64,000 bases of DNA, from the NCBI GenBank assembly GCA_001938485.1, contig MQRK01234846.1, forward strand, positions 1 through 64,000, in the 5' to 3' direction. Positions 1 to 64,000 of the stretch are shown here, in pieces. The notes beneath the pieces were generated by a model. The model did not search any database, had not been told where the DNA came from, and saw nothing but the letters and a program-made list of their open reading frames with translations. Within the stretch, counting starts at the first letter, position 1. The number at the start of each line of letters is the position of its first letter. Source of the DNA: Girardia tigrina (taxonomy: Eukaryota). The translations under genes and the position numbers were made by a program.

Positions 1-1
1 T

Positions 2-307
2 CAACAAGCCAAGAATGAGCTGCAAGCTATTTTTAAGACCAGTCGTGTTGAGGCTGACGTCCAAGATGGAAAGACGATAATCAGAAATGACACCAGTCAA
101 AGAGAGTCTCCTGATTTTGTTACCTCGCATCAAATTTCGCTGCTTCTTCCAACAAATAAATTTCAAGAGACTATTGAACAACAAGAATGGCTGGACTTTA
201 AGTCAAAACTTGAAATTCAGAAGGAGATTCGTGACCGTTTACAGTTCCGATTTATCACAACTGGTCAGGGTGAAGAATTTGTTAATCTATCAGATTCGGA
301 TGATTAG
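2..307 (+). CDS. 3' end of an unidentified ORF entering from the left edge (QQAKNELQAIF...FVNLSDSDD*), probably TE-derived
   Basis: Stop-free frame for about 100 codons from position 2 to TAG 305-307. It is absent from the ORF track because it has no start codon. No recognisable motif. Confidence 0.3.
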   Translation, partial: QQAKNELQAIFKTSRVEADVQDGKTIIRNDTSQRESPDFVTSHQISLLLPTNKFQETIEQQEWLDFKSKLEIQKEIRDRLQFRFITTGQGEEFVNLSDSDD

Positions 308-839
308 GGACGATGGGTGGATTGCTTTGATTAGTCTTTTCTTTTGTTATATTTTAATAAACAATGTAAACATATAATTTGTTCATGTTCTTTTAACTTA
401 AATCTCTGATGAGAAAATGATAAACTTATAATAAGAAATATAGTAANNNNNNNNNNNNNNNNNNNNNNNNNNNNNNNNNNNNNNNNNNNNNNNNNNNNNN
501 NNNNNNNNNNNNNNNNNNNNNNNNNNNNNNNNNNNNNNNNNNNNNNNNNNNNNNNNNNNNNNNNNNNNNNNNNNNNNNNNNNNNNNNNNNNNNNNNNNNN
601 NNNNNNNNNNNNNNNNNNNNNNNNNNNNNNNNNNNNNNNNNNNNNNNGTTGATGGGGTACGATATGGATCTCTAATAAGTGTGAGTTAGAGACACTTAGA
701 GGAGAGACATATCTAAATAATATGTTGGGTCAAAATAAACTAAGATGCTAAAGCATAACATGAAACACAAATTTGAATTAATAAAAAAAAATAATAATAT
801 AAAATCCAGCATTAATAATATCACACCCAACAGAACTCA

Positions 840-1250
840 GAGCGTTATGTGGAATTTGTTCGTTCAACTGGGGAAAATGGCGACATGTTTGCAGACATCC
901 CAAAAAGCTCACGGAATTGTTGTGGCAACACAATAACGCACGCCCTCACACATCAAAAGAAACAATGGAATTCTTTCATCATTGTGGAGTGACACTCATC
1001 AAACAAAGCCCATATAGCCCTGACATGAATCAGTGTGATCGATGGGTGTTCAAGCACCTGAAACATTCATTTCGAGGGTAGAAATTCGTGGACGGTGATG
1101 AGGTGAAAGGAAGAGCGGTGAAGGTGTTCCGCGGTCTCCCTGAAGAGAAGTTTCGTCAAGAATTTTTATCATTGTATGAACATTGCAAACTAGTTTTAAT
1201 TAATCATGGAAATTATTTAGTTTAAATATAATATAGTGTTTCCGAATTTT
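840..1250 (+). mobile_element. Mariner transposase C-terminal relic
   Basis: Manual translation LLWQHNNARPH...QSPYSPDMNQCDRWVFKHLK...NHGNYLV* (stop 1223-1225). Matches the mariner HDNARPH and YSPDL motifs; one internal stop. Confidence 0.85.
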
Positions 1251-1254
1251 CAGG

Positions 1255-1900
1255 AAGAAGGGAGCATCTGGGCCCATAGAGATGCTCTGAGATGGTCAAT
1301 AATGTCTTTGATCGCACTCGAGCGCTTTTCATTTATCAAATTGTCGTACTGATTAATGACAAATCCCTTCGAACTCCAGGATACACAAAACGCATTCGAT
1401 TTCTAATTTATAATATCGATTTTGTTTTCTTTCACACAACACAGTGAGACCGTATCGTTCAAAACCACCAAAAACGACTCTTTCTCATTTGGATGCCACC
1501 GCAAATCGACCAACTGCCTCTCGGGATTCGCTTTATATTCATAAAAATTCGATTCTCCACTCTCCATCAGTGATCTCTCGACACGGAACAACCCGACAGT
1601 CGTGAATCGACCATCATCGGTCACCAAGGTAACCAGCAGAATCGATCCAGGCGACACTCAACCGGAATTTGATAGAGAAAATCGGATCGACACTCACGAG
1701 CGCCTCCCTCAAGTCAACCAATTCAATACTCGCTCTCTCGCACGAGGAGACACTGCAGAAATCCACATCGTTGCCGGCGATCGACGCCAGTAATCCGGCC
1801 CGACAATCGATTGCATTAGATCTGATATTTTTCGTGCATTTAGTCGATGACGGTTTGAATGGATGAAGTGTTTGAAAATTAACGTTTATCGAATTCGATT
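1255..1900 (-). pseudogene. WD40-type gene fragment, possibly EDC4/Ge-1/VARICOSE-like N-terminal propeller
   Basis: ORFs 1614-2195 and 1403-1657 give AIDCRAGLLAS..FCSVSSCER..LVTLVTDDGRF..LRWHPNEKESFLVV, reminiscent of the EDC4/VCS WD40 region. Possible tiny introns (gtgagt donor near 1697; ~33-nt gt..ag near 1403-1437). Confidence 0.3.
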
Positions 1901-3044
1901 TGTCATTAAATCTTTGTAATCTGTCATAGAATACTTTAACCATTTCAGTATTGATTTTCGAATTGATTGATTCACATTTCGCCTTGTAAAAACCAATCTT
2001 ATTGGAATAATTCTCTATTCGCGGATCACATAGAAACACTGCGCCGTTTATTTGATTATTTCTATTCAAATTTCGATCTAAAATCAATTCGAGTTTGATA
2101 ATATCGACGAGAAGAATCGGCGTATCAAAAGTCGCATCATTTAATGTTTTTGTAATTTTAATATTTGCGGTCTTTTTTACCATCGCGATTAGCATAATTC
2201 AGCATCCAGAAAAGAAATTAACTCTTTAATCAATTTAAAACGATATTCAGTCACGTATCGAATTTATTTTCATCAATCAAAAACTCTATCGTATTTACAG
2301 GTTCATTAATTTAATTCAGCAAAAGAAAACTCAAGGTCATTTCACACTAAATTTACACTTATTTTTTCAATAACTAAAATCAAAATTACAATTCAAATTG
2401 TTCAATTTCCATCGAATAATTTTCAAAATGACAAAAAAATAATGAATTAATTTTCCATTTCAATTTGATTTGATTTTCTCCAATTTGTAACGAATATATA
2501 ATAATGATAATAAATAATTTAAAAAACAAAAATTTAATAATTAAAATGTTCGCATCCCGAACATATAGAATTGTTTGAAATTTTTCATAGAAGTCAGTTT
2601 TTTTAAACAATTCCGGGAACTTATTAGACAGCCCATATACAGGTAGTTCGTGACCGGTGAGGTTCAAAGAATCGATTTAACATTTACAATTTTGTGAAAG
2701 ACCATAGATAAGGTCTATCGAAAAGAAAATTGAATTCGGATATATAATAATGACAGAAAGTTTTTTTTACAAAATTACGTAATTTTGGGTCAAATAAGGT
2801 GTCATTTAAAGATAATGAAAAGACGAATAAATTCTTTCAAGAATAGTTTATTCCAACGTCAACAGTTAGCGAGTTATTACGTAAAAATTGAAATATAATT
2901 CAAATTAAAAAATTACAAATTTTATTAATTAAAAATAAATATAAAATCAATTAAATAAGTTTTGAAATGATTTTTTAATTAAATAATATTAATAATAATA
3001 TTTTAATATAATTGAAAACAAAACTCATCCATTTAAAATATATT

Positions 3045-3480
3045 TAGAGACAATATATCTCGACGGATCAACCGTATTCTTCAGGTCACTAATTAATAAT
3101 CAATTCACCTGTATATAAATATAAAAATGATGATTATATAATCGATTGCATGAAATCATGCTAATCAAAATTCTCAATAAGCTGGTTGAGACTGCCGATT
3201 GAACATTGATTTTAGGGCAACGTGACCTAATTAACAATGCTTCACACGACACTCTCTCCCAATAACTGTCAAAATGCTTACACAGAATTTTGAAATTATC
3301 AAAATTAACATCACATTTACATTTTCCCCTATGTTCTGCAATATTACTCTTACTCTCTTTTCGACCATGTTTTTGAATTCGTTTATAGAGATGACGGGCG
3401 GTATCTCCAATGTATGTGGCATCGCATCCATTACATTTATATTCATAAACAATATCAGATCAAAGTGTTAAAGGTGTAAT
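3045..3480 (-). mobile_element. Penelope-like element 3' end: GIY-YIG endonuclease and hammerhead-like motif
   Basis: Minus-strand translation DIVYEYKCNGCDATYIGDTARHLYKRI..SNIAEH..DNFKIL..WERVSCEALLIRSRCPKINVQ (one frameshift). Followed downstream by a CTGAAGA..GAGA core. Confidence 0.85.
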
Positions 3481-3922
3481 AGATTTATTACTGAACATAT
3501 TTTGAATTTTATAAGATCGGGATATAATTGATCATGATATATAGAAATTGAAGTATCATTAGATGTTAATAATATGCCTAAATATTGCTTAACTGTACCT
3601 TACTCTGAAGGATTTAAAAACTTTAAAAATGCATTGTTAAAAGCAACTAACAATTAAATATATTTTCTAATGGATGAGTGTTGTTTTCAATAAAAATTTA
3701 TCATCCGGATTTCATTTTTATATAATTGTATTTAATAATATTGATATGATATAATTGTAGGAAACCCAACTTCGAAAAAGAAAAAAAATATACAACACAC
3801 AATACACCATTCAAAATATTTCTCACTCTAATCGCATATGCTTCCGTCTTTTGTTAGAATCTATTATTATTCTTAATTATATGATTTATCATTTAACTTT
3901 TTACGTTACAGTTATTTTAGAT

Positions 3923-4066
3923 AAAAATACTTATTTGCACAAATTAAGACTGCTTTAGACGATTTATGAATACTGACTAAGTTAAAGTATTGTAAAAATA
4001 CTTATTTGCACAAATTAAGACTGCTTTAGACGATTTATGAATACTGACTAAGTTAAAGTATTGTAT
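3923..4066. repeat. Direct tandem duplication of about 72 bp
   Basis: aaaaatacttatttgcac...aaagtattgta occurs twice in tandem. Confidence 0.9.
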
Positions 4067-4266
4067 CTAAAGTATTGTAGCTTCAAACAGTTAATAATTG
4101 TATAAGCTAAAAAAAATATTAACATGTTATGAAAATTTTTGTACTGAGTTATTGAAGACTTCAAAGTATTTTTTAACCAGCCTTCTCTCTAAGGCTTAAA
4201 ATTCTGTATTTCTAGTAAAAATTAGAAATATCTTTAATGTTTAGAAATTAAAAAAAAATATTTTAG

Positions 4267-4535
4267 CAAATGATTGAATCAGGTGAAGCAATGAAATGTC
4301 CAGGTTGTGGTATATTGGTACAAAAAACCAAAGGTTGTGACGGTGTGACATGTAAAAGTTGTGGTATTATGATGTGTTGGGCAACAAAAGGCCCTCGATG
4401 GGGACCTAAAGTTATTTTATTATTTTTAAATTTGATTTATGTTTAATATAGGGCAAGGGTGACACTAGTGGTGGTTGTGGCTGTCGATATTTCTTCGGTA
4501 AAAAGTGTCATCCAAATTGTCACTATTGTCATTGA
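4267..4535 (+). CDS. RBCK1: HOIL-1L/RBCK1-like RBR E3 ligase, copy 1, last two exons (4267-4410, 4452-4535): RING2/Rcat and Cys-rich C-terminal tail
   Basis: Spliced translation QMIESGEAMKCPGCGILVQKTKGCDGVTCKSCGIMMCWATKGPRWGPK|GKGDTSGGCGCRYFFGKKCHPNCHYCH*. TKGPRWGP, GDTSGGC and CHP..CH are diagnostic of HOIL-1L. 41-nt GT-AG intron. Confidence 0.93.
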
Positions 4536-5026
4536 TATAACAATATCAGATGAAACATTATTAATTAAAAATTTTTGCAGTGTTGTGATTATATTTATTT
4601 ATTTGATACTTTTAAATTTGCTTTGATTTACTACTTTCTAAAATGGTTAAAACTGAAATTAAATTCGTCATATAAAATGAAAATTGTGAATGACACTTTG
4701 AGATTTGTATTTTAAAATCAAAATTATCGTTTTGTTAAACTTTTATTCAATATGATTTGTATCAATTCTAAGGTTCTTTCACTTAATAAAGGCTAGAATT
4801 GCTATATATAAATGAAAAGTGTATTTCTAAAATTAATATATTGACAAATAACAAAAGTAATTCTGAATTCAAAATGACTAGAAAGGAAAATCACTTTGTA
4901 CTATGTTGGTATATGAGTGGCAGTCAGAAATTGACAAAAAATAAGCCTCATTTTTCGAATAGTACAATTTGATATCGTTTTGTTGTATTTTCGTTTCTAA
5001 TTAAAATATTTATATGATTTATCTAT

Positions 5027-5782
5027 GGGAGCAGACCTTTTTGGTATCACTGTTTTGGTCCCATCTATTTTTGTACCGCCGTTTTGGCATTTTTAAATTT
5101 ATAAAATGTTTACCAGTAGTAAGTATGATCTGTTATGCCGAATTCGTGTATTCGACAACTTATTTGCAAATTTAGGCAGAAATAGGCAAATGTTTTTCCG
5201 AATTAGGCAAAATTTTTGCCGAATTCACGAACTCGGCAATTTTTTAAAAAACTTTATTAATTCAATTATGAAAAAAATATGTATTTAAAATATTCAAATA
5301 TGAAAAAATATATTTTTAATATGTAAAATTATCAAATTCATATGAAAAAATATAAATTACATTTGACAAAAATCTTAATTTATTATGCAAAATAGACTCC
5401 AAATGTAATTTTTTTATTAATAGTTATTTAAAATTCTTCCTTGATGGTAAGTTGAATTGCAAAGGAATGTATTTTAAAAAAACATTTTTTATATTAAATT
5501 GATAATTTTTCATATTAAAAACATGTTTTTTCATATTTGAATATTTTAAATACATATTTTTTTCATAATTGTTTTACAATTTTTTTTAAAAATTACAGAG
5601 TTCTTGAATTTGGCAAAAATTTAGCCTAATTCGGAAAAAAACATTTGCCTATTTCTGCCTAATTTTGCAAATAAATTGACGAAAACGCGAATTCGGCGTA
5701 ACAGATCATACTTACTACAGCTAAACATTTTATAAATAAATTTACCAAGGACCAAACGGCGGTACCAAAATGGTATGTTCCC
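5027..5782. mobile_element. Non-autonomous MULE-like foldback element
   Basis: GGGA...TCCC ends, 9-bp TSD tttatctat (5018-5026 / 5783-5791), long internal inverted repeat (about 5098-5330 vs 5520-5736). Confidence 0.8.
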
Positions 5783-6229
5783 TTTATCTATATATTTAGA
5801 ATCAAATTTTTTTTGTTATTTTTATCGGTGAAGAATTAAGTTTAAAAAAGACTAATTATATGATAATCAAGGTGCTGGCCCTGAGCCGATCGATTTTGGT
5901 CAGCATCTCTTTATCGTTTGGGAAGTTGCGGGCGAGGAGGTCGAACGGTCGCTATGAACTACTTGGCGCTTCTATAAGTGTCGAATTCTTGTCCCGTCTC
6001 TCCGGCTCTATTGCAGTTGCTGCCGCTCGGAATGGCGGTTAGTGTGACCGGCTCGTCAGCCGGTGACCCGAATGTACAGCCGTAATATGTATGTATGTGT
6101 AAGAATGTGTACCGTAACATGCCGGTAATATAATTGGAAGAAATCATATTTCAAATCGGTGAAAGTAGACACGAACAGAAGTCGATTTGACAATCATTTA
6201 TTTTTAATTCACATTCAATAATACTTTAA

Positions 6230-8500
6230 TTTAAATTTTTACACATCAGTCTGACAACATTTAAATAAGTGTTTTCTTTTTTTAATTTTTTCTTTTTAAA
6301 TTTTGTCAATCGTTTTTTGTGTTACCACATGAGCCCCCACTGAAGAATGTGGAGCATGGTGAGATGGTATTTGATCGACTGTAGTTGCTGGTCGTTGTCA
6401 TACACTTGTTAGGAATTAAAAATGCTATGAAAAATTTTGAAAGAAGGTTATATTAAATATGTACAAATTAAAATTTTTATATAATTAAATATGTAACGTT
6501 TGAAAAAATAAAATTACTAAAATTAAGAAGAACAATTAAATTACTAATAATAAAATTTTTTGAGAGTTTTTAATATAATATAAAAAGTAAAATGTATAAT
6601 TTTTATGTGGATCGATTTTAAAAAAAATAATAAAATTAAATGAAACGATTAAATATTTTAAAATGTTATCGTAATTTAAAATTGATTTTTAAAAGTAATG
6701 AAAAAATCAAATATGAATATTTATAAGTATTTTTATTTATATCGGTTTAAGATTTATAAAACAAATTGTTTCTCAAAAAAAGGTGTGTTTAAATATTAGC
6801 TTTAAACATTTTTTGTGTAGTATAATAAAAGTTTTGATGTCAGAAATATCTCATAGTAATAATTCCGACGATGTCCCTAGAACCTCTAATAACACTATTT
6901 GACATAACTCAGTTAAATTGCGACATATGTTGTTTTTTTATTGTTTTTGGTGTGTGTACAGTTGTTTTACTGTATTGCGCGTGTGTGGTGGCGGTTCCCG
7001 TGCTATCGGGATGGTGGGAGGCATGATCGGAGGAAAGTTCCTGTGCTGGAGTTCTTGAGGTATTATGTAGCTCCTAGTGGGATTCTGTTACTCGTTCGTC
7101 CATTCTGGGCTGCCCATGTCTTGATAGTAAGTATGAGGAGGTCGTGTTCACTGACATGGAGGTCATTTCTGGTGGAGTTCTTTTAGATGGTGATGAAATT
7201 GCGGTCATTGTTGTCATAAACGCTCTCAGCATGGCTTTCTTTGTTGTCCTTGTTGTTGATGGTGTGGACGTGCTGTTTCTTATCATCGACAGGCTGTGTT
7301 TTGTTATCTCTCTCGGTGATAATATCATTGTTGATAGTGATGGTGATGTGGTTATCAACGTCGGCGTATCAGTGTTCTCGTGTTGGCGGTGGGTGTTGTT
7401 CGTGAAGTCACCGTACGGAGTGTCATGGTTGGTGTAACTGTGGCTGCTGTCGTGATCGCTGCAGCTGTGATTGTGATTGTCATCGATGCGCTGAAATTGA
7501 TGCACTTGTCGGGAGTTTTTCTTTGTATATGATTGTGGTATTTGCAGTGATTGATGTGACTTTGGTTGTTTTGGTGGATGGTGTGGCGGTGTGTAACTAT
7601 ATGACGTTCAAATCTGCAAACGTAGCAGCAATTGATCTCACCTACGTCATTTGCTTCTGCCATGAGGGATGTAACTAGTTTTTTGGTCGTGGTGCATGTA
7701 TCCGGGCATACAGTTCTTCTCGTCGATCCCAAATTTTGCGTGCCAGATGTCCACGTCATTAGTCTGTAGCTCTGATCGATCCCTAAAAAGATGAACCCTA
7801 GTTGGCATTTCCTAGCTGATTTGCCAAACCGACGGTGGACACAGTGAGACACCCTTTAGTAACGGAGAAGACGGTGGTGTTTGTAAGTAGTGTTTATGTC
7901 ACATTCATTATTATCAAATTCAGAACTCATAATTTCACACCACAATATTTATTATAACAACAATTCACATATTTAAATAAATTTTTTTGTTAATTCAATT
8001 ATCTCGCAACAATTAATCTATTAAATTCTTATCTATTCAATAATTAAAATTTAGCAAATTTTAAACTTTAAATTTATTAAATAATTTTCACATTAAAACT
8101 AAACATTGTTTCATAACTTATATTAAAATATATAAATTGTTATGACTGTAAAAATATTTTTATTTATAAATAAGTATTTAATCTTAATTGGTTTTTTTAA
8201 CTTTAAGATATTTAATAGATACATTAAAAAACATTTTTTTATTTTTAAATAAGTATTTGATTTTTTAATAATTTGCTTTATTATATCATTTTTAATTTTA
8301 AAATATTTAATAAGCATAATAATTTAAAAATATTTTAACTTTTAAATTAAAAGAATAATAAATTATTTTGGCTAAATGCAAATTTAATTTAACCCCCATA
8401 GTGTTGTTGATATTCTGTTTTGATGTTAAGTGGCTAGTGTCTACCCCGTACGATTTTGTGAGCCATGAGCCGCAACGTGGTTGAGTTATGGAGAGTCCTC
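6230..8500 (-). mobile_element. 3' region of an LTR retrotransposon (PPT, LTR start, Thr/His-rich low-complexity region), interrupted by a solo LTR
   Basis: accacatgagcccccactgaagaatg..agcatggt (about 6324-6360) matches the PPT/LTR junction at 17780-17815. GC-richer 6940-7880 encodes a T/H/N-rich ORF (7074-7505). Confidence 0.55.
7882..8400 (-). mobile_element. Solo LTR, TA...CA family, copy A
   Basis: tgtaagtag...aacccccata flanked by 5-bp TSD gtgtt; homologous to copies at 14315, 38320 and 58539. Confidence 0.85.
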
Positions 8501-9989
8501 ATGTGATTATTTTAATTTTTTACTTATATTTAATTATTTTAAACTTATTTAATTTAATTAATAACTTTATTATTTATTTAATTTACTTACTTATTTAATT
8601 TTTTTAATTAATTATATAAACTTATTTATTTGTTCATTTTACTTTCATTATATTCAAAACTGGTAAAATGTTCAGTCAAAAATTTTATTTTCCGCTCCAT
8701 AAGGTATTTGTTGCACATGTGTCATCATTAAATTCGACTGGGCGAGAAAGGCCTTGTCGTCTCTATCCAACTGCGAATCAAACTGCTATAGTAATACGAA
8801 CATCCAAGTAGTACAAAGAGTAGAAACAGAAAAACGTACTGTACCTTTGAACTTGAATGAGCAAAATGATAAGTCATTGTCTGTCGGTGTAACTAATGAG
8901 GACTGTCCAAGAATAATTATTAGTGTGGGGCTGAGTTTTCCGTTGGATAAAATAACGGATAAGTGAATGTTTCATTACCCATTTCTTTGTTGAATACGTG
9001 CGTTTATGTAGCCAAAAGCCTTAAGAATCAAGGAACGAAGGAACATGACTGGTCATTTCTCGGAGTGAAATCAAAGCATGTCTGTGCATTGATAGCTCGA
9101 ACATTTGAAGCCGCGTGATAGGATCACAAAACTTTGTATTTGTCAAATCATTTCTATCCGATATAGAGTCTATGATTCACTACCCTGAGCGCCAATACTG
9201 AGCATTATTTGTAATACACATTTAGGCCAAAATGGAAAGAACCAAAATATTAAAAGACTGAAAACCCTGACTGAATTACGGAGACATAATTATGTAATGA
9301 GTAGCTCAATATGGCATAAAAGCCTCCACCATGGTTGTGACGGATGACTGTCGATCGGTCTAAACAATTTTATTTTGTAATATTCCTACCCATAGGGTAT
9401 TCGAATTTTCAATAGGTTTTCAAAAATTAAATATCGAGAAGTAATAGTTTCAAAAAAGAAATATTTTAATCATTCAAATACTAATTTATAGTATCGCAAG
9501 TTTTAATAATTAGTAATTAACATCTTAACATTCATCATTCATACTCTATGTATTTACTGCATTTATTCTCAATTTCTGTTCAATCTTCGTCACATTTCTT
9601 TTTTAAATAAATATCATTACGGGACCCAAGAGAGAGTGTGTGACTCGTGGTCCCTGTCTCGGTCTAATTTTAATGGCATCAAATTTAGCTTTCAAGAAAT
9701 CTTGATTTCTTCGAAATCTTAAATATTTAATTCACTGAAAGGACCTTTTAATTTCAATTAAAACTAGACTTTTACTAAAATACGGTCAGTATTCATAATT
9801 ATTTGTGGTGAGTTTATCTTGTGTGGCTATTCGCGATTGACTGATTTTGATCCCGTGCTTGCCAGATAGGCGTTTTTCTATTTTAAAATTCTTAGAATTC
9901 TAGAAAATACTGATTTAGCTTTTTCAAAAACTAAAAAATATATTATTTTATTTTATTAATGAATGTTATAATTTTTATTTTATATTTAG

Positions 9990-10266
9990 CCTGATTTCCG
10001 TTGTTTTGACGGATCAATTCAACTGCGGAACATCACCTCGTTTCCCCCGTTTTCTGAATTCTCGTTGGTGTTTCCAAATTTCCTCAAGTAAAGATAATTC
10101 AGTGGCAATTATATCTTAATATTAATTGTTGTTTTTTATTTCAGACTCTCTCCACGTTCTTCCAATATCATTATCTTGGACTACCCGATAAATGAATGGG
10201 CTCCCTTAGATAATTATCAACTATTGTTGAAAATGAATATTGCATGTTTTCTCGTATTGTTTTCTG
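9990..10266 (+). CDS. Two putative exons (9990-10087, 10145-10266) of an unidentified gene or gene fragment
   Basis: AG/GT boundaries and a 57-nt intron give a continuous frame PDFRCFDGSIQLRNITSFPPF...KLSPRSSNIIILDYPINEWAPLDNYQLLLK. No homology recognised. Confidence 0.3.
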
Positions 10267-11770
10267 GTGAGTTCGATTTAAGGATCTAAGTGGCAATGAT
10301 TTGCGTTTTTTCAATAACAATAAATTTTTTAATATTTTTGATATTTTCTTCAGAATTTTAATTTTGATATATATTATAGATTATTTTCCCTTTCTTAATT
10401 ATTCTTCGATTTTTAATTATTTTTGAGATTTTTCGCACGTAAATCACTTGATTTGTATCGATTTTTTAATTACGAGGTGAGTTCAGATTCACAATTTTTT
10501 ATGTTTGTTTCAGGAATTTTCAAAATCGTTTCGAGATGTTTTCTGATTCTTGTTATTCTATAATTATTTTCTCATTTTCTCGTATTTGGTTTAGAATTTT
10601 ATTTAATCGATTTCAATGATTGTGGTACTCCGTCAAACGACCGAAATTAAGAAACTTCTGATTAAATGAATTAATGAAAAATAATTTTTGTACGCAATTT
10701 GAAATTTCAATAACTAAAAATATACTTCTTCTCAACCATATTTTTTATTTACTTTAAATAAAAAATGAAGGTGTTTCGCACAGATGTAAATCGACCGCAA
10801 CACCGACCCGAAACGACTGGTTTGCCAACGCCACCGCCTCACACACATGCAGCCACTGCAGGCTCACTTTCGGGTTGAGAGTCGGCGGGCTAGGTCGATC
10901 GCAAAGTGCATGGAACTGTCCTGGCGGCCACGAGAACGAGTTCGCGTTTTGAGAAGTCACGGCGAGTCGGACCGAGGACTGCTGTTCGTCGAAACGCCAA
11001 TCAGTGTCAGTCAGATCCGATACTTTCCGCACGAGAAATGGGTGCTGGCCTTCACTGCTCGATCCGGAGGCCAGCACTATAATGATTTATCATGATTCTG
11101 AGATTATTGAATTTTTATTATTTTTTTCGTTATATTCTGAACCTTGTGGAATGATTTTTTATTTTTGTGAAGAATATCTTTGATTTTTCACTATTTTTAA
11201 TAATATTTCAATCTCCTGGTTATGAATTATACTGATTGTTATTTTATTGTTTTAAATATCTTATCCTAATTATTTATTTGACTGAGTTTATAAATTTTTT
11301 AAATTCTTTCGCAACACTCTTGCTTCAAGAATTTTTGATTTGTTAAATTTACTACATTATCAACAAATTAGATAATTTTAATCTTAAGATAAATCATCAG
11401 AAGAAACAATATCTTTGGAATTTTTCGCAAATGTCCCTTTTATTTTGTTCTTCATTGATTAGTTAATTGATAATAGAAATAAATAATAAAATGCTTTTTT
11501 TCAAACTGTTAGATTTTGTTATTGTAATCGCTGATCTCATTTAGAAATATTATCTCCTTTTTAAGCCGTTAAATATTGCTAATCAATAATTGTTATTAGA
11601 CAATAACTTAATATCTAATTTCATAAAATTTATTAAAAAATTTTTTGCAAACAAAAATTTAAAAAACGTTGCATAATTAGAATGGAAAATATTTAAATAT
11701 CAAATACACAAGAAAAAATATAAAACACAAAATTTGAAATTCGAACAGATTTAGATTTGTTTAAATAATA

Positions 11771-11980
11771 ATGGAAGGTCTGCGAAAAATGAAATCGTTT
11801 CTTTCATTCGGAAAAGCGGATAGAAAAAAGATCAGGTGATAGTTAATTCACGAAATTAATAATGAGGTATTTCGTTATTGAAGATTGAATGTTGTTATCG
11901 ATAATCCGGAAAATACAATTGGAAAACAATTTTCAGTGAGAATTGCTTTAAAAGAGAATTTAGGCGATCTTCGCCTTCAA
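11771..11980 (+). CDS. RBCK1: HOIL-1L/RBCK1-like copy 2, exons 1-2 (11771-11835, 11884-11980): start and first half of UBL
   Basis: MEGLRKMKSFLSFGKADRKKIR|LNVVIDNPENTIGKQFSVRIALKENLGDLRLQ aligns by eye to the HOIL-1L UBL start (IRLWVSVED...TVASLK). 48-nt intron; phases consistent. Confidence 0.7.
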
Positions 11981-12270
11981 GTAACACGAAGAAAATAAAT
12001 TCATTTGTGTTTGGAAATTCTTTCGTATTTTATTCGTTTAGAAAAGTTTTTGGAAATTATTTTTTGTGTGCAATTTTTATCAGTATTAAAAAATTGAAAT
12101 TATTAAATCTAAATCACTGCAGTTTTTTCTTTAATGACTCGGGAAATAAATTTTATTTTTTTTATTTATATTTAGCTATATTTATTTATACGTTTTATAT
12201 ATTTTCAATTATCCTTTTTTTTAATATTTATTTTTACTTTTTATGTTTTTTTATTTATACTTTTTATATA

Positions 12271-13326
12271 TTAGGGGTACCCAAATGTTATGTCGTTTTT
12301 TATTGATTTTTAGAAACAAAAATAAAACCATATAAAACATTTATTTAATCAGAAAAATAGTCCCCATCGCAATCGATGANNNNNNNNNNNNNNNNNNNNN
12401 NNNNNNNNNNNNNNNNNNNNNNNNNNNNNNNNNNNNNNNNNNNNNNNNNNNNNNNNNNNNNNNNNNNNNNNNNNNNNNNNNNNNNNNNNNNNNNNNNNNN
12501 NNNNNNNNNNNNNNNNNNNNNNNNNNNNNNNNNNNNNNNNNNNNNNNNNNNNNNNNNNNNNNNNNNNNNNNNNNNNNNNNNNNNNNNNNNNNNNNNNNNN
12601 NNNNNNNNNNNNNNNNNNNNNNNNNNNNNNNNNNNNNNNNNNNNNNNNNNNNNNNNNNNNNNNNNNNNNNNNNNNNNNNNNNNNNNNNNNNNNNNNNNNN
12701 NNNNNNNNNNNNNNNNNNNNNNNNNNNNNNNNNNNNNNNNNNNNNNNNNNNNNNNNNNNNNNNNNNNNNNNNNNNNNNNNNNNNNNNNNNNNNNNNNNNN
12801 NNNNNNNNNNNNNNNNNNNNNNNNNNNNNNNNNNNNNNNNNNNNNNNNNNNNNNNNNNNNNNNNNNNNNNNNNNNNNNNNNNNNNNNNNNNNNNNNNNNN
12901 NNNNNNNNNNNNNNNNNNNNNNNNNNNNNNNNNNNNNNNNNNNNNNNNNNNNNNNNNNNNNNNNNNNNNNNNNNNNNNNNNNNNNNNNNNNNNNNNNNNN
13001 NNNNNNNNNNNNNNNNNNNNNNNNNNNNNNNNNNNNNNNNNNNNNNNNNNNNNNNNNNNNNNNNNNNNNNNNNNNNNNNNNNNNNNNTTGCCTTTAAACC
13101 GCGGTCAAATTGAAAAAGTATACAATGACGCAAATGTGACTCATCCAATTTGTCTATTTCATCAATAAAATCATATGACATTTTATCTAAAAATAGGCAC
13201 AAATCAGAGTTAATACACTAACTGAAATTAATAAATAAAAATGGTAGAGTCAAAATAATGTAGGCGGCAGTTAAAAGATTTAGAAAAATATATCAAAAAA
13301 ACGACATAACATTTGGGTACCCCTAA
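12271..13326 (-). mobile_element. Mariner element, interior in an N gap
   Basis: TIRs ttaggggtacccaaatgttatgtcgttttt at both ends, TA TSD. ORF ends HLRHCILFQFDRGLKA ... IDCDGDYFSD*. Confidence 0.9.
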
Positions 13327-13739
13327 TATATTATTTTTAATTCTTTTATATTTTTTTAATATTTTTATTTGTACCTTTTTAATCTTTTCATTTATACTTT
13401 TTAATATTTGTATTTAAATTTTTTTTATTTATTTCCATTATGCAGTTAAGAGTAACTGTGCAATATTATTAGTTGGATAATCTTTTATTTCGTAATTTCT
13501 CAACTTTAATAATACATTTTTGTAATGTTAACTCACGAACTGATGAATTTGTGATGATACAGTCCTTAGCAAAAAAGTATCCTAAATCGGAAGTTATCGG
13601 TGAAAATCTGTTTAAAATAGACAATCTGAAAATAAATAACCAATCAAAAAATCTTTTAAAAAGATATTAAAAATAAGTCATTTATGAATAGTTGTTCGGA
13701 ATTTAAATTCCAATAATTATTATTATACCTTCTGTTGAC

Positions 13740-14060
13740 CAGCCGCTAATTAGAACGTTCAAAGAAAGGCCTTTCGATGAACATCGTCATTCCAACAAAC
13801 AAGGGCAAACATATGTCTTTCACAATGACAAAAGACCTGAAAGGTCCCCTGCTATTCAAATTACACGGTGACAGTGGGGATCTCGCCAAGTATCAATCGT
13901 TTATAAACGATTTATCAAGTATTTTGCCTGGAACACAGCATCATTTAATTCAGGATAATGCGAGAATACATTTCAATATTTCAACCACTATTGAAATGGT
14001 AAATTTGCACTCTTCTTGTCCACCCTCAATCCAAGGGAGACATTTTTCCGAAAAATGAAG
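13740..14060 (+). mobile_element. IS630/Tc1-like transposase fragment
   Basis: ORF 13777-14058 contains FINDL...HHLIQDNARIH. Confidence 0.55.
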
Positions 14061-14314
14061 CGGAACATCAGGACAGAAAAAAATCATTCAGGTCTTCTGC
14101 CACTTAGTCATCACTAAAGACTTTGTTTTGCATGAGAACATCGAAGCTGTAGCGGAAAAGACTACAAAGATACGATAAATTACAATCATCATTCAAAGAA
14201 ATTCTTTGCTGCCTGCCTTGTTAAGAATGGTGTTCACCTTTTTTTATCTTTAATTCAAAAATTTAAAGGAGACCTAAAAGTCCTCACACATGTAAAATAA
14301 AAATAAGTTATAGC

Positions 14315-14975
14315 TGTAAATAGCGTTGCCACTTTCATTATTATCACATTCTAAAGTCATAATTTAACACCACAAAAATTTATATTCACAATTCGTATAC
14401 TTAAACAAATTTCTTGTTACTTCAATTATTTCGCCCAAAATTAGTTCATTAAATTCTTTCGATTAAATTTTGAAAATATACAAAAATTTAAATCTTAAAT
14501 AATCTTATATTTTTTACAAAAATTTTACAATATTTTGATCTTAAATAATCTTATATTTTTTACAAAAATTTTACAATATTTTGATCTTAAATAATCTTAT
14601 ATTTTTTTACAAAAAATTTTACAATATTTAAATCTTAATTAATCTTATATGTTTTACAAAAAATTTACAAATTTTTAATGTAACCAAATTTTACATTCTT
14701 ATGAAACTTAATCATAAAACTAATTAATTTAAATTTACAATAACCATTTTATTAAAAAATTATTTCTGAGAATATTAATCCGTTAATTAAAATTTATTTA
14801 GCTTATTCTATAACTTTTATTAAAATATGTTAATTGTTATTACTGTAAACATATTTTAAATAAGTATTTTTTTATCATATTTTTACTCTACATTGTAATT
14901 GTTAATTTATTTCTTTTAAATTTTCAAATTAAAAAAATAAACTATTTTGGCGAAACTTAAAACTAACCCCTCATA
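14315..14975 (-). mobile_element. Solo LTR, TA...CA family, copy B, with internal ~45-bp tandem repeats
   Basis: tgtaaatagcg...aactaacccctcata, 5-bp TSD atagc (14310-14314 / 14976-14980). Confidence 0.85.
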
Positions 14976-15470
14976 ATAGCCAGGATACCATATATTTTAT
15001 CAACTTTTTGTTTTATAGTAAAACTAATATTTCAAATTCTTTTGTTTTATGTAACATGTTAAGTGTTTAGCTCAAAAAAGAAACAAATTTCTTATCGGCT
15101 GAAGCAAGTCTTTGAGTTATAACATCATTTAGTAAAGAGTTTTTAAAAAAACGTAAAATATAATATAATTATTTGGTGATTTTTCAGTTTGTATCCTTTT
15201 CGTTCTTTGCGTTTCTCTATTTGCTTTCCTTCAGTCAGATAGACAAACATTTACTGTTTTAATCTTTCCCATTTTGAGGAAATAACTTTAATTATTATAT
15301 TGATAAAATAATAACAAAATAAACAATATTTTTGTTGAAAAATGAAAAATGATGAAATATAAATTTAATTGAAAAAGTGAAAAAGTAATTTTATGATAAA
15401 TTCTTTTTTGGACCTTTGAGAATACGAAAGAATATCCATTGTTTGCAATAAATAATTGAAATACGAATAG

Positions 15471-15757
15471 ATACCGGAAATAAAAAAATTCAAAGGAAAC
15501 TGTTTGGTTTGGTTTATCAATAATCAGTTCTGGAAAGATGAGACCAAACTGGGTCAGCTGGTGTCAGAATCAGATACTAAGCAACCATTTGAGGTCCATC
15601 TGATCGGTATTTCTAAGAAAGATATGCCCAATATTCAATATGGAAATCGTAAATCAGTTTTCACTATTTTTCAATTATTGAATTTTTTATTTTTATTTAT
15701 TTAATAGTTTCAAAACTACAACCAAAAAGTGATTCTATCGATAAATTCGGAAATGAT
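15471..15757 (+). CDS. RBCK1: HOIL-1L-like copy 2, exons 3-4 (15471-15648, 15708-15757): second half of UBL and linker
   Basis: IPEIKKFKGNCLVWFINNQFWKDETKLGQLV... resembles HOIL-1L QQWVIGQRLARDQETL. 59-nt intron; phases 0/1/0 fit the neighbouring exons. Confidence 0.72.
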
Positions 15758-16867
15758 GTAATTCTTTTTATTTAAACTTAATTTGTAATTGAGCGAATTT
15801 TTGTTATCCAAAAACTATAAGTATATCAATATTTAAATTGATAGATAAGAATAATAATTATAACATAAGCAAAATGTCATTTTATTATTGTTGTCCAGAC
15901 AGTCTCTTAGTTTGATTCCGCTCCAGACCACTTCATTGTTGTGATCATTTCTGGTTGAAGATACCGTTCAGTAGTCGGCCTGTCCTCTCCCGCTTCTCCC
16001 GATCACACTTAGACAGTAGGGGCACGCCGTTTCTGCAGGTTTCGGAAAGTGTGCTGATTCGAAGGATTAAAATAAGATAATGTGACCAAGTGTCGGCCGA
16101 AATCCGAAACGAAAACGAATTTTGAGTGGGTGATAAAACGCCATTTATTTCGAAAAGGAACAACAAACATCATTGTTTATTAACATTTATTAATTTTCAA
16201 ATTTGCACTTTTTTATCGTGACACTTTTTATGCGTTTAAACTAGCGTTTTTATTTTGTTGGGTATTACAATTAAAGTCTCGTTTTATTTTTTAATTTATA
16301 ATCAACTACTAATCTGACTCCAAATAAACAAAAGGTTTCTTCCAACAATAATATATGAAGAATGAACAAGACCTTTAAATAATAATTTATTCTGCAAACC
16401 ACAATTGAAGTACAAATATAAATTCAACTTTTTCAGATACACTTCGATTCAAAGATCAAACTTCGATTAAACAGTTACAACAACTTTTTAGTTCCAGCGA
16501 TGCTAAAAATGATTTATTTATAACTTAACTTCTCCTTTACAGGATACTTGAATATTTCTTAATATTAACAAAAATCTAATTTACCGTACATTCAGGTTTA
16601 AATCTTTGAGTAATAATTTGTGTGAATTGTAACTGAAATAACTATTGCTTATATACTAATTTTTCCTAACCTTGAAAATTGAATAACTAAAACAATTCTC
16701 AAAATATTTATAAATTTTATTGAAATACTTTTATAATAATCAAAAAAATTATGAATTTTAACCAGCGAATTATTTTAATTTTTTTTATTAGATTTAAAAA
16801 TTAAATTTATATTTTTTCGGAACCCCAAACAATTTTCGCAATTTTCATTAATTTTTATCACACAATA

Positions 16868-17739
16868 CTGTTGGTGTCAATTAAATATATCAAATCGGAC
16901 AATTAGATGTATAACTTAATGTATTTATTTATTTGCGTCAAGAATCAACCAATCAAATCGCATATACTACATGCCTATTTAGCCGAATTCGGACAATTAA
17001 GCATACAATCTGACAATTAAGATGTATAATTTATTATAGAAGTTGTATGCAACAACGTTTTCAAACATACATAATTACACACAAACATACATGTAGACAA
17101 GAGCTAAAACACACATACACATTTGGACATTTAAATATATAATTGGACATTTAAGATTGTGTGTATTGTGAATAAATTTTTAATAAAATTTTCATATTGT
17201 TAGGAACGACATTGGTCGCATAAATGTCTCCTGTTTCTTCAGACATTCAAATAACAAAAGAGATAAGCTTGGATCCAAATAATTTATTTATCGACAACTT
17301 TTTGAATTACCCACAAAATTTCTGTTTATTTAAACAACTGAATTTATTTGAGGATATTTTAGTATTTCTATTTTTTAACCGTTTCTTATAAATATGGATA
17401 TGGATATAGATATATATATTTAATAATATCAATAATTATTTAAATGTTGAGAATTAAAATATCTTATAAATTATACTTACAAATCTTACACATATTATAA
17501 AATTTCTTGAGGCATTTAATCATAACGTTGCCAAAACGACAGGAAAAATAATTTTTTTCCGAAAAAGGCTTTTTAATATTGCCTAAAGGTAATCTTAGAT
17601 TTTGAATCGTTTGATTCGGCTAAATAGGCATGTAGTATATGCGATTTGATTGGTTGATTCTTGACGTAAATAAATAAATACATTAAGTTATATATTTAAT
17701 TTAATTGTCCGATTTGATATATTTAATTGACAACAACAG
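16868..17739. mobile_element. TA-flanked MITE with about 120-bp TIRs (Tc1/mariner type)
   Basis: ctgttggtgtcaattaaatatatcaaatcggac...tagccgaat is inverted at about 17614-17739; TA on both sides. Confidence 0.85.
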
Positions 17740-17741
17740 TA

Positions 17742-18958
17742 TTTTTATGTTTTTTTATTTCTGTTTCAATTATTGGAGCACCACATCACCCCCCGCCGAA
17801 GAATGCATAGCATGGTATGTGTGTCCGTCCGGCTGGTTTAGGAGGCTGGCAGTGTCAGGGGGTCCATTTAACGAAATGCAGCTGAGCTGTGTTGTGCGAT
17901 GTATTGTTAATATTGTTGTGTATGTCAGTTAGAGCTGTGGCATATGATAGTGAGCTGTCTGTTGTTGTTATGTTATGAAGGTGCAAGTTATTGTTCTGTG
18001 TGCTACTTGGCGTTGTTGCCAAAGCGTGTTGGGCGGACGATGGTTCATTGAGATAGGCGTCTTGTTGTCCTACCTTTGTTGGGAGGCGGTTGTGTGTTCT
18101 TTTCGTTGGAGTAATTGTTGTCCGCCTGTGACTTGGTTTCATCCTGGGTAATATGCTCCAATTGTCGGTAGGCCTTGAGCTTGCAGATATTCACAGTGAG
18201 CCCTTGACGTGGGCCAAAATTTTGACTGGGTTGTTGTTGAATGCGATGTTTAGAAACTTGTGTCGTTTGGTGTAGTTATCTTCTAGAGAGGTTGCGGTTT
18301 CTTTTTGGAGTCAGACAAACTTTGCGGTTGCAAGTTCTTTCGGAACAAAGATGTACTGTCCCCCAGGATTGGGTGTGGTTCTGTCGGCTTGCAGAAAGTG
18401 GTCGTGTGCTACTGTGAGCATCTCGTTCTTTGGTGCCTCATTACAAAAGAGGTTGTTGTTGAACGAGGTATTTGTCCTGAAGAGCAATTGGGCAGGCTAG
18501 GTACCATATCTGCTATGAGGAATGTTTCTCCAGTCTAACAAAATGATTGGCAGCTGTTTCGCCCAGTCGTGTGAACGTGCTACCCGAACGGTTTTTTTAT
18601 TAGGGTGCGGTGAAACCGTTCTATAAGACCGTTAGTTTGCGGGTGGTACGTGGGGATCCTGATTTTATGTATACCAAACTATTTGGTGAGTTCCCTGAAT
18701 AACTCCGACTCAAATTGCTGTCCTTTTGGGGATGCTGAATCGTGAAATACTGTGATTCACGAATATCTCAATGATTATGTCGGTTGGCAGTGTTCTGATC
18801 GGGAAGGCTTCGGCCCACCTAGTATTCTTGTCAAGAATGGTGAGGATTTACCTGTAGCCATGTGACGCTGGAAGTGGCCCAACGATGTCCATGTGCACCT
18901 TGTCAAACCGACTGCCGGAGGGATACGTCAAAGAGGGCGGCTTAGTGTGCTTTGTAAC
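17742..18958 (-). mobile_element. Ty3/gypsy integrase relic with long 3' region, PPT and LTR start
   Basis: VTKHTKPP..RFDKVHMDIVGPLP..LTILDKNTRWAEAFP..YHPQTNGLIERFHRTL; PPT at 17786-17800. Truncated by the element starting at 18959. Confidence 0.85.
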
Positions 18959-20662
18959 TGTAACAACGAATCACAAATCTATTAAAATATATTTTTCACT
19001 AACAAATACTTTAAAATAGACATTATTTAAACAAATAATTATCCATATTTTTTCATGTTAAATATTTCATTTGAGAAATAAATTTAACATGTAACACTCC
19101 CCCCATATTCTTCATCACAAGAATCTATATCTACTACATACTCGTTCAAATATTTCGGTTTTCGTCTTTCTCTTTGGGGTCTGTTGCTGATTCCCGATTC
19201 ACTTTGCTTAACACTCGGAACTGATTCGTTGTTATTTTCCAACATGTAATCCGAGTAAAAGTTTCTCGGCAGGTCTGGTTGTCTTGGTCGAATATCTGCT
19301 ATATACCGTGGACCGCAAAAACCATCACAATTTATTAAGTACTTTCTTTGATCCAATTTTCTAACGACAACGCCTCTTGTCCATTGCTTTGTACATGGCA
19401 TATTATTTTCAGGCTTTACCCAGACTAACTGTTGCTCTGCGAAGTCTGCCTTTACCTTATTGTAAACCGGATCCTTTTCAATTCTTTCGATTATCTCCAA
19501 ACCGACTGGAATGTACTTGTAAAGTCCTGAACTAGGTGTCTCCTTTCCGTCGGACGGTGTATTGTTATACCACCATAAGGCTTCCATGATACTGATATTC
19601 GATCGAGACGCAATTCTCTTGATTGTCTTATGATTTCTCTCTATTNNNNNNNNNNNNNNNNNNNNNNNNNNNNNNNNNNNNNNNNNNNNNNNNNNAATTC
19701 TCTTGATTGTCTTATGATTTCTCTCTATTATTCCGTTGCAATTTGGTCGATTAATAGCGCGGTATAGGACATGTACATTCCATTTTTCCATCAACTTGCT
19801 GAATTCGGCTGAATAAAATGTATAATTGTCAATAATCAACTCCTTTGGAGATCCACGCTCGCAGAACAAATTTGAAAACTCTGTAATAATCGACTTGACA
19901 TCCTCAGCTTTGATTAGTTTCCATACTGCAAATCGAGAGGGTCCACAATCAATGATACTTAAGAATTTTTGTTGATCAAATTTTGTGACATCCGCTNNNN
20001 NNNNNNNNNNNNNNNNNNNNNNNNNNNNNNNNNNNNNNNNNNNNNNTTGTTGATCAAATTTTGTGACATCCGCTGCAAGTCTTGTCCAGTTTTCATTAAC
20101 AGCTAATTTTCCAGTTTCCCATTTTATTGTTGCCGGATCAATAGATTGACAACTTTGACACTTCGAGATCAAATCCTTTATATCCGTATTTGACACATTT
20201 ATTTCCAGCTTATCGCACTGATATCGCATTCTCTTTGCACCTAAATGACATCTGTCATGAAGTTTCTGTAGTTTGAATATGTCATCTGTTACAGACAAAA
20301 GGCAACTGCTTCGTTTTAATTGTTTGGGTATTCTTGTCAGTTCATCAGCCTTGTTGTCTTCACTATTAACAAACTCAATTTTCAAAGTTATTTCGTATTC
20401 CTGGCATAACTCCTTAATCATTGACATTCGGCGCTTTATCAAAAGCTCGGAAGAGGCTTTCGTGTGTAATTTATTTCGGTCTGATAGTGCCTCAGTTATC
20501 CAAGAAACAACTGATTTGTTATCTGATTTTACTACAACATTCGTTAGTCCCCATTTAATACACAGATTTAGACCATTTACAACTGCTTCGAGTTCTGCTA
20601 CGTTTATGTGCCTAGAATCATCAGTTTTCCTTAACCACGATGCGTCTTCTATAATATTTCCT

Positions 20663-21786
20663 GGAGCGGAGAATTGCCAATTTGACCGAACATTTATTTT
20701 TGCCAGTTTCAAGGAAAGTGTATAATTAAATTAAATAATTAAATTAATAATTAATAACTAAATAAATTAATTAAATGATTAAATATAAAAATAAAATAAA
20801 TAAATTAAATTAATTAAATGTAAAATAAAAAGTCAAAATAAAATTAATATTTGGATTTCCTTTCATGCTTTTAAACCCATTTTAATTTGTTTTCTTTCAA
20901 TCAATTTCAATCGATTGATAACTGTCGACGGATTAGTTTTTTTAGTTTTGGTGATGCGTCTTTGTTCGTGAATGATTCAAGTATTCATATTTGATTGTGT
21001 AATTTTGAACTGTCGAAACCGATATAATTGAACAAATGGTGAGCCTCATTTTTATGTATGAATGCTGTGTGAATGTCTGGATTGCGTGTGTGTATAAATG
21101 AAATTGGGATTGGTTTGAATGTGTTAGCGTGTTTGTGTGTTTAATGATAATGTGAATGCGATTGGTTAAGTGTGTGTGTGGTGTGTAATTTGTTTTTAAA
21201 AATGAAATTTTGTCAGAATTAAAAAAAAATGGTGGTTTGAAAATTTCAATTTAAAAAAAATTGTTGAATAAAAAAATTGAAAAATCGGATATTGCCTTTA
21301 TTTTGTTTTGCAAAAAAATTGACGGCAAAGTGAACCTAAAATCAAATTTAAATTAATCGAAAAGTGATAAAGAAACGAAAGTTTATAGAGCTAAATTAGC
21401 TGAACAGGCTGAAAGATATGATGAAAATGGTTGATGCGATGAGAGATGTCGCTAAAATGACCGGCGAATTGAACATGATAGAGCGTAACTTATTATCCGT
21501 AGCATATAAAAACGTAATCGGAAGTCTGAGAGCGTCGTGGAGGATGATGAGTAGCATCGAACAAAAAGATCCTTCTCGACTTCCATTGATTAAAGCCTAC
21601 CGAAGTAAAATTGAAAGAGAATTGAAAGAAGTCTGCGCTGATATAATAGCCTTACTCGATGAGTTCTTGTTGGACCCTTCAAATGGCGGTGAAGCTAAAG
21701 TGCTCTTCTTAAAAATGAAAGGCGATTATTACCGTTTTCTGTCCACCTCTCTTCCTACAAAATCGTGGAGACACGGATTCCTGTCC
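20663..21786. mobile_element. 1.1-kb insertion in the RNase H of LTR copy 1, carrying a 14-3-3 fragment
   Basis: Absent from copy 2 (uninterrupted ataatatttcctttaac near 56263-56279). 7-bp TSD atttcct (20656-20662 / 21787-21793). GGA...TCC ends. Confidence 0.85.
21363..21744 (+). pseudogene. 14-3-3 protein, N-terminal half (frameshifted, truncated)
   Basis: VYRAKLAEQAERYDE/MV..ERNLLSVAYKNVIG..RASWR..KMKGDYYRFL. +1 frameshift near 21426; homology ends after DYYRFL. Confidence 0.93.
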
Positions 21787-23992
21787 ATTTCCTTTAACTT
21801 CCAATGCTGCCCCAATGGCTATCGAACTGGCATCACACCATATGATGCCGTCTTTACAATCATCAATACTCCATATTCCTCTACAAGGATCTTCCTCCTT
21901 AACTTTTTTCAAAACAAATTTGATTTTTTCCAATAATTCGACATCTATTTTTTCATCCCATTTTCCTTCACTAAGCCTTTTCATGTAGTAGCATGATGGA
22001 CGTAACCAACCAGCAACAGGGTGGATTCCTACTAATTGGCCACACATTGAATATAACTCGCGACGCGATATTGATTCGGCAACTATCTCGTCCTTGAAAT
22101 TATTATCTCTCATCCATCTCACTGAATTCTTATCTTTAAAGACTTTAACTCTCAACACTCATACATCTTTATCCATTGAGAGATTTTCTGGTTTTTTGCA
22201 TTTAAGACTAAATTTCTCGAACAACATTCTAATTTCGTCAACTGTGATTGTAGTTTCGTCAACGTAAATGCCATCGATGTACGAGTTGGTGTTTTCACGT
22301 ACTCTAGGATCAGAATTTAAAATCCACTTTACAATTTCAGTCATAATCGTCGGAGTGATATTTAAATCAAAGCCATCCTGGTTAGAGCGTACTTTTTTCC
22401 ATTAATGACACATGATTGATAACGCCACATTTCCTTGTGGACGCGAATCTGCATATACGCCTCTGATAAATCAAGCATGGAAAATCTTGATTCTTTTCGC
22501 CGCCAGGTACGAAGTTTTTCCAAACATATATCTGCTGAGTCACTGTACACGTCTACATAATTGTTCAATTTCCTAAAATCAAAGATCGGTCTTATCTTGG
22601 ATTTGTTAACTTGCAATATTCCAAATATGGGTATAGATCCTATCGATTTACCCATTTCCTTCACGTCATAATCGATTAAATAGCCCTTCTTCATCCACTC
22701 CTCAAGGATTTTCATTGTGGTTATGTCTTTCGATTTGTCATCCTTAAAGGTCGAATATCGAATTGGTAGATAAATCGGCGCTTCATCTTTCCACTTCCAT
22801 TTAACTGTCCAATTATCCTTAAATTCAATCTCATAATTGTGTTTGTTCAGGCTAACTCTTGGCACAACACCCGTGACACAACTCATATTGTCACCAGCCT
22901 TCTTTTGTCCTTCTCCTACACACACCAAATTCGATAACACCCTTATTAATTTTCACACCCCCAAGTTCACTTATAACATCCATACCAATTAAAATTCCCA
23001 AATCCTAGGGTAAGTATTTCATGACAGAACATTCTACTTTCTATTGTCTATAGTCAATTCCACGTCACTAATCCCTACACATATATCATCGCCATTAGCC
23101 AAAACAATTCTTTGCTCATTTGACTGTAACGAGTTTCCCTTGATCAACCCTTTCAAAACAACAGTTTTTGAGCAACCTGAATCNNNNNNNNNNNNNNNNN
23201 NNNNNNNNNNNNNNNNNNNNNNNNNNNNNNNNNNNNNNNNNNNNNNNNNNNNNNNNNNNNNNNNNNNNNNNNNNNNNNNNNNNNNNNNNNNNNNNNNNNN
23301 NNNNNNNNNNNNNNNNNNNNNNNNNNNNNNNNNNNNNNNNNNNTTATTTGTCCATTAGATTGCCGCTGAGAATTTTCATAACGGTTTACCCTTGTTTGTA
23401 CCAGATTTCCGTCATGTGGCACACGGGGTTTTGTAAAGGAACTCCTTCTATCGCCGCTGACCGCACCTCGTTCTTTAGAAACGATATTTCCATCACCAAC
23501 GTTTTGTACCGCTGACATTGAACTTTGTGTGACGCATTTTTTAATTCCTAAATACCTACGACTATATTCAACCATTTCGGTTAAATCTTGATCTCCGACC
23601 TGCTCNNNNNNNNNNNNNNNNNNNNNNNNNNNNNNNNNNNNNNNNNNNNNNNNNNNNNNNNNNNNNNNNNNNNNNNNNNNNNNNNNNNNNNNNNNNNNNN
23701 NTCCTTCGTAATATTTCAAATTAATCAGTTGGCTGTACGCAGATCGTCTGGTTAATCCGAATGAATTGTTCAAGATTTGCAGTACTTCTTCACAGTTGCT
23801 CTGTTTCTTTTCATCCAATTTCATGTATATATTTAACGGAACATCAGTCAACAAAAAAGGAAGATATTGGGCCGGATCCAAAATCCCATGGATTTTCATA
23901 ATCATCTTGAACTTTTTCTTCCAAATTTCAAAACTGCCGTTTCCATTAAATTTCTCCAAATGATCGGTATAATTTTTAAATCGCTTATCATT

Positions 23993-24004
23993 GCCCGGAT
24001 AGCT
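23993..24004 (-). promoter_or_regulatory. Putative primer-binding site AGCTATCCGGGC, complementary to nt 1-12 of tRNA-Lys(UUU)
   Basis: Directly abuts the 5' LTR end (..TTACA). Identical in copy 2 (59089-59100). The + strand reads GCCCGGATAGCT, the conserved 5' end of metazoan tRNA-Lys(UUU) as I recall it. Confidence 0.65.
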
Positions 24005-24047
24005 TGTAACAACGAATCACAAATCTATTAAAATATATATATTAAAA

Positions 24048-24086
24048 TAACCTTAACCCTAACCTAACCTAACCCTAACCTAAACT
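24048..24086. repeat. Short TAACC/TAACCC telomere-like tract
   Basis: taaccttaaccctaacctaacctaaccctaacctaaact. Confidence 0.7.
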
Positions 24087-24099
24087 ATACCATAGATAT

Positions 24100-24530
24100 G
24101 AATTGACCCTACTGACGCATCCATCTTCTCATCATCATATTCGACTAAATACCCATTTTTTATCCACTTGGTTAGAATCTCCATTGTTGATTTGTCTTTC
24201 GACTTTGACTCCTTCAAAACTGTATTTCTCCTCGACAAGTACTCAGGCGCATGAGATTTCCAGCTCTAGGAACAGCCCACACTTTATCGATTACGTCATT
24301 ACCAATAACACATCCTCCACGTCAAACACAACGGTACACGTGCCTACTGGCACCCGCAACCCGTTGGCTAACGTAACGTTATCCTGCTGCTGCTGTATCG
24401 ATGCTTCATCCACAAGACTTTTTCCATTCAATCTTTTCACGACCGAACGAGAGCATCCGGTATCCACTAAAGCTTTTCCCGTTCACAACGCATCGAATCA
24501 CCGGAAGCGCTTTAAATCCCCCCGAGAAGC
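24100..24530 (-). mobile_element. Retrotransposon aspartic protease relic
   Basis: Minus strand LPVIRCVVNG../ALVDTGCSRSVV..VTLANG. Confidence 0.7.
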
Positions 24531-24621
24531 CGTAATTAAAATTATTTATAGTACAAATTTTAATATAATAACAGAATTATAATTATTGACTTAAATGTTT
24601 TGAATAATCAATTCGTTTCAG

Positions 24622-24704
24622 GATTTGCTTTGTTCAAACTGTGAGAAACATTGTGCTATCGACGAAATAATTACTATAAGTCTCTGTAATCACCAATTTT
24701 GCAA
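24622..24704 (+). CDS. RBCK1: HOIL-1L-like copy 2, exon 5: first half of the extra RING finger
   Basis: tttcag|DLLCSNCEKHCAIDEIITISLCNHQFCK|gtaat, phase 0 to 2. Confidence 0.85.
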
Positions 24705-25769
24705 GTAATAATAATAATTATTATTATTATCACAATAATAAACAATAATCACTCTTTTAAATAACCATTATTATTGAAATTTGTTATTGCATTATAATAA
24801 ATACATAAGATTGAATAATTTTGACTTAATTCGAACGGAAAACATAATCGAATTTATCTACTGGAAAGATGAAATGATGTCGCTATAGAAAGAGAAAGTT
24901 TATTGTATATATTAATAAAATTTCAGTTAGTAATGAATGATCCGATGTCTTGATCATATAGTTTTGTCGATAGTATCTATCATTTTATTTCTGCAATCAT
25001 TTTTAAAAAACTTATTCACTAATTTCTTTTTACTGAAATTATATGAATGAGTCTTATTTAAATATTACTTGGAGAATAGTAATCTTGAACTTTATTCAAC
25101 TGAGATAAATTCATAAGGAAAGAAATAAATTTAAATATTCCTAGAAATAAGTCCATGAGAAACGTTGAAACAGAGATTTAAAAATTAAATAAAAAATTTC
25201 ACAACAAATTAATGTAATAGAATGAAATACATTTCAACTTTACTGAAAAATTTTAATAAATTTATAACAATAATAAATCCGTTCGATTTTGACTGACAAG
25301 ATTAATTACATTCAGTAAATATTCGATATTTTAGTAACTGAAAGGTTTTTAATGTTTGACAAAATGTATATAACTTAAATATTTATTAAATTTTTATGAA
25401 ATAACTTACGTCATATATTTCTAGAATACAATCAGTACATAAGGAAAATAATTACAATAACTACAAAATAGTGGCGTATTTATAACTTTTATGAAGAGTA
25501 ATTAAAAAATTTACCTTTGAAGCCTCATTGAAATTCAATAATCGAGGACAAGTGTTTATTAGATTTATTAGGTAAACTTTTCGTATGGTTGGTCTAATCA
25601 ATTATATTTTGTAACCTACAATACAATTTATAGTTGGTACTCGACGGATATTTCCGGAGTTTAATTTCGGGAATTAAAATTTAATAAAATATAAGTAATC
25701 CGTTTTTAAAAGAAAAAAATATTATTTAAAACAAAAGTAAAAAGTCGACATTTTCATAACAAATTTTTA

Positions 25770-26000
25770 TTTTTATTGGCAATTAATTTCAACTGTATAA
25801 CCGTCATCGTCAGGTCATCAAGAAAATATGAATTTAAATTGCTTATACATGCAAACAGTGATTATGCAATCATTATCAAAACACTCTCAATAAGGTGGTC
25901 TTAGGATTAATCTTAAGATATAAAGATCTAATATATAATGCTTCACACGTAATTCTCTTCCAATAATCATTAAAACGAGCGCAGAAAATTTTGAAGTTAT
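25770..26000 (-). mobile_element. Penelope-like 3' fragment: GIY-YIG tail and hammerhead-like motif
   Basis: NFKIFCARFNDYWKRITCEALYIRSLYLKINPK, homologous to 3200-3300. CTGACGA..GAAA core at 25777-25819. Confidence 0.75.
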
Positions 26001-26727
26001 TTAGTTTATTGTTGAAGTTGCTGTTTGATGTGCCTGGGATATGTTCCGGGCATCTCGTGGAACGAGCTGAGTGGTTGTGTGCTGAAATATGACACGGGAA
26101 GATACGCTCGTCGATCGATAAAGTTTACCATGTTTTGGTGGCGTTCGTACGTTCGAAGGTTTGCCAACACACCCGTCCCCACCGTGATCCAGACGAAGAA
26201 AGATCGTGGCTCAGTCGTTGTTCCCCTTGACGAGTCGATTCGAATTTATTAATTTTCAACACAGCAATTACAAAAATTTATTTTATACAACAACTCATTT
26301 TTAAAGGATTTTTCTTGATTTCTTTTGGGCAAAGTCTTCAATTCCTTTGTTCATTGTACATATACTAACTATATCGTGTTATTATCAATAAGTCATAAAA
26401 TTTAAAACATTAAAATCATTTTTCTTTAAGACCTTCAAATTATCACTGATTTTTATCCACTGTTGACCGGCAATTTTACACTAAATCTATCTCATTTCAC
26501 CTGCTATTATTTGTTTATAATAAAAGGGACATGTCTAAATACAATGAAAAAAGTTTTTGCAGTATTCTTTATTGATCTGGGTTTCATAAATTGAAGTTGC
26601 TAAAGCAAGTGTAAGCATGAGTTAACTCGTGATTGGTCAACAATATGTAGAGTACTGATTATTAAATAACTTAAATATCATTTTATGACAGATTATGTAA
26701 TTTTTTAATTTTATCTATGTTGTATAG

Positions 26728-26827
26728 GAACTGCGTTTCAGAACACATTTTGAATTTTTTAAAAAATGGTTTCAAATGTCCAAATAAAGATTGTCTAAGA
26801 ATTTTGTGTGATCACGAAATACAATTA
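26728..26827 (+). CDS. RBCK1: HOIL-1L-like copy 2, exon 6: second half of the extra RING
   Basis: tatag|NCVSEHILNFLKNGFKCPNKDCLRILCDHEIQL|gtaag; 100 nt, phase 2 to 0. Confidence 0.85.
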
Positions 26828-27250
26828 GTAAGACATGATTTGTTTTTAAAAAAATTGAAGATATTTATTAAAATATTAAAAAGTTTATTATTATTAAATT
26901 TAATTATTGTAAAATAATTATAATTTTTATCAATGGTTCTAAACTTAAAATATATAAATTTTTTTATTCAAATTTTAATAAATAAATTAATATTTCATAA
27001 TTTGAGCCTTATGTATCTGTATCTACTATTTTTTGCTATTTTAATGTTTATATTAGGTTGTAAGATTTTTTGTTCATGTTTGTTAACTAAACGTTTGGAA
27101 AATTTCTGTTATGAATTGCAGTCAAAGATTTAATAAAACATTTAGATCCTACATGCAATAATGTTATCCGTTAGATACACAAAGAACCAAGCTAATTGGA
27201 TTAATAATAATAAAATTATCATTTAAATAGAATATAGGACAATTAATAAT

Positions 27251-27900
27251 ATACGAGGCTAAATCAATTATTATCCGGAATGTGGTTGAAAATCAACTGT
27301 AATACAAAGAAGAAACGTATGTGTACATAATCTTTCTACTTTGTGCCATTAATTTTCAATGTACTTGATCCTTTGTTGCACAAGCTTCTTGAAGCCCTCT
27401 TACAAGACTGCTTTTGGTTGAGCCATAAATGCATCACTTCTTTCACTACTTCATTTGAGGTAAATCTACGATCCTTTAATTTCTCTTTGAGCTGACCAAA
27501 TGGGGATAAAATTAAGATTATAAGAAGAATGAACCAGTACTTTAAAGTTGAGTTAATGAAGTGTTTTACAGTGTGAGTAGCGGTATATGAACGAAAACTG
27601 TCTTGCAAAAACAAACCCCCGTTTGACAGCAGTCATCGACGTTGGCTTTAAATTATATGCTAGAACTTATCAGTAAGCATCTCACTATAACGCGAACTGT
27701 TTTTTGTGTATCTTTACTGATACTGCTAAAATACTACACCTTGCATGGTGAATTTTGATGTTTCGATTCAATGCTTTTCCGCTTACTCCCGGGCTCGTAA
27801 TAATAGATTAATGTTTCGTCATCAGTAACGATTATATTCAAGATGTCAAGTTAACAATCATAACTATCTAAATGGTTGATATAATTAACTCAATAATGGG
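27251..27900 (-). mobile_element. Degenerate mariner fragment
   Basis: FGQLKEKLKDRRFTSNEVVKEVMHLWL; TIR-like tacgaggctaaatcaattatt at the left end. Confidence 0.75.
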
Positions 27901-28316
27901 AACTTAACTGAATGTAATATAAGCAAATTCAGTGAAATCATCTTTTGAGAGAACTGTGAGTGAATGTGTGATATAACTATATAATTAATTTAATCAAATA
28001 TAAAAAAACGATGATTATGAAATAAACACATGGACCGAGACACAATGAATGATGATCACAATTAGATGAGAATAGAGATAGGTTACGATCACTTGAGATA
28101 AGTAATAAATGGTTCTTACGTTTAGTGGATTGTTTTTTAAAACGTTGTTGCAAATGCCTAGATAACTCTGAACAATATTTTCGTTATTGTATATTGACTT
28201 GTCAGACTGGGAAAGCTATGGAAATTGATTGATACTATGAACAGTTGTATTGATTGAGTATTCTAGATAGTTCGTGTTGCCTTAAGAAATTTGTAGGATT
28301 GACTCGATTATATTAA

Positions 28317-28544
28317 CCCTTTCGCAGCTGCTGGGACACATATGTCCCAGTGAATGTTTCAAAAGGCTGTTGGGACATATATGACCCATCATAAAAGACG
28401 AATGGGATATATTTGTCCCAACCTCCCCAGCCCTGAATAAATTTCCAAAAAAAACTTTTAAATAATAAATTTCAGACCGGAATAAACATTATATATTTAA
28501 CAAAAATTATCTATAACTTAAAACGGAAAGCCGCTGCGAAAGGG
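28317..28544. mobile_element. piggyBac-type MITE
   Basis: TTAA|ccctttcgcagc ... gctgcgaaaggg|TTAA. Confidence 0.9.
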
Positions 28545-28605
28545 TTAACCAAGTAATAGAGATGGCCTGTTGTACGCAAAATATTCAAAGTGTTTGAGTG
28601 ATAAC

Positions 28606-29175
28606 TAGTGTGTTACTTTTCCAGACATTTTTTGACTCCAGGGATTCGGGATTGGAAAAAACTTTTTCCCGGGATTTCACTCTTATTAGATTCAACAATA
28701 AAAATGTTTGGTTTTGTTTACTTAAGATGAGCACACAAATGATTTATATATGTTTATTGAAATTTTATTTGACAAAATTTAATAAAAATATAAATAATAT
28801 ATTTATGTATTTCAAATCCATTGAATCACATCAAAATAAATCAAATAAGTTTCATTTAAATCAAAATAATTATTAACAAAACAAATTGAAATATATTTTA
28901 TTTTTTTATCATGTCTAATAAAATAAGTTTTAAGGAAACATAATTCATTAATTGACTTGTCAGTTAGATTTGATCGTTTTTTGGAACAAATATCTACTTT
29001 ACTGTAAAATTAAATACCTGATAAATTATTAAATAAAATTAAATTCAATTTCAAATATTTTAACATCACATTGAAAGTCCCGGGAAAATTTTTCGAATTC
29101 CCGGGATTCCGGAAATCTAAAACCTAGCATTTTCCCGGGAAATTTATCCCAGGATATCCCGGGAGTAACAAACTA
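28606..29175. mobile_element. hAT-type MITE with cccggga subterminal repeats
   Basis: TIR tagtgtgttact / agtaacaaacta; 8-bp TSD gtgataac / gtcataaa (2 mismatches). Confidence 0.75.
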
Positions 29176-29389
29176 GTCATAAAACTAAAATCAATAAAGA
29201 ATTTTAGCGAGCTGATTAATTTTTTTCGAATTGAAATTTCTGTTTTCTTTTGTGCCACGATAAGTAATATTCGCTTTGCTATTTATTTTATTATGTATTT
29301 TTTAATTTTAATTTATCGCTATGCGATTTTATTGATTTACTAATTTGTTTTTTTTAATTTTATATTAATAATTCATCATCTTGCATCTG

Positions 29390-31700
29390 TAATCGATAAG
29401 AAGACTTGGAACTATGTCCAACTGTCATCGGATTTCATTGTGTATGGGGTAATCTATTGAAAGTGCCATGTAAATTCAGCTTCTGTCTAAATAAAACCTC
29501 AAATGGAATACATCCGATAGAGCTTTGCCAAGTTGTATTCAGAAGAAATTAAATTTTTGGAAGTAGTTCTTTCGAATCTAGAGAATCATTTTGAGATGCA
29601 CTAGAAGTAACTACTATATCATGCAATGAACGAATCGTGCGCTCTGCTAATCCATTGGATTGATGTTGGTACAGAGTCGAAAATTCTTGAGTTATATTGA
29701 AGGTTTTACACATCTACCTCAACTTGTTGCCTTCAAAAGTTTTTCCCCTGTCTGATAAAAATGATCTGGGTTTCCCGAATCAATAAATCCATCTATTTTT
29801 AATAGCAGCAATCATCGTGTTTTCATCTTGATTACGAAGTGGTATCAATACAACGACCTTGCTAAATCTATCAACCATCACAAGTACATATTGCTTTCCC
29901 GTTTTAGAAAGTAAGAAAATGTGCAATATCCATTAAAACTTCTTCAAATAAAGTTTTATTATCTCGAGGTAAAAATGTCTCCTTAGATGGTGTTGTTAAT
30001 ACCTTCCGTTTTGCACAAATAACATATTCTCTAGAAACTTTCTCAATTGTCTGCCGCATTTGTTGCCAGAAATAGATATCCCGCATATATTCATACAACT
30101 TCTTATATCCTATGTGGCATAAATCTTGATGAATGTACTGAATTAATCGTTGTTGAGTAGCTCCTGGGACAACCACGCGTTTTATGTCCATCCCGATAGC
30201 ACAGCATTTTTTTCTAATAGTAAGTGATTAATGTTTTCCCACAAGGCACCTTGTGACTGATCTATTGAAGGTGGTTCATTAAGTTATAATGAAGAAATAA
30301 TTTCCAGAATATTTTTATCTTCTCATTGGATGTCCTTGATATGGTGGAGATCCATCGTTCTACAAGTGTTTAAATACTTTACTTTACTCTTACTTGTTTT
30401 AGCTCCAACATGTTTCGCCATACATTGAGCGCACAATGCTTCTGACAATCTTGAGATCCCATCTGCATTTGAATGTTCTGATCTTTTCCTGTACTGCAAG
30501 TCATATTGAAAATCCGTCAGATCTTCAATCCATGTCTGAAATTGAGAACTGAGTAGTTTGCTTGTCTGGGACATAAATAAAAGTACTTTATGATCGGTAC
30601 GAGCCAAGAACTTTTTTCCATACAAATAATGCTTGAAATGCAGCATGTAGTTTCTTAATGCTAGCAATTCCTTTCTGGTAACACAGTAGCCCTTTTCGTG
30701 CTCACTAAGGGTTCTCGATCCGTAAGCTATCACCCGTTCCGATCCATCTTCTTGAATTTGACTCTCCAATAGCAGAGAAGCTGGCATCTGTATCTAGCAC
30801 CATTTTTGGTTAATATTAGGGAAGCATAATACCTGACTTGTTCTAATAACTGCTTTTCAGGATATTCACTTCAGTTTCCAAATGAAGAGGTAATCTTCTC
30901 TAATTTATGGTCACTGGTGAACCAGTTGTTTTAATGTGGTGTTTTAAAACTGTTGTGTGTCCCAAATCGAAAGTGGAAGCCATGAATATATCTCCACATT
31001 GTCGAATGAGGTTATGGATATTCTTTGAAGCAAAAATATTAAGAGCTTTGTCCACTCTCAACTGAGTATTTATCTGTACAGCTGATTCTTGTGTCTCCAT
31101 CACGAATACTTCTTTAAGATATACTCCAAACATCATGATGTCTATGCCACAGATAAAGACTGGTATTAAGCCCTTCACAACATATACTTCTATTGTATTC
31201 TATTTGTAGTCCCTTTGAACGTTGATTTTACTTTTACCTAAACATGCTCCACTGACCGACGAAAAAGCATCCATCAACTTCTCACTTGACGGTTTCAACG
31301 GTGGACCACCTATTTCCTTCCAACATGATACATCCATTACTGAAACTGAGGCTCCTGAATCCCACAAAATCTCGAACTCTGTCACATTGCACACAACCCT
31401 GCTTCATAATCTAACATATGTCTTCTGATACATCTTCTTATTCTTCACCTCGTAGAAGCATGTCAAAGGCAAATGACATTTCCATTTGGTTAAATAACGC
31501 AAACTCCTTTGTTTTGGCCAGCCATTTCCCTGCGTTGTCAGATTTACCATTAAAAAATGATACCTTCGGTGCTAGTGCTTCTTGAATCGCAAGTGATAAT
31601 TTTGAAATTTTCATCTCTCTTCCGCTCTGCTCACTGCGCAAATCACCGGTTTGGCTTCGAGATTTGAGTGGCTGTGGTCGTCAGTAAGAACACAATCGAA
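29390..31700 (-). mobile_element. Degenerate Ty3/gypsy element, most of RT deleted
   Basis: gag 31438-31641; PR LWDSGASVS; RNH IAYGSRTL..YCVTRKELLA..TDH..NADGISR; IN HHCC and DIAH..QSNGLAERTIRS. Confidence 0.9.
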
Positions 31701-31731
31701 ATCCATCAAGAATATATATATATATATATAT

Positions 31732-33258
31732 ATAAATTCTAACACAAATAATCAAATATTAAAACAACAACAATAATTGAATATTAAAATAACATTCAAT
31801 TATCCTACTATATCAAATAAAAAAATTAATGAAGTAACTAAATCAAAAAAAAATTTTGTTAAATAAATCATCATCCAATTTTATCATCTCCGTAAATTTG
31901 CAGCACTTAAAATTTTACTACTTACAAAATTTTATCGCGGATAAAAATTTTACAATTAATGAGAATTTATCAATTTTATAATTTTTCAAAAACAAAATAC
32001 CTTTTATATATAAAAAATTAATTGCTCAAAATAAAAAATGAACCGATAAGAAAAAATAAATGTAAATAATAAATGTGATTTAAAATCTTATTCGAACTAA
32101 AAAAATCAATTGTTTAAATATTCTAAAAAAAGAATTTATTATAATAAACCACTGTTATCGCTAATTAAATTTTTTTTCTCAAATAATATTTATTAAACTT
32201 TTAATAAGAAACATTTTTTAAGATTACCATCAAGCTATGTTGTCATTATTTAATGCAAAATGTATATTGTGATTTTTCAATCGATTATTTAATAACTAGC
32301 GCGCTCGGCCCGCTTCGCGGCCCTCTCTTGCCGGGGGTTCAATTTTTTTTATATTATAAAAGTCCAAGTCACTCACTGCCTGCCTCACTGCCTCACTAAT
32401 GCTGTAAGGNNNNNNNNNNNNNNNNNNNNNNNNNNNNNNNNNNNNNNNNNNNNNNNNNNNNNNNNNNNNNNNNNNNNNNNNNNNNNNNNNNNNNNNNNNN
32501 NNNNNNNNNNNNNNNNNNNNNNNNNNNNNNNNNNNNNNNNNNNNNNNNNNNNNNNNNNNNNNNNNNNNNNNNNNNNNNNNNNNNNNNNNNNNNNNNNNNN
32601 NNNNNNNNNNNNNNNNNNNNNNNNNNNNNNNNNNNNNNNNNNNNNNNNNNNNNNNNNNNNNNNNNNNNNNNNNNNNNNNNNNNNNNNNNNNNNNNNNNNN
32701 NNNNNNNNNNNNNNNNNNNNNNNNNNNNNNNNNNNNNNNNNNNNNNNNNNNNNNNNNNNNNNNNNNNNNNNNNNNNNNNNNNNNNNNNNNNNNNNNNNNN
32801 NNNNNNNNNNNNNNNNNNNNNNNNNNNNNNNNNNNNNNNNNNNNNNNNNNNNNNNNNNNNNNNNNNNNNNNNNNNNNNNNNNNNNNNNNNNNNNNNNNNN
32901 NNNNNNNNNNNNNNNNNNNNNNNNNNNNNNNNNNNNNNNNNNNNNNNNNNNNNNNNNNNNNNNNNNNNNNNNNNNNNNNNNNNNNNNNNNNNNNNNNNNN
33001 NNNNNNNNNNNNTTGATATTTTTTCACATTTATTTTTCAACAAATAATACTATTATTACGTCAACAATTATTACGTCAGCGTTAGTGAAGCAGGCAGTGA
33101 GTGACTTGGGCTTTTATAATATAGATGATTATTAAATAATTATTTAAGTTTAGTTACTTCATTAATTTTTTATTTGACATAATAGGATAATTGAATGTTA
33201 TTTTAATATTCAATTATTGTTGTTGTTTTAATATTTGATTATTTGTGTTAGAATTTAT
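31732..33258. mobile_element. MITE/foldback with about 110-bp TIRs, hosting a Helitron
   Basis: ataaattctaacacaaataatc...gaagtaactaaa is inverted at about 33149-33258. Confidence 0.7.
32296..33125 (-). mobile_element. Non-autonomous Helitron-like element
   Basis: Minus strand A|TCTATATTATAAAAG ... GC-rich hairpin-CTAG|T. Subterminal inverted repeat tattataaaagtccaagtcactcactgcctgc. Interior is an N gap. Confidence 0.7.
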
Positions 33259-33351
33259 ATATCAATAAATTGAATTTATATTTCAATAAATCAAATTTAT
33301 TAATCAATTTATGGAAGATTATTTTAATGAAAAACTGTTTGTCGTTTTGAA

Positions 33352-33640
33352 CAGGGCTGCGGAGTCAGACTAAAATTGCCCGACTCCAACTCCTATATTT
33401 TTAAAATGTCCCGCTCCAACTTTGACTCAGTCTTAGACTCCGACTCCTCTTTAGGTCAATTTATAATATTTGCTATTATTTGGTCGGAGTCGAGTTTCAC
33501 GACTTTCCATATAAATAATGCTTGAAATGCAACATGTAATTTCTTAATGCTAGCAATTCCTTTCTGGTAACACAGTAGCCCTTTTCGTGCTCACTCAGGG
33601 TTCTCGATCCGTAAGCTATCACTCCGACTCCGCAGCCCTG
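33352..33640. mobile_element. hAT MITE (GGAGTC-repeat family) containing a gypsy RNase H piece
   Basis: TIR cagggctgcggagtc, 8-bp TSD gttttgaa. About 33503-33622 is near-identical to about 30614-30733. Confidence 0.9.
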
Positions 33641-35489
33641 GTTTTGAAAACGAAATTGAAATCGTTTGTGAAATCTTTGTGTGTCGTTCAGTGCAATATA
33701 TCCGATCACGATATGAGTTACATCTTGTCTTCTGTTACCATGGGAGCTGCTGCCCGCGGTTTCAGGCTCCTCTACATCACTCATAATCCTGTGACTTCCT
33801 TCCTGACTATCCACCGCTGGCGCGATCCACTAAGGCGCTTAGTTCTCTTACAATCAACTTGAGAACATTAGATTCATTCTGTTACAATAGATCTGTGACA
33901 AGCATGACATCTTTCCATTTTACGAGCTCGTTTCTCATCAAGGTCTCATACATGTGCCGATTTACGTTCATAAATTAACAGCCGGCGAATGGATGACACA
34001 AGCCAAAGATGATAGTCGGATCGAAATGATCCTCAACTACTACAACTACCGATATACCGTTCTCCGGTATTCGGCCCGCGTCGTGAGCGGGTGTGATAGC
34101 GGCCCATACAAAATTCAAACACCATCACTCACCGGTAACGTTTTTTCTACTACTGAGAACCTTCTCCCCTTACTTTACAGGATCCGGTATCGACGACCGA
34201 GCACGTGGACACCTTGATCCGATTGGCGAACTTGAGGCCGACTACCACCAAAAATAATAAAACCCCCATTCATATGCAACTTTTAAAAATAAGGTTCGAC
34301 GAATGCGTCGGAATTAAATAAATATAAAAAAGTAATAGAATAAATAAATAAGAATATATAATTATAGGTCGTAATATATCACACATTAATAAAAAATGAT
34401 TTTTAATGTCATCCATGAAGTAGTGGTGAATGTTGGTAGTGAGGTAAATGTCTACGTAACTATATGAGTTGTTTTGGGACACTTGTTGTACAGACTTGGT
34501 TAAAGTTACGGACATTACATAGTTACTCGTCTGCAATAATATCATATCACTATTTTCCTCATTTGGGACGGTAAATAGGGGTTTTGTTGCTTCGTCATGC
34601 GTAACACTCGTAGGATCATTTTTGAAATTTTAAATTAATTCGCAGACTTTGATTAATTTCAACACCTGGTACATCTTTCTATTACAAAAAACGGATTATT
34701 TAACGTTGCTCTTCAGTGCAAGCAGAGGAAGGAGCAGCCTTTGTTAACGGCACGAAAGTGACAATCTAAGTAACTTAACATGATCTAACATGTGCCGACA
34801 TTACGACAATTATCCCCGCATGCGTTACCTACGCTTTTCGACTGTACTGCCAAAATAAAAAATATAACCACATTCCGGATAATATTTGACTCACTCTTAT
34901 AATATTAAATCTGTGGCTATGCAGATTGACCACGCTTTTATGCGGATTCACTTTATTTCCTCCGAAATTTCGCATTTTATTAGCATATATATGACGTTGT
35001 GTACTAAACCAATAAAATTTTGAAATATTATAAAAAAATATAATTAAACAAATAAAGCTATTGAAATCAAATATTAATATCAAAAGAAACTAATAAGATA
35101 TTTATTTAAAAATTAATAAAAAACTAACATAATTAAGTATAAAAAAGTTGTTTTAGTAAACTAAAAAGGCGCAAAAAAATCGATTTACAGAAACAGTGGT
35201 GGATAATATTTTCGTTTGACAGTCCGATCTCTGTAAATCTTCATATCGGTAAATGATAATAAAAAAATTCTTATCGTATGCCGAATTATTACTTTTATGT
35301 AGAATACAACAGCGCAGAACGACTGACCCGGCAGTCGTTAGATATATTTTTAATATTTAAAAAATTGTCGACCGGCTGGAATCAGGTTGTATTTATTCTG
35401 TCAACTTCTATGTCTCATTTCGTTTTAGGAGATTCTACACCAGATATTATTACGACAGTATCCCACACGCGTAAAATATGATTATAGTG

Positions 35490-35900
35490 AACTTTGAGCA
35501 TGACTGACAAACCGTGATTCAGATGATAACGAAATTTTGCAAATTTATACTAGATTGATTTTTAGCAAAATAATTAGTAAATAAAAGATAGAAATCGTCA
35601 TTTATCAATTGAATCAATATGTTATAAGTATTGTCATAAAAATTTTCATGATACACCTTGTAGGAATCATCCAAATTGGCATTATTAAAAATCGGTGTTG
35701 ATTTAACAGTCGGTTGACCAGCACGGTTTTTGGTTGATTTCATCATTTTTCTCGGCGTCTTTCAGGAGAGGCGCTGCACTGACAGAACCGTCTCGGTGCG
35801 GGATATCCAGATTGACTACGTCCTAGCGTGAATTCTCTCTGGTTCCTTCGCGATTTCGCATTTTTATCATAGTAAGCTTTGAGCATGACCGAAAAATGAG
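35490..35900 (-). repeat. Dispersed Helitron-associated repeat; related pieces near 34915-34995, 39073-39352, 50678-51360 and 53680-53900
   Basis: Shared gaccagcacggtttt..gacagaaccgtctc..cagattgac..gtggattc..cgcatttt core. Confidence 0.7.
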
Positions 35901-38319
35901 ATGATCGATTTTAGATATATATATATATATATATTTAAAAATTTTCTGTTATTTTTATATTTCAAAAATATTTTATTAACATTATCAATAGCGCTTTCAT
36001 TACTTAAATTTTCACCGTTAAAATATTTTAGATTTGCACAGGAGCGTAGCCAGGATTTAATTTCAGGGGGATATCGATGAACATTACACAATTTCTGCCA
36101 CACTCACACACATTCACACACACATAATAACACACACTGACATCGATTAGGATTTTTTTGGTCCTGTTAAATAGCGTTTCCATACTGTTTATTGTTTAGT
36201 AAGAATGAAGACAGACTGGACATTGAAATTATAGTGTATTCTACAGAAATTGTAAGGAATAAAGAATTTAATAAAGATAAGAATAGCTAAATTTATATTA
36301 AAAAATCCAGTCATCGTTGGTTTTGGAAAAAAAATTCTTCCAGTTCTTCAGCAGCACTGACTGAAACATCGTAGTACATTTTACAGCATCACCCGACCAC
36401 TTAATCGGTTGTTATTCATGGTACTTCTCGTATTTGTTTTAATTTAGGTCAGAGCGGAAAATGTTGTTTCTTCTGTAGCAGTTATCACTGAAAAAGTGAG
36501 GAAAATTTGTAGAAGTTTTTTAATATTTGGAAAATAGTGGATATAACATTGACAAAATGCTTGAAACGCTGTCACTGGCTGGTCTTTGGGGAGACACTGA
36601 ATCTACTTTTCTGAGTAAATGCAAAGCTCCGATGGTAATTGCCGCTTATCGATAGGGGTTTCATAGGGGGCACGAGAGATAATTAGGATAGCAGAGAACG
36701 AGTTTTACTGGAAGGCGGGCTTGCTTTATTGCAAGTTGGTAGAGGGAGCGTGCAATCTCAATGCGGTATTTATTCTGTTCGATTCGCACTTCTCGAACTA
36801 TGTGAGAAAGCTTTTGGTTGTCGTTGAGGCGCATGCAGGGCTCAAGAGACACCAGGGACAGAAAATGTGGCTGAGAGTGCTCAGGCAGAACCAGCAGCGA
36901 GCGGTGCACCGTCATGGTTCAGGTGTATGACATGGTATTCGCAGAAGATGGCGGCAACACCAGCAGTTGTCTTCTGATTGGCAAGTTGCGGCAGCTGATG
37001 AACGCGCTCGACATGATGATCTTGGAGGTCAAGATGACGACCAAGGAAGAGCTTCACGCGCAATTGAATCTGGTGCTGTGTTTGTACCTGGTGGGGTTCT
37101 CAGATTTCATGTCATTAGGAAAATTTGTAATCTTACAAGAGTCTTGTACCTGGTATCGCTACGATGGATTAAGGCGGCATCTAAATCGGTACAAGCCAAG
37201 CTACCGATATCGTGGAATCGTTGAAGTGTAGGGGTTTTGCTTTGGTGTGAAAGATCTGGTGTCAGGTGGTGCATAGTGATTATTGCATGTCAGTGAATGT
37301 ACGGTGGGATGTTGCCATTGTCTGTTGAATTCCGCGGCCCGGCGGCAGGTCAATGGGGGTGATACTTTTTCGGTTTGGGAAACCGCTGCGAAGTGGTCGG
37401 GTAGAGTCTTTTGAACGCTGTCGATGGGCTGTGGGAGGCTATCGAGACAGAGGCTGTGGTCAAATCGAGTTTATGGAATCTGGTCGGTCAAGTGGCGAGT
37501 GCGAATGGTGTGCCGCTGTTATTTGATCCGGGTTTGCGGTTGGTACTCCTGGAGCTCTATAGATTGGTATATTGGACGGAGCTGGTTTTCATCGCCTTAG
37601 TCGAGTTCTGTTGGCGTATCTTGTTGGCTCGGTCCGCATTTTTGGATTCATAATGGTTGCTGGGGTCTCCGTCACGATTGGGGTTTGGAGTATACTTTTT
37701 GTGACCGAAAAGACTGATAACGAGCATTTGGTGCGTTGCTACGGGGTGAATATCAGTGAGTTGAATTCGCGACAGACAAAAGAATTTGTCAGGAGTAAAT
37801 TTGATGAGTAGCAAAAGAGACGCAACTGGTCGTTATTTATTTGTGTGGCACAATCGATTACACTATTATTAAAGGGAAATATCAACACTAAAATGTTTAT
37901 GTATAAATTTATCAAAAGCACATATTAAATTGCCTTTTCTTAGGAAATTTATGCTGTAAAATTATAAATTATTTAAACAAAAAAAGTCCATCATGCTCAA
38001 TCCAGAAAATATTATTTTAATGTTCAATCACAAGAAACACTATCGTGACAGGGACTGCACGTACAGTTTGCTGATAAACAAATTATATTGAAAAACATGA
38101 GCAAAATATTCATTTAGTACAAAAAGCGATTATTCACACATTTTTTTACAAAAATTGATTGAGAATTAATTATTCGATTTTTGTGCTCGATTAATTTCAA
38201 TTTAAAGATTTTGACGATGAACGAAAAATAATTTAAGATTAACTATTTAAAAAAATTAAAATTTAAAAGTGGGTAAATTTATAAAAATTAACTTTTTATT
38301 AATTATATTTCGTTTACAC

Positions 38320-38750
38320 TATGAGCTTACTAAATATTTTAAAAATTAAAAATTATATAAGAAAAGAAAATCATAAAAAAGTAAAATATTTATTTAAAAA
38401 TAAAAAATATCTTTAATGTATCTAAATAATATTAAATATCTAANNNNNNNNNNNNNNNNNNNNNNNNNNNNNNNNNNNNNNNNNNNNNNNNNNNNNNNNN
38501 NNNNNNNNNNNNNNNNNNNNNNNNNNNNNNNNNNNNNNNNNNNNNNNNNNNNNNNNNNNNNNNNNNNNNNNNNNNNNNNNNNNNNNNNNNNNNNNNNNNN
38601 NNNNNNNNNNNNNNNNNNNNNNNNNNNNNNNNNNAATTAACAGGAAAATTTGTTTTAGAAATGTGAATTGTTATATTAATAAATTTTTGTGGTGTTAAAT
38701 CATGGCTCAAGAATATGATAATAATGAAAGTGGCATAAACGCTACTTACA
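38320..38750 (+). mobile_element. Solo LTR, TA...CA family, copy C
   Basis: tatgag...gtggcataaacgctacttaca, 5-bp TSD tacac; contains an N gap. Confidence 0.8.
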
Positions 38751-39072
38751 TACACAATTTTAATTTGAAAATTGTGTTCACTACAAACACTAATAAAGAA
38801 TTCTTCCTCTGCTTCAAGCAATAACAATTTTTCCTTATCTAATAGGATTTATTTTCCTATGAAACTTTGAAAATAATCCATCGTGAAAACAGCCTAAGAA
38901 ATTCTTTCAAAATTGAACCATGCCATAAAATCACATGCAATCCTTCTGGATTTCCCTAGTTGGGAGCCATTAGTTTATTGCATTGCATCTTATTTATATA
39001 ATAGTATAATTTTTTATAATTATCATATAATACTAAAATTATGATAAGGTATTTTAAAAAAATATTAATGAC

Positions 39073-39352
39073 TAGAAAAAGACCCGTCATATATGATGGG
39101 TGAGCTAAATTTTCGACTTTGAAAGTTTCTGTTTTAATTTTTTAAATCGTAATTATTATAATTTATTATTCCTTGTTTCGAATTCTGTTTTGATTTAACA
39201 GTCAGTCAGTTAAATCGGCTCCCGGAGCCTTTCGTCAAAGGCGCTGTACAGACAGAATCGTCTCGATGCAGACTATGCAGAGTTATCTCAACTTAATGTG
39301 GATTCACTCACTGTTCCTCCACTATTTCGCATTTTATCAGCATATATATATG
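39073..39352 (-). mobile_element. Short non-autonomous Helitron
   Basis: Minus-strand 3' end cccatcatatatgacggg hairpin + tcttttt-CTAG|T. A related copy lies at about 50678-50941. Confidence 0.7.
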
Positions 39353-39635
39353 ATCATTAGTAAGTATATGACTTTTTTAAAAAATGCGAAAAACATGATT
39401 TGGCATAGCAGTAGTGGGTGAACTTTATGAAAGAGAGAAAGGTACACCAAAATTATGCTAGTTACTTGAAAAAAGTTAAACCACCAAACCATTTTTCGAA
39501 TTTCGAAATTTTACCATTGAAACCAATTGACCTTTTATTTTATAAATTATTATTAAATGCTTTTCTCTAATGTCATTATCAGAATTTCTTAATTAAATAA
39601 TATTATTGTAGATTACATCATTAATTGATTTTGAC

Positions 39636-41618
39636 ATGTATTCAAAGAAATCATCGGTTGTTGTTGCTAGAAACAAGGAGACGTGGAGTTGCAATTTAAC
39701 GAAATTTCAGGATTCTAGTAAAAAAAGAGGAAAAATTACCATTGAGATTAAACCGTTGGATTCATTGTGTAAAATGCAATATGAATATATGATAATTGGT
39801 AGATATTTGGGTTTGGCTGAAGTGGATAAATCTAGAAAGAAAAGAATAGAACTAATTGGAGAAGAAGTTCAGCATCTGGGGAATCACCTTAATTTTCTTA
39901 TACTTTCTTCATGCTCGCTTGTTCGGAAAATTGAGACGACAATGAAAAGATACGATGCATACTTGAAAAGACCAACTTCCAACATTTATCATTTTCTTGG
40001 CAATTTATTCGACCTCACTAAACTAAATGGACATCGACTATGTACTGAAGATAAAAACTTCATGAAGTGATGATTAAGAGTGAAGGACATGTTGGATATA
40101 CAACTGGAAAGATTGCTAGCGAGAGTTCTATTCATCCATCAAAGTGCAGAAAAGTATGTAGTAGAGTTGATGATAAACCTGCTACTGATGATGACGATGG
40201 TGATAATGATGGAAGTGGGAATGATAAAGATTATGAGGCACAAATGTTTCCCTTTCAGACGCGTAAACAACATTCGCAGCAGTCGACATGCAGTGCGGTT
40301 ACTTTAGTGTGATCAACAAAGTTGACCGTTCGAAGGGCGGCTACAGGAAGTCATATTTTGAACCAGGCCGGCATCCAAATACCAACCACTTCTTATTCAG
40401 GTATATACCGAGCTGTTTACAGGGAAGCGTGTCAACGTAAAGAAAACTTTAAACTAAGTTTGAATAAATGTCTTTGGGGCTTACATTTTGATGGAAAGAT
40501 TATGAATAAAAAAGAACACCAAGTAGTTGTGTTGAAGAAAGAATATAGGGAAGTTAGACTAGCTGTCTTGGTGCTACCCGTTGGCAAAGCTGCTACCATT
40601 GTAGGTGTAATTCATAACGTATTGGATGAGTACAGATTGTGACCGGTTATTAAAATGATTGTATCAGATACAACAGATGTTAACACTGATTTAAGGTCTG
40701 GCGTTGTTGTTAGCAGGGCTGCGGAGTCGGAGTTTAAGGATTTTTTGGGATGTCAAAGTCGGAGTTGGAGTCGAAAGCTGAGCCGAAGTCTGAGTTGGAG
40801 TCGGAGACGGATTCAGAGTTTAAGTCGGAGTCGTGTAACTCGACTCCGACCAAAATAATAACAAATATTATAAATTAACCTAAAAAGGAGTCGGAGTCGA
40901 AGGCCGAGTCAAAGTTGGAGTCGGAGTTGGAGTCGGACATTTTAAAAATTATAAAATTTGGAGTCGGAGTCGGGCAATTCTAGCCCGACTCCGCAGCCCT
41001 GGTTGTTAGACGTCAGAGGATGTTCGTAAAACATCAGAAATCCGCACCAATTTTTACTGGATGCCAGTACCAAATATTAGATCGTGTATTTAGAGACACG
41101 TGTGTGATCAAATGTTCGGTGATGTGACTCAGTCTCCTAATATACTCTACCTATTTGTGACAAGGATTATTGAGGAGTACGATCTACCTGAAGAAAAACA
41201 AGGTTGGCGTGATGACATGAAGTTTTCATATCATCTAATTAGAGTATTTAGACGGTATCAAAATTTCAACATTATGCCTAACATTAAATTTGGTGCACTT
41301 CCTTGGATCAGCAATGATCGTTGGAACTCACGCGCACTATTTACTTTGTTAGTCTACATACTGTTGCCTACTGAGCGAGAACATGTAGAACAAGTATGCA
41401 GATTTATTTGCGGTGCTTGGTGTAACGCATGGTTCAGTGATAAATTGTACTGTCCAGAGCAGTATGACCTTCTGCATGATGCAGTTTTTCCTTATCCAAA
41501 AGCTTTATGCTGCCTGGAGAAACATTGGTCACAAAGTCCTTTCCCTATACCAACTCACCGCATTAATTTGTGTGCTGAGAGGTCAATAAAGGTTTTACAC
41601 GACATTGCTCCTCTCTGT

Positions 41619-41620
<2 letters not shown>
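39636..41620 (+). mobile_element. Degenerate DDE transposase, hATm-like
   Basis: Fragmented ORFs LHFDGK..EHQVVVL..IVSDTTDVNT..SGVV..GCQYQILD..GWRDDMKF..SNDRWNSRA..NLCAERSIK. Confidence 0.7.
40714..41001. mobile_element. hAT MITE (GGAGTC-repeat family) inserted in the transposase relic
   Basis: TIR cagggctgcggagtcgg, 8-bp TSD gttgttag. Confidence 0.92.
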
Positions 41621-41677
<57 letters not shown>

Positions 41678-42699
41678 ATATACAATTAACAGAAAGTAGG
41701 AAAAAAGGTTTAATATTATCACTATAACATTAAATAAAGGTATTTTATAAGAAGATAAATGAAAGTATCTAACTTGTATCTTAAACAAAACTGGATTATA
41801 GACATTATTCTTGGATTGAATTAAATAAGTGACAAAGTATATCCTATTTCGAAATGTAACATTTAGTTGAGACGATATTATATAAATGAACTTAATTAAG
41901 TCTTTCAATTGATCAAAATTATTCTTGGTTTGAATTGCAGGAGTGATTACGTAAGTTGTAAACCGAAAGTATCAATTGTTTAAGGATATTATTTTGAATT
42001 AAGATTAATGTATTCTTTCGATAATACATATTCTTTAAATTCAAATATATACCACGGCTTTAAAAAATTAATATTTAAAACTTTGTAAATAATTTATTAT
42101 TCTTCTTAATTTTTGTTCATTGGCAAGTTGTTTGCTTCATTTTTTAGTGATTATTGAAATCATCATTTCATAGACTTTTAAAATTACTTTAATTTTATCC
42201 TCCCTAAAACGAAAACCGAATTGTATGAACAAGAAGTTAAACATCATTATAATAATCAATGCAAATTTCACGGTACATAAATAACCAAAGATGCATCCAT
42301 ACAGTTATACACCTACACCTTACCTTATGATAGAGAGATTTAAGATCTTTATAATATTATATAATGCATGCATACAATGTATACAATGTATATTATACAT
42401 ATTTTTATAGAAAAAAGTCATAAATGCAGAAAATCGGAGAGAAATTTTGGTTCAACATTATAATTTTAAATATTACATGACTTCAGGTTTCGTATAATTG
42501 TCGAAAACCAATCAAAAAGTACTGATTTTTACCATTTTACAATCTAAAAGATTTTGAAATTTGATTTATATATATAGTTGCAGGTCTCGTCACTATTGGA
42601 CAAAATTTTCTCTAAATAAAATCTGACCACATCTGATAAAAGCAATTCACATCTTTAACTATATTCGATCTTCCATTTTTAAAGTATTAATTAAAACAA

Positions 42700-42919
42700 A
42701 ATCTTGAAAAAGATCTAATATATACGTAGAGAATGCAGGAGATCAGGAAATAACAGAAAATTTATAGCGAACGTTGAAAATGAATATGAAGAATCGGTGA
42801 TGGAGAAGAGTACCCAGAAGACAGAGCCTCGATAGAAATAGAGCCAGTCGGTCCAATAAATTAAAGAAATATAGAAGACTCCCAAAATATCGCTATTTTT
42901 GGTAAAAGTAGCGTAACAG

Positions 42920-42972
<53 letters not shown>

Positions 42973-43022
42973 NNNNNNNNNNNNNNNNNNNNNNNNNNNN
43001 NNNNNNNNNNNNNNNNNNNNNN

Positions 43023-43065
<43 letters not shown>

Positions 43066-46000
43066 TATAGGGAAAGATGATATTAAAAAACTTTAAACAG
43101 GTAGAAATTGATACAAATGATAGAGTTTGGAGATTCATAGAAACAGAAGTATTTGAAGATGAGAACGGAGAAAGTTTAGTGGGGTCGGTGGAGGACAGAA
43201 ATACTAATGAAGATACGAAGGTCCCAACCATAGAAAAACTTTTTACTATAAAATACAAGGTCGACCAAGCATAAAAATAAAGATAAAACACATTATAGAA
43301 GACCGTTTATTAGATTCAAGAGCAAGAGTGAAGGTAATTAACAAGTCAATTTTCGATAAATTAGAAATTATAAAGTTAGAAAATTAGACATTAAACTACA
43401 TGGTGCCACCAACAGCCAACTTGAATTTATTAGTAAAAATATCACTAGACGTAGAAATTACAGGAAAACGGAAAAATATTACTTTTATCGTAGTTACTGA
43501 CATTAAACTAGAAGTAACAAGATGTATTGAATTTCAAACACGTTCAGAATAGAACTGTGGTGGAAGAAAAAAATAATTGTGAACGAACAATTTTACCAGG
43601 TATGTAATCTAGAAGTAAAGTTTGGATGATTGGTAACAAATGAGGAATGATTTCAGAGAGTCAAGAGTGTAAATCAAATCGCAGGTAAACCAAACGTTAT
43701 TGAAGTAGTAAAAAACATGAAGGAGTTTTCATGTCTGACAAAGATCCGCATTTCAACAGGTAGATGTTGAAGGAATAAAGAAAAGTATAATATCAGATAA
43801 AGATAAAAACCTTAGAAATGACGCAACAAGGACGAACAGCAAAAAGATTTCGTTACCAGAAGCAGAGAGAGAACACATACACTATTATCACACGTAATGC
43901 AGAAAAGGTGACGAAATATATCGCAGAAAAATACAACATGAACAGATGCAACGAAACAATAAAAGAAATAATTGAACTGTATGAGGCGTACTAAAGAAGT
44001 AAGATGGTAACGATCGCTAGAAAAAAAGAACGTATGTCGTTAAGCGCAAACGAACAATTTGAAAAAATATACATAGATGAATGTGGTCCGTTAAAAGAGA
44101 CATGGAAAAATAAAAAATATATTGTGTCTATCATCGATCAATTCAGCAGATAAATTTCATTAACATCCGTTAGTAAACAAGATTAAATAATAATCAAAGA
44201 CACAATAATGAAAAAAACGGATTTTAAGATAAGAAGCACCTAAGGATATTCACACATACATCGGCAAAACATTTTAATCTCAAATAATTAAAGAAATTTT
44301 GAAATCAATGAAGATACAAATGTGCTACTGAAGCCCACATCACTTCAAATCAAATAGTATCGTAGAAAGACTGCTTCGGCCCATAAGAGAATATCTAAAC
44401 GCATCCGTACATACGAAATCAAGATCAGACTGATAGGAATAGTTACCAGAAATAAAGTTTACATTGAATGTGATTTTTTAGAAAAAAATAGGTAAAAGCC
44501 CGGTAGAATTTATATTAGAAAAGATAATATACAGGGAAGGATGGCATGGTCGAGATATAAAGTTACATTAACATAACTGTAAATTTCAGCCATCAATTAT
44601 TAAAAGAACAATAAAACACGATTTTTGAAAGTTTATTATTCGATAATTCTGATTATTAAAACAACAATAGTTGTTTTAAAATCTTTTTATTAATAATTAA
44701 AAATAATATTTTTAATTTAAGTAAACGCAGTTTACATATGCCCCTGCATAAGATGCGGAGTATCATGACAAGTAAACGTTGGCTTCAATCTGGCTATTGA
44801 GACCTTCTTTGTGCAACCATCGATCTTTAGGTCAAAGGTTTTCAAGTCGTCAGATCTGCTGAGTACCTCATAAGGTCCATCGTATGGTGGCTTCAACAAG
44901 CCAGAGTTATCGGTCTTGATCCATACGTATTTGCAGTCTTTGAGAGCCTGTGGTAGAAAGATCTTGCGGGCCAACTGCTTGTTTACGATTGGAATACCGA
45001 ATTCGGTTATAGCTCGTGTGACGTGGTCTTCTATATAGTGTTCCTGGTTCTCGTTGTCTGTGATGATGTCTCCTGGAAGTCTGATGAAGGAACCTTAGAG
45101 GAGTTGTGTGGGAGAGGCCATTGAACCAATGATAGTGGCGTTCCTTAATCTGAGTAGAACGATAGGTAGATCGCGCACCCACGTCTGCTCGCATGTTTCA
45201 CTGTGTGCTCTGAGCGTATTTTTAAGAGAGCGGTGGGAATCGCTCAATCTTTCCATTGCACTTTCCAGTAATGATGATTTCTGGTGGTCCAAAGCAAGAG
45301 ATCCACGTGTTGGTGAGTGCTTTGCAAACAGCGGTGGATGTGATATCATTGATTGGAACCGCTTCGGGCCATGAGAAGTGCCTGTCGATGAATGTCAATA
45401 AATAGTGTTTACCTTCTGCCATCGGCAATGGGTCGACAATGTCCATGTGTAGTACTTTGAATCTGCTTCTGTCCGGAAGTTTTCCAAGTTTCGATTTGGT
45501 GTGTCTGGTTATTTTTGTTGATTGACACTTGTGACATTCTCGGGTCCATTTCCGGACGTCTGCTTTTTTTCCAAACATAGCGGGCTCGGATTAGATCAAT
45601 GGTTTTGTTAGCACCGGGATGAGCGATGTCATGCAATTGCTGACACTCGGAATGGCGAAACTTGCTTGGTGAAATGACTCGTTTCTTTCCATTGGCTACG
45701 TCTATTAGAATTCCTCCCTCTGTTCTGACTTTTAATTCATAGTCTGAGAGAAAATCATTTTTCTCTTTTTCTTGCTTGTTGATTTGGATATCATCGTTAT
45801 TTCGATCAGATCTTCCTGGTTCTCGGATGTCCTTGAGAGGAAATCTGCAACAATATTCTCAGAGCCCTTTATGTATTGCAACTGAAACGAGAATTGATTA
45901 AGGAATTCTATGTGCCTCCATTGTCTGTTGGATGGTTCCTTCATGGACTGAATGTATATGAGAGGCTTGTGATTTGTTAGAATCTTAAAGGTGCAACCTT

Positions 46001-48650
46001 CTAGATAATGTTTGAACTTCTTGGTGGCCAGGTATATGGCGAGCAGCTCTTTGTCAAAGGTTGAATATTTTTGTTCGGCCACCGTTGGCTTTCGTCAAAA
46101 GAATGCTATCAGTGCAAGTCGCCCATTTATTTCATGATTGAGGCTTGCTCCCACGGCTGTCTTTGAGGCATCAGTTCAAAGAATTAGATCCTTTTTGTGA
46201 TCGAATGGTTCCATATTGGTTATTTCGTTGAGCTTCTGTTTGATAGAGTAAAACGCTTGTTTTTGTGAGGCATTCAGTGTGATTTTCTTGTTTCTCCGAT
46301 TTAGAGAGCAGATCATGGAGTGGAGCCATTATTTCGGATAATTTTGGAATCATCCATTGATAAAATACAGCTGCTCCCAGGAACCTTCGGAGCGCTTTTG
46401 TATCGCTTGGTTCTTTGAGGCTTGCGATGTCGTCAATTCGTTTCTGGATGGGTTTGACCCCGTTCTTGGAAAACATAAAGCCAAGGAATTGGACTTCGGT
46501 TGCACTGAAGTTGCACTTATCTTCGTTTATTTTTAATGATTTCTGTTTTAGTAGGCTCATTATATGTGACAGATGTTGTTCATGTTGCTTGAATGAGTCC
46601 TAAAATATGATGTCATCAATGTAGCAGGCTGCGAAGGCTTCAAAGCCGTGAAGCAAAGCATCCATGCATCTTTGAAACATCCGGGATGCATTGCGTAAGT
46701 CAAAGGGCATGGTGGTGTATTCGAATAGCCCGAAGGGTGTCGTTACGGCCGTCTTATAGATTTGGATAAACGCTTTTTTTAGATCTAGCGTTGAAAAGAC
46801 TGTTTTCCCGGATATTCGATCCAGGATGTCTGACATTCTGGGTAGAGGGTAGTTGTCCGGTCGTATTACAGAATTTAAAAGCCTATAGTCACCACAAGGA
46901 CGGTAGCTCCCGTTGGGTTTCTTGACGAGCACTAAAGATGAAGACCAGGAGCTCGTGCTTCTTCTAATTGTGCCTTCTGCTAATAGACGATCGAATTCTT
47001 CGCGGATCGTGCTGAGAATGTGACTCCCAATTCTTTTCGGTTTCTGGGCGATTGCAGGACCGTTTGTTTCTATTCTTAATACCGGTGTGACCTCGGTTGC
47101 TGAGTGCATGACTCTGTGGCATGTCTTCACTGATCCCGAGATAGTGTGGTTGAGATTTGATTCTTTTTGTAGTCGACAGTGATGTCCTCGAGAGCAAGGA
47201 AGTGTGATCCTAAAATCGGTCTCTGGACGTCGGCCAGTATAAAGCTCCACTTGAATTTTTTTTGTATCCCTATGAACTGGAATTCGATCGTATGTCTCCC
47301 GTACGTAGGGATATCCTGCCCATTTGCCATCACGAGCTTCTGAGTTTCCAATCCGCCGTTGGGTTGGAATAGGTTGTAGGGTAGGATGCTTACATCGGCA
47401 CCTGTGTCGACGAGAAAGTGAAGTACCTTGTTGTCTATGGAGACTGGAACAGTAAAAATTGAGGATACCTGATCAGGTAGTTTTGTGTGGTTTGGCGTTA
47501 CCGCTTTCAGGCCAAACCTTTGACTTTTCCCGAAGATTTGTGTTCTTTCCAGTTGCATGGTTTGAGGCATTTCTGTGCTTTGTGACCGAATTTACGGTGA
47601 TAATAGCACATGACGGTCTGGTCTTGGTTTTCGCTTTTGTCTATTCTCCTTTTGAGTTGATTTATTTCATCCGTGAGTTTCTCAATTTTGGCTAGGAAAG
47701 GATTTGTTTCCGCCACATTTATACAGTTGGGTTGTTTAACCCTGAATAGATCATCCGCTGGTATAAACCTTAATAGATCATCCGCAAGTGAGGCTATGTG
47801 TGATAAGTTTTGGTTCCCATTCGGAATGAGGGGTTTCTGGATGTCAATCGGAAGTGCCTACAGGAAGGCGTTCTGTAGAATTTGATCGTCCTCGGAAGTT
47901 GGTCCGAGTTGAGCACGATGACGCTGTAGAATCCTTAGGTGCTCCGATGGACATCGGTCGCCATGTCGTTAGCGGAGAAAAGCGCATCAAAGTGAACTGA
48001 TGATAGTTATCTGCGACTCCGGATTATTGCTTGTTGGAGATCCGTGTATGGTGTTGCCGGTTCGGTATTGAAGTATTCTTGAAACTCCATGAGAATGAAT
48101 GGTGGAAGGCTGGCAGTGATGTGAAGGAATTTCGTCGTTTCACTAGAGATCTTGTGGCAGTTTCGTAGAGACTTGGTTGCAATCGAGCGAACCAGTTCTG
48201 ACACAATTGTAAATTTCATCCATCGATTATTAAAAGAACAATAAAATACGATTTTTGAAAGTTTATTATTTGATAATTCTAATTATTGAAACAACAATAG
48301 TGGTTTTAAAATCTTTTTTTAATAATTAAAAATAATATTTTTAATTTAAGTAAACACAGTTTACAATAATGATACAGAAGAAACAACCAGAAGAAATTTT
48401 AAATAAGAGATGAAGTAATAGTCTAGGTTGAAACTGGGATAAAAGGTAAAGATAAAAATGAAGGACCGTATAAAGTTATTGAAAAAAACACATTACAGAA
48501 GGTATAAACTAAGGCATGAAAATAGTAGAATTTTGGATCAAAACGTGGAAAAATTGCAAAAAGTCTTAATGAAGGGGGGATATGAGGAGTTAGTTATGAT
48601 TTTCAATTCGCCAATTTTTTGAACCACACTCTTTTACTAATAGTTGTTGT
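42700..48650 (+). mobile_element. Old Ty3/gypsy element split by the nested element 44578-48365; its 3' LTR begins with TA at 48581
   Basis: PR relic LLDSRA near 43310; IN FEKIYIDECGPL..YIVSIIDQFSR..SNSIVER; GPY motif EGPYKVI near 48460; PPT gaagggggga 48571-48580 then tatgaggagttagtt. Outer boundaries approximate. Confidence 0.75.
44578..48365 (-). mobile_element. Full-length degenerate Ty3/gypsy element (CsRn1-like)
   Basis: LTRs 44578-44736 and 48208-48365 (TG..CA); TSD ataac/ataat; PBS ttgtgtcagaactgg resembling a tRNA-Leu 3'-end PBS. gag CYYHRKFGHKAQKC; PR FLVDTGAD; RT YRPCGDYR..YIDD; RNH YSTFDKELLA; IN with GPY. Confidence 0.95.
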
Positions 48651-49479
48651 TAGTAACTTTTGAGTTCATAAAATTTTCGAATTTGAAATCTAATCAATTT
48701 AATAATTTAATATTTTACATTTCTATTTACAGATTAGATTAAAAGGAGATTTTTATAAATAGTGTAAAAAAGTAATTTATAGGAAATTAATTTTTAATGC
48801 GAATATAAAATCAATAAATAGATTTAATTATAAATGGAATCGTAATTTTATATGAAACATAAAATTTAATTTTTGAGATATAATAAATAAACTAGAATAC
48901 TATTTGGTAACTTTTGATATTAATTCATAAATTTTAAATCAAAATATAATTTTTAATTTTTAAGAAATATATCTTTTATTTCAAAAGTATCTCTCCGATA
49001 TGCGAAGGTAATTTAAAAGTTGTTTAATTAAACTAAAAACGTAATTTTACTGAAAATATAATTTTATTTTATCTAAAAAAGGGTAATTTAAAAGTTGTTA
49101 AATCAAACGAAATTTCGATTTTAATTTTATCTTTAAAACGTATTTTACTAAATCTAAAATAATGGTGATTTTAATTTAACTGTAAAGCATATTTTACCGA
49201 ATCTAAAAAAATAATATTTAAATGATTATGAAAACGAAATGAAAATGTTGTGTTATAAAATGGGGAAATATAATTGAGAAAGGATTAAATTTATGAAAAT
49301 TTAATAAAAGATGCAACAAAAATTTTGTGACAAATTTTAATAACTTTATAGTTTGAACAAAAAAAGTATAAATTTAAATCCTTAATAACAAAATCTATAT
49401 TTATATTTATTTATAATGGTTTGTGTAAAAAAGAAAGTGCGAAAGTTCATCGAAAATATTTTTTTTAAAAACTTGAATT

Positions 49480-49950
49480 GTGATAGAAAAAAGTTTAGCG
49501 TTAATGACATCTTTTTTTGATCAAGAACCCAATAGTTGTCATGTTAAGTTCAGACATACTTGAAACACCTGTATTATATTTCAAACTCTAGATGAAAATT
49601 AAACATAATTTCAAAATTTCTTTCCACCCTACAGCTCTGACTTGGCTCTAAGTGATTATTTTTTTGTTTAAACACTATAAGGAACACCTGTAAGGGTGAA
49701 GAGGTGAGTCCACAAAAGATATCATATTGTCTAGTGCAGAATTTCTTTCAAGAAAACGACATCACTTTCTTCGAAAATGGCATGTTTTCGCTTGAAAATA
49801 GATGGATGAAATGCCTGGCAGCAGGATTTGATTACATAGAAAAGTGAAGTTTCTCATTTACCTATATAATATGCTTACTTTAAATGAAAGGTTTTATTTT
49901 TGTGACTTTTATTTTTATTCGAGTCTAAAAACTTTTTATCCGCACCTCGC
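49480..49950 (+). mobile_element. Degenerate mariner 3' fragment
   Basis: FPPYSSDLALSDY..LENRWMKCL..DYIEK*; TIR-like actttttatccgcacctcg. Confidence 0.75.
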
Positions 49951-50173
49951 AATCATTATTTTGTATTTGTAACACGTGAATTAAATTATTAAAAAAAATA
50001 TTAAAAATTAAATTCGTAATCTTAAGATGACGATTGATCCATCGAAATATAATGTCTCTAAATATATTTTTTAATGGATAAATTTTGTTTTAATTAAAAG
50101 TTTTTTTTCCATATTGAAGGTTATTAATAATAATTATTATTACTACCATTATTATTTTAATTATGATTATTAG

Positions 50174-50431
50174 GCACTAGATAAACAAGAGTATCATAAT
50201 TTCCAAACATGTATTTTGCAAGAAATTCAAATTAATAAAGAATTTGTTTGTCCAAAAGTTGGATGGATTTGTGGATCGTGTACTCTTATAAATGAGCACT
50301 ATTTGAAAATATGCAAATGTTGTAGTTCCGATCGCCCTAATAATTTTAAAATTCCAGAATATTGGCAACTAACTAATGATGAAAAAAAACTTTTGAAAGA
50401 ATATGAAGAAATGGAAAGATTGGACAAAGAG
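50174..50431 (+). CDS. RBCK1: HOIL-1L-like copy 2, exon 7: post-RING linker fused to the NZF (RanBP2-type) finger and NZF tail
   Basis: ALDKQEYHNFQTCILQEIQINKEFVCPKVGWICGSCTLINEHYLKICKCCSSDRPNNFKIPEYWQLTNDEKKLL; compare HOIL-1L VGWQCPGCTFIN..C..C..RPEAYQVP. Phase 0 to 0. Confidence 0.9.
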
Positions 50432-52018
50432 GTAGGATAAATACTTATAATCTATCTATCTAAGGTACATATGATATTTGAGGACAGATTTATGTTTTTA
50501 AAGATTCTAATGAACAATAGCGTATTCTAACTTAATTATTATAGAATTTGTAGAAGGGTCTAAATCAATAATTATAATTGTATTTTGAAAAGTCATCTTC
50601 AGCTCTAATAAAGACATTTCGGTAAAATCTGAATTGTCTACATATTTGCATTGAATGATCCTGGTCTATATTAAACACTTGAAAAAGACCCGTCATATAT
50701 GACGGGTGAGATCAATTTTCGTCTTTGAAAGTTTTTCTTTTAATTATTTAAATTGTATTTATTATAATTTATTATTTATTGTTTCGAATTTGGTGTTGAT
50801 TTAATAGTCGGTCGATTTCGTCGGCTCCACGTGGTCTTTCTGCTATCCTTGCACCGACAAACCGTCTCCATACTGGTTATGTAGATTGACCACGTTTTTA
50901 CGCGGATTCTCTCTGATTCATTTTATCAGCATATATATAATCATAGTAAAATTTTGAGCATGAACAACAAACCGTGATTCACATTATAACGAAATTTGGC
51001 AAATTTATACAAAATTGATTTTTGGTAATATAATTAGTAAATAAGTATTAATAAATAATAATATAAATCGTCATTTATCAATTTAATTAATTGGTTATTA
51101 GTATTTTCTTAAAAATTCTCAGGAAATTCCTTGAACGAATTTTCGAAATCGGCATTATTTGATTTCGATGTGGATGTAACAGTCGTTTGACCAGCACGGT
51201 TTTCGGTTGATTTTATCGGCTTCCGAGCGTCTTTTGGTGAAGGGGTTAGAAGGACAAAACCGTCTTGATGCGGACTATTTAGATTGATCACTTCTTAGCG
51301 TGGATTCGCTCCGGTTCCTACATCATCTCGCATTTTAATCATAGTAAACTTTGAGCGTGACAGATTTTAGACAAATATATTTAGTATTTTTTTAAAAAAT
51401 TGTTCTATTATTTTTGTTAAATGTTTTTGGAACATCTTTCACGTGGTCAATATTAAAAGCCGAAATCAGTTTTTCAAATTTTATTTCTCTACAATAAAAT
51501 GTCTAATACATTTTATTTAAACAAATTTAATCTACAATAAAATGTCTAACACATTTTATTTAAATAAATTTAATCGAAATTAAATTCATTTATTATTTTT
51601 TTTTACTTTTGAGGAACTATGTATTTCATAAATCTCAAACCGGTATAATAAAAATAAATATAGTATTAATAATCCATTTGACTTTTTTAATTTATGACAA
51701 TTAAATAATTTCATTTTTTATTTAAATTTACGAACTGTTATCATAGTTAACATAAATTTATTTACTTCTTGATTTTTTTTAAATTTTAAAATGATAATTC
51801 GAATTCAATTATTATTTCAAAAATTTTAAAAACATTTCATAAAAAAATTCCTTACAATTTTTATTTTTGAAAAATATTTTATTAAGGTTATCAATAGAAC
51901 TTTCATTACTTAAATTTTCACCATTAAATTTTTTAGATTTGCATTATTAATTAAAAACTTATTTATAAATGAAATTTTGATATTATTATTAATAACGAAA
52001 TTTTGAAAATTTATACTA

Positions 52019-53315
52019 TTGGGTTGAGGAATAAGTTTTTTGATAAATTAAAATTTTATTTTTTAACAAAAAAGTTACTACAAATTAATCACAAATATAA
52101 TATCCGCCATTGTTCACGACTTCTTCCCAACGTTCAACGAGTTTTTCAATGCCTCTTTGGTAGAAATCGCCCGGTCTTGACTCGAAGAATTCAGCCAACC
52201 AAACTTGCAGTTCTCCATCATTGTTGAACGAAACACCACGCAAAGTGTTAGAAAGCGAACGGAAAAGATGAAAATCAGATGGAGCCAAGTCAGGTGAATA
52301 CGGAGGGTGCGGTAACACTTCCCAACCAAGCGTTTGAATGGTTTCTTTTGTCATTCTGACAATATGACGACGTGCATTGTCGTGTTGCAAAATAACGCCA
52401 TGTTGTCGATCCGGATGTTTTTGTCTTATAGCGGCGTTTAGTCTGTGCAGCTGTTGAACATAAAGTTCTGCGTTCACTGTTTGGTTTCGAGGAAGGAATT
52501 CATAATGAATAATCCCTTCCCAACCCCACTAAACGCATAGCATTGTCTTTCGTGGGTGAAGATCCTGTTTTGCTCACGGTGTCGATTGTTCTTCTCGGCT
52601 ACGCCATTTTTTGCGCTATTTCATGTTGACGTACAGGCACCATTTTTCATCACCCGTTACAATTCGATAAAGAAATTGTTGCTTAAGACCGTGAGTAGAG
52701 CGATGACGGGCAACAAACTCGCCGAAATTGTGGATCGCTGGTTTTTGTTGTTTTCGGTCAAAAGATGTGGGACCCAAGCTCCCATTTTTTGAACTTTTCC
52801 CATTGATTTCAGGTGGTTCACGACAGTTTTTTGATCACAATCCATTTGTTCCGCCAATTCTCGAGTGGTTTGACGCGCGTCTTCATGCAAAATTTTGTTC
52901 AAACGCTCTTCATCGAATTCATTTGGTCGTCCTGAACGAGGTGCATCCTTGAGGTCAAAATTGCCAATTTTAAATTTTGCGAACCAATCACGAGCGGTTC
53001 TATCAGCTCTAGCACCTTCTCCGTATACAGCACAAAGCTCTCGGACAGCGTCTGCGGCTTTGGCGCCTCGATTATACGCAAACAATAGATGGTATCGGAA
53101 ATGCTCATTTTTGTCGACTTGACACTCCATTTCAATGGTCTAAAAATCGACAAAAATTAATCTGAATAAAAAAACAAAATACACCATTTTTTAGAGCAAA
53201 ACAATAGCTTTCAAATAACATATAACATTACATCAAAAAATTTGATTTAAATATTAAATTGATTAAAAATTGATTAAAAATTCAAAAAACGACGGGAACG
53301 TATTCCTCAACCTAA
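52019..53315 (-). mobile_element. Full-length mariner (DD34D), transposase 52085-53130 frameshifted
   Basis: TIRs ttgggttgaggaata / tattcctcaacctaa with TA TSD; WVPHLL, DEKW, QHDNARRH, HPPYSPDLAPSDF. Confidence 0.96.
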
Positions 53316-54086
53316 TAAATTGATATTTAGCAATGTAAAGAACACAAACTAAGGAATAAAATTTATTAAATAAAATATTGATCAGGGTTTGATGACCAAT
53401 TAAACTAGGAAATCCTCGCTCTTTTATATTAAGGCAATATTATATAATATGCCCTGGAGTCAGTCTGTTCAATTGCATCTGACCTTACAATTGCATATTT
53501 CGGTGATGTCAGGACAGAAAATCACCGGAATTCGAACTCTAGTGATGTCATGAGATGTGACGTCATTGAAGTTCAATATTATAGAAATGGTGATGAATGG
53601 CATCACAGTAAGCAATATAATTAGTAAATTAGTGACAAAAAATCTTAATTTATCAAATAAATTAATGTTATTATTATTTTCGTAAAATTCTCACAAAATT
53701 CCTTGTGTCAATCATCCAAATCGGCATTATTCGAAATCAGTGTTGATTTAACAATCTGTCGACCAGTTCGGTTTTCCGCTGCCTTCCCGGTGTCTTTTAC
53801 GAAGGCGCTGCACCGACAAAACTGTCTTGGTGTGGGCTATCCAGATTGACCACATCCTTACGTGGATTCGCTCCTGTTCATCCGCAATTTCACATTTTGA
53901 TAAAAAAGTGACCGACCAACCAACAAACTAACTAACTAACTAACATCTTAGACAAATATATTATATATTACTTTGTTTTACATTGTTTTTTGATTGATTG
54001 TATAAGGGTGCTTATTAGCTTCTTTCTAAACAACGTTCAATATCATTTTAGGATAGTGCTATGGTAAATCAAAATGTCAAATTTAA

Positions 54087-54354
54087 CCCTTGAATTCATC
54101 TTGTATCAAAAATGATACAACAAACGTTTGAAAGTGCCATGCATCCAGTTTGTGTAAATAATTGCTGTCCTTTGTAAATAAATTATCTTTGTACATTTTT
54201 GTCTATGACGATTATNNNNNNNNNNNNNNNNNNNNNNNNNNNNNNNNNNNNNNNNNNNNNNNNNNAAAACTCCCGCCAATATTGATAAAATATACATCAA
54301 ATCTAAACAGAAAAAAATATTTCATGAAAAAATAAAAAATCATGCATTTAAGGG
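54087..54354. mobile_element. piggyBac-type MITE
   Basis: TTAA|cccttgaattcat ... atgcatttaaggg|TTAA. Confidence 0.8.
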
Positions 54355-54830
54355 TTAAATCTTTTATTTATTATGACAAACAGTATATTTAAACAAACGA
54401 ATTTATTTGTTTAATAATTACTGTTACAGATAGACTATTCATAGGCTATAAATAGCCAGATTGTAGGATGCTTAATTCCAAATTCAGTCTACATTTTTGT
54501 GAATAACCCCATAACAATTATTCGTCCTGCTACCACTCGAAGACATTTCAGCACAAAATAATACTCGTCCACTGATTGCTCTGCAATTCTAAGTTTTTAG
54601 AGTCAATCTAGTGCTTTTGGAAAATCTTTCGGAGTATTGTCAGAAAAGATTTCAAAGAAACTAAAACTAGAACAAATATTTTTCTTGTAGGTAATGCAAA
54701 ATTATTATAGTTATATATTTAATGCAAATAGTCTTCAATATATTTTTCTTCGTGTTTTCATAATGTGAAAAAACATCGAAAGGTAGCTGCACGAGGAAAG
54801 CATTTTTAATAACATTCGTTACAGGATTTT

Positions 54831-57800
54831 TGCAACAACGAATAACAAATCTATAAAATTTATTTTTCAATAAAAAATACTTTTAAATAGATATTATTTA
54901 AACAAATAATTATCATTATTTTTTCATGTTAAATATTTCATTTAATAAATAAATTTAACATGTAACACTCCCCCCAGATTCTTCATCACAAGAATCTATA
55001 TCTACCACATACTCGTTCAAATATTTCGGTTTTCGTCTTTCTCTTTGGGGTCTGTTGCTGATTCCCGATTCACTTTGCTTAACACTCGGAGCTGATTCGT
55101 TGTTATATTCCAACATGTATTCCGAGTAAGAGTTTCGCGGCAAGTCTGGTTGTCTTGGTCGAATATCTGCTATATGCCGTGGACCGCAAAAACCATCACA
55201 ATTTATTAAGTACTGTCTTTGATCCAATTTCCTAACGACAACGCCTCTTGTCCATTGCTTTGTACATGGCATATTATTTTCAAGCTTTACCCAGACTAAC
55301 TGTTGCTCTACGAAGTCTGTGTTTACCTTATTGTAAACCGGCTCCTTTTCAATTCTTTCGATTATCTCCAAACCGACTGGAATGTACTTTTAAAGTGCTT
55401 AACTAGGTTCTCCTTTCTGTCGGACGGTGTATTGTTATACCACCATAAGGCTTCCATGATACTGATATTCGATCTAGATGCTATTCTCTTGATTGTTTTA
55501 TGATTTCTCTCTATTATTCCGTTGCAATTTGGTCGATTAATAGCGCGGTATAGGACATGTACATTCCACTTCTCCATCAACTTGCTGAATTCGGTTGAAT
55601 GAAATGTCGTATAATTGTCAATAATCAACTCCTTTGGAGATCCACGCTCGCAGAACAAATTTGAAAACTCTGTAACAATCAACTTGACATCCTCAGCTTT
55701 GTTTGTTTCCATACAGCAAATCGAGAGGGTCCACAATCAATGATACTTGATTTTTATTGATCAAATTTTGTGACATCCGCTGCAAGTCTTGTCCAGTTTT
55801 CATTGACAGCTAATTTTCCAAATTCCCATTTCATTGGCACCGGATCAATAGATTGACAACTTTGACACTTCGAGATCAAATCCTATATATCTGCATTTTG
55901 ACACATTTATTTCCAACTTATCGCACAGATATCGCATTCTCTTTGCACCTAAATGACATCTGTCATGAAGTTTCTGTAGTTTGAATAGGTCATCTGTTAC
56001 AGACAAAAGGTAACTGCTTCGTTTTAATTGTTTAGGTATTCGGAGCTTTATCAAAAGGTCTTAAGAGGCTTTCGTGTGTAATTTATTTCGCTCTGATTGT
56101 GCTTCAGTTATCCAAGAAACAACTGATTTGTTATCTGACTTTACTATAACATTCGTTAGTCCTCATTTAATACACAGATTTAGACCCTTTACAACTGCTT
56201 TTAGTTCTGCTACGTTTATGTGCCTATAATCGTTAGTTTTCCTTAACCACGATGCGTCTTCTATAATATTTCCTTTAACTTCCAATGCTGCCCCAATGGC
56301 TGTCGAACTGGTATCACACCATATGATGCCGTTTTTACAATCATCAATACTCCATATTCCTCTACGAGGATCTTTCTCCTTAACTTTTTTCAAAACAAAT
56401 TTGATTGTCTCCAATAATTCGACATCTATTTTCTCATCCCATTTTCCTTCACTGAGCCTTTTCATGTAGTAGCATGATGGACGTAACCATCCAGCAACAG
56501 GGTGGATTCCTATTAATTGACCACACAGGGAATATTACTCGCGACGCGATATTGATTCGGCAAATATCTCGTCCTTGAAATTATTATCTCTCATCCATCT
56601 CACTGAATTCTTATCTTTAAAGACTTTAACTCTCAACACTCATACATCTTTATCCATTGAGAGATTTTCTGGTTTTTTGCATTTAAGACTAAATTTCTTG
56701 AACAACATTCTAATTTCGTCAACTGTGATTGTAGTTTCGTCAACGTAAATGTCATCGATGTACGAGTTGGTGTTTTCACGTACTCTAGGATCAGAATTTA
56801 AAATCCACTTTACAATTTCAGTTATAATCGTCGGAGTGATATTTAAACCAAAGCCCATCCTGGTTAGAGCGTACTTTTTTCCATTAATGATACATGATTG
56901 ATAACGCCACATTTCCTTGTGAACCCGAATCTGCATATACGCCTCCGATAAATAAAGCATGGAAAATCTTGATCCTTTTCGCCATCAGGTACGAAGTTTT
57001 TCCAAGCATATATCTGCTGAGTCCACTGTACACGTCTACATAATTGTTTAATTTCCTAAAATCAAAAATCGGTCTTATCTTGGATTTGTTAACTTGCAAT
57101 ATACCAAATATTGGTATAGATCCTATCGATTTACCCATTTCCTTCTCGTCATATTCGATTAAATAACCCTTCTTCATCCACCCTTCAAGGATTTTCATTG
57201 TGGCTATGTCTTTCGATTTGTCATCCTTAAAGGTCGAATATCAAATTGATAGATAACTCGGCGCCTCATCTTTCCATTTCCATTTAACCGTCCAATTATC
57301 CTTAAGTTCAATCTCATAATTGTGTTTGTTCAGGCTAACACTTGGCACAACACTCGTGACACAACTCAGATTGTCACCAGCCTTCTTTTTTCCTTCTCCT
57401 ACACACACATACCAAATTCGATAACACCCTTATTAATTTTTACACCCCCAAGTTCACTTATAACATCCATACCAATTAAAATTCCCAAATCATAGGGTAA
57501 GTATTTCATGACAGAACATTCTACTTTCATAGTTCTATTGTCTATAGTCAATTCCACGTCACTAATCACTACACATATATCATCGCCATTAGCCAAAACA
57601 ATTCGTTGCTCATTTGACTGTAATGAGTTTCCCTTGATTAACCCTGTCAAAACAACAGTTTTTGAGCACCCCGAATCTATCAACGCTGTAACCGACTTGA
57701 TGTTAACAATGACAGTCATGGTTGGCAGCGCCGGAAATGTCAGAGGGAGAGAGCCGGCGCCTACAAACTCCCCTGTCCGTTTCCCGACTTGCAATATTTT

Positions 57801-58338
57801 GCAATATGTCCAACTTGCTTACATTTATGGTAAATTATTTGTCCATTAGATTGCCGCTGAGAATTTTCATAACGGTTTACCCTTGTTTGTACCAGATTTC
57901 CGTTATGTGGCATACGGGGTTTTGTAATGGAACTCCTTCTACCGCCGCTGACCTCACCTCTTTCTTTTGAAACGATCTTTCCATCACCAATGTTTTGTAC
58001 CGCTGACATTGAACTTTGTATGACGCACTTTTTAATTTCTAAATACCTGCGACTATATTCAACTATTTCGGTTAAATCTTGATCTCCGGCCTGCTCTAAA
58101 TTCAATTGCAACTCGAAAGGCAATCCAGCCATAAAGGCTGCCTTGGTCAGATCGTTGATTTTTGATGTTAACATCTTTACTTGAGAAACGTAATTGTCAA
58201 TAGTTTGTCCTTCGTAATATTTCAAATTAATCAGTTGGCTGTACGCAGATCGTCTGGTTAATCCGAATGAATTGTCCAAGATTTGCAGNNNNNNNNNNNN
58301 NNNNNNNNNNNNNNNNNNNNNNNNNNNNNNNNNNNNNN

Positions 58339-58375
<37 letters not shown>

Positions 58376-59137
58376 ACGGAACATCCGTCAACAAAAAAGG
58401 AAGATATGTGGCCGGATCCAAAATCCCCTGGATTTTCATAATCATCTTGAACTTTTTCTTCCTAATTTTAAAACTGCCGTTTCCATTAAATTTCTCCAAA
58501 TGATCGAGTATAATTTTTAAATCGCTTATCATTGCCCGTGTAAGTAGCGTTTATGCCACTCAGTATTATTGAATTCCGAAATCATAGTTTAACACCACAA
58601 AATTTATTAATATCAACAATTCACATATTTAAACAAATTTCGGCCAAAATGAATTCATTAAATTTTTTCGATTAAATTTTGAAATTTTACGAAATTTAAA
58701 CCTTAAATTATTTTACATTTATTTCGAAAATTTTATCATAACTAATTAATTTAAATTTACAATAAACCCTTTTATTAAAAAATTATTTCTTAAAATTTTA
58801 ATCCGTTAATTATTTATTTTAAAATTTATTCAAACTTATTTCATAAATTTTATTAAAATATATCAATTGTTATTACTGTAAGCATATTTTAATTAAGTAT
58901 TTATTTTATCATAGCGTTTATGCCACTTTCAGTATTATCGAATTCCGAAATCATAGTTTAACACCACAAAATTTATTAATATCAACAATTCTACATTTTA
59001 GTTTTTTTAATTAATTTCTTTTAAATTTTCAAATTAAAAAATAATAAACTATTTTAGCGAAACTTAAATTTCAACTAACCCCTTTATAGCCCGGATAGCT
59101 TGTAACAACGAATAACAAATCTATAAAATTTATTTTT
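54831..59137 (-). mobile_element. Compact LTR retrotransposon, copy 2 (same family as 18959-24038)
   Basis: 3' LTR 54831-54967, PPT, truncated 5' LTR 59101-59137. gag ATG 58532; CCHC-like HKCKQVGHIAKYC; PR ALIDSGCS; RT YIDD; RNH; IN. Multiple frameshifts. Confidence 0.93.
58539..59088 (-). mobile_element. Solo LTR, TA...CA family, copy D, inserted at the PBS of LTR copy 2
   Basis: tgtaagtagcg...aacccctttata; 5-bp TSD gcccg (58534-58538 / 59089-59093); internal duplication of its first ~85 bp near 58910. Confidence 0.88.
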
Positions 59138-59869
59138 ATAGATTTTACATCGCAACAAAAAATACTGACAAGAGGAATTTGCTTTTTTTGCATTAATCAC
59201 GTAAATTTGGTTAAGTAACAAAGGAGTTATCCAAATGAAATTAGACCAAGTGTTATGTAATGCTTTATTAAAAATAAAGATTCAACTGGAAACATTTTCT
59301 CATTGTTAAACATTAAAAGTCGCTCGGCATCTCCTTCCGAAGTTTCATAAACAGTATTTGATTTATGGACATATTTATTATCTTCAAAATCAAAGTTGCA
59401 ATCTCGATACTTATGTCCACATACAGTTACAAATTTGATCACGTTTCTATTATTAACCATTTGTGATGAGAAGTCGTTGGAAAGATTTTGATTCATTATA
59501 ATTTTTTCATTCAAATTTGTTTATTTTTAAATCTTTTGATTACATATTATTAACAACATTAATATGACTTCGAACATTTATTAATATCACAAGTATAATT
59601 GTTATTACAATTATTCAAACCACTTTCACTATTCGACATTTTTTCTTGATTCATAATTTTCTGTCTCATCCTAGTTTTTTGAAAGTAAATTGGAAAATAA
59701 TTATAATATTAAATAATTATCAAAACTCTCATAGGTTAAAATCATATCTAAACATTATACCAATTAAATTAAAATTTTAAATTAAAAAATTAAATATTAT
59801 ATTTGAAAATCTAAATATTGCATTTGAAAAATATTTTCAAATAGTTATTATTAAATTATGAAGACTATT

Positions 59870-60420
59870 TATTTAATAAACCCATCCATCCATTTCTGAA
59901 CTCGAAACTCTTTTCATTTTGAAGACATAAAAGCTGTCTGTAAATGCCTGACATGTTCATAAAATTTAAGTGCCTTTAGTTTTATTAAATAACTAGTTAT
60001 TGAAAATTTTTTTACTCAAATCTTCAATCCAAATTTAAGAGCTTTTTTGATCTTTTCTAATAAATTGTTTATCGAGCATGAATATAGTTTGGATTCCAAA
60101 CTTTGGAATTCAACTGAATCCCGACAATAACAGATTTTCTTATTGTAACTTCTTTAGTTTTCATCGCTCATATCGTTGTTTCACCTAAGTTAATTTATTT
60201 ACCAACGCTTGTTGATCGTTCTCTTTTTCTAAGCAATCTAAAACTTCAATTTCCATTTCCAACGTAATCGCCTTTCGTTGCTTTTTATTTTTCTTTATTA
60301 TAGTTAATTATTTTCTAAATAATATTTATTCAAACAAATTAAAACTTTTTTAAAAATTTTAAAATTTTTGAACAAATTATCCGCATAAAAACAGACCGCA
60401 TAAAAGGAGGACCAAGTGTA
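59870..60420 (-). mobile_element. Tigger/pogo-like 5' fragment (CENP-B-type HTH)
   Basis: KQRKAITLEMEIEVLD..; TIR-like tacacttggtcctccttttatgcgg. Confidence 0.65.
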
Positions 60421-61257
60421 GTGTAGATGATCAAATAAAGATCATTAATCGAAATTTGCAAAATAGTCGCTGAACGTTTTCCAAAATATTTAGGTGCCCA
60501 TTACATAATGCTTTGGTTGAATGTCACTCATAACTAGAATGACTAGTGCTCAGGGTCTTTGCATGAATGTCGGGAGAGCCAGTAGATGTGGGAAGGAAAA
60601 TAACATATTACATTTCACCTATTTCATTTCATATCAGTGGGGGATATAAATTTATAATATAAGAATTCATGGGCACTCTGTAGATAAAAGTATAAAGTAA
60701 TGTAACAACGTTCAAATCCTCTGTAACACTTAAAGATTACTACTTGAAGAAGTAGTTTACTTGTCAACAACTGACGTTGCAACTTGATGTTGTTACTTAC
60801 GTGAGCAGCATATAAAAAAATTTCTTAGCAAGAAAATTTTCGTTATAGCAAATGTTCAGGAAGATTTGATTAATCTGCATTTTAATGTGACATCTCAAAT
60901 GATGAGTGCGTTAGATAATATATAAAATATATATGATTAAATTTAATTGTTAGGAAGAATATTATTATTATTAAATTAATATTTAAAATTACAATCATTC
61001 AAATAAATATTAATTTATATAAAATTGATTAAATGTGGTTCCAATTATTTCATTATTAATTCTCGAATTTTTGTATTTGTTTTAATTATCAAATATATTT
61101 TGTGAAACGAATTCATTGGGTAATTCTACATAAAAACTAACATAAATTTTAAATAGTTACGGGTTATTTACATTTTAGTTATCTAATAAAATTTGAAAAC
61201 TCTTTTTAATAATTACTCACTTATATAAAACAATTAAAAATTCTTAAATTTTCGTAG

Positions 61258-61427
61258 AACAAATTAAAAGAAGCCGAAGAGAAAGAAAAAAATTTACAAA
61301 AGTTAAGAAATTTGATCAAAAATCCAATAATATGGTCAGTCGATGAAACAAAATGTCCTGTTTGTGAAGATGTTTTTGATCCAGGAAAGACAGTAATTCT
61401 TCACAGTTGTCATCACACAATTTGCGT
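61258..61427 (+). CDS. RBCK1: HOIL-1L-like copy 2, exon 8: linker and first half of RING1
   Basis: NKLKEAEEKEKNLQKLRNLIKNPIIWSVDETKCPVCEDVFDPGKTVILHSCHHTICV; compare HOIL-1L [25 protein letters not shown]. Phase 0 to 2. Confidence 0.92.
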
Positions 61428-61559
61428 GTAATTATTAATTTATTTATCAGTTATTTTTATCTAGAACATGTTTTAAAACTGATAATTTTATTTGAGATTA
61501 AAAATTTCATTATTTTATTTTTAGTCATTTTATTTATATTCAATAAGTCTCATTAAATA

Positions 61560-62420
61560 GTGATGAAGATTTTTTGTCGACGAATCTAGAGTTGATGTCA
61601 AAGATGGTTCATGAGATTTGAATTGGAATTAAAACAAACAGAATGTGTTAACTACAACAAAAAGGTAAGAGTTCTTGAATAACATCAACTGAAAAAATAT
61701 GTGGAAGCAAGCCCATCAAATACAAGTTAAAGATTTATTGGAATCTGTGTAATGTCGAGAGGTTTTCTCGTTAGGTGGTCAATTAAGGGTTATTTATCTA
61801 TTTGTAAAGTATATTTGGCTAACGTGTTCTTCATTCCTTAAAGGATTGACAGTGAGGATTGGAATATGATGATCGACGAGTTCATAACTTGTAACGTAAA
61901 AGAGGTTCTTCACAAAGGTAAAATGAATGATCCTTGTAATGTTATATGGAATATAAGGGAACGTAGAGTTTGCACGCTTTGATGTGATTTAAGTTACATA
62001 GCGATGACGGTTTTATTGGAAGTCGATGTTACATCTATTTAACGAAATATAATGGAAAAAGTAATTTATGTTAATTGACTGCAAACCATCGAGACTCGTA
62101 GTTTGGAGCGAAATTCTAGATGAATATGAGGTTCTATTACTAAAGCAGTAAATTCAATATTTTTTTAACTGGAAGTTTCTAGTGAATTGATATTAGACAA
62201 TTTTAATACATTTCACACTAAGGATTTTGTTGATCTGACACTTGCTTTGTGGCAGATAGCATTGATATATCGTGCCAGCAACCAACCAAATGGTAACTTT
62301 ATTGTAGAAAGAAGCAATCAAGCAATTAAGAGAATCACAATGACATAGTTATGGTGGTGCAATAATACATCAGTAGAAAATAAAGAACTGATTTGTTGAA
62401 TGTTATACAATTATAAGTGT
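61560..62420 (+). mobile_element. Old relic of the same atypical LTR lineage as copies 1 and 2
   Basis: REVFSLGGQL..WLTCSSFLKR and VKMNDPC..IWN match RRELYSMCGQL..WLRPSCYYMKR and VKEEDPCRGIWS; integrase IVERSNQAIKRI..LWWCNNT. Confidence 0.7.
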
Positions 62421-63000
62421 AACCATTTTACTTTTCGAAGCACTTCTTTTGAATAAGTTATCCAGATGCCTGAAAAAGTGGTAGTCGGTGGATAGAAGGT
62501 CTATTGATTTTGGGGGATCAAGCAGAGTCTTATAGCCAAATTCGTTCAACTTTTCTTGTTCTGAGATATGTGGTCGAGCATTATCATGAAGAAGAATTGA
62601 AGCTTGTGGTATATTTCATCGACTTTTTGACAGGACTTTACTGTCATAATCGCCTCACCCGAATTCAGGAAGCTGTGTTCGATGAAACCAGTTGATTGAT
62701 CAACTCTGAACTCTTCAAGCGGCCAAACAGTTTCGCATGGATGGGCCTCCACCAACACCTTGAATTGGTTAATTTCAATCGCCGATGGGCGGCTACAACT
62801 AGGTTTACGTTCAGAACTGGTATTGCTAGAGCAAAACTTTTGGTACCAGCGCTGCACTGAGCATTCGTTTAAGCTTCCTTAGCTCCATACTTCATTGTTG
62901 TTTCTGGCTGTTTGAGCTGCATTAGACCATAGCTAGAATATGTAGAAGCAAATATAGCCAAATCAGGCATATAATATATTGTAATCTCTACTTATTTTAA
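62420..63000 (-). mobile_element. Internally deleted mariner relic
   Basis: NAAQTARN..VQRWYQKFCS..SRPSAIE; 3' remnant GI.ITYSK..VLRK.NGY. Confidence 0.75.
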
Positions 63001-63230
63001 TATTTTATTTAAGGTCAACTTGTAATTTTTTATTAGAAATCTTAAAAGCATAAAGTAACGGTGTAATACATTTATTGATTGTGTTTAATGGCAGAAGTTT
63101 TTTATGCCATTGCAATTGTTTTTGCAGTGGACCATTTTTATTTAAGTGTTTTATATTTTTTAGATTTTAAAAATATTAGATTATTTCGATAAATTTAAAT
63201 AACCTTTTACTGAGTATTTACATTTTTTAG

Positions 63231-63634
63231 AGATTGTTTAAAAGAATATTTGAAAAATGTAGAGGATGCACAAGTAAAATGTCCAACAGCAGATTGTGTA
63301 GGCTTTGTTGAAGATCAAGAAATAAGAACTGTCAGATTTTTTTTAATTTTCACTATTTTAATAGCAATTCTAGATTCTTTCAGAAGAAGAATATGCAAGA
63401 TATGAGGAATTGAGTCTAAGGATGGCAGAAGCTAGAGATAAACAATCATTTCACTGTAAAGAAGTTAATTGTGCTGCTTGGATAGTCATTGAAGGAAATG
63501 TGAAGAATTTTAAATGTGTTCGATGTAAAAAGGAAAATTGTATACCGTGCGAAGCGATCCACGAAGGAAAAAGCTGTAGTGATTATCAAAGAAGTCGGGA
63601 AAATAAGTCAGATAACAATGAATCATTTATTGAG
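63231..63634 (+). CDS. RBCK1: HOIL-1L-like copy 2, exons 9-10 (63231-63330, 63374-63634): second half of RING1 and IBR; gene continues past the window
   Basis: DCLKEYLKNVEDAQVKCPTADCVGFVEDQEIRT|ILSEEEYARYEELSLRMAEARDKQSFHCKEVNCAAW..FKCVRCKKENCIPCEAIHEGKSCSDYQ; 43-nt intron. Confidence 0.94.
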
Positions 63635-63869
63635 GTTTTAATATTTAAAAAAATATTTTTAAAGAAATTATGAATCTATTTTGTGTGTTGTAATAATTTT
63701 TAGACAAAACTTTAAAGGTATACATATTAATATCGAAATGGTGTTTATTGGGTTCGGATTCAAAATTTAAACTAATGGCACAAAAATTATTTCTAATACA
63801 AATAAAATTTTTTAAACGATTATTTTCGAGGAACCTGAGCACTTTCTTTTTTTACACAAACCATTATAA

Positions 63870-63914
<45 letters not shown>

Positions 63915-63915
<1 letters not shown>

Positions 63916-64000
63916 CTGTAAAATCCCGAGCATAAGCTGCAAAGCGTATTAGCTGCAGAGAACGTTTTTTATAAAAGTGTATTTTTAGTCGTATAAACTG
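63915..64000. mobile_element. Start of a pogo/Tigger-like TIR element
   Basis: ta|ctgtaaaatcccgagcataagc after a (TA)n tract. Confidence 0.45.

What the first reader, a model, noticed from the sequence alone, without database searches (positions are those of the whole stretch)
11771..63634. HOIL-1L-like ligase with an extra RING: UBL-RING-NZF-RING1-IBR
Seen: ten exons splice in phase without stops. A complete C3HC4 RING (exons 24622-24704 and 26728-26827) lies between the UBL and NZF. It is split by a phase-2 intron at the same position as the true RING1, and both second-half exons are exactly 100 nt (26728-26827 vs 63231-63330). The next exon starts like a RING1-IBR linker (ALDKQEYHNF..FVCPK vs ILSEEEYARY..FHCKE) but runs straight into the NZF (VGWIC). 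Established: HOIL-1L is LTM-UBL-NZF-RING1-IBR-RING2. Inference: an internal duplication or fusion of tandem paralogues gave a second potential E2-binding RING, an architecture I do not recognise.
Basis: partly seen in the sequence, partly recalled or inferred. Interest (0 to 1): 0.72.

Follow-up and report, generated by a model that had tools for sequence, protein, structure and literature searches.

The report
HOIL-1 paralogue with duplicated RING1
This animal gene is a diverged copy of the ubiquitin ligase HOIL-1 that carries a second, conserved copy of its RING1 zinc finger, which has lost a key enzyme-docking residue and so likely serves as a binding or regulatory module rather than a second docking site.

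Summary
Ten GT-AG exons give an open 454-aa frame: UBL, extra RING, NZF, RING1, IBR. Spliced contigs in 2 of 4 runs join the UBL exons to the extra RING. The extra RING is a RING1 copy: same ligand spacing and introns, with its linker fused to the NZF in a chimeric exon 7. A 68%-identical paralogue, probably in tandem, has the same layout, and the copy is under purifying selection (dN/dS about 0.23). A canonical HOIL-1 lies elsewhere in the genome and is sister to the pair. 'Second E2 site' is weakened: both copies have Asn at V284, which HOIL-1 needs for E2~Ub discharge. Both matching RING2 exons keep C460 and H510 but lack E471 and N508. Extra RING1s recur in invertebrate HOIL-1-like proteins (28 of 257), but RING-before-NZF was seen in 0 of 280. 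No transcript was seen for the joints 24704>26728, 26827>50174 or 50431>61258. Verdict: real, a new variant of HOIL-1; moderate interest.

The parts
11771..11835 (+). Exon 1: ATG (in-frame stop three codons upstream), short basic leader; no LTM
   Evidence: joint to exon 2 in spliced contigs of X7, X9
11884..11980 (+). Exon 2: first part of the ubiquitin-like (UBL) domain
   Evidence: 18.6 bits, 0 of 500 shuffles; both joints seen
15471..15648 (+). Exon 3: second part of the UBL
   Evidence: 63% identical exon in the paralogue on C239329
15708..15757 (+). Exon 4: 50-nt linker, phases 1 to 0 like the canonical NZF exon (likely its shortened remnant)
   Evidence: joint 15757>24622 seen
24622..24704 (+). 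Exon 5: first half of the extra RING (RING1 copy), six ligands; Asn at the V284-equivalent position
   Evidence: paralogue exon C239329:30814-30896
26728..26827 (+). Exon 6: second half of the RING1 copy (100 nt)
   Evidence: 82% identical exon at C248727:3183-3281
50174..50431 (+). Exon 7: chimeric; about 26 codons of RING1-IBR linker up to the first IBR Cys position, then NZF and helix
   Evidence: profile alignments; RanBP zinc finger lead, 0.90; paralogues at 55% and 35%
61258..61427 (+). Exon 8: NZF-RING1 helix and first half of the true RING1 (V284 kept)
63231..63330 (+). Exon 9: second half of RING1 (100 nt)
63374..63634 (+). Exon 10: RING1-IBR linker and IBR; GT donor, gene continues off the contig (likely RING2 exons on C232753)
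   Evidence: PF01485 over cut-off
4267..4410 (+). RING2 exon of a HOIL-1-type gene, likely the 3' end of the upstream tandem paralogue (body on C239329 and C248727)
4452..4535 (+). Terminal exon with the HOIL-1 Cys-rich tail ending in Cys-His and stop; same upstream paralogue

Best explanation
The gene encodes a HOIL-1-derived RBR protein with the order UBL, RING1 copy, NZF, RING1, IBR and likely an off-contig RING2, in which the true RING1 likely docks E2~ubiquitin for transfer to the RING2 cysteine, while the extra RING is predicted to be a folded but E2-blind module that likely binds partners or regulates the ligase. Shown: exons, reading frame, the UBL-to-RING splice, homology to RING1, conservation in a paralogue, and Asn at V284. 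Inferred origin: after HOIL-1 duplicated in this lineage, the block from the NZF exon to the start of the IBR exon was doubled (within the gene or by unequal exchange between paralogues). That fused an IBR-exon start to an NZF-exon end (exon 7), and the upstream NZF and helix were then trimmed away (short exons 4 and 5). The whole gene later duplicated, probably in tandem. Inferred mechanism: two-step RBR transfer as in HOIL-1, with substrate discharge probably slower or of altered specificity because E471 and N508 are replaced; the RING1 copy has no IBR or RING2 of its own and cannot complete an RBR cycle.
For: Frame and splice sites. Spliced joints up to the extra RING in 2 of 4 runs; bin depths fit cover of exons 3-6 at the same contig depth (X7 observed 62.6, 20.5, 36.4 against 62.4, 21.9, 27.9 expected). 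The RING1-linker profile aligns unbroken over residues 131-217, across the exon 6/7 joint. The paralogue has the same order, with a gap-free 7570-nt GT-AG intron between its exon 6 and exon 7 equivalents and a short intron between its NZF and RING1 exons. No hidden IBR, RING2 or UBL exon in that intron or in the window's. dN/dS of the copy about 0.23 over 61 codons, 39 of 61 residues identical. Exon phases 1-0, 0-2, 2-0, 0- repeat those of canonical HOIL-1 on C241071. V284 position: Asn in both copies; Ile/Val in 186 of 192 last RING1s and Asn in 0 of 31 other extra RING1s. V284A abolishes E2-Ub discharge in HOIL-1 (PMC9834252, passage). Both RING2 exons of the pair keep C460, the Cys tail and H510.
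Against: No transcript was seen for 24704>26728, 26827>50174 or 50431>61258; the window's 23,346-nt intron 6 holds 844 N. The donor of the copy is unresolved (very long branch; AU p = 0.49). Which RING2 exon belongs to which paralogue is inferred from contig ends. E471 and N508 are both replaced, and the double mutant of HOIL-1 lost activity in one assay (PMC10575588 section 9). The rest of the copy's E2 face (zinc ligands, central helix, P324) is intact, so weak or different E2 binding is not excluded. No binding or structure was tested; dN/dS rests on 61 codons.
Confidence: 0.55

Rival explanations
1. The protein is a poorly active or dead ligase that acts mainly as a scaffold or ubiquitin-pathway adaptor; the extra RING is part of a drift toward binding functions.
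For: E471 is Met and N508 is Tyr in both RING2/tail sets of the pair; both are changed in only 9 of 161 database homologues. The E471A/N508A mutant of HOIL-1 lost its activity read-out (PMC10575588 section 9). The NZF has TL/TC for the TF motif and lacks the arginine of the HOIL-1 NZF that most homologues keep.
Against: C460, H510 and all zinc ligands are kept. RING2 is the best-conserved part between the paralogues (43 of 48 identical, dN/dS about 0.15). V284 is kept in the true RING1.
Confidence: 0.2
2. The extra RING is a second working E2 dock: it recruits another E2 or raises local E2~Ub to feed the single RING2.
For: All eight zinc ligands, the spacing, the central helix and P324 are kept, under purifying selection. 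The second half, which holds the E2-facing helix, is 27 of 33 identical between the paralogues.
Against: Asn replaces V284 in both copies (PMC9834252 passage). No IBR or RING2 is attached to position an open E2~Ub, and the NZF and a long helix lie between the copy and the catalytic core.
Confidence: 0.15
3. The model joins two transcription units, or exons 5-6 are minor or skipped: a short UBL-RING gene lies upstream of an NZF-RBR gene.
For: The 23-kb joint 26827>50174 was not seen in any transcript here, and the intron has three assembly gaps.
Against: Exon 6 ends at a GT donor in frame, without a stop. Exon 7 starts at an AG in phase 0 with the linker that continues the RING. The paralogue has the same joint across a gap-free intron without hidden exons. 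15757>24622 is spliced in two studies.
Confidence: 0.1

Closest known systems
HOIL-1L / RBCK1 (LTM-UBL-NZF-RING1-IBR-RING2; PDB 8EAZ, 7YUI)
   Same: UBL, NZF plus helix, RING1, IBR and the HOIL-1-type RING2 with Cys-rich tail and terminal His. The pair groups with this genome's canonical HOIL-1, whose IBR-RING2 matches 8EAZ at E 2e-52.
   Different: Extra RING1 copy between UBL and NZF; no LTM; four residues (not eight) in RING1 zinc loop II; NZF lacks the TF motif and the arginine; W462, E471 and N508 replaced.
Invertebrate HOIL-1-like proteins with repeated RING1 or RING1-IBR units (Culex XP_039438340, Polistes XP_015177005, Parasteatoda XP_071039680, ticks, Allacma; names)
   Same: One or more extra RING1 units upstream of a HOIL-1-type RBR; 28 of 257 fetched proteins; at least 9 changes of the trait on a 61-row tree.
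   Different: None of 280 has a RING1 in front of an NZF; they lack a detectable NZF and often keep the IBR in the copy; none has Asn at V284 (0 of 31 extra RINGs). They do not group with this pair.
Parkin (UBL-RING0-RING1-IBR-RING2)
   Same: An extra zinc module between the UBL and the RBR; parkin's RING0 blocks the catalytic Cys (PMC3940038, passages), a precedent for a regulatory role.
   Different: Parkin RING0 has a double NZF-like fold (same paper), not a RING1 fold. Here the module is a true RING1 copy followed by an NZF, so the likeness is positional only.

Membership tests
RBR E3 ligase | RING1-IBR-RING2 in order | tested here: met
   RING1 and IBR in the window. RING2 exons of the same subfamily at window 4267-4535 and C232753; assignment of the C232753 exons to this gene is inferred.
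RBR E3 ligase | Catalytic Cys in RING2 | tested here: met
   C460-equivalent present in both RING2 exons.
RBR E3 ligase | Thioester formation and ubiquitin transfer | not testable with these tools
   Needs biochemistry.
HOIL-1L/RBCK1 | RBR core groups with HOIL-1; Cys-rich tail with terminal His | tested here: met
   (sister to canonical HOIL-1 C241071, SH-aLRT 99; the tree held HOIL-1 homologues only, no other RBR subfamily); tail motif.
HOIL-1L/RBCK1 | UBL domain | tested here: met
   18.6 bits on a HOIL-1 UBL profile, 0 of 500 shuffles; diverged, Pfam silent on single exons.
HOIL-1L/RBCK1 | NZF (W-x-C-x2-C-x3-N-x6-C-x2-C) | tested here: met
   Consensus (PMC3940038 passage) matched; 50 bits on a HOIL-1 NZF profile.
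HOIL-1L/RBCK1 | NZF ubiquitin-binding TF motif and the arginine (linear-chain role of the arginine recalled) | tested here: not met
   TL and TC; arginine replaced in both paralogues, also in the canonical gene of this genome.
HOIL-1L/RBCK1 | LTM upstream of the UBL | tested here: not met
   Only about 20 residues precede the UBL, in-frame stop upstream of the ATG; no Pfam match.
HOIL-1L/RBCK1 | Catalytic residues C460, H510, E471, N508 | tested here: not met
   C460 and H510 kept; E471 is Met and N508 is Tyr.
LUBAC subunit | HOIP partner present and bound through the UBL | tested here: inconclusive
   PF18091 and PF16678 gave no match in the genome; exon-wise searches in a fragmented assembly cannot show absence.
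E2-binding RING1 (for the extra RING) | C3HC4 ligands with RING1 spacing and linker | tested here: met
E2-binding RING1 (for the extra RING) | Hydrophobic residue at V284 | tested here: not met
   Asn in both paralogues; Ile/Val in 186 of 192 last RING1s.
Parkin RING0 | Double NZF-like fold | tested here: not met
   The module aligns to RING1 along its length; fold not predicted, judged from sequence.

The most novel reading that the evidence does not exclude
Invertebrate HOIL-1 paralogues have repeatedly doubled their RING1 and rewired the RING2 active site. In this pair the E2-blind RING1 copy has become a built-in regulator or substrate adaptor of an LTM-less, LUBAC-independent ligase with chemistry different from HOIL-1: an independently invented functional analogue of parkin's RING0, made from a real RING.
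Probability: 0.18. Interest if true: 0.7.

Novelty: new variant of a known kind. Interest (0 to 1): 0.42.

Why it matters
RBR ligases are described with one RING1 for one E2. This is a natural, selected case of a second RING1 that lost a key E2 contact, beside a canonical HOIL-1 in the same genome as a built-in control. That makes it testable what RING1 does besides binding E2, and whether a HOIL-1 core without E471/N508 still ubiquitylates hydroxyl groups or sugars. The survey also shows that repeated RING1 units recur in invertebrate HOIL-1-like proteins, which seven literature searches did not find described. That recurrence is also why the single case is only moderately surprising.

Tried and rejected
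Run search: no RNA holder listed on record (kinds are guesses). Runs X1 and X5 showed none of the gene's joints among the 15 printed rows, and X5 had no depth in the bins of exons 1-6 although it holds words of 63200-63700; a part without cover proves nothing. No read evidence was obtained for the joints of exon 7. Word-index protein searches with exon 7 and exon 10 found nothing. The HMMER search of 1.84 billion representatives gave no full-length member of this subfamily; the closest by identity is an unnamed 153-aa fragment, P0123, at 55%. The spliced protein could therefore not be folded, and no structure or complex job was run. Pfam on single exons missed UBL, NZF and the extra RING. A first, loose UBL profile gave no significant score; the tight one did. 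The canonical gene's UBL exon was read in a wrong frame; corrected it scores 14 bits. Tree placement of the copy next to the pair's own RING1 (99/99) was not accepted: branch length 4.3 and AU p = 0.49 against the expanded family (L042 left out there as a long branch). A link between extra RING1 and loss of E471+N508 (8 of 16 against 1 of 136 database proteins) was not supported by independent pairs (p = 0.5, 4 pairs). HOIP searches were uninformative. The two copies being alleles was rejected: 272 of 398 residues identical, dS about 0.5. A retro-copy origin of the extra RING was rejected: it keeps the phase-2 intron. Earlier scan findings: none. Literature searches (listings only) showed no paper on this architecture. 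The library lacks most subscription papers, including RBR-evolution surveys that I recall, and no supplements were read.
Full report
Observation. The window is contig C234846 of a fragmented, AT-rich 1.43-Gb genome; the organism was not identified, and all named relatives are animal proteins. Profiles built from fetched HOIL-1 homologues place a UBL at about residues 21-89 (18.6 bits; 0 of 500 shuffles), a RING1-plus-linker match at 131-217 (29-31 bits; 0 of 500 Cys/His-fixed shuffles), an NZF with helix at 218-278 (50 bits), RING1 at 301-400 (93 bits) and an IBR (PF01485 over cut-off). The extra RING and RING1 have the same ligand spacing, the same phase-2 intron and 100-nt second halves.

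Transcripts. Four runs were laid on 11700-27200. Contigs of X7 and X9, from two studies, skip exactly 11836-11883, 11981-15470 and 15758-24621 with GT..AG ends, each at one contig depth (141.6 and 30); X1 and X5 show none of these among the 15 of 35 joints printed. The runs are not on record as RNA, but the joints are spliced forms. Bin depths fit cover of exons 3-6 at that depth, a rough inference; the exon 6 bin also holds repeats.

A second copy and a canonical gene. Searches of the own genome found a paralogue whose exons 3-5 lie on C239329 and exons 6-10 on C248727, in the same order and with the same extra RING. Its intron between the RING second half and the NZF exon is 7570 nt, GT-AG, without N. 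No IBR, RING2 or UBL exon hides there or in the window's 23-kb intron, which does hold 844 N. Two RING2-plus-tail exon pairs of this subfamily exist: window 4267-4535 and C232753 (43 of 48 residues identical). The end of C248727 and the start of the window match consecutive parts of one repeat in the same orientation. The simplest order is therefore C239329, C248727, window, C232753: a tandem pair, with 4267-4535 ending the upstream gene (inference). A third gene, on C241071, has UBL, NZF, RING1, IBR and RING2 without the extra RING and matches HOIL-1 structures at E 2e-52. On a tree of RBR cores (61 rows: all 16 complete database proteins with extra RINGs, 42 others of which 38 drawn at random, 3 own) the pair is sister to it (SH-aLRT 99).

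Selection. Between the paralogues the extra RING has 39 of 61 residues identical, dN 0.21, dS 0.92, ratio about 0.23; over all 398 compared codons the ratio is 0.37, RING1 0.57, RING2 0.15 (Nei-Gojobori, small samples). All eight ligands are kept in both. It is a maintained domain, not debris.

Origin. In the canonical gene the exons after the UBL run phase 1-0 (NZF, 290 nt), 0-2 (182 nt), 2-0 (100 nt), then the IBR exon. Window exons 4, 5, 6 have phases 1-0, 0-2, 2-0 at 50, 83 and 100 nt, and exon 7 begins like an IBR exon and continues as an NZF exon. That is what doubling the block from NZF to the IBR start, followed by trimming of the first NZF, would give (inference). The donor is not resolved. 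The genome holds an expanded HOIL-1-like family (98 IBR and 37 RING2 matches), and 12 of 18 family loci scanned carry the same 100-nt exon. The copy is 10-11 of 33 identical to the pair's RING1 second halves and 8-14 of 33 to the family's. The tree puts it beside the pair's RING1 on a very long branch, and the AU test does not reject the family as donor (p = 0.49).

Mechanism. HOIL-1 RING1 binds UbcH7 through its central helix and V284, and V284A abolishes discharge (PMC9834252, passages); numbering was mapped through 8EAZ and a rodent homologue. The true RING1s have Val or Ile there; both copies have Asn, against Ile/Val in 186 of 192 last RING1s and no Asn in 31 other extra RING1s. Residues of the RING1 ubiquitin-binding face (V296, E299, L301; PMC10575588, passages) are also changed in the copy, and it lacks the IBR and preceding helix that complete that site. 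I therefore read the copy as a folded module that likely does not dock E2 productively and likely serves partner binding or regulation; parkin's RING0, a different fold, is the positional precedent (PMC3940038, passages). RING2 keeps C460, H510 and the Cys tail, but W462, E471 and N508 are replaced. Both E471 and N508 are changed in 9 of 161 homologues, and the double mutant lost activity in HOIL-1 (PMC10575588, section 9), so discharge may be altered or weak. There is no LTM, the NZF ubiquitin motif is degenerate, and HOIP could be neither found nor excluded; LUBAC membership is doubtful but untested.

Comparison and novelty. Among 257 fetched homologues (both lists favour proteins with repeated domains, and many are fragments), 28 have more than one RING1: mosquito, wasp, spider, scorpion, ticks, a springtail and unnamed proteins (names). 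The trait changes at least 9 times on the tree. None of 280 has a RING1 before an NZF, by motif or by profile. Seven literature searches (listings and abstract starts only) showed no description of either; the library lacks most subscription journals. This is a new arrangement of a known ligase family, and one instance of a recurrent, apparently little-described kind of duplication.

Verdict. Observation confirmed; interpretation partly supported. New variant of a known kind; interest 0.42. It works like a HOIL-1-type RBR (inferred). It descends from HOIL-1 but fails three features of canonical HOIL-1L (LTM, NZF ubiquitin motif, E471/N508), so it is filed as a derived paralogue, not as HOIL-1L itself.

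Noticed in passing
window 4267-4535: RING2 and terminal exons of a HOIL-1-type gene upstream of the finding's first exon; likely the end of the tandem paralogue.
   Followed up: yes
window 20656-21786 (14-3-3 match from 21400): An intronless 14-3-3 fragment (PF00244, E 6e-37) sits in a 1131-nt piece inside a high-copy repeat in intron 4; contigs of 4 of 4 runs skip exactly this piece (20655>21787), so other copies of the repeat lack it. It looks like a captured retro-fragment.
   Followed up: partly
L008:916-1920 (-), L009:1267-1776 (+); similar frames in L005, L007, L010: Multi-copy intronless chimeric frames that join an RRM piece, half a RING1 plus IBR of a HOIL-1-like gene and, in some, an SMC N-terminal piece. 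Many of the 98 IBR matches in the genome may be such captured gene fragments.
   Followed up: partly
L024-L043 (contigs C205881, C226465, C215205, C228284, C243532, C179125 and others): An expanded family of intron-bearing HOIL-1-like RBR genes (37 RING2 matches) with no NZF hit in the stretches fetched. Several have Asn after the catalytic Cys; their RING1s form a clade apart from the canonical gene.
   Followed up: partly
P0002-P0008, P0012, P0121 (ticks, spider, unnamed), P0122 (Culex), P0149 (Polistes), P0219: HOIL-1-like proteins with arrays of RING1 and IBR units, up to three RING1s or five IBRs; 8 of 16 with a complete RING2 also lack E471 and N508.
   Followed up: partly
window 52088-53139 (-): Mariner-type transposase (HTH_48 and Transposase_1) split over several frames in intron 7; retrotransposon-like frames fill introns 4, 6 and 7 (recognised by eye).
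   Followed up: no

Follow-up and report, generated by a model that had tools for sequence, protein, structure and literature searches.

The window, a 64,000-nt stretch of Girardia tigrina DNA, carries two broken copies of one LTR element. Copy 1 runs along the minus strand from 24038 to 18959. Its 5′ LTR is reduced to 34 nt of the 3′ end (U5; 24005–24038), which on the element strand finishes in ..TTGTTACA. A 12-mer (23993–24004), the putative primer-binding site (PBS), follows the terminal CA without a gap, and then come a single A (23992) and the gag ATG (23991–23989). This arrangement, described in an earlier note on this DNA, was confirmed with an LTR edge that is fixed independently, since the 34 nt preceding the site recur without change as the last bases of the 3′ LTR (18959–19096; 138 nt, TG...CA). 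The gag region (23184–23991) has a frame broken close to its start and contains two N gaps. Pol (19146–23183) encodes protease, reverse transcriptase (RT), DUF7047, RNase H, and integrase, with frameshifts and stops, and a polypurine tract (19097–19104) stands directly before the 3′ LTR. An insertion of ~1.1 kb at about 20662–21786 interrupts copy 1 within its RNase H coding sequence and is missing in copy 2. By eye, a broken Gypsy-type integrase and a purine tract were seen just downstream of the 3′ LTR (17785–18958, minus strand). Upstream of the 5′ LTR remnant, the interval 24040–24520 (minus strand) holds a TTAGG/TTAGGG-like run and what looks by eye like a piece of another element's protease.

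Copy 2, also on the minus strand, has the same 12-mer at 59089–59100, flush with an LTR end remnant from 59101 onward. The 12-mer was found at only these two places, 23993 and 59089, in a window-wide match. The earlier note had reported this second occurrence correctly; it was silent on the loss of all but 34 nt of the 5′ LTR in copy 1 and on a 550-nt insertion (58539–59088) that in copy 2 separates the site from the gag ATG and is flanked by a 5-nt duplication of the last bases of the site. Parts of the insertion recur at 7882–7984, 14315–14987, and 38646–38750. The body of copy 2 (54831–58533), a broken gag-pol with a 3′ LTR, is ~94% identical to copy 1, and reading frames are broken in both copies.

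The 12-mer is the complement of nt 1–12 of tRNA-Lys(UUU). Joined to CA, it occurs at four places in the 1.43-Gb host genome, and all four are the start of a tRNA-Lys(ttt) gene called by ARAGORN. The earlier note had given this 5′ start for metazoan tRNA-Lys(UUU), and these four host genes begin with exactly those 12 nt. Among the host tRNAs fetched, Lys(UUU) nt 1–12 gave the longest complement to the junction in the window, with all others reaching at most 8 nt. The chance of a 12-nt match is 4.5e-9 per given site, with 0.0006 expected across the window. The base past the site differs between element types and does not track the leader of the tRNA gene and, therefore, the partner is the mature 5′ end of the tRNA. 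Half-tRNA priming of the copia type was rejected because the complement ends at Lys(UUU) nt 12 and not at the anticodon stem.

Across the host genome, the junction of the 12-mer with TG was found 2,183 times, compared to 0 for a reversed control. All 30 fetched junctions of this Lys type continue into a gag-like start. By eye, they sort into at least eight LTR/gag types that differ in their LTR ends and gag starts and have only the 12-mer in common. To avoid selection on the site itself, copies were also picked by pol, with 20 copies taken out of 150 pol matches. The junction lay within the fetched stretch in eight of the 20 (five exact and three with one mismatch), and the other 12 were without it. 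A 5-nt target-site duplication (TSD) flanks three of the four host copies in which both LTRs are complete. In most host element types, the gag ATG is 0 to ~10 nt past the site.

A second class of junction in the host genome is of tRNA-Phe type, with 1,368 pattern matches compared to 188 for the control. Among the first 100 matches listed, 77 are one sequence, nt 1–12 of host tRNA-Phe, and 15 more are a CpG-type transition away from it. A gag profile match was found behind 19 of 24 fetched junctions of this type. No whole host tRNA-Phe gene was called by ARAGORN, and its identity was taken from gene pieces in which this head occurs together with the anticodon GAA and with a 3′ strand able to pair with the 5′ end. 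One host tRNA-Phe gene (G000:C181207; L200, L201) is split by an intervening ~1.8 kb that comes with a 16-nt duplication. Several more Phe heads and tails (L169, L170, L175, L202, L203) break at the same point, which suggests an element that targets tRNA-Phe genes. Patterns for Thr and Ile tRNAs showed no enrichment in the host genome (151 matches vs 359 for the control).

Relatives of the pol protein include named proteins from a crab, a barnacle, a bryozoan, and a leafhopper, and a 123-aa query returned 225 protein clusters (50% identity) at E ≤ 1e-10. A pol alignment scan of metagenomes found 77 loci at 31–44% identity, and a gag start is present in 59 of them. The site precedes it in 56 (51 by pattern and five by eye), while two are cut by the contig end and one, L073, is without a site. 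In this pol relative, a gag profile match is present but the 150 nt upstream hold no tRNA-5′-type site. One additional junction, L059, lies at a contig end. In three relative contigs with both LTRs, the repeat has CA as its last bases and the site directly adjoins them, and CA precedes the site in 54 of 57 relatives. TGG directly after the LTR was seen in 0/57 relatives and 0/8 pol-selected host junctions, which rejects canonical priming by a tRNA 3′ end. The relatives thus go against a refuting condition of the earlier note, namely unconserved or canonical TGG sites in other family members, and the 12-nt tRNA-5′-type site is kept.

The 52 distinct junctions of the relatives were compared with 17 5′ 12-mers of host tRNAs, a partial set from one host. 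Thirteen were exact (11 Phe, one Lys(UUU), and one Lys(CUU)), 10 had one mismatch, including the Met-type L095 and the Tyr-type L107, 28 had two, and one had three. In a control of 14,054 other CA sites, none matched with one mismatch or fewer and 10 matched with two. The isotypes whose tRNA 5′ ends are equalled or approached by sites of the relatives are Phe, Lys(UUU), Lys(CUU), Met, and Tyr. Twelve of the 28 two-mismatch junctions are exact to the human tRNA-Phe 5′ end as given in an excerpt of PMC10505166. What speaks against a tRNA 5′ match is that 29 of the 52 sites are two or more bases off every host tRNA compared and that 17 of these 29 had an exact tRNA in no source compared, the tRNAs of their own hosts lying outside the set. 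Variation in the site falls on the positions facing the acceptor stem, and conservation drops right past position 12, a profile that is partly imposed by the search pattern, as the pattern behind the 51 junctions fixes 7–8 of the 12 positions. In L095, site position 1 has changed together with G12 of the Met-type tRNA. In the RT tree, a Phe-type clade encloses the Lys-type family of the window, and the remaining Lys- and Met-type elements lie elsewhere, although the root is weak. The tree implies switches of isotype with the register kept.

The general features of an LTR retrotransposon are all present in this lineage: direct LTRs (TG...CA; 138 nt in the window), a polypurine tract, a TSD, gag, and pol in the order protease, RT, RNase H, integrase (PR-RT-RH-IN). 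In a Pfam scan of 27 proteins, DUF7047 was found between RT and RNase H in all 27, and Gypsy-type RNase H (PF17917/PF17919), Peptidase_A17 of BEL/Pao (PF05380), and RVT_2 of Ty1/copia were each found in none. The order PR-RT-RH-IN agrees with Ty3/gypsy (Metaviridae). The GPF/Y module of that group is generally lacking, with GP[FY] near the C end in six of 161 proteins. Ty1/copia membership was ruled out by the domain order, in which the integrase does not precede RT, together with the lack of RVT_2. The lineage also differs from BEL/Pao in having no Peptidase_A17 match; the RNase H profile was weak on host Gypsy and BEL loci, with one BEL locus as the best host control at 13.8 bits. RT profile scores were likewise weak on these host controls (≤27 bits on Gypsy loci and ≤24 bits on BEL loci). 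With by-eye comparison, the RT was seen to share an RPVLD motif with DIRS-1. DIRS-like elements, in contrast, do not have the DDE integrase and direct LTRs found here, and membership was rejected on the rve and integrase zinc-finger matches, with no tyrosine recombinase or other recombinase family among the matches.

There is also a resemblance in organization to Troyka/Kuafuorterviruses, which in excerpts of PMC12440569 and PMC11673190 are compact animal LTR elements with PR-RT-RH-IN that fall outside Gypsy, BEL, and Copia and mostly lack GPF/Y. According to the same excerpts, Troyka has CG...CG ends, a 3-bp TSD, and xADD, whereas our lineage has TG...CA ends, a 5-bp TSD, and YxDD. YIDD, YVDD, YLDD, and FxDD prevail in the RT motif, and an xADD string occurs in two of 161 proteins. 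Membership of Troyka/Kuafu was ruled out by the CA end, the TSD, and the RT motif. The excerpts of the Troyka text (PMC12440569) do not mention a tRNA, a primer, or a PBS. Six RT motifs of the lineage matched only DIRS and Cer in the RT sets of the PMC11673190 supplement, and a PDB search gave only distant integrase and RT matches. The RT tree places 67 lineage rows apart from three host Gypsy rows, which are the sole outgroup and sit on a saturated branch; a filter for unbroken RT kept these 67 rows, three of 14 Gypsy loci, and none of eight BEL loci.

The presence of a tRNA-5′-complementary site at the LTR edge was confirmed, and the site is very probably the PBS for the minus strand, with a 5′ piece of a tRNA as the primer. 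This reading is based on the position of the site, its 12-nt length, the stop at tRNA nt 1, the mismatch of nt 13 with the LTR terminal A, the switching of isotype in a fixed register, and the intact catalytic motifs of RNase H in the lineage. The earlier note had proposed priming by a 5′ piece of tRNA-Lys(UUU). Its match at the site is supported, but the limitation to Lys(UUU) did not hold, since other isotypes occur in the same register. Three conditions that the note had named as refuting were checked, and none came true: host tRNA-Lys has this 5′ end, the relatives retain a 12-nt tRNA-5′-type site and lack TGG, and the complement of the 12-mer does not occur in the element. Its interpretation is supported in a form that extends to the whole lineage and several tRNAs.

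How such a primer could be made is constrained by its geometry. The 3′ end of a primer adjoins U5 and defines the right edge of the LTR. Here, tRNA nt 12 lies at the U5 edge, where an intact tRNA is unable to prime, and so the tRNA must be cut. Nucleotide 13, a C in host Lys, Phe, and Met tRNAs, faces the LTR terminal A and, thus, the duplex ends at nt 12. In our main reading, to which we give a probability of roughly 0.55, the 5′ end of the tRNA would anneal to the site and the RNase H of the element would cut the tRNA after nt 12. The element RNA, probably with the help of nucleocapsid, would invade the acceptor and D stems and pair with their 5′ strands, and RNase H would then cut at the end of the RNA–RNA duplex, between nt 12 and 13. 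As in Tf1 with its own RNA, the cut would leave a 3′-OH against the LTR edge, and the resulting 12-nt 5′ tRNA fragment would prime the minus strand. The 5′ end of the tRNA could then serve as the natural stop for plus-strand strong-stop DNA.

Annealing of the tRNA 5′ end to the site appears to be energetically favored in a nearest-neighbor model with unmodified RNA, in which the duplex has −25.5 kcal/mol, compared to a cost of ~15.6 to free nt 1–12, and the cofold has −44.0, compared to −39.3 for both RNAs alone. The cutting step rests on the analogy with Tf1. Among 161 pol proteins, the individual catalytic motifs of RNase H, the putative cutter, were seen in 158, 160, and 146. An RNase H-type cut would leave a 3′-OH directly. 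Conservation of the site and the one covarying case point to a primer end at nt 12. Another possible explanation is that the primer ends at nt 10–11 and that integrase trims the product. Candidate traces of primer copying into the site comprised six of Lys(CUU) type, beside nine transitions and two other transversions, and no Phe-type swap was seen in the window's family. A tRNA bound at the site may also shut off gag translation, as the gag ATG is a few bases away.

The same primer could instead be made by the host, with a nuclease yielding the 12-nt fragment and the element capturing it. RNase P mis-cleavage, an RNase A/T2-type enzyme with end repair, and trimming of longer 5′ fragments are candidates for this activity. 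The evidence for the site itself counts equally for a fragment made in this way, but elements that use five isotypes in a wide range of hosts all keep the 12-nt register, and this fits cutting at a duplex end. To our knowledge, the known short 5′ tRNA fragments are all longer than 12 nt, which also argues against a host-made primer. With nt 1–12 held open, the tRNA (unmodified RNA, no CCA) was predicted to gain no helix between nt 13 and the 3′ end of the sort that RNase P needs. The tRNA half of copia type, cut in the anticodon stem, is a precedent for cutting of the host type (excerpt of PMC6317226). With the precedent of Tf1 and the intact RNase H motifs, a cut by RNase H after annealing is favored, and a host-made fragment is considered unlikely, though it is the strongest of the alternatives.

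It is improbable that the site binds the tRNA 5′ end for another purpose, such as packaging, dimer linkage, or a block of the gag start, with a protein or an unknown RNA whose end has this sequence as the primer. A bound tRNA could affect translation, given the short distance to the gag ATG in most host types. However, the U5 edge is set by the 3′ end of the primer, and the site was flush with that edge in every case read, nearly always behind CA. No second candidate site was found there, and an unknown primer RNA would need to resemble the 5′ ends of several different tRNAs.

Self-priming of the Tf1 type, from the element's own transcript, is very improbable. The 12-nt length and the flush position do resemble the Tf1/Tj1 sites (excerpts of PMC4600332 and PMC5445492), but a self-primer needs the complement of the site in the 5′ LTR, and it was absent from the window's LTR, where the longest match is 5 nt. 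Exact upstream matches in the 57 relative contigs reach 7 nt at most, and a copy with one mismatch or fewer was found in one contig. Unrelated LTRs also carry the same site, and we rejected self-priming, as the earlier note had done for this element. Chance or a selection artifact is next to negligible; the first genome search was queried with the site itself, but the site was also found in host copies and relatives selected by pol, with controls near zero.

The nearest precedents are Tf1/Tf2/Tj1 and Tf1/sushi, which are self-primed Ty3/gypsy elements (excerpts of PMC4600332, PMC5445492, and PMC6317226). In Tf1, a cut frees the first bases of an RNA, and these serve as the primer (excerpts of PMC4600332 and PMC5445492). 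Our lineage shares with these elements a short site flush with the LTR, pairing with the first bases of an RNA, and the need for a cut past the duplex to release the primer. It differs in that the pairing partner is a tRNA of the host, in trans, rather than the element transcript, and in that it is not a chromovirus lineage and lacks the Gypsy RNase H markers. The title of a 1996 paper by Levin reportedly names the RNase H domain as the cutter.

Half-tRNA priming is used by copia and Ty5. Among Ty1/copia lineages, it is also described for Osser, Bryco, and Bianca (excerpt of PMC6317226). The likeness to these elements is that the primer would be a 5′ tRNA piece from an internal cut. In half-tRNA Ty1/copia elements, however, the tRNA is cut within its anticodon stem and it is an internal stretch that pairs with the site, whereas our site pairs with nt 1–12 and a cut in the D stem is proposed. 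The isotypes here (Phe, Lys, Met, and Tyr) and the PR-RT-RH-IN order differ from theirs as well. Tor elements of Oikopleura are reported to be primed by the 5′ portion of the spliced-leader RNA. If this is right, an abundant RNA of the host would supply a 5′ piece as their primer too, but that RNA is not a tRNA and the elements are of Gypsy type.

According to a survey of plant elements, primers are of three types: the whole tRNA, a half tRNA cut at the anticodon, and a self-primer (excerpt of PMC6317226). Priming by tRNA nt 1–12 is none of these, as it combines a Tf1-like geometry with a copia-like tRNA piece and is a member of neither. We tentatively propose, at somewhat less than even odds, a fourth primer class in which an RT-RNase H makes a 12-nt 5′ primer from any of several host tRNAs with a D-stem cut where an RNA–RNA duplex ends, and which defines a widespread, unclassified, DUF7047-marked superfamily of compact animal LTR elements. 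No description of tRNA-5′-end priming or of the lineage was found in the literature outside subscription journals, Repbase/Repbase Reports, and bioRxiv supplements. Excerpts of PMC7472051, PMC12451622, PMC13524379, and PMC4402516 do not describe this priming mode. A search with the site sequences gave no match on retrotransposon PBSs by title and abstract, and three site sequences were not found in the PMC13524379 supplement. We think it rather doubtful that the mode has been described elsewhere. PBS searches that use tRNA 3′ ends only, as in an excerpt of PMC13524379, cannot see such sites, and this may explain why no paper searched turned up a lineage with thousands of junctions in one genome and 225 protein clusters.

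If the main reading, a tRNA 5′ end annealed to the site and cut by RNase H, is true, it would add a fourth primer type and a bridge between tRNA priming and duplex cutting of the Tf1 type. It would predict a tRNA-cutting activity of an RT-RNase H and would directly involve 5′ tRNA fragments in retrotransposition, or in defense against it. A modified base would no longer be needed to stop plus-strand synthesis.

Two minor observations concern the wider lineage. In the ESM Atlas, the clusters closest to the RT-RNase H part (P0003, P0033) are unnamed and have a few members labeled Euglenozoa or Mollusca, which is a lead. Also, many of the relative contigs (L053–L129) are circularly permuted units of ~4 kb, which are either collapsed repeats or one-LTR circles.
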